DNA of 26,224 nucleotides from a virus (IMGVR_UViG_3300043620_000003:1-26224), one strand, 5' to 3'. Positions 1 through 26,224 are shown, numbered from the stretch's first letter. The notes: generated by a model not told the origin, from the letters alone. Numbers and translations: made by a program.

Positions 1-201
1 TGAACTTGGCCCAACAACTAAAGTTGCGGGTTTTTCATAAGTTCCTGCCGGAATTCTAAATGTTCCCGGCATAATAGTCGGTTTCTTTTCAAAAATTTCA
101 ACTGGATAAATCGAAACAACTGTTGACTTATCTAATGGATTAACTTCAGCGCGCACTGTTCTACGATTGTGTGTAACCCACGGGGGCATTCCAACGTCCA
201 T
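1..201 (-). CDS. Partial phage hypothetical protein (runs off the window)
   Basis: Not in ORF track. ATG at 201-199, preceded by AAGGTG and 2 nt after the upstream stop; reads MDVGMPPWVTHNRRTVRAEVNPLDKSTVVSIYPVEIFEKKPTIMPGTFRIPAGTYEKPATLVVGPSS with no stop to base 1. Confidence 0.8.
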   Translation of the reverse strand, partial: MDVGMPPWVTHNRRTVRAEVNPLDKSTVVSIYPVEIFEKKPTIMPGTFRIPAGTYEKPATLVVGPSS

Positions 202-203
202 GA

Positions 204-749
204 TTAATGCACCTTATCCTTCATATCTTGATTTGGATGAAATCCAGCAACGCCACTTCCATAGGCCATTGCATCTGTTGCATCAGTTTCATTACCGAAC
301 ATTTCTTCTTCAATCTTGGCGATTCTTGCTTGTTTCATCTCCAAAGAATCACCAGGATCGACGTATTGCGCGAGACTGCCTTTGCCCATCGCTGCATTCA
401 CAGTGTTAATAACTAATTGGGTAACTTCCCATTTCGGTGGAAGCGCATTATCATTAGCATCCGTATAAACCCATAAACATTCGTAACTAATTTTAACTTT
501 AAGTTCTTCTTGTGCTGCTTCGTTTAATTCGACTAATTTCTCAAGAATATACTTAGCTTTAATATAATGACGGTATTTAGGAACTTCTCTAACTTCGGGA
601 AATAATAATTTCACACCTTCATCAGTATGATCCATTTTTCGCATTTCCATTTGATCATCAGAAAATACAATGCGATAAATGGGCATTCCATTCCATGCCG
701 TGCCAAAATGTTCCTCTAATCGTTTATTTAAAATCTCTAAAGTTTCCAT
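204..749 (-). CDS. Hypothetical protein downstream of the head genes (181 aa)
   Basis: ORF track; collinear with the late operon; no recognisable motif. Confidence 0.8.
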   Translation of the reverse strand: METLEILNKRLEEHFGTAWNGMPIYRIVFSDDQMEMRKMDHTDEGVKLLFPEVREVPKYRHYIKAKYILEKLVELNEAAQEELKVKISYECLWVYTDANDNALPPKWEVTQLVINTVNAAMGKGSLAQYVDPGDSLEMKQARIAKIEEEMFGNETDATDAMAYGSGVAGFHPNQDMKDKVH

Positions 750-756
750 AAATTAT

Positions 757-843
757 ATTGGACGATATACACACGGGACAATGATTTGTGAGATCATGCT
801 ATTCACAACAGAATTGTTTGAATAGTTATGTATATCGTCCAAT
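757..843 (-). other. Intergenic multi-branch stem-loop (15-bp perfect outer stem plus two inner hairpins)
   Basis: ATTGGACGATATACA (757-771) is the exact reverse complement of TGTATATCGTCCAAT (829-843). Inner stems: ATGAT/ATCAT (781-797) and CTATTCA/TGAATAG (799-825). Confidence 0.8.
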
Positions 844-850
844 TCCTTAA

Positions 851-1210
851 TTAATAGCTCGGATAGTATTTAGCAGTAGTGGGATCGTAACACAGAAGCA
901 GAATTTTATTCTGAACTGTGGTACTTGCGATTCCAATATTACCTGTTGTAGCAGTAACACCAGGACTAGCATTAGAAAATCTTAATGCCAACATGTGTTG
1001 ACCATCAACAGGTGGTGTAATAGTTGCTACAGGCACAGTTCCTGTAACAGTTGTCATAAACGTTGTAGGTGCAATAGTAGCTGCACTTGCCAAAGTAACT
1101 GGCGTTGGCATTCCCGCATTCTGAACTGTAGAAAGCTTCTGAAAGTTTAAATTATCAATTACATGATATAAACCATCAGGGCTCTGAGTGAATTGCTTAA
1201 TCCATCGCAT
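851..1210 (-). CDS. Putative capsid decoration / minor head protein, paralogue B (119 aa)
   Basis: Thr/Ala/Val-rich, beta-type composition; follows the capsid gene; GGAG 8 nt before ATG; paralogous to 1223..1546. Confidence 0.65.
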   Translation of the reverse strand: MRWIKQFTQSPDGLYHVIDNLNFQKLSTVQNAGMPTPVTLASAATIAPTTFMTTVTGTVPVATITPPVDGQHMLALRFSNASPGVTATTGNIGIASTTVQNKILLLCYDPTTAKYYPSY

Positions 1211-1222
1211 TTACATGACTCC

Positions 1223-1546
1223 TTAGTAACTCGGATACCATTTAGAAACAGCTGGATCAAATACTAAAACTAACACCTTATTTTGCACTACTGTAGTAGC
1301 TAATGCAATATTACCAGTTGTTACTGTAGTAAATGGTGATGCATCAGTGCTAAAAAGATAAATAGGTCCACTGAAATATGCATTTGGAGGTGTAATAGTT
1401 GCAACTGGTACTGTTCCTGTGACGCGCGTAATATCGTCAGTTGGAGCAATAGTTGCAGCAGATGCTAATACGGGAACACTTGGAAATACAACGTTTGTAT
1501 CTCCAAATCCTCCCGAACCTGCTAATGCCGGATTTGATGTTGGCAT
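1223..1546 (-). CDS. Putative capsid decoration / minor head protein, paralogue A (107 aa)
   Basis: Starts 2 nt after the capsid stop; shares LASAATIAPT, VTGTVPVATITPP, TTGNI, VQNK and YPSY with 851..1210. Confidence 0.65.
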   Translation of the reverse strand: MPTSNPALAGSGGFGDTNVVFPSVPVLASAATIAPTDDITRVTGTVPVATITPPNAYFSGPIYLFSTDASPFTTVTTGNIALATTVVQNKVLVLVFDPAVSKWYPSY

Positions 1547-1548
1547 TA

Positions 1549-2799
1549 TTAATATCCGCTGGGAACCGCCAGATTATCAATATATGCACAACCTGCCGGA
1601 TTGCTAACAAATGTTTGCATACCAACAGTCATGTAGAAGATATCCGCAGTTGCAACGCCACCAGATGCACCACGAATCTCGAAAATACTTCTTCCATCAG
1701 TCTTGTAGAATCCAATGGGAAGAATTTCAGCACGTCCCCAAACAGCTGTATTAATGAAATCGATACGAGTCTTATCCCAGTTATAAGACTCCTTTACAGA
1801 TGCACCAGCCATCTGCATCTTATCGAAATACATATCTAAGGACTGTTCTTTAGGATCCTTATAAATAACGGAAACTAACTGTCCAATAGATTCATACGCC
1901 TGCTTTTGCGCGGGATGCATCCATGCAACAGGATTGAAATTATTGGCAATACCAATACGATTTCCAATCTTATTAATTGCTAAACGTGGCAATGGTAAAC
2001 TTAAAGCTGCCGATGCCGCGTTAACACGATTTGCACGAATTTCCGGTGTTGCGCTACGTGAAAATCCTAACCATGTTCCAGTAGATGCATTAGAATCATG
2101 GTAAGGCACACCGAACAATGCGGGTAAACTTGCAGGAGCTGAAATACCATTTGTTACAATGATATCTGTTCCAGTTGCACCGGCAATCGAAGGTGTAACT
2201 GTAACAGTTTTATTTTCAACGTCCCATGCAGTAATTAAACCCGAACCGCGCAATGTAGCGAGAGTAGCATCAAATACCTGGATTGTCTGACCATAACGCA
2301 TCAGACGAACACCGAATCCATCAGTTGTGCAAGTATAAGTATCGCTACCACCGGAAACAGCAACAGATGTAATAGTTCCAATAGAGCCAGAACCATTCTG
2401 CATTAACTGAGCATCAATCTGACGCTTCAGTTCATCTAATGCTGTAGCTGTTAATCTCCTGACACTATTAACAACAGCCTTTCGTTCATCATCTGTTGCC
2501 CACTGAGTTAACTTTGTGTATTCAATAGCCTCTAACATGAATACGCAATTTAAAACAGCCTTATCAAACGTCGGTCCACCACCACGGCCCATGTCGCCAC
2601 CATTCGGATCATAATATCCGAAAGAGCCACCGGGACGTAATTCTAATGGAACGCGCATCTGACGATTACTAATCTTCTCAGCAGTTGTAGACTTCTTAAT
2701 CGTGGCGAAAAACGTGTCATCACGTTCAAAAAGTCTAGTAACTTTCGGAAGAACTCGTTCAAGCTCTAAAGCCTGAACCTGACTTTCTACTTGTGCCAT
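1549..2799 (-). CDS. Major capsid protein (HK97-fold, inferred; 416 aa)
   Basis: Size and position after portal and scaffold; strong AGGAG RBS; C-terminal pattern GMQTFVSNPAGCAYIDNLAVPSGY typical of capsid C-termini. Confidence 0.85.
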   Translation of the reverse strand: MAQVESQVQALELERVLPKVTRLFERDDTFFATIKKSTTAEKISNRQMRVPLELRPGGSFGYYDPNGGDMGRGGGPTFDKAVLNCVFMLEAIEYTKLTQWATDDERKAVVNSVRRLTATALDELKRQIDAQLMQNGSGSIGTITSVAVSGGSDTYTCTTDGFGVRLMRYGQTIQVFDATLATLRGSGLITAWDVENKTVTVTPSIAGATGTDIIVTNGISAPASLPALFGVPYHDSNASTGTWLGFSRSATPEIRANRVNAASAALSLPLPRLAINKIGNRIGIANNFNPVAWMHPAQKQAYESIGQLVSVIYKDPKEQSLDMYFDKMQMAGASVKESYNWDKTRIDFINTAVWGRAEILPIGFYKTDGRSIFEIRGASGGVATADIFYMTVGMQTFVSNPAGCAYIDNLAVPSGY

Positions 2800-2816
2800 T
2801 TAATAACTCCTAAGAA

Positions 2817-4085
2817 TTAATCTTCCATCAAAACGTCTAATGTGGATTTGTTCTTAGGGATCTCAGTTTTTTCATCTTTGGTAGTATTATTGGCCCCACC
2901 ACTACGGCCCATTTTTACTGGTCCCTTTTTCTCAACTTCTTCCCGCTCTGTTCCTTCGCGTTTTCCAAGTCCCTTTAAAGCTTCACTCCGATGCTTTGAA
3001 ATAATACCTGGGAGAAGGGACTTTGCCTTATTAAGATGTGCGCGCTTAATCTCATTTAATGATTCACGATTAAACTTTGCTTTACTCGCTCTTTCCCAAA
3101 GTTTATCTAATGTAGCTTGAAATCTACTATCAGCTTTAATTGCTTTATCAACATCATCTAATGCATCACGAATCGCAGTTCGCTTAACATAATCCGTCAT
3201 TGAATCTTTTGGATCAATATGCTTAGCGATTGTTGATTTAATTATATTACCTGACGTCGAACTCAAATCCTCTAAAGCCGATTCAAAACGTTCCTGATGA
3301 AGTTGGGCGCGTTCATTATCTACGGTATCATCACCAATTTTATCAGGTTTCGGTCCAAATTCTTTTGGTGCTTCAAATTGGTTTTTACCGAAAACGAATT
3401 GATTTAATAGAACTGCCGCACCTTGTAAATCTTCATTTTCAATTTCTTTTCCATGTCGACTCATCGCCACGATAGTATTTTTGATTACGTGACCAATGAC
3501 ATGAAAATAAGCTGCCTGATCAACTTTTTGTAAGGTTGGAAGATACTCATCAACAATCTTATTAAATGCCTTACTATCAGCAGTTTTTACTGAATTCAGA
3601 ATTGAATCAATATCTCCAGCTAATAAAGTTTGTTCAAATTTATCATACTGTTCCGATTTAGTAACAGCATCTTTAGCATCATCTAATGTTGGAAGAAGTT
3701 CAGCATACTTCTGTTCGCGATAATATGCCTTTTCAAGTTGAGGAAAATCTTTGAAAATCTTAGGATACTTAGCTAAGATTTCCTTGCGCGGCACATCTTC
3801 TACCGCATCAAGATCATCTAACTCAACTTTATCTTCATCAAGTTCTAATTCTTCATCTTCTGAATCATCTGATTTCTTAGCTTTCTTCTCATCTTTCTTT
3901 TCATCATCATCAGCTAAGAGATCATTTTCCTTCTTTTCCTTACCTTCATCATCAATTTTCTTATCATCAGCAGCTAATTCATCAACCATATCATTGATTG
4001 ATAATTCAGTGGCTCCACCACTAGCTACTGCATCAGGAGCTTCAAAAAATAACTGAATAATTCTAAAAAACTTATTGAGGTCCAT
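2817..4085 (-). CDS. Putative capsid scaffolding / head assembly protein (422 aa)
   Basis: Lies between portal and capsid; acidic low-complexity N-terminal region, helical middle, basic C-terminal region; GGAG RBS. Confidence 0.7.
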   Translation of the reverse strand: MDLNKFFRIIQLFFEAPDAVASGGATELSINDMVDELAADDKKIDDEGKEKKENDLLADDDEKKDEKKAKKSDDSEDEELELDEDKVELDDLDAVEDVPRKEILAKYPKIFKDFPQLEKAYYREQKYAELLPTLDDAKDAVTKSEQYDKFEQTLLAGDIDSILNSVKTADSKAFNKIVDEYLPTLQKVDQAAYFHVIGHVIKNTIVAMSRHGKEIENEDLQGAAVLLNQFVFGKNQFEAPKEFGPKPDKIGDDTVDNERAQLHQERFESALEDLSSTSGNIIKSTIAKHIDPKDSMTDYVKRTAIRDALDDVDKAIKADSRFQATLDKLWERASKAKFNRESLNEIKRAHLNKAKSLLPGIISKHRSEALKGLGKREGTEREEVEKKGPVKMGRSGGANNTTKDEKTEIPKNKSTLDVLMED

Positions 4086-6360
4086 TACTAGCTCCCTGCG
4101 GTAATTTAGCAGCCATCGGAGCTTTTCCAGATGTATCCGGTGGTGCCATCATTGCTTGTTTAGCTTTATCAGCATCTAAGTGCTGTTTCATATGTAATAA
4201 GACGTTTTTATAACCGGGTGGATTATTAATTTTAGCTTGTCGACCAATAGAACTAACTGCCCAACCACGACAAATATCAGCTTCTACTGCATTGTTATCT
4301 ACATCAGGATCAATTTCAATTGATGGTAACTCTGTTGGAGTTCCATCAGGTCCAACACCCCCAGGAATAGGTCCAGATTCAAGAAGAAGTTTGATTTCTT
4401 CATATTGCTTATCACGATCATCTTCACCAGGTAATATAAAATCGTCCAATCCAATTGCTTGTCTAAGTAATGGAAGATTCTCGGGTGAAGCAATTGCAGC
4501 CATAACCTCAGGATTATTACCCTGAAGAAGTTGCATAATTACATCTTTCTTTTGTGCCCAAGTACTTGGTAACTCAAGACTTGATTCTAATTCAACTGAA
4601 CCAATTTTACCTTGAAGTTCTGCGACATGAATGAAATTATTGATAAAAGTATTGTTTTCAGTTTTAGTAACATAACGTTCATCATCTTTAACTTCTTTAA
4701 TGTAAGCAGGAATTACTTTACCAAAAATTTCCTTCCACCAAACATTAAACATTTTCCATGTCGTTCCAAGTCGTTGTTGGGCTTGAGCGCGCGACATGGA
4801 ATATTCGGCAGCAGTTTTACCAGCACCAGTTTGTTGACCACCAAATAATGATGGTAATGCTCCAGAAACTAATTGACCTGCTTCTTGAATCTGCTGACTA
4901 AATGGTAAAATTTCACCAGATAACATCGCAGTCTTAACTGTAAAAAAACCATCTGCAATCGGTTTTCCACCAGTAGGAAGCGCTGGAACTAATGATCCCG
5001 GTGCAATTTCCATCTGGCGATAAGCATCAAGATTTACTGTGCTTGGCGAAACAAATGTTTGTGGAATGCCATGTTCAATCGTTTGTAAGATTAATGACGT
5101 GAGATCATTCGTAATTTCTTGAACCGATGTGAGAAGCATTCCTAGTGGATCAAAATGAACATAATCACTTAACGGATTATATGTAAGTGTCCATTCATCA
5201 TCTAATGAACAATTTTCACTATCGGCATATTGATCATCAACAAATACACACTTAACACCAGCGGGAAATTTCTTCTTTAGTAATTTAACATCTTCTTCAT
5301 TGGGCAAAACATTAAACGCTGATGTACGTAACCAAGCATTACGAATCGTAACATTATTAATTGGTTCTTCACCAAAATATTGTGTGGATGTTCTGCCCCA
5401 ACGTCCAAAATATCCATTACCATCACCAGCTGAACCACTACCACCTGAAATTTTAACTCGCTGACCATTAAATCGATCTTTTAAATCAGGGAATCGTTCA
5501 ATTGCATTAGAGTAATGAGTTTCATATGACCAAATGAGATATGGTGTATCACACTGTTTCTGAGCATAATTCGCTACTTTAACGAACAATCCACCAAAGC
5601 ATTCAATACATTGTCTACTCTTTGGTTTAGTAGTTGTTCCGACAATCCTACTAACCATCATCTTTTTTTGCTGAACTAATGGTTCAACATTTTGCTGACA
5701 TTTAGGACAGAATTTATTGTCCTGAAGCAAATCTTCCATCTCGACATCTGAATCATCAGGATTGAATTCGTCTTTGACCGAGTTCATTATCTCAATGGGC
5801 ATTTCTTCGCCGCATGTCGGACATACGTGAATATCTACATCTTCCTCTTTTGTTTCTTTCTTATCTGTAGTATATTCACCGTATTCATAATCTTCCTTAG
5901 TATAATTATGCGCGGCAACCATTCCCTCGGTGCAATAAATGAAAAGTGCGTGCAACCATAACATTGATACATTGTTATGCTTTGCAATCAATTCAGAGAT
6001 TTGATCGCCTGCTTTAGCAGTTGCGGTATCAAGAGGATCATCAGCATCATCAGGATAACAACGAACAGTAGGAATAGTAATAGAAAGGGCAGCAATGATA
6101 GATTCGAGATACGCTCTAAATACATTAATAGGCTTATCATAATACGATCCATCATTATCTCCATAAGCCGTTTCTTGATCATAAACGCGCCAATCATGCG
6201 CGGTTTCACTCCACCAAATACGTTGGAAACCCGCCCAGAAATATTTAAGGCGCTTCCACGTTAAAATCTGGCGCTCCCTTACAGCTGTATCCTCACCTTC
6301 AAAATGATCTAATACAGTTTTGAGAAGCGTTTCGATTTTCTGATCGCGTTCTTTACTCAT
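4072..6360 (-). CDS. Portal protein (762 aa) with a CxxC...CxxC insertion
   Basis: Large protein between TerL and scaffold; P22-like portal features (GQQTGAGKTAAEYSMSRAQAQQRLG, Gln/Met/Pro-rich tail); CPTC and CPKC motifs. Confidence 0.85.
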   Translation of the reverse strand: MSKERDQKIETLLKTVLDHFEGEDTAVRERQILTWKRLKYFWAGFQRIWWSETAHDWRVYDQETAYGDNDGSYYDKPINVFRAYLESIIAALSITIPTVRCYPDDADDPLDTATAKAGDQISELIAKHNNVSMLWLHALFIYCTEGMVAAHNYTKEDYEYGEYTTDKKETKEEDVDIHVCPTCGEEMPIEIMNSVKDEFNPDDSDVEMEDLLQDNKFCPKCQQNVEPLVQQKKMMVSRIVGTTTKPKSRQCIECFGGLFVKVANYAQKQCDTPYLIWSYETHYSNAIERFPDLKDRFNGQRVKISGGSGSAGDGNGYFGRWGRTSTQYFGEEPINNVTIRNAWLRTSAFNVLPNEEDVKLLKKKFPAGVKCVFVDDQYADSENCSLDDEWTLTYNPLSDYVHFDPLGMLLTSVQEITNDLTSLILQTIEHGIPQTFVSPSTVNLDAYRQMEIAPGSLVPALPTGGKPIADGFFTVKTAMLSGEILPFSQQIQEAGQLVSGALPSLFGGQQTGAGKTAAEYSMSRAQAQQRLGTTWKMFNVWWKEIFGKVIPAYIKEVKDDERYVTKTENNTFINNFIHVAELQGKIGSVELESSLELPSTWAQKKDVIMQLLQGNNPEVMAAIASPENLPLLRQAIGLDDFILPGEDDRDKQYEEIKLLLESGPIPGGVGPDGTPTELPSIEIDPDVDNNAVEADICRGWAVSSIGRQAKINNPPGYKNVLLHMKQHLDADKAKQAMMAPPDTSGKAPMAAKLPQGASNGPQ

Positions 6361-6455
6361 TACTTTTTTCGCGGAAGCAATTTCAATTTGCCTAATTTTA
6401 ATTTAGGTAACTTTTTTAATCCTGGTATTTTAAATGATGGTCCAATGGATTTCAT
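6360..6455 (-). CDS. Small Lys/Leu-rich basic peptide (31 aa) carrying SIGPS
   Basis: Not in ORF track. MKSIGPSFKIPGLKKLPKLKLGKLKLLPRKK*; fills the gap between neighbours; its TAA overlaps the portal ATG (TAATG). Confidence 0.7.
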   Translation of the reverse strand: MKSIGPSFKIPGLKKLPKLKLGKLKLLPRKK

Positions 6456-6457
6456 AA

Positions 6458-6841
6458 TTAAATCATTGGGTTACTTGCATTAGCTTGATTATATACGCCT
6501 TTATTCATCATAGTTCGGCGCATCATATCTTGTGGATTAGACGGTGCAATACTACCAGCTCCACCAGCTTGAACACCATACATATTTCCCATACGCGGTA
6601 ATCCCATACCACCAGTAAATTGACCACCAGGTTGACCAAGAATTTTTGGACTAGGATTTGGATTCATATTAGCAAAATCTGATGGTTGCATAACATCACG
6701 ACCCGGCATAACTGATGGAGCAATAGAACCACCACCTGCACCAAGTTTATCCATAATACTATGCATTACAGAGTATTGATCCATCTTTGGTGCAATAGAA
6801 CTATCTTTACTTCCAGAAATAGAATTATCACCTTTAGCCAT
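6458..6841 (-). CDS. Low-complexity Gly/Met/Pro/Ser-rich protein (127 aa) with repeated SIAP[SK]
   Basis: ORF track; TAATG coupling to the upstream gene; composition suggests disorder. Confidence 0.75.
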   Translation of the reverse strand: MAKGDNSISGSKDSSIAPKMDQYSVMHSIMDKLGAGGGSIAPSVMPGRDVMQPSDFANMNPNPSPKILGQPGGQFTGGMGLPRMGNMYGVQAGGAGSIAPSNPQDMMRRTMMNKGVYNQANASNPMI

Positions 6842-7026
6842 TATTTAAATCCTTTAAAATTTTTAGATGGACCGATTGATTTAGATCTATATTCAGGTTT
6901 AGTTTTACTTTCACGTTTTTCACTTAACATAATCGCAATAGCTTGCTTACGATTTTTAACCTTACCACCTGAACTAGATTTAAGTTCTCCATGCTTAAAT
7001 TTATGCATTACTTGATCGAATGGCAT
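6841..7026 (-). CDS. DUF6496-like small basic protein with a C-terminal SIGPS tail (about 61 aa)
   Basis: VMHKFKHGELKSSSGGKVKNRKQAIAIMLSE matches the DUF6496 pattern as I recall it; AGGAG favours the ATG at 7026 over the TTG at 7032. Confidence 0.75.
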   Translation of the reverse strand: MPFDQVMHKFKHGELKSSSGGKVKNRKQAIAIMLSEKRESKTKPEYRSKSIGPSKNFKGFK

Positions 7027-7384
7027 CATCAACTCCTAATTCTTCTTCTAATTTATCAACTGAAGTAATTGGAATTGCATCCATTTCTTTACGCTTCTCA
7101 CGTTTTAATTCTGCAGTTTTTCTATCTTCAACTTCTAAAATATGTCGACGCGCGCGCCAACTTAAATTACTATTAACTGGTTGAGTAACTACAACTTGTG
7201 ATGGAACAACTTCTTCTTTAGTTTTAACCTTATCAAGTAATGCCTGAATCAGTTGATCATTGTGCTTTCTTAATGCCTGATTTTCAATTCTTAAGGTATT
7301 ACAAGAATCACACACTTGCTGATCTAAATAATCTTCTTTACAATCAAGACAATGTGGATTAAAAAACTTATGGAACCAATTCAT
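7001..7384 (-). CDS. Hypothetical protein with HCxxC/CxxC and coiled coil (127 aa)
   Basis: ORF track; directly downstream of TerL. Confidence 0.75.
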   Translation of the reverse strand: MNWFHKFFNPHCLDCKEDYLDQQVCDSCNTLRIENQALRKHNDQLIQALLDKVKTKEEVVPSQVVVTQPVNSNLSWRARRHILEVEDRKTAELKREKRKEMDAIPITSVDKLEEELGVDDAIRSSNA

Positions 7385-7387
7385 AAC

Positions 7388-8971
7388 TTAATGCCTATAC
7401 CTTCGAGCTGGTCTAAATGAACTACTGTTATTACTTTCAAGTAACCTTGCGCGCTGATAAAGTCGATTCCAATCTTTATCTTGTTCAAACTGATTTACTA
7501 TTTCTTGACGCGCTTGAACTTTTTCAAATTCATCGACAGCTTCTAAGAAATAGTGATCAGCTTCATCAACCAAATAACGAATGCCATCGTAAGGATCATC
7601 ACCATCAAATCCTGCCACGTCCTCAGGATTTTTCTTGTCATATGAACAAGATTGAATCGCATCAATTAATACTTTACAATTATCAAAAATTAATAACTTC
7701 GGAATATCTTCCTCGACGCGCGCTTGGAATCTACTCAAATAATTCTTATAAGCATCATCACCATGATTTCTTTGCGTCCACATGGCAACTTCTTCACTAT
7801 AAGCTTCTTGTTCATTTAAGGGAACATACTTCTGCTTCCACCTTAAATATTCATGTAATAACTGTTTACCCGCTACACGACTTCCTGGAGTATTAGTTGT
7901 TAGAACTACGTTCCTACCTAATTCTGCTTCAATCTGTTGTTGAATCGTGTGGTCTTGTCCACGATCTTGTCCAGCAGATTTACAGACTTTGATAATTCTA
8001 ACATTTTCTTTATCCAAGAATTCTTTGACATATGGCGCCCATTCTGCAATTTTAGTCCCACGCCAATGCTGTTCTCGATAAGTATATAACTTTTTAGTAG
8101 GTGAAATTGCACCCCATCCAGCCCATGTCATAGCACGCATTCCCCAATCGATAACTAAAATACGCGGCCACCAATCAGGAATATCAAAACTCTTTATTAC
8201 ATGTAATGCATTATCAGGTTCACCTGGATATCTATGAGAACGAAATTCTTCAAATACTTGTCCTTCATATGCATCCCATGCGCCGAACTTTTTAGCTTGA
8301 CGTTCTGCTTCAGGTAACGCATCTAAACTTCTACTATACTCAGGATCGATATGTGGATTATCAGCTAACGTCGCTGGAATAAATATTCGTTTATTTCCAC
8401 CACGTCCATTGATAATTGTCATCCCAGTCTTGCAGGGATCAACAAATCTTTTCCTTACCCAAGCATGGCCAATATTACCAGGATTACTAGCTGACCTACA
8501 AATAGCTGGAAGATGAGGTGCGTTTTTATCACGTCGAATTCTTTCAAATGTTAAGTAAATATATTGCCATTCAGTGAAAGAAGTTAACTCATCGAAAGCA
8601 ACGTAATTCCACTGTGCCGAATCATATTTATGGACATCATCTTCATTTTCACAATGTCCGAAGAAGAACAACGCTCCACTTTCAAATTCCCAAACTGAAT
8701 CAGATTTATTAAATTTTCCACCGTATTTATCGAAGCAGAGCTTAGTTTTACTTCGGGGAATAATTTCTTCTCGCAATTCAGGCATTGTGCGACGAAGGAA
8801 TAATCCTTTGAAATTAGCATCAGTATACCATTGATGAGTAATGGGATACATGAGCAATACGTCAGATTTTCCAGCGCCTGCACTTCCCGCATAAAAACCT
8901 TCCTTCACTGTGAGAGGCACACTGAGGAATTTTTCTTGCTTAACATGAGGTTTCCAAGATTCCCAACTCAT
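7388..8971 (-). CDS. terL: Terminase large subunit (527 aa)
   Basis: Walker A GSAGAGKS, Walker B YVAFDE, coupling motif ASNPG, RNase H-like nuclease residues ILVIDWG and DDPYDGIRY. Confidence 0.95.
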   Translation of the reverse strand: MSWESWKPHVKQEKFLSVPLTVKEGFYAGSAGAGKSDVLLMYPITHQWYTDANFKGLFLRRTMPELREEIIPRSKTKLCFDKYGGKFNKSDSVWEFESGALFFFGHCENEDDVHKYDSAQWNYVAFDELTSFTEWQYIYLTFERIRRDKNAPHLPAICRSASNPGNIGHAWVRKRFVDPCKTGMTIINGRGGNKRIFIPATLADNPHIDPEYSRSLDALPEAERQAKKFGAWDAYEGQVFEEFRSHRYPGEPDNALHVIKSFDIPDWWPRILVIDWGMRAMTWAGWGAISPTKKLYTYREQHWRGTKIAEWAPYVKEFLDKENVRIIKVCKSAGQDRGQDHTIQQQIEAELGRNVVLTTNTPGSRVAGKQLLHEYLRWKQKYVPLNEQEAYSEEVAMWTQRNHGDDAYKNYLSRFQARVEEDIPKLLIFDNCKVLIDAIQSCSYDKKNPEDVAGFDGDDPYDGIRYLVDEADHYFLEAVDEFEKVQARQEIVNQFEQDKDWNRLYQRARLLESNNSSSFRPARRYRH

Positions 8972-9651
8972 ACAGTTTGAATTTGAACTTGAGGAACTCG
9001 AAAATTACTTTCGCCAATTCTTATAAGTGTATACCATTGACCCTCAAAGTATTCAGTTCCTAAACTACAATGAGTTGCATGCCAAATGGTAACATCAGTA
9101 TCACAAAATACTTCGATACTGTTCTTGTAAAGATCCTCAGCAAATAAAATATCCTGACCCCATTCCTTTTCATTAAGATATGTAGTATAAAAATATGGAC
9201 GATTTAATTTCTCAAAGACTGACATCTTAATGAGAATTCCGCCCATACCTGTAGCTGTTACTTTAATAAGTCCTTTATCATCAGGTTTTAAATCGCGCCA
9301 AAGCATCCCAGTAATTTCGTCAAATCCATCATAGATGTATGGACGGAATGGAGGATTGCGCTGTAGACACAATCCAGTTACAACGTCTTTATCATGGGAC
9401 AATAATCTGAGTACAGCATCTGGCGCGAACATTGAATCATCTTCAACAATAAATACATGAGTGCATTCATATTTAAATGCTTCATCGATGATTGCATTAA
9501 GATTTTGTGGAACCGAACCACTTTTTGCGCGCAACCTGATTGATTCATTTGGTAAAACTAATCCATAGAAACAATCATAGAATCCATCGCACACTGGTGT
9601 CTTACCACATGGTGCGGCAGCTAAAACTTTAATTCCTTCAAATGTATTCAT
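8968..9651 (-). CDS. GT-A fold (GT2-like) glycosyltransferase (227 aa)
   Basis: HVFIVEDD (DxD-equivalent), DVVTGL, TGMGGILIK, WGQDILF (ED-like catalytic position) and a downstream His; ATGA overlap with terL. Confidence 0.8.
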   Translation of the reverse strand: MNTFEGIKVLAAAPCGKTPVCDGFYDCFYGLVLPNESIRLRAKSGSVPQNLNAIIDEAFKYECTHVFIVEDDSMFAPDAVLRLLSHDKDVVTGLCLQRNPPFRPYIYDGFDEITGMLWRDLKPDDKGLIKVTATGMGGILIKMSVFEKLNRPYFYTTYLNEKEWGQDILFAEDLYKNSIEVFCDTDVTIWHATHCSLGTEYFEGQWYTLIRIGESNFRVPQVQIQTV

Positions 9652-9668
9652 ATAATTATTTAATAAAC

Positions 9669-9705
9669 TTAAGACAACCCATAGACGGCCTATGGGCTGC
9701 GTTAA
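9669..9705 (-). terminator. GC-rich intergenic hairpin, probable terminator or processing stem
   Basis: Minus strand CAGCCCATAG-GCCGT-CTATGGGTTG followed by TCTTAAGTTTATT; the U-tract is weak. Confidence 0.55.
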
Positions 9706-9714
9706 ATTAATTAA

Positions 9715-9951
9715 TTACGGAGCCGGATTCGCAGCAACCGCAGCAGCTAATGCAGTTGTATCAGCTTCAAATGCAGCACTCAAATCAGTGAGTGGCTGAA
9801 GTTCAGCAGCACTTGCACCATTAGCTAAAGCAGCAGCAACAGCTGCATCTAGACGTGTTTGAAAACCATTCAACAGAACAGTAGCAGACGACATTGCACC
9901 ACGCGCGTTTGTAACATCAGTAACAAGAGTTCCAACAACAGGATTAGTCAT
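9715..9951 (-). CDS. Ala-rich helical small protein (78 aa)
   Basis: Start re-assigned to MTNPVVG (ATG 9951, AAGGTG upstream); heptad-like amphipathic sequence. Confidence 0.75.
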   Translation of the reverse strand: MTNPVVGTLVTDVTNARGAMSSATVLLNGFQTRLDAAVAAALANGASAAELQPLTDLSAAFEADTTALAAAVAANPAP

Positions 9952-9955
9952 GTGA

Positions 9956-10117
9956 TTACACCTTTGAGGCGTTTGCCTCAGCTTCAAGTAATGTTTTAGT
10001 ATCCGCTTCAAGACCTGGAAGTAATTTACTAATTTCCTCCTCTGTAATAGGTTCATTTCGTAATAACTTTACAAACATCCTAAACTCATGAAGTGATGTA
10101 ATTTCTAATTTAAACAT
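9956..10117 (-). CDS. Hypothetical protein (53 aa)
   Basis: Start re-assigned to MFKLEIT to avoid a long overlap; tiles between neighbours. Confidence 0.6.
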   Translation of the reverse strand: MFKLEITSLHEFRMFVKLLRNEPITEEEISKLLPGLEADTKTLLEAEANASKV

Positions 10118-10298
10118 GTGGTTTAGTCTCATCTTGTAACGCCTGATTCTTTGCAATGAATTGAGTATAATGATCATTCCATCGCGCAGTTACTTGTTCA
10201 GGTGTTAATGGATCATTACGATGTTTAAATTCATTAGCGATTCCGATTGCAAATGCAGCAATCATATTAACTAATTCAGGACTTAATTCAGCACTCAT
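10110..10298 (-). CDS. Small protein with hydrophobic N-terminal helix (62 aa)
   Basis: LVNMIAAFAIGIA; ATGA overlap with the lipoprotein gene. Confidence 0.7.
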   Translation of the reverse strand: MSAELSPELVNMIAAFAIGIANEFKHRNDPLTPEQVTARWNDHYTQFIAKNQALQDETKPHV

Positions 10299-10654
10299 AA
10301 TCCCTCGATAACTAAACGAACTGAATTAAGATATGGAGCAAACTTAGCTAAATCAACTTTAGATTGGATCTCAGTAATCGCTGCTAATGCTATAGCGCGC
10401 GCTCCATCAGGTGATGCATGAATGGCTACGCCAGTAACACCTAAAATTTGTGCTACAGTATAAGTATCCTTCTGAGATAACCATCCTGCATTATATCCAA
10501 CTTCGACACCATCTTCGAAATCAGATAACGCAGAAAGATATCTATCAGAAACAAATTGCGCATGAACAACTGGTGTTAAATTTGGCGGTTCTTTTGCGCA
10601 ACTGATTGTTAATGCAATAGATACGATTAAGATTGATTTTCTTAATCGAGTCAT
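10295..10654 (-). CDS. Putative lipoprotein (119 aa), possible spanin-type lysis component
   Basis: MTRLRK followed by hydrophobic SILIVSIAL and lipobox-like TISC; mature part looks helical. Confidence 0.7.
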   Translation of the reverse strand: MTRLRKSILIVSIALTISCAKEPPNLTPVVHAQFVSDRYLSALSDFEDGVEVGYNAGWLSQKDTYTVAQILGVTGVAIHASPDGARAIALAAITEIQSKVDLAKFAPYLNSVRLVIEGL

Positions 10655-10872
10655 TAAGATACCACGAATGTATTAGCCAAACCAGAAATTGTGTCAGTTA
10701 AAGTTGTTACTCCAACAATATCATAACATGCGATTTGATTGTTTCCAAAGTAAACTGTAAGCGTAGAACGCGCAAGGTCTAAATCAAATCGCGTAACGTT
10801 TGGTAATGCAATTGCAGTATCCTGAAATGCGGCTCCGGTTTTAGCTGTTACTGTAGCTGATCCTGTTGCCAT
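10654..10872 (-). CDS. Small beta-rich, probably virion protein (72 aa)
   Basis: Strong AGGAG RBS; Thr/Val/Ala-rich. Confidence 0.7.
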   Translation of the reverse strand: MATGSATVTAKTGAAFQDTAIALPNVTRFDLDLARSTLTVYFGNNQIACYDIVGVTTLTDTISGLANTFVVS

Positions 10873-10880
10873 TACTTCTC

Positions 10881-12068
10881 CTATTGAGGAACGCCGTTAC
10901 CAAAAGAATAATATCCTAATTTCTTGATTTGATTAGCTTGTTGAACATTTTGTTCAGAACTTACATACTTACGAATTGACCAGTATGCAGTTGTTTCATA
11001 CATACTAATATTGATATCTTTAGTTACCTTAGATAAATAATATACACCAGATTCAGGTTCAAGTAATCTTTGCGCGACTTCGTTTAATCCTTCATTATCT
11101 TCAGGATAAACCTGTAACTCAAGACTAAAACAATCAAGATCACCTAACTTATCTGGTGTCCAATCAGCTGCACCATTACCCAAATGAATGTAACTAATAG
11201 AACCAGACCCAGAAAATTCAGCATCGATGCAAGCATTATTACCAAGTGCTCCTCGCATCATTTTTAAAAACTGTAGTAATTGATCCGGCGACCAATCTGC
11301 AAATCCACCATCATAACTTGTTGACCAAAGGCACTGGTCATGATAATCTTTTAATTGACTATAAATTAATGGAAGATTATTAATTCCCCATTGCCAACCA
11401 TAAGTCATTCCGACGGGATCATAACCTTGACCATCAGCGCCAGATTTAACTATTGGTATAAGGTTATTACTAAGTAAATAATCTAAAATCTTCTTAAATG
11501 AACCAATATCTTTTGTATAATCTCCACCAGGAATTGGATATCGATTATTTAACCAAGGAAGATACTCATCATAATCACCAGTAATATCAGTAGTTAAATG
11601 AGTAGATCCTGCATCCTTTAAGCGCGCGATCCAATCATCAGCCCTATTTTTATCTTTTAAAATAAGTTGATTGATCATCGGTTCAAAGATTGGAAGTCCA
11701 GTTGCATCATAGATATTGCACAAATTTGCCATCACGCGAATGATGCGCGCACGTGATGGCTTGTTAAAAGATAACGATGGAAGATGAATAGTATTCGGCG
11801 GACCACCTGGCGCGTTAACATGAATCTCTTGATTATCACTATCTAAAGTAACTAATTGAAGATAATTCTTAAAATTAGTCGCGCAAACCTTGAAGTAGTA
11901 ATCACCTTGTGGTAAACTAATTGGAATGTTTGCATAACCATCCTGATTAGTTAATGGAAATAGAAACTCATTAGATAAACCATTAGTTGGTAACTTTACA
12001 AGTTTTGCTTCGGCATTAACTAATGGTGCGCCACCCGGACCAAATATAACTACGGCTTTAGCTGGCAT
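10881..12068 (-). CDS. Ig/transthyretin-like N-domain plus putative TIM-barrel glycoside hydrolase (395 aa)
   Basis: N-terminal GAPLVNAEAKL...TNQDGYA...GDYYFKV pattern; Pro/Gly linker; alternating beta/alpha C-domain (LKDAGSTHL, NNLIPIV, SMYETTAY). Family not assignable by eye. Confidence 0.55.
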   Translation of the reverse strand: MPAKAVVIFGPGGAPLVNAEAKLVKLPTNGLSNEFLFPLTNQDGYANIPISLPQGDYYFKVCATNFKNYLQLVTLDSDNQEIHVNAPGGPPNTIHLPSLSFNKPSRARIIRVMANLCNIYDATGLPIFEPMINQLILKDKNRADDWIARLKDAGSTHLTTDITGDYDEYLPWLNNRYPIPGGDYTKDIGSFKKILDYLLSNNLIPIVKSGADGQGYDPVGMTYGWQWGINNLPLIYSQLKDYHDQCLWSTSYDGGFADWSPDQLLQFLKMMRGALGNNACIDAEFSGSGSISYIHLGNGAADWTPDKLGDLDCFSLELQVYPEDNEGLNEVAQRLLEPESGVYYLSKVTKDINISMYETTAYWSIRKYVSSEQNVQQANQIKKLGYYSFGNGVPQ

Positions 12069-12217
12069 TACTTAATCCATCCACCAAGTAAAATACTTAA
12101 CGTCCAGAAAGCTAATCCTGCAGCAATAACTTGTGTTTTACTAGGTTCAGGAATCCAATTAGTCGCGGCAATAGCAAAAAATACAAATGCGAACACCATT
12201 AGAATTGAACCAATCAT
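12068..12217 (-). CDS. Two-TM small membrane protein, holin-like (49 aa)
   Basis: Not in ORF track. MIGSILMVFAFVFFAIAATNWIPEPSKTQVIAAGLAFWTLSILLGGWIK*; ATGA and TAATG overlaps with both neighbours. Confidence 0.75.
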   Translation of the reverse strand: MIGSILMVFAFVFFAIAATNWIPEPSKTQVIAAGLAFWTLSILLGGWIK

Positions 12218-12504
12218 AACTTCACCTCTGTATGTGGACGCACAACTGATTGCGCAAGTAAAGCGGCGGTTTTATCTTTATCAATAATAACTGTTCTTAA
12301 TATATCATTTTCTCTGGTCATGGCGGCAAGTTGTTCTACATATTTTGTTTCCTTGCTATTAACATGACCTTCGATAGTAGCTGTTTTCTGTCCTATAGAA
12401 TCTAACTTAGAATTTTGCCTCCATGCATTAATAACATTTACAAGCATTACTCCAAGGGCAGCAATGATTAATGAAAATTCTGCAGCTGTATAATGTGGAA
12501 ACAT
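12214..12504 (-). CDS. Single-TM plus coiled-coil membrane protein (96 aa), holin/antiholin/i-spanin-like
   Basis: N-terminal TM FSLIIAALGVMLVNVINAW followed by a coiled coil. Confidence 0.65.
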   Translation of the reverse strand: MFPHYTAAEFSLIIAALGVMLVNVINAWRQNSKLDSIGQKTATIEGHVNSKETKYVEQLAAMTRENDILRTVIIDKDKTAALLAQSVVRPHTEVKL

Positions 12505-12507
12505 TAT

Positions 12508-14379
12508 TTAATACTCATATCCATGAACTTCAAATCTAACGCCGCCTTCTAATGTTAATGTTCCAGTTGGACCATAACCCGCGACACTAAAACCAATACC
12601 ACCAGCAGCAGGTAATTCTAATCCTTCAGGAAATGAACCCGTTTCTGTTGTTATTCCACCAGTCATAGCTACTGTAGTTGCGCCTGCTCCGCTACCAGCT
12701 TCAAATGATGCAACTAATGGTGAAGCTAATACAGCAACTCCAGCCGTATTAAATCTAATTCTTACAACAGCATAACCAACTGTAGCTAATGATTGATACT
12801 GTATTTTATAACCAGTTAATCTTAATGTCTTACCTGCAGGAACTACAGCAGGCGTCGTTGTTCCAGCTACTGCTGCATTATTATACCATTGAACAACTGT
12901 TGCAAGTGCTTCAACTAATGGTGCTGCTGTAATTGCATCTAACATAAAGATGCGGGTGTTTCTACCAGCATCATTAAGACGTTGTACACTAAATCCAGTT
13001 GCGCCTTGAGTTCCTTTAACTAATGCAGTTACAGGAGTAACAGTAGCTTGTAAATTCGCTGGTGTTGCTTGTGTAACTGCTGTTGTACTACCTGTATCAA
13101 TAATTGCATGACCAATTACGTTGGTACCTGCTGGTAATGGATCTCGTTGTGTTGTAACAACAGCTGTATCAGTTAATACTGGTAATGTGCTAGCTGCTTT
13201 AACTGTCCCATCGCGCGTTCCATCAGTAATTTGTACTTTTGCCGTTCGTCCTGTAAGCGTTGCATCTAAAGCGAGTGCTGATGTATTTAAATTAGTTCCA
13301 GCATTCGCTTGAACAATTGCGCCATTAGGTGATAATGCAACCGTTAATGCGAGATCCGTCGCTACTGGCGCCGTTGATGCTGGCTGAACTTTTGTTGGAC
13401 CAGTAGTTCCATCAGTAACTTTAGTATTCCATGATTGCGCAATTGTTGAGTTATTATTACCTTGTTGAACTGTTCCACTTATAGTAACTGTTCCTACTGG
13501 AGTAGAATTCGATGCAGCACTTCCATCTATTCTTACATCAATTGAACCTGCACCAACAATTGCTGGATTTAATCTTAATCGAATACTTAAATAAGCAGCA
13601 ACATCAATAAAAATATCAAGTGGAAATAATCCTGTTGCTAAAATATAAGGATTTGCCGCACTTACACCTACCCACTTGCCATTAGCTAATTGTAATGAAT
13701 CGTAATTAGTACCATCTTGAGAAATTTCGATAAAAAGTGAACCAGCAGTAATAGTTCCAGTTTTACGTATACTTATATTAGCAGTAGCTAATCCTAAAGT
13801 CGAAAGAGTAATAGCAGTGTTTATTGCAGTTCCACTATTCCAAGTTGCTGCTATATTTGATGTTGCATAAGATTCAGTAACTACACCAGAATCAATGATT
13901 GCATGTTGTTGATCAGATGGTTTAGTACGCGTCGATAATGCAACATCTAAATTAGTTAATCCAGCATTAGTAACTGCAACAGGATTAGTAATCGATGTTA
14001 CAGCAGCTAATGTATCCGCTGGTTTTAATCTTGTAGAAAGAGCAACATCAAGATTAGTATTTGTTACAGCAAGTCCAGCCGCGATTGATTTATTTAAACC
14101 ACGTAATTTAGCTGATACAGTTCCTGGATTATCTCCAGTTACAGCTACATCAGCTATTGCTCCTTCAGTTACATCAGAACCATCTGCAATTGAAACAGCA
14201 CTTCCACCAGCTGATGCAATCTTTTTAAGTAATGCAATTACTGTTCCATTACCTGCAACCCATGCTGCATCACTAACTGATCCTTCTGCTGCATCACCAC
14301 CATCAACAATAGTTACAGCTCCGCCACCACCTCCACCAGAACTACTAACTTGTTCAATACCATCGATATCTGTCGGCAT
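12508..14379 (-). CDS. Fibre-like virion protein with internal repeats (623 aa)
   Basis: Gly/Ala/Thr/Val-rich; repeats NLDVALSTR x2, DG.D..EG...D.A x2, HAIID[ST]G x2 and VTDGT/ITDGT; beta-sandwich-like modules. Confidence 0.65.
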   Translation of the reverse strand: MPTDIDGIEQVSSSGGGGGGAVTIVDGGDAAEGSVSDAAWVAGNGTVIALLKKIASAGGSAVSIADGSDVTEGAIADVAVTGDNPGTVSAKLRGLNKSIAAGLAVTNTNLDVALSTRLKPADTLAAVTSITNPVAVTNAGLTNLDVALSTRTKPSDQQHAIIDSGVVTESYATSNIAATWNSGTAINTAITLSTLGLATANISIRKTGTITAGSLFIEISQDGTNYDSLQLANGKWVGVSAANPYILATGLFPLDIFIDVAAYLSIRLRLNPAIVGAGSIDVRIDGSAASNSTPVGTVTISGTVQQGNNNSTIAQSWNTKVTDGTTGPTKVQPASTAPVATDLALTVALSPNGAIVQANAGTNLNTSALALDATLTGRTAKVQITDGTRDGTVKAASTLPVLTDTAVVTTQRDPLPAGTNVIGHAIIDTGSTTAVTQATPANLQATVTPVTALVKGTQGATGFSVQRLNDAGRNTRIFMLDAITAAPLVEALATVVQWYNNAAVAGTTTPAVVPAGKTLRLTGYKIQYQSLATVGYAVVRIRFNTAGVAVLASPLVASFEAGSGAGATTVAMTGGITTETGSFPEGLELPAAGGIGFSVAGYGPTGTLTLEGGVRFEVHGYEY

Positions 14380-14606
14380 TAAGATGCAGGTCTAAAAACC
14401 TTAACGTTATCACCATCAAATGATAATACACCATTAAGTGTATCAAGCATTGTTTGCTTAAGACCTTGGGCCTTATTCACTGCATCATTATATTCATTAG
14501 ATGCTTTTAGCTGCACACTATTAGCTTGATCTAATGCATTTTTCTTTTGTTCAACAACTTTCAATGCATTGTCAAGTAAATCAGAAGTTTCTTTAAAAGT
14601 TGCCAT
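14379..14606 (-). CDS. Coiled-coil protein (75 aa), possible fibre chaperone
   Basis: ORF track; TAATG coupling on both sides. Confidence 0.7.
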   Translation of the reverse strand: MATFKETSDLLDNALKVVEQKKNALDQANSVQLKASNEYNDAVNKAQGLKQTMLDTLNGVLSFDGDNVKVFRPAS

Positions 14607-14956
14607 TATTGTTTTCCACCTTCATAATCTACTGAAACAGTTCCACCAGCAATTACTGTCGAGATGCGCGCTCGAACAAAATTTAATATTCCAGTATAAG
14701 CAACTAAAATATCTGAACTAGCTACTGATGTTGTAATTGGTGAAGCTGTTAACGGTGCCCATACTCCAGCATCAGTAGGATCATTAGAAGTTTCAACTTG
14801 TACAGCTCCAGATGCTACACCAGCAGAAGCTCTAATTAAAAAATTATGTCTATTAAATGAGGAAGGAATTGCTAGAATAGTTCCTGGTCCAGTAGCTGAC
14901 GCAGCAACTTGTAATGGAATAGAAACGCCATCTACCGCGGCTATTTGTGGACTCAT
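14606..14956 (-). CDS. Small beta-sandwich virion-like protein (116 aa)
   Basis: GAVQVETSND...W...FVRARIST...GGTVSV pattern, echoed inside the 623-aa protein. Confidence 0.7.
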   Translation of the reverse strand: MSPQIAAVDGVSIPLQVAASATGPGTILAIPSSFNRHNFLIRASAGVASGAVQVETSNDPTDAGVWAPLTASPITTSVASSDILVAYTGILNFVRARISTVIAGGTVSVDYEGGKQ

Positions 14957-15057
14957 TTCTTTCCTTTACCAATCATCTTACCAATCATTTCCATAGAGGG
15001 AGAAATGGATGATGGTTTCTTTGATGGAAATGGTTTCTTCTTAAGATTAAGTTTCAT
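14953..15057 (-). CDS. Small Lys-rich peptide (34 aa) carrying SISPS
   Basis: Not in ORF track. MKLNLKKKPFPSKKPSSISPSMEMIGKMIGKGKK*; TAATG and ATGA overlaps with both neighbours. Confidence 0.7.
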   Translation of the reverse strand: MKLNLKKKPFPSKKPSSISPSMEMIGKMIGKGKK

Positions 15058-15194
15058 TACTTTTCCCAGGAATGTTTACCAGTATGATTCTTTAATAAAT
15101 TACATCGAACCATTGGTGCGCGTCTATCAACGCACTGTGTAAAGCAAAGAACTTTTTCTTCTTGCTTAGGAAGATCAGGAACTCTAATAATCAT
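15057..15194 (-). CDS. Small Cys/His zinc-finger-like protein (45 aa)
   Basis: Not in ORF track. MIIRVPDLPKQEEKVLCFTQCVDRRAPMVRCNLLKNHTGKHSWEK*; overlaps both neighbours at their start/stop codons. Confidence 0.7.
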   Translation of the reverse strand: MIIRVPDLPKQEEKVLCFTQCVDRRAPMVRCNLLKNHTGKHSWEK

Positions 15195-15799
15195 TCATTC
15201 ACCGTGATAACATCAAACTCATCCTCATCACGCATACGAGGACGATAAATAATGACTTGCGTGTTTTTAGAATTATCAACTGGAACAATAGGTTCCATAT
15301 TCTTAACGATCACTGACATATCTTTTGCGATTGATGCAATGTCTTTAACTTTCGCGTTAGAAATATTCTCATCAGTGATTGCATCTAACGCCGACATTAG
15401 GCGACCACGCGCTTTATCAGTGATCTGATCTCTTACTGAATCATTAGCTTTAGATAATTCAATGTTAGGCGTATCATATGATGCTGTGGACGTTGCATCG
15501 TTTTTGTATGCACTAATAGAACTTTCAGAAATTCCAAATGTGCGCGATACGTCCTTAGCCTTCGCACCATTAATTACTTCCTCAGCGACAAGCGCGCGAA
15601 TCTCATTTGGTATTTCTAATTGATTGCCGCGACCGCGTTTGATGTCAACTATTTTTGGAATACTGAAGTTACTATCTTTAATTGCATCTTCAATCTTATC
15701 TTTAATAATTTCGGATTCGATTCGATCTATATCCTTTTTAGATATAGTAATCCCTAATTCTTTATTGAGTTGCTCATCAGTTAAAATTCCGAGTGGCAT
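15191..15799 (-). CDS. HTH protein, putative terminase small subunit (202 aa)
   Basis: HTH (GAKAKDVSRTFGISESSISAYK), helical oligomerisation-like segment and C-terminal beta strand (TQVIIYRP) fit TerS architecture; first gene of the packaging operon. Confidence 0.6.
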   Translation of the reverse strand: MPLGILTDEQLNKELGITISKKDIDRIESEIIKDKIEDAIKDSNFSIPKIVDIKRGRGNQLEIPNEIRALVAEEVINGAKAKDVSRTFGISESSISAYKNDATSTASYDTPNIELSKANDSVRDQITDKARGRLMSALDAITDENISNAKVKDIASIAKDMSVIVKNMEPIVPVDNSKNTQVIIYRPRMRDEDEFDVITVNE

Positions 15800-15857
15800 A
15801 TGATTCTACATGATAATAAATTTAATATTCGATATTTCAGACCCGTCCGCCTCTTGC

Positions 15858-15886
15858 ATGGTATCACCACTCCGTCCCGTTGTCAA
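15858..15886 (-). promoter_or_regulatory. Sigma70-type promoter driving the packaging/head operon
   Basis: Minus strand TTGACA-N17-TACCAT with TGn extended -10, about 60 nt upstream of the 15799 ATG. Confidence 0.8.
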
Positions 15887-16184
15887 CCAACCCTGAAATC
15901 AGATTATCTTTAATTAAATTATTCTAATCAATCATTCATTCGATATGGTACCTAAATATGAAATGATATTTATTTATTATGTAGACAGCGTGCGGAACAA
16001 ACCCTGCGCGAATGGGAGATGGGACCCATTGCAAGGGTGTATAGGGGTGTGCATTAATGTAAAAGGTAGTGCCTAGGAAGAATAAAGTTATCAAGTCATG
16101 GAATTATCTGATATTTATATGCACATAATATCACATAACTGCGCGTAATTATACATGGCATGAACAATGTATGATATAGTAAAC

Positions 16185-16370
16185 ATGACCAACAAACAAA
16201 CGTTCTACGAAATTCGTAAGATTGGAATGGCTGTCAGTTACAATAATGGAGAATGGAGAGTAGATTACAAAAAGGATGATGCGCGAAAAACGACAGAATC
16301 GTCATATTTCACCGAGGATAAAGACGATGCATTATCAACGGCACGGGTTATGTTTGGATGGCACAAATGA
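16185..16370 (+). CDS. Small hypothetical early protein (61 aa)
   Basis: MTNKQTFYE...EWRVDY...YFTEDKDDALSTAR. A TGn-TATAGT -10-like element ends 4 nt before this ATG, so it may be leaderless; the ORF-track start at 16167 is the alternative. Confidence 0.65.
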   Translation: MTNKQTFYEIRKIGMAVSYNNGEWRVDYKKDDARKTTESSYFTEDKDDALSTARVMFGWHK

Positions 16371-16582
16371 AAATCAAACTCATCTCATGCGGCATCTGCG
16401 AACATTGGCATATGCCGAGCGCGCATTACAATCATTGCCCCGCATGCGGCAGCTATAAAATCATCGTCAGACGGCGCGCGATGTATTTCAATTGGTGCTC
16501 CGAGCGTGAGGTAATCAGAACTGGACTGCCTATCATCTTGAAGCGATTACTGCGAACTGCGATGGAAGGAACTGAAGCATGA
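16367..16582 (+). CDS. Zinc-ribbon small protein (71 aa)
   Basis: CGIC...CPAC; ATGA overlap with the previous gene. Confidence 0.7.
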   Translation: MKIKLISCGICEHWHMPSAHYNHCPACGSYKIIVRRRAMYFNWCSEREVIRTGLPIILKRLLRTAMEGTEA

Positions 16583-16588
16583 ATGCAA

Positions 16589-16684
16589 TTTATTGGAATT
16601 AATAAACAAATGGCCGGACACCTATATATTAGGTTATCCGGCCATAACTTTATCTATTAATGGTAGTTTTCAAAGGTTCTACCA
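16589..16684. terminator. Hairpin cluster between convergent genes
   Basis: ATGGCCGGA(16610-18)/TCCGGCCAT(16637-45) with inner ACCTA/TAGGT, followed on the minus strand by TTGTTTATT; second stem TGGTAG/CTACCA (16661-16684). Confidence 0.7.
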
Positions 16685-16697
16685 ACCTTATATGATG

Positions 16698-17042
16698 TTA
16701 CGATGCGTAAAGCGAATCAACGAATGCGGTCGCCTGTTCAAGAGTCTTACCAGTCTTGACAACGTTCTTGATAAGATTCTCACGAATTGCAGCAGGCGAA
16801 TTGGGGTCCTGAGCGAACGGTGCGATAGCCTTTTGACGTGCCGCAGAATTAGCAGTAGACTTCAAACGTGCATTGGCAAGGCTCAGCAAATCAGCGGGAG
16901 CAAACTTGTCAGCCAGTTCTGCCGCATTCTCCAGAACCGAGTATTCATACTCATACGTCAAATCAACTTCCGTGCTACCATCTTTACCGGAGCTGAAATC
17001 CTTAACCGTGGCCGTCGCGTCCGAAACCTTCTCAACCTTCAT
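16698..17042 (-). CDS. Stand-alone hypothetical protein with its own promoter and terminator (114 aa)
   Basis: True start MKVEKV (ATG 17042) after AAGGAG; the ORF-track start at 17120 is the TTG of the -35 box. Confidence 0.85.
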   Translation of the reverse strand: MKVEKVSDATATVKDFSSGKDGSTEVDLTYEYEYSVLENAAELADKFAPADLLSLANARLKSTANSAARQKAIAPFAQDPNSPAAIRENLIKNVVKTGKTLEQATAFVDSLYAS

Positions 17043-17091
17043 GGTGTCTCTCCTTATCGGTGAAGGCGTTATGCCCTCAACCAATGAAACA

Positions 17092-17120
17092 AGTATAGCA
17101 TAACTCGGATTGGTTGTCAA
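17092..17120 (-). promoter_or_regulatory. Near-consensus sigma70-type promoter
   Basis: Minus strand TTGACA-N17-TATACT with TGn extended -10. Confidence 0.85.
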
Positions 17121-17262
17121 CTGTTATTATTTGATGATGTCGATTTTCAGACCTGACCTGATTGGGTGACACCCCCCCTCCCCTCTGGTAAATCTTTTGG
17201 GGCAGTCCGACAAAACCGTCAAAATCGGCTTTTCTTCTAAGGAATGATTTGAAGAAGATTTG

Positions 17263-17286
17263 TTTTTTTTTTTTTTTTTTTTTTTT
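17263..17286. repeat. Poly(T)24 homopolymer
   Basis: 24 consecutive T counted directly. Confidence 0.95.
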
Positions 17287-17337
17287 ATCTTCCTTTTAAA
17301 ACTTCTAATTACTAAAAAGTGTCCCCTTTCTTGGGCA

Positions 17338-17366
17338 TTGACTTTTGGGCTTAGACGTGGTAAGCT
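17338..17366 (+). promoter_or_regulatory. Sigma70-type promoter for the early/replication operon
   Basis: TTGACT-N17-TAAGCT with TGn extended -10, 80 nt upstream of the 17447 ATG. Confidence 0.75.
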
Positions 17367-17446
17367 TATGAGAGATGAAGGGGAGTGTCCGGAAAAGGAG
17401 ACACCTGTCCACCGAGTCAGTCCGACCATGTTTCACCTAGAATAAT

Positions 17447-17704
17447 ATGAAAACTCTAACTAATTATCAGTTGACAAATGGAAATTGTTTAATCTGTTCT
17501 AAACGTGGAAAGATTGAAAATATCAACGATAAAGAGTATTATCTTTGTGAAAATCATAATATAATGATTGAAACCGATATCATTAAATTAATGGATGATC
17601 TTGGAGATACATGGTCAAGATTAAATCTCAAAGGTGATAAAGTTCAACGATGTAATAAATTATATGAATTGTTAGGAGCATTAAAAACAATTCAATTTAG
17701 TTAA
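17447..17704 (+). CDS. Cys/His-containing hypothetical protein (85 aa)
   Basis: CLIC...LCENH; first gene of the rightward operon. Confidence 0.7.
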   Translation: MKTLTNYQLTNGNCLICSKRGKIENINDKEYYLCENHNIMIETDIIKLMDDLGDTWSRLNLKGDKVQRCNKLYELLGALKTIQFS

Positions 17705-17706
17705 TC

Positions 17707-17973
17707 ATGGCAAAAATTAAGCATACACATAAATATCACAAGATTACATTAGCATTTGGTCAAGTATGGAAATGTGGTGATGAAGATTGCACGCATTTCA
17801 TGCCAAATAATTTAACACCAGTTTTACTTGGGCGCGCTTCAATTTGTTGGGAATGTGGCGAAAAGTTTAAGTTAAATTCTGTTAATATGTTGAAAGATAG
17901 ACCAGTTTGTGATGATTGTAATCCAAGTATTGAATCAATGGCAGCATTACTTAATAAAATGGGTGTTAAGTAA
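17707..17973 (+). CDS. Double zinc-finger-like protein (88 aa)
   Basis: HTHKY...C-x4-C-x-H and CWEC...CDDC. Confidence 0.8.
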   Translation: MAKIKHTHKYHKITLAFGQVWKCGDEDCTHFMPNNLTPVLLGRASICWECGEKFKLNSVNMLKDRPVCDDCNPSIESMAALLNKMGVK

Positions 17974-18807
17974 GTGAATCACTCATTCATCGCTGCACCT
18001 TGGAATCAAAAAATCTGCCGTGGTTATCCGTCTGCCGATGGAAAAGTAATTCCATGCCTTCAAATTGAATCGGCGCATGGAAAAGATGTAACATGTGAGT
18101 CATGTAATAACGTTGGCGAAGTAGAACTATTCAATCGGATGCTCCTTTGCGCATCATGCGTCGCTAAGGAAATCGAATCAATTAATAAACCATCAATCGA
18201 GCAAATCGAATCATTAAGTATTGAGCAAACTCTTAATCAAGTCAATCGCATACTCGAAACTAATCAAATCGCTAATGGCGATGGAGAAGCTGTAAAAGAT
18301 ATCATTGATGCCGCTATCGCAGGTAATATTAAAGAATATAAAGATTTCTTTAATGCTAAAATTCCATCCATAATGTCACTTAAAGAGACGGTTGAGTCTG
18401 ATAATGAGATTCCCGTTGATAAAAAGCATTATGCGGTAATGAGCCTATTGAAACGTCGCGTTCAATACCTAGCGATGGTTTTATTCCAGACTCGCAATAG
18501 TCAAATTGAAATCGGCGCAGAAATGAAATCGATTCAGTTTTATATGGCTGAAACCATACCGAAACTGAGAATGAAGTTACGCGCCGAATTTGCGCTAAAC
18601 ACGCCGAATTACACTCCACAAGTTATTAAATCTGGTGTGCCAAAGGAACGTAAAGGTAAGCAATCACCATCAGATAAGATTGCATCGATGTATGCCAAAT
18701 CAATGAAAATTTCAATCGATGAAGCGAAGAAAATCATCGAACGTGGTTTGCGAGAAAACTGCACATGTAATGAAACGCCGGGAATGTGTAAGGTGCATAA
18801 TTCATGA
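17974..18807 (+). CDS. Hypothetical protein with N- and C-terminal Cys clusters (277 aa)
   Basis: GTG start directly after the previous stop; CESC...CASC; terminal CTC...CKVH. Confidence 0.8.
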   Translation: MNHSFIAAPWNQKICRGYPSADGKVIPCLQIESAHGKDVTCESCNNVGEVELFNRMLLCASCVAKEIESINKPSIEQIESLSIEQTLNQVNRILETNQIANGDGEAVKDIIDAAIAGNIKEYKDFFNAKIPSIMSLKETVESDNEIPVDKKHYAVMSLLKRRVQYLAMVLFQTRNSQIEIGAEMKSIQFYMAETIPKLRMKLRAEFALNTPNYTPQVIKSGVPKERKGKQSPSDKIASMYAKSMKISIDEAKKIIERGLRENCTCNETPGMCKVHNS

Positions 18808-18899
18808 AACCTTATTCAAGACGATTAACTACTGATTTGATTCGAGAATATAGTTTAATTAAGTTAATTTATTCTTGGATATATTGGAAAATCAAATGA
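18804..18899 (+). CDS. Small hypothetical peptide (31 aa)
   Basis: Not in ORF track. MKPYSRRLTTDLIREYSLIKLIYSWIYWKIK*; AAGGTG upstream; ATGA overlaps at both ends. Confidence 0.55.
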   Translation: MKPYSRRLTTDLIREYSLIKLIYSWIYWKIK

Positions 18900-19117
18900 T
18901 TAAAACATGTAAGAATCAGCATATCATCGACGTAGTAATGAAATCTGATTACTGGCGCGCGGTATGGATTAACAGAATCTGTTACTTCAGAACGTTTGAA
19001 GATAACGTAATTTATCACGGTGGATTACATATAGAGAATTCAAATGATGTGTTTAATCGTTTTGATAATCCTAATCAAATATCCGAAACAAACTTGGGAA
19101 ATATTGAAACCGAATAA
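18896..19117 (+). CDS. Hypothetical protein (73 aa)
   Basis: ATG 18896 preferred to TTG 18875 because of the ATGA coupling. Confidence 0.6.
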   Translation: MIKTCKNQHIIDVVMKSDYWRAVWINRICYFRTFEDNVIYHGGLHIENSNDVFNRFDNPNQISETNLGNIETE

Positions 19118-19120
19118 GTT

Positions 19121-19291
19121 ATGAGTCAAGAAGAATTATTTAATCAAGCATCAGCATTATTTTATACGATGCCTCATAAAATTAAAGTTCTCGTACTTTT
19201 AGAATTTTCAGTTAATACATGTGAGTATCGTGGTAAATCTGTTCTAGATGTATGGATTGATGCTGTCAATAAAATCGATAGATTAAGATAG
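19121..19291 (+). CDS. Hypothetical protein (56 aa)
   Basis: Not in ORF track. MSQEELFNQASALFYTMPHKIKVLVLLEFSVNTCEYRGKSVLDVWIDAVNKIDRLR*. Confidence 0.65.
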   Translation: MSQEELFNQASALFYTMPHKIKVLVLLEFSVNTCEYRGKSVLDVWIDAVNKIDRLR

Positions 19292-19370
19292 TTAAATCTT
19301 TAATACTATCCATCAATCATTTCATCGGCGTATAATAAGATTTGATTGATGGGTAGAATTAAGTATTTAA
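19292..19370 (+). other. Long imperfect intergenic hairpin (28-bp stem)
   Basis: 19292-19319 pairs with 19343-19370 at 24/28 Watson-Crick positions plus one G-U. Confidence 0.8.
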
Positions 19371-19385
19371 ATTGAGGTTATTAAA

Positions 19386-19547
19386 ATGATTACCATGCTA
19401 AAAGCACTTAAAATCGGAACTGAATTTCATACACATTTAGATAATTGTAAACAATGTAGAGAACAACCATTTAATTTATGTTTGATTGGTAAAAATATAT
19501 TAAATAAATTATTGAAAGAAGGTGATAACAATGTATTGCATGGGTGA
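19386..19547 (+). CDS. Small His/Cys metal-binding-like protein (53 aa)
   Basis: Not in ORF track. GAGGT RBS; MITMLKALKIGTEFHTHLDNCKQCREQPFNLCLIGKNILNKLLKEGDNNVLHG*. Confidence 0.7.
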   Translation: MITMLKALKIGTEFHTHLDNCKQCREQPFNLCLIGKNILNKLLKEGDNNVLHG

Positions 19548-19556
19548 CTAAAGCAA

Positions 19557-19617
19557 TTAAGTATTTTGGTTTATCATCAGTATTCACCAGAGCCTGATGA
19601 TAAACTCAAGTATTTAA
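19557..19617 (+). other. Intergenic hairpin upstream of the helicase
   Basis: GTTTATCATCAG (19569-80) / CTGATGATAAAC (19594-605) is a perfect 12 bp, extendable with G-U pairs to TTAA...TTAA. Confidence 0.75.
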
Positions 19618-19639
19618 ACTTAATGAAATAACTGAAATT

Positions 19640-21334
19640 ATGACAACAATAACTCAAGTGAAAACTGAACCAATTCCACGCAAGTTAAATATTTTTCGTG
19701 AACATTGCGAGGTATGTAAAGCTATCGCGCGCATTAAATCGGAAAAGTTATTTACATCTAATGGAAGCCAAAAGAAATTAATCACATTAGAATGTGGTCA
19801 CATCAGAATTACTGAAGCTGAAAGTTTTTCACCTTTTGAAACTGTAGTTAGTAATTTCTGGAAACCTCATGTAGCTGCATGTAAACATGAATGGGATCCA
19901 ATTGATATTAAACTTTGTAACAAATGTGGTGAGAATAGATTATATCCTTTTCAAGTTGAGGGTGCGCGATTCCTTGAAAAAAATAATGGACGCGCAGGTA
20001 TATTTGATGAGCAGGGATTAGGTAAAACTGTTCAAAATCTTGCTTATCTTAGATTTCATGCTGAAAAGTTACCTGTATTATTTATCGTTAAATCTAAACT
20101 TAAGTTTCAATGGTTAACTGAAATTATTAGATGGTGTGGTGAAGATTATTTCCCACAAATCATTGGCGATGGTAAAACTGGTGTCGCCAAAGGTTTAAAA
20201 TGTTATATCACATCATTTGACCTTTTAAGAAATATTGATAAAAAGAAACTTGAATCTCTTAATCTTCAAACCATTGTGATTGATGAAGTTCAAGCGATTA
20301 AGAATCCTGAATCAACGCGAACTAAAAATCTTCAATTCATTTGCAAAAATGTTCCAAATATCATTCCATTAAGTGGGACACCTTGGAAAAATCGCGGAAG
20401 TGAATTATTCGTCGTGCTTAACATGCTTAATCCTCAGAAGTTCTGGTCATTACAGAATTTCTTAGATACGTGGGTCGAGTATTACATGCATGGTAATCGC
20501 CCGAAACAAGGTGGAATTAGGAACATAGCAAAGTTTAAGGAATTTACCAAAGATATGTTCATTAGACGTGAACGTTCTGAGGTAATGCCCGAATTACCCA
20601 AAACCAATAGAGTAAGATTGACATGTGAGATTGAAGACCATGCGCGCAAAGCTTATGAAGAAGAAGTAAGTGAATTTGTCAAATGGTATAATGAATTAGT
20701 TATATCAGGTGAAGAAGATAATTCATCAACTGAATCTGGTATGCTTGCGCGCCTCAATCGAATGCGCCACATTATTGCATTAGCTAAGATTCCTTATACA
20801 TTAGATTGGGTAGAAGATTTCGTTGAAGAAACAGAACGTAATCTAATCATTGGCGTGCATCATAAAGATGTAGGATTACTTCTCGTATCTCAATTGAAAA
20901 AAGCACATCCTGATATTAATATTTTAGCAATGACCGCAAGTCAATCAGATGATGAGCGTAATAAAATTAAATCCGATTTCATTAATGGTAAACGCGCTAT
21001 AATTGTTGCATCCACCTTATCCGCTGGTGAGGGGACTGATGGATTACAAAAAGCTTGTTATGATATGGTGATTCACGAACGTCAATGGAATCCCATGAAT
21101 GAAGAACAATTAGAAGATAGACTAGCACGCATTGGTTCGATTGCACCACAAAAAGTTAACGTAACATATATTCATGCTGATGATTCAACTGATATTCAAT
21201 TAGATGCAATTGTTGAACAAAAAAGACGCCAGTTTCACGCGGTAATGAATAAAGGTGAAATGGCTCAATGGCATACAGGATCAATCATTAGTGAATTAAG
21301 TAAGATGTTAGTTACACGTGGAGCGCGCAAATGA
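19640..21334 (+). CDS. SNF2-family (SF2) helicase/translocase with N-terminal Cys-rich domain (564 aa)
   Basis: Q motif LYPFQ, motif I DEQGLGKT, motif II IDEVQ, motif III LSGTP, motif V GEGTDGLQ, motif VI QLEDRLARIG. Confidence 0.92.
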   Translation: MTTITQVKTEPIPRKLNIFREHCEVCKAIARIKSEKLFTSNGSQKKLITLECGHIRITEAESFSPFETVVSNFWKPHVAACKHEWDPIDIKLCNKCGENRLYPFQVEGARFLEKNNGRAGIFDEQGLGKTVQNLAYLRFHAEKLPVLFIVKSKLKFQWLTEIIRWCGEDYFPQIIGDGKTGVAKGLKCYITSFDLLRNIDKKKLESLNLQTIVIDEVQAIKNPESTRTKNLQFICKNVPNIIPLSGTPWKNRGSELFVVLNMLNPQKFWSLQNFLDTWVEYYMHGNRPKQGGIRNIAKFKEFTKDMFIRRERSEVMPELPKTNRVRLTCEIEDHARKAYEEEVSEFVKWYNELVISGEEDNSSTESGMLARLNRMRHIIALAKIPYTLDWVEDFVEETERNLIIGVHHKDVGLLLVSQLKKAHPDINILAMTASQSDDERNKIKSDFINGKRAIIVASTLSAGEGTDGLQKACYDMVIHERQWNPMNEEQLEDRLARIGSIAPQKVNVTYIHADDSTDIQLDAIVEQKRRQFHAVMNKGEMAQWHTGSIISELSKMLVTRGARK

Positions 21335-21507
21335 ACCAAAGAATTATCACCATAAAAATTCTTGTAACTGATCCAACAAATAATCCCCATTCATTTTCTA
21401 CGCTTGATACATTTAAAACTAGTGTATTGAAAACGATTAATGATTACACCGAAGTAAGATGGAAAGTAGCTAGTATCATTCAATTACTTGATGAGCCAGA
21501 TAAATGA
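21331..21507 (+). CDS. Hypothetical protein (58 aa)
   Basis: Not in ORF track. MNQRIITIKILVTDPTNNPHSF...LLDEPDK*; ATGA overlaps at both ends. Confidence 0.7.
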   Translation: MNQRIITIKILVTDPTNNPHSFSTLDTFKTSVLKTINDYTEVRWKVASIIQLLDEPDK

Positions 21508-21797
21508 TATCACAGAAATTACTCGATAAGATGCCCTTACGCGATCGTGAGATGATTCAAATTTTTCAAATGGTTTTTAATAAAGATGAATTGAATCTAA
21601 TCACGAGAATATTTGGTGCTGAGAAACTTGCAATTTTCATGAAAATGTCATCAATGCTCGCGCCAAGTGGCCGTCAGGCCGGATTAGGTTTAGTAGCCAC
21701 AATTCTTTCTACGATGAAAGAACAAGGTTCAATGAGCGCATTCTTTGCTGAGGCTAATTCATTTAAAGCTGTAATTACTAATGATAAGGTGCATTAA
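21504..21797 (+). CDS. Hypothetical helical protein (97 aa)
   Basis: ORF track; tight tiling. Confidence 0.75.
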   Translation: MISQKLLDKMPLRDREMIQIFQMVFNKDELNLITRIFGAEKLAIFMKMSSMLAPSGRQAGLGLVATILSTMKEQGSMSAFFAEANSFKAVITNDKVH

Positions 21798-21799
21798 TT

Positions 21800-21997
21800 A
21801 TGCATAATATATCAATGGAATTAGCATTAATTCTTAATCTTCGTAATGCGGCATTAGATCATAAGGAACATTGTAATCATAATTGTAATGTTTCATTAGG
21901 TCAATTAAAACGCGCAGCTGAATATATTCGTTCTACGGTTCCAATGTATGAGCAAATCGAAGCAGTTAAATTTATTAATGAAATGCCGATTACATAA
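21800..21997 (+). CDS. Hypothetical protein (65 aa) with HxxxCxxxC
   Basis: ORF track; AAGGTG upstream. Confidence 0.7.
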   Translation: MHNISMELALILNLRNAALDHKEHCNHNCNVSLGQLKRAAEYIRSTVPMYEQIEAVKFINEMPIT

Positions 21998-22251
21998 TGA
22001 CTAATTCAATCCTTGAAACTCATATCATTAATCTAATCGAAGTTAATTATGGACTAAAGAGAACTGAATTAGTCCATAAGATCATGTCACTTGATTTGAA
22101 TATTAGTCAGAATGATATTCTCAATCGAGTTTATGATATGGTGGAATCTGGAATAATCATTGAAATTGAAATGATGTTCCCTAATCATACTAGTAGAAGT
22201 TTTTTTGTAATGCGCGGTACGACGTTCAATGTGATTAGGAAGGTTAAGTAA
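21997..22251 (+). CDS. Possible winged-helix protein (84 aa)
   Basis: Three helices then beta strands (VYDMVESGIIIEIE); TAATG coupling. Confidence 0.6.
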   Translation: MTNSILETHIINLIEVNYGLKRTELVHKIMSLDLNISQNDILNRVYDMVESGIIIEIEMMFPNHTSRSFFVMRGTTFNVIRKVK

Positions 22252-22409
22252 TGCTTATTACAATTGAACATGCGGCGCGTGAATTAGGTGTAAGTCAATC
22301 TACCATTCGACGATGGATTAAATCAGGTAAATTACCAGCTTCTAAACCATCAAATATTACATATGTATTTATTTCTGGACCTTCTAGTACTCCTGAGAAA
22401 AAGAAATGA
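22251..22409 (+). CDS. Excisionase/MerR-like HTH DNA-binding protein (52 aa)
   Basis: Not in ORF track. MLITIEHAARELGVSQSTIRRWIKSGKLPA is a classic HTH_17-type signature. Confidence 0.85.
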   Translation: MLITIEHAARELGVSQSTIRRWIKSGKLPASKPSNITYVFISGPSSTPEKKK

Positions 22410-22588
22410 CTCGTGATAAATCTCCTATTGACCAGGAATGGATTAATAAGTACTGTGATGAATTTCTAAAGATTGCAGGTCAATTACCTGAAGGTATGAT
22501 GCGTAATGCCGTATTACGTCGTGTAGAATACGTAATGGATTTAACTGAAGCATGGCAAAAACGAAATAATCCATTGGAAATGAGATGA
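22406..22588 (+). CDS. Hypothetical protein (60 aa)
   Basis: ORF track; ATGA overlaps. Confidence 0.7.
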   Translation: MTRDKSPIDQEWINKYCDEFLKIAGQLPEGMMRNAVLRRVEYVMDLTEAWQKRNNPLEMR

Positions 22589-22797
22589 TCATCGCATGGG
22601 TTAATACAGGTAATCTATTTGCTGATATAGTCGCGCGCTTCGGTGCGATGCTAACATTTTATATAATTGTAATTTTCTATGGAATTATATTCGGTTTTAT
22701 GAAGATTTCATGGAATTGTGGAGTTTGTGGTAAACCAAATACAACTAATATGATTAAATTCATACTTCAATTTTGTGATCATCAAGGTAATATGTAA
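22585..22797 (+). CDS. Small membrane protein with CxxC (70 aa)
   Basis: TM segment FGAMLTFYIIVIFYGIIFGFM; CGVC. Confidence 0.65.
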   Translation: MIIAWVNTGNLFADIVARFGAMLTFYIIVIFYGIIFGFMKISWNCGVCGKPNTTNMIKFILQFCDHQGNM

Positions 22798-22979
22798 TGA
22801 AACAAGTAATTATCATTTGTCGAACATGCGAAGATATAAATAAATCTCGTCTTGGAACAACTGGATTTGATGTGCGCGATACGGAATATGAATCGCTTAC
22901 TGATGCAATGGAACATTTACTCAGTTATGAACGCGAAGATAGTCCTAATCATCGCATGGAAATGGTTGTGAAAGAATGA
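22797..22979 (+). CDS. Hypothetical protein with CxxC...H...H (60 aa)
   Basis: ORF track; TAATG coupling. Confidence 0.7.
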   Translation: MKQVIIICRTCEDINKSRLGTTGFDVRDTEYESLTDAMEHLLSYEREDSPNHRMEMVVKE

Positions 22980-23137
22980 CCAAATCACAATGGCAATCCA
23001 TGCTTGATGCAGCCAACATTATCGAAGATATAGCTTTTAAATTTCTTAAAGCTGAACCAACTAAATCAACGATTAAATATGAAATTAAAAAAATTAAAGA
23101 TTTGATCTTCATTGGACAATCAAATGCCACCGATTAA
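22976..23137 (+). CDS. Hypothetical protein (53 aa)
   Basis: Not in ORF track. MTKSQWQSMLDAANIIEDIAFKFLKAEPTKSTIKYEIKKIKDLIFIGQSNATD*. Confidence 0.65.
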   Translation: MTKSQWQSMLDAANIIEDIAFKFLKAEPTKSTIKYEIKKIKDLIFIGQSNATD

Positions 23138-24065
23138 CGTAGCAATGGACGCAACAATTCTATCATCTCTCATGTCATGTGGTGCAGTTACTGATTACAA
23201 ATATAATCAGAATCTGACTCAAAAAGGTGGTAAATCTAATTCGCTCGAAGTCGGAAGTCTTGTTCATGTATTTTTAGAATATTATTATCAAAGTCTTATT
23301 GATAAGAAATCAAAGTCCAATGCTATCGACGCAGGTGTAGCAGCGGCAAAATTATTCATCAAAGGATGTTCTATCTGTCAGAATTATCCTATTGATGCCA
23401 TTGGTCAACCGCCATGCGGTCATAAAAATGCTGATTTCATTGGCATGGTTAACACGCCTCAAAAGTCGGAAAAACGTGGGAAACAAGAATTAATCGGTTG
23501 GGAATGGGCTTTAGATACTTGTATGCAGTATCTTGCTCATTATGTTAATGACTCATTTACTCCGTTAGCAGCCGAATTAACCAAGAGTGAAATCATATTT
23601 GAAAATGAGTTCATTAGAATTTTATGGAAAGCCAAATTCGATCTAATCGCTGATAGTGGTATGATTATTCCATTTGATCATAAAACGATGAAACAACGTC
23701 GTGATTCACTTAGTCTAAACAATCAATTCATGGGACAATGTATTCTAACTAAATCAAGGAATATGATTGTCAATAAGATTGGATTTCAAACGTCCCTTAA
23801 ACCGAATGAAAAGTTCGAGCGCGCTATGATGTCATATTCCAAAGCTCGATTGGATGAATGGCAAAATGAAATCGTGCCATATTGGGCCGGCGTTTATGTA
23901 AATTACATCCAATCCGGTATATGGCCGCGTAATTTCACCCATTGCGAGAATAAGTATGGATTTTGTGATTTCAAGGAAGTGTGTTCAAGTGATAAGAACA
24001 TGCGGAATGAAGTTATTAAACTCAACTTTACTAAGCGTCGTGTGTGGGATGTCACGAACGATTAA
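23124..24065 (+). CDS. PD-(D/E)xK exonuclease, RecB/Cas4-like (about 313 aa)
   Basis: GSLVHVFLE, AAE, KFDLI, FDHKT, QF; one N-terminal Cys plus C-terminal CENKYGFCDFKEVC (Fe-S-type arrangement). Confidence 0.88.
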   Translation: MPPINVAMDATILSSLMSCGAVTDYKYNQNLTQKGGKSNSLEVGSLVHVFLEYYYQSLIDKKSKSNAIDAGVAAAKLFIKGCSICQNYPIDAIGQPPCGHKNADFIGMVNTPQKSEKRGKQELIGWEWALDTCMQYLAHYVNDSFTPLAAELTKSEIIFENEFIRILWKAKFDLIADSGMIIPFDHKTMKQRRDSLSLNNQFMGQCILTKSRNMIVNKIGFQTSLKPNEKFERAMMSYSKARLDEWQNEIVPYWAGVYVNYIQSGIWPRNFTHCENKYGFCDFKEVCSSDKNMRNEVIKLNFTKRRVWDVTND

Positions 24066-24166
24066 TGATAATCTGGACTCGCGTTTCATGGAATACCTAT
24101 TACGCCCTAGATACAACTCTATGGAATACGTGGTTAGCAAACTCATGTCAATGGGAGGGCAGAAAT

Positions 24167-24559
24167 ATGGAAAATGATAAGCCGTATGATCCTTATGCGA
24201 AAGATACTCAAATCAAGAATGATTACTTAAAAGAGAATCATGTATTGAAGAATGAACGTTCAATGCGCGGTGATAGTCTTGATGGAAGTCAAGGCGCGCG
24301 CTTACGAATGGATGCTGCTGAATCATGTGCTAATCAATCATCAGCTCCATTAGAAACCCTCGAACAAGAACGAAATCGTCTTTCACGTAAGTTAATTCAA
24401 ACGTTATCTGAAAATGAAACTCGTATACGTGTTCTAAAAGATATGCTTGAATCTCTTGAACGTTGGCAGAAGAATGGATATTATTTGAGAGATTCGATTA
24501 ATAATTCGAGTCAAATTCAAATGGATCAGATTCATCAGATGCGTGAATATCTCAAATGA
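24167..24559 (+). CDS. Coiled-coil hypothetical protein (130 aa; longer starts possible)
   Basis: GGAGG 8 nt before ATG 24167; the frame is open back to 24044. Confidence 0.7.
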   Translation: MENDKPYDPYAKDTQIKNDYLKENHVLKNERSMRGDSLDGSQGARLRMDAAESCANQSSAPLETLEQERNRLSRKLIQTLSENETRIRVLKDMLESLERWQKNGYYLRDSINNSSQIQMDQIHQMREYLK

Positions 24560-24747
24560 TTATCTCACAACTTAATATAACTTTAAGTCCAGTTAAAGAT
24601 ATGGATGGACCAGATGATCCGATTAAAGGATTAGAAATGATAAATAATCGATGGTCATTTACTGGTTCACTTTATCCACGCGAAGTTAGATTAATGTCAG
24701 CGTTAGAAGCATTGATTAAGGAATTTAATCGTAATGCCAAACCTTAA
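24556..24747 (+). CDS. Hypothetical protein (63 aa)
   Basis: ORF track; ATGA overlap. Confidence 0.7.
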   Translation: MIISQLNITLSPVKDMDGPDDPIKGLEMINNRWSFTGSLYPREVRLMSALEALIKEFNRNAKP

Positions 24748-25534
24748 CGCCGAATTAAATAATAACGCGCTCTATTCCATGTTTAAAGGCGAAGCTGGAA
24801 TGAGAAAATCAAGCGTTGCATTGTCTTATCCAACGCCTCAATATTGGTTTTCTTTTGATAAGAAAATGCGCGCCTTACTTCTTCCAATGCAAGCATTAAA
24901 ACTTGATCCATTGCTTGTAGATTATGATGATTACAAAGATTGGGATGCACCACGCAAGAAATTAGAAATTCTTCAATCTTCATGTAAATATAAGACAATT
25001 ATCATTGATTCCGTTACATCATGTGCTGATGCTATTCTTGCCCAAGGTAAGAAAATGAAATCAGGTGGTGGTAAGGTAATCAATGGCATTCAAGTTAATT
25101 CGATTGAAGATTATAATGCTGAAGATAGTGCATTAAGTGAAATGGTTGCATTAACTAAAGATATTCATGATTTTCATAAAGTAAATATTATTCTTATTGC
25201 TCATGTGATGGAAGTAACTAGTAAATCTCTCACTGGTGAAACTCATGTGAGTAGAACAATTGTAACTGCCGGTAAACGTATTAGTATCAAAATTCCCGCA
25301 TATTGTGAGGAAGTTTATCATTTTGATATTGAAACCGGCTTTGAAGAAGGTTCTGGAGGTGATTATAAATTAATTACAAGTCATACCGGAGATGATTTTG
25401 CCCGAACGTCTCTGCCATTACCTAAAACTATTAAGTTTAAGAGTAATGAAAACTTTTATGAGAAGTACATTTTAGAGGGCATCAAAAAATTAAAAACCGA
25501 TCTTGCAAACAATCCAATCGTCAAAATCCCTTAA
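24734..25534 (+). CDS. AAA_24 / Sak4-like RecA-fold single-strand annealing ATPase (266 aa)
   Basis: P-loop variant GEAGMRKS, Walker B TIIIDS, NIILIAH; lies between the exonuclease and the SSB-like gene. Confidence 0.8.
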   Translation: MPNLNAELNNNALYSMFKGEAGMRKSSVALSYPTPQYWFSFDKKMRALLLPMQALKLDPLLVDYDDYKDWDAPRKKLEILQSSCKYKTIIIDSVTSCADAILAQGKKMKSGGGKVINGIQVNSIEDYNAEDSALSEMVALTKDIHDFHKVNIILIAHVMEVTSKSLTGETHVSRTIVTAGKRISIKIPAYCEEVYHFDIETGFEEGSGGDYKLITSHTGDDFARTSLPLPKTIKFKSNENFYEKYILEGIKKLKTDLANNPIVKIP

Positions 25535-25547
25535 GGAAAATATTCCC

Positions 25548-25958
25548 ATGCCAATGATTGAATTCGATCAGAAATCACTTCTCCGTGGAAAGATTGTTAC
25601 GCCTGCGTGGTATCGCGTGCGTATTGAATCTGCGGGAACTAAGCCCAGTAAAGATGGTGGAAGCACGAATTATCCGATGGAAGGCGTGATTATTCGCAAT
25701 GCCGAAGATGGTTCAGAAGAATTTGCAGGTGTTCCACTCGATTGGAATTTCAATTCTAAGGCGATTGGATTTGCCGTTGGATTTTTCAATGCATTCGGTA
25801 TGACGCCTGAAACTGGTAAGCGTTATGAGCTGAATCATGCTGTTGGTAAGGAACTGGAAATTTTCGTTGAGAATGATACATACAACGGAAATGCAGTTAA
25901 TCGTGTGAACCATAAGTATCGTCAACTTCGTGAGGATGTCGAAAACGCGCCTGCTTAG
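25548..25958 (+). CDS. DUF669-like / phage single-stranded DNA-binding protein (136 aa)
   Basis: PAWYRVRIES...KPSKDG, AVGKELEIFVENDTYNG...NRV pattern; follows the Sak4-like gene; AAGGA upstream of ATG 25548. Confidence 0.7.
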   Translation: MPMIEFDQKSLLRGKIVTPAWYRVRIESAGTKPSKDGGSTNYPMEGVIIRNAEDGSEEFAGVPLDWNFNSKAIGFAVGFFNAFGMTPETGKRYELNHAVGKELEIFVENDTYNGNAVNRVNHKYRQLREDVENAPA

Positions 25959-25967
25959 TTAGTTGAC

Positions 25968-26074
25968 GTGGGACGTTATCGAATAATCGCAATAACGTTT
26001 CCTAAGAACGTAGAAAATAAGATAAACAATGACAAGGCTCCATTATAACCGAATCATTGGATTTGACGTCCCAT
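25968..26074 (+). other. Intergenic multi-branch stem-loop followed by a U-rich tract
   Basis: GTGGGACGTTA (25968-78) pairs with TGACGTCCCAT (26064-74); inner ACGTT/AACGT and CAATGA/TCATTG stems; then AATTTTTTATTT. Confidence 0.6.
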
Positions 26075-26095
26075 AATTTTTTATTTGAGGTTCAC

Positions 26096-26224
26096 ATGTT
26101 ACATTTTGAATCGCCTGATGACGAACTTCCTGATGATCCATCGCCTAGTGAAACTTTTGAAGATCCTGATGATGATGATGATCTTGAAGATAATTTAGAA
26201 GAGATTGCAGAAGACGATGAAGTA
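26096..26224 (+). CDS. Partial, highly acidic protein
   Basis: GAGGT RBS; MLHFESPDDELPDDPSPSETFEDPDDDDDLEDNLEEIAEDDEV runs off the window. Confidence 0.75.
   Translation, partial: MLHFESPDDELPDDPSPSETFEDPDDDDDLEDNLEEIAEDDEV

Follow-up and report, generated by a model that had tools for sequence, protein, structure and literature searches.

The window, a 26,224-nucleotide stretch of viral DNA (IMGVR_UViG_3300043620_000003:1-26224), covers about 56% of a phage of ~46 kb that belongs to a soil family. In a search for named relatives, none of 50,697 phage records matched the capsid or the portal, and PolA matched at <30% only. Tyrosine integrases were detected in 0 of 31 family records, and the family phages, which have their own polymerase, appear to be lytic. 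The features of the window are given below, where the word refers to GCGCG and its complement CGCGC.

149..25950, no strand assigned: dispersed word GCGCG/CGCGC, including 27 GCGCGC and 15 CGCGCG (counts and nulls)
1549..2799, minus strand: major capsid protein, late arm, not tracking the word (PHROG 14242; trees)
4072..6360, minus strand: likely portal, late arm, not tracking the word (size, position, weak PHROG 332 hit; tree)
7388..8971, minus strand: large terminase, on whose tree AGCCG needs 5-6 changes
15118..16145, no strand assigned: three non-coding pentamer sites (15118, 16006 and 16141)
15191..15799, minus strand: likely small terminase (weak HTH hits), named from its architecture (HTH, helices, C-terminal strand)
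16698..17042, minus strand: F21, lone 114-aa gene in the control region, candidate reader of the word
17974..18807, plus strand: F22, early gene with a cysteine-rich N-terminus and long helices (low-confidence model)
19640..21334, plus strand: SNF2-type helicase, early arm (PF00176, PF00271)
23112..24065, plus strand: PD-(D/E)XK exonuclease, early arm
24734..25534, plus strand: Sak4-like ssDNA-annealing protein, candidate reader (PHROG 124)
25548..25958, plus strand: F15, conserved small gene after Sak4, possibly an SSB judging by its position only

The F21 model (pLDDT 84) gave no PDB match in Foldseek, and profile searches returned no significant match for F21 or for F70, by which it is replaced in AGCCG/GCCGC phages. 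No F22 was seen in the complete genomes of GCCGC, CGAGC and AGCGC phages. The DUF3987 protein of the phage had no sequence relative in PDB, and no primase domain was detected among 247 family proteins scanned, a set that took in families of <100 aa only from within the window; DUF3987 homologues are annotated as 'primase' in three phage records.

The original prediction described GCGCGC as highly iterated, and its counts held: all 24 starts it listed read GCGCGC, and CGCGCG is present at 1423, 9902 and 13212. The window has 27 GCGCGC matches at 24 loci, because the pairs 7150/7152, 10395/10397 and 24294/24296 overlap, which corresponds to ~900-1000 per Mb, while CGCGCG occurs 15 times. Palindromes of the same composition are as scarce as claimed (GGCGCC 2, CCGCGG 1, GCCGGC 1), and the GC content, estimated earlier as ~36%, was computed as 37.0%, with about one GCGCGC copy expected from base composition, also as claimed. 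The 27 copies compare with a mean of 2.2 and a maximum of 7 in 300 dinucleotide shuffles, 2.7 and 9 in 500 synonymous-codon shuffles, and 2.0 and 8 in codon-order shuffles, a 10-12-fold excess over the nulls. In Markov models GCGCGC was the top hexamer at orders 0-2 but not at order 3; thus, the signal resides in 4-5 letters.

Most pentamers (101 of 104) lie in genes, and 38 coincide with frame-0 Ala-Arg or Arg-Ala, as would suit an artefact of protein sequence or codon usage. We consider the chance of such an artefact negligible, as it is already refuted by the synonymous shuffle, which yields 20 pentamers against 101 observed. The dipeptides are not enriched (Ala-Arg 29 vs 27.5 expected, Arg-Ala 27), which excludes them as the explanation; all frames and both strands are used, and motif fold showed no relation to Ala-Arg/Arg-Ala excess across 23 genomes (rho 0.11). 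As for codon choice, 20 of the 29 Ala-Arg pairs begin GCG CG and 18 of the 27 Arg-Ala pairs begin CGC GC. GCGCGC falls in different reading frames (11/4/12), as had been noted, and the synonymous shuffle, dipeptide counts and frame use agree with the proposal that the pressure acts on DNA rather than protein. The sites at 16006 and 16141 are non-coding as described, but both are pentamers, as is 15118, and all 27 GCGCGC are in coding DNA.

The palindrome, which had been taken as the iterated unit, lost this status once shorter words were fitted, its hexamer term being 1.12 in the window and 0.96 in the pooled data. The maintained unit is GCGCG/CGCGC, shorter than the GCGCGC palindrome. There are 104 pentamer matches (54+50) vs 18.4 expected, falling in 62 distinct tracts, 5-9 bases long, in which G and C alternate, and the frequency of GCGCG is about 5 times what the phage proteins and codon habits explain. 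GCGCGC consists of two overlapping pentamers, with 54 of the 104 pentamers inside it, and a one-parameter pentamer model predicted 22.4 GCGCGC where 23 are seen in called genes; per-site enrichment in this model was 3.2-5.8-fold across 10 genomes. The unit is graded, since a model with separate terms for the tetramers CGCG and GCGC outperforms one with only the pentamer (62.6 vs 50.3 for the window and 900 vs 841 for the pooled data), and a CGCGCG term of 0.43-0.47 indicates saturation at longer tracts. One-off variants stood at 1.14-1.66 for the ends, 1.33-1.47 for internal transitions and 0.96-1.25 for internal transversions, the end variants being mostly highest (1.3-1.7 for 5 of 6).

Fourfold G/C sites in five pairs of relatives were kept at 100 of 138 positions in hexamers and 96 of 179 in pentamers, against 20 of 90 where only CGCG was present, 23 of 62 for GCGC only and 0.28-0.35 elsewhere; the excess synonymous conservation is limited to sites of pentamer length or longer. 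In close pairs, G/C differences inside motifs showed no overall drop (0.153 vs 0.145, unadjusted for codon position), and whole pentamers were retained more often (0.62 vs 0.28-0.50). Single sites showed no polarity in 13 genomes (251 vs 256), with neither coding-strand nor genome-strand bias, and the excess was also present in the non-coding DNA of 9 relatives. The word is spread uniformly across 5-kb bins, its spacing being near random and not clearly more even (CV 0.85-1.02 vs 0.96-1.07 simulated). Strain contigs from four soil runs held many variants (40 rows).

Among 116 distinct relatives, 53 have GCGCG as their leading GC-rich word; top words of the others include AGCCG, TCGCG and GCCGC. 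CGCGC is also on top in the divergent PolA clades L316, L319, L321, L330 and L334, beside CGAGC and AGCGC phages. On the small-terminase tree of 39 records AGCCG requires 1 change, with 0 of 2000 shuffles as low, whereas on the tree of the adjacent large terminase from the same 39 records it requires 5, and 557 of 2000 shuffles were as low; an IQ-TREE large-terminase tree gave 6 AGCCG changes for 7 rows. The trees place the likely small terminase (15191..15799) at the edge of the block travelling with the word. In the complete AGCCG phage G436, identity to the G010 counterparts is 70-79% for TerL, capsid and one tail protein (62-76%, where listed, to those of G027), while its early arm shares only 35-39% (PolA), 31-36% (helicase) and 21-27% (Sak4) with the family. 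The 21-kb late arm of G436 contains 58 AGCCG and 1 GCGCG; with its early arm swapped, this phage has converted the genes for head and tail to the new word.

Thirteen loci with a PolA 73-89% like that of G436, which may share one structural background, had AGCCG as top word in 9 and GCCGT in 3, and AGCCG was on top in none of the 86 records with other PolA types. F21 was found in 27 records, 19 of them CGCGC and none AGCCG, and F70 in 6 (4 AGCCG, 2 GCCGC). The Sak4 tree of 37 records is the only one that unites all six GCCG-core records (support 0.96, in a grouping that joins long branches); the PolA and helicase trees split them in two. That the word is determined by PolA clade alone was considered and rejected, as PolA clades do not map cleanly on words. 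The word co-travels with a block that has the small terminase at one end, spans the control region and takes in Sak4, PolA and helicase; the early-arm genes are co-inherited and inseparable here.

As the word changes with the early genes and not with those for head and tail, it is likely read by the DNA-copying/recombination proteins of the phage. Our preferred, though tentative, reading is that GCGCG is a genome-wide site for a candidate reader encoded in the early arm. Genomes of the family maintain this short word at hundreds of sites and in either orientation. It would be read in trans by a putative early-arm protein, and priming or strand annealing during recombination-dependent replication would most likely start there. 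The candidates are Sak4, the pair of UDG-PolA and DUF3987 helicase, and F21, the lone gene. Each extra site may bring a slight advantage, twice as large where there is one on both strands (GCGCGC). Upon exchange of the early arm a different reader would take over, and the genome as a whole would gradually shift to a new word. The near-random spacing counts against this reading, given that a priming function might have needed evenness, and so does CGCGC being the top word in divergent PolA clades. Perhaps the early arm is matched to host type, which leaves room for a host cause. A phage-encoded counterpart of Chi, in which a recombination/priming protein of the swappable early module reads the word and module exchange rewrites the genome-wide mark, is possible but doubtful.

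We lean against a drive by the host, in which a CGCG-specific cytosine methyltransferase, with repair favouring G-meC, would ratchet up G+CGCG and CGCG+C and then GCGCGC, so that any DNA replicating in such a host would acquire the word. The geometry parallels the G+CGATCG / CGATCG+C route to HIP1 in the available text of Elhai (PMC4390886). Variants in the family echo alternate HIPs (GCCGC equals GCsGC, TCGCG recalls TCGATCGA, and CCGGC/ACCGG recall rCCGGy), and the ~1 hexamer per kb and the mostly highest end one-offs favour this drive as well. Since GATC and GTAC are purged in some family lineages, hosts do imprint these phage genomes; a GACCC/GGTC excess in two phages (G027, G034) was rejected as a T7-type site and read as a by-product of GATC loss. 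Some Acidobacteriota chromosomes have the same top word at 1.4-1.7-fold, within a non-random set of 48 samples (20 first-listed and 37 chosen on pattern counts, short ones dropped); in genome G184, GCGCG reached 1.79- and 1.67-fold on the two strands, with a similar halo. The C5 methyltransferase of G184 sits in an apparent defence cluster. However, the co-travel of the word with the phage early arm, and not with head or tail genes, weakens the case for a cause in the host alone. Five CGCGC-rich Acidobacteriota, whose genomes may be incomplete, lacked a common methyltransferase class (C5 in 3 of 5, N4/N6 in 3 of 5, none in G306). Word density among relatives ranges over 0.8-9 sites per kb, with no saturation near 1 per kb, one-off classes are not depleted apart from GCGCT, and the phages seem lytic with a polymerase of their own. 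The methyltransferase to which the original prediction pointed was not found in the phages: 0 of 30 records for PF01555 and 0 of 31 for PF00145 passed the cut-off in a scan that included 15 records at least 90% complete, leaving the family without a shared DNA methyltransferase; G012 had a weak partial PF00145 hit, and a Dam-type gene was seen in G020 only. The nearest integrated kin, 13 loci in Acidobacteria MAGs (capsid identity 41-43%, GC 61-70%), had no CGCGC excess under an order-1 model; one of them (L099, G004) comes from unpublished data and is the sole basis of no claim. Closer hits, four in all, lay on short contigs in MAGs of other phyla and were set aside as likely mis-binned. A capsid match was present in 2 of 401 Acidobacteriota, no DNA or spacer match to window positions 1-20000 was found in 40 genomes, and signature matching to 43 chromosome samples, all from within the phylum, gave r <=0.46.

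A mutational signature without function, left by a context-dependent UDG-PolA or early repair protein such that G/C tracts of 4-6 bases resist A/T drift, is unlikely in our judgement. It also predicts early-arm tracking, late-arm rewriting, no polarity, random spacing and non-coding excess, and fits the graded tetramer terms and the longer-tract saturation. However, position-specific protection or repair should deplete the transition variants of the word, which are enriched 1.39-1.74-fold at all five positions; the extra conservation seen in pentamers is absent from tetramer-only sites, and PolA clades show no clean mapping to words. More improbable still is that the word is a Chi-like site for an AddAB-type nuclease of the host, which the phage would have amassed as protection or to aid recombination. 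The word is short, asymmetric and GC-rich, as are known AddAB/RexAB Chi such as AGCGG and GCGCGTG (available text of PMC5959072), Chi accumulation by phages is documented (PMC3784561 and PMC12315714, as far as available), and all 5 Acidobacteriota checked have PF12705 proteins. In the available accounts, though, phage Chi has one orientation and clusters at an end (20 vs 3; 32 vs 0), against 251 vs 256 and a uniform spread here; GCGCG is non-polar in the Acidobacteriota G184, G284 and G195 (z 1.9, 1.1 and -1.9), which are not proven hosts, and the word tracks a phage module. The least credible of these is an iterated packaging site or self-mark bound by the small terminase, whose tree does group 6 AGCCG records and 3 GCCGC records. 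This packaging proposal, made in the original prediction, is weakened because the one AGCCG-type small terminase aligned (G017) has no helix-turn-helix; moreover, the same recognition-helix motif occurs in small terminases of GCGCG, TCGCG and CCCGG phages, and the GCCGC phages G023 and G030 retain a GCGCG-type one.

How highly iterated words, HIP1 among them, arise and by what they are read is still an open question. In this family even close relatives have different words, and the word moves with a ~10-gene block; the list of candidates is thus short, and natural swap pairs are available (a GCGCG phage vs G436). The contrast of 1 vs 5 AGCCG changes on adjacent terminase trees and the late-arm rewriting in G436 are new. 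We found no report of GCGCG/GCGCGC iteration in phages in the literature searched, which covered few subscription journals and no supplements. If the reader is a phage protein, this would be a sequence-guided step of phage replication, of a kind not found in that literature, and host prediction from oligomers would, in this abundant soil family, pick up a trait of the phage and not of its host.

HIPs are described as GC-rich oligomers at ~1000-2000 per Mb, far above expectation (Elhai 2015, PMC4390886, as for the other HIP features here, in its available text). The predicted HIP-like signal stands as a resemblance (GC-only, ~1 hexamer per kb, both strands, common one-offs), but not in its palindromic unit or a phage methyltransferase. 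HIP1 (GCGATCGC) and the phage word are alike in being GC-rich, short, at ~1 per kb, and on both strands and in all frames of coding DNA. HIPs share with it the common one-offs, a deviation greatest at the end bases, the G+core+C geometry and replacement by other words in some lineages, GCsGC included; HIP1 7-mers are nearly as frequent as HIP1, and here 54 of 104 pentamers lie within the full palindrome. Unlike in cyanobacterial HIP1, the phage looks lytic, its genome has no cognate methyltransferase and the word follows a phage module. Lambdoid Chi, in the available text of PMC3784561 and PMC12315714, is likewise short, asymmetric, GC-rich and over-represented beyond codon needs. Unlike it, the phage word has no orientation bias or one-end clustering and tracks phage genes rather than the host, and this phage encodes its own Sak4 and exonuclease.

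The recognition sites of T7 primase are pentamers, and YerA41, as cited in PMC13697223, reportedly has a priming family-A polymerase. Family-A polymerases able to prime are known from CCPol-MP with Cch2 (available text of PMC10201439), and our phage has genes for a DUF3987 protein and a PolA fused to UDG, but no recognisable primase. No genome-wide excess of primase recognition sites was found in the literature searched. Lagging-strand-template bias is absent here, and such a bias is not expected under recombination-dependent replication. Unlike primase sites, the phage word has no strand polarity, and priming is a candidate role; like them, it has five letters, of which those at one end are constant while the other end varies among relatives (G/T/A/C-CGCG).

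The hexamer GCGCGC, counted originally at 24 or more loci, was verified at 24 with 27 matches in the window (26,224 bases, 37.0% GC, estimated 56% complete), alongside 15 matches of CGCGCG and 1–2 of each palindrome of the same composition. The 27 matches compare with 2.2 under a dinucleotide shuffle (maximum 7, n = 300) and 2.7 under a synonymous-codon shuffle (maximum 9, n = 500). All 27 lie in coding DNA, with the three frames represented, and Ala-Arg (29) and Arg-Ala (27) dipeptides occur at the expected frequency (27.5); hence the hexamer is still an outlier after both nulls and the dipeptide check. The iteration is real, strong and family-wide: of 116 distinct records, which represent 199 loci of at least 7 kb after merging near-identical ones, CGCGC topped the CG-containing GC-rich pentamers in 53 and all 512 pentamers in 46. 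Other leading words were AGCCG (11), TCGCG (8), GCCGC (7) and further words (15), while 22 records were weak; codon-shuffle nulls in 23 genomes agreed with this ranking. Separately, GATC and/or GTAC were nearly absent (0–7 versus ~110–130 expected) in some lineages (G009, G010, G012, G014, G023, G025, G027, G030 and G034), GATC loss was accompanied by a rise of GACC/GGTC, and AGCGCT stood at 5 versus 37 in pooled family genomes.

In the window, GCGCG and CGCGC together numbered 104 versus 18.4 expected. Relative to base composition in 15 pooled loci, bare CGCG (no 5′ G, no 3′ C) and bare GCGC (no 5′ C, no 3′ G) were near expectation, one added flank gave about 4-fold and both flanks about 14-fold. 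A codon-preserving model with a single weight per pentamer gave 3.9-fold per site and 22.4 hexamers versus 23 in the called genes of the window, and 376 versus 327 over 10 genomes. In single-word pseudo-likelihood fits of the window, the pentamer (50.3) exceeded GCGC (45.7), CGCG (36.3) and the hexamer (27.5), which kept no term of its own; CGCGCG saturated, and two tetramer terms jointly (62.6) fitted better than the strict pentamer. The smallest maintained unit was settled by fourfold G/C positions conserved between relatives: 100/138 in hexamers and 96/179 in pentamers versus 20/90 in CGCG-only and 23/62 in GCGC-only words (background 0.28–0.35). Single sites were unpolarised (251 versus 256, 13 genomes), their spacing was close to simulated random, with 5 of 8 genomes a little more even, and the excess reached non-coding DNA in relatives.

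The left arm carries capsid, likely portal and terminase genes, and the right arm an SNF2 helicase, an exonuclease and a Sak4-like protein; complete relatives (41–49 kb) also encode a family-A polymerase fused to UDG, and a DUF3987 protein. Among integrases the search covered the tyrosine type, with none in 31 family records, and the nearest integrated kin (41–43% capsid identity) were in Acidobacteria MAGs. At least half of the window's words were found in each of 6 soil metagenome runs, one possibly the source run. Family contigs L083–L086 were in Bacteroidetes, Nitrosotalea, Pacearchaeota and Alphaproteobacteria MAGs, where binning was likely composition-driven. An Acb2/Tad1 hairpin-domain gene, likely an anti-defence sponge (L101:15899-16204, genome G007), was present in 7 of 23 family genomes. 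Window features were:

10117-10661 and 12508-14379: gene-sized segments swapped or skipped in strain contigs of other soil runs
10881-12068: 395-aa protein, 42 homologues; an architecture that combines carboxypeptidase-regulatory and glycoside-hydrolase parts is weakly indicated (0.80) by feature search
16698..17042, minus strand: F21, a lone 114-aa gene
~17260-17290: long T/A homopolymer tract, read off ORF translations, within the control region that separates the arms

AGCCG phages were scattered on the capsid and large-terminase trees, and on the same 39 records their word took 1 change on the small-terminase tree versus 5 on the large-terminase tree. The complete AGCCG phage G436 groups next to G027 on portal (0.98) and capsid (0.92) trees; its early arm has 21–41% identity to the rest of the family, and its 21 kb late arm holds 58 AGCCG and 1 GCGCG. 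Of thirteen further loci with a G436-type polymerase, 9 had AGCCG and 3 had GCCGT as top word, ten short ones pooled gave AGCCG 83 versus 19.3 expected and CGCGC 2 versus 5.4, and AGCCG never led among 86 records whose polymerase was of another type. The lone gene adjoining the small terminase was F21 in 27 records (CGCGC 19, AGCCG 0, mixed GCCGC 1) and its replacement F70 in 6, all AGCCG or GCCGC; G028 has F21 twice (32255-32614, 34393-34758). Sak4 was the sole early gene whose tree united all six records with a GCCG-core word, a grouping that is soft because of long branches; on polymerase and helicase trees they fell in two groups. In the AGCCG phage G017, the small-terminase-like protein (L157:1582-2031) has no HTH segment, whereas GCGCG-type proteins have it, which counts against the small terminase as reader of the word. 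CGCGC also leads in polymerase clades containing CGAGC and AGCGC phages, which is against a simple module story, and the type of early arm might itself go with the type of host.

Our tentative reading is that an early-arm phage protein may use the word as a site during recombination-dependent replication, in which both orientations would serve. A context-dependent bias in the phage's polymerase would also fit the tracking of the module, but the words one letter off were enriched rather than depleted (transitions 1.39–1.74 at 5/5 positions), and we consider it improbable. Slightly better placed, though still doubtful, is a host HIP-type ratchet, which matches the G+CGCG geometry and the alternate words (PMC4390886) but does not fit the module tracking. 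Across 48 Acidobacteriota chromosome samples, a biased set and not proven hosts, CGCGC ranged from 0.07- to 1.73-fold and led its class in 6, and five CGCGC-rich genomes, likewise not proven hosts, had no methyltransferase class in common. A Chi site is very unlikely, since phage Chi sites are polar and clustered, according to PMC12315714 and PMC3784561, and the word is neither; in G184, not a proven host, the word is not Chi-like because its excess was similar on both strands (1.79- and 1.67-fold). GCGGC is a possible Chi candidate in Acidobacteriota: it was polar on the G-rich strand in G184 (L202, L224-L230; z 4.2) and G284 (L210, L231-L234; z 2.8), and reversed in G195 (z -2.6).

Compared with cyanobacterial HIP1, the likeness proposed originally held for the pattern, but neither for the palindrome as unit nor for a methyltransferase in the phage genome: N4/N6 types were found in 0 of 30 family records and C5 types over the cut-off in 0 of 31, with one Dam-type gene in G020. 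New here are the finding that the unit is a pentamer, the alternate words of relatives, and the word's link to a phage module.
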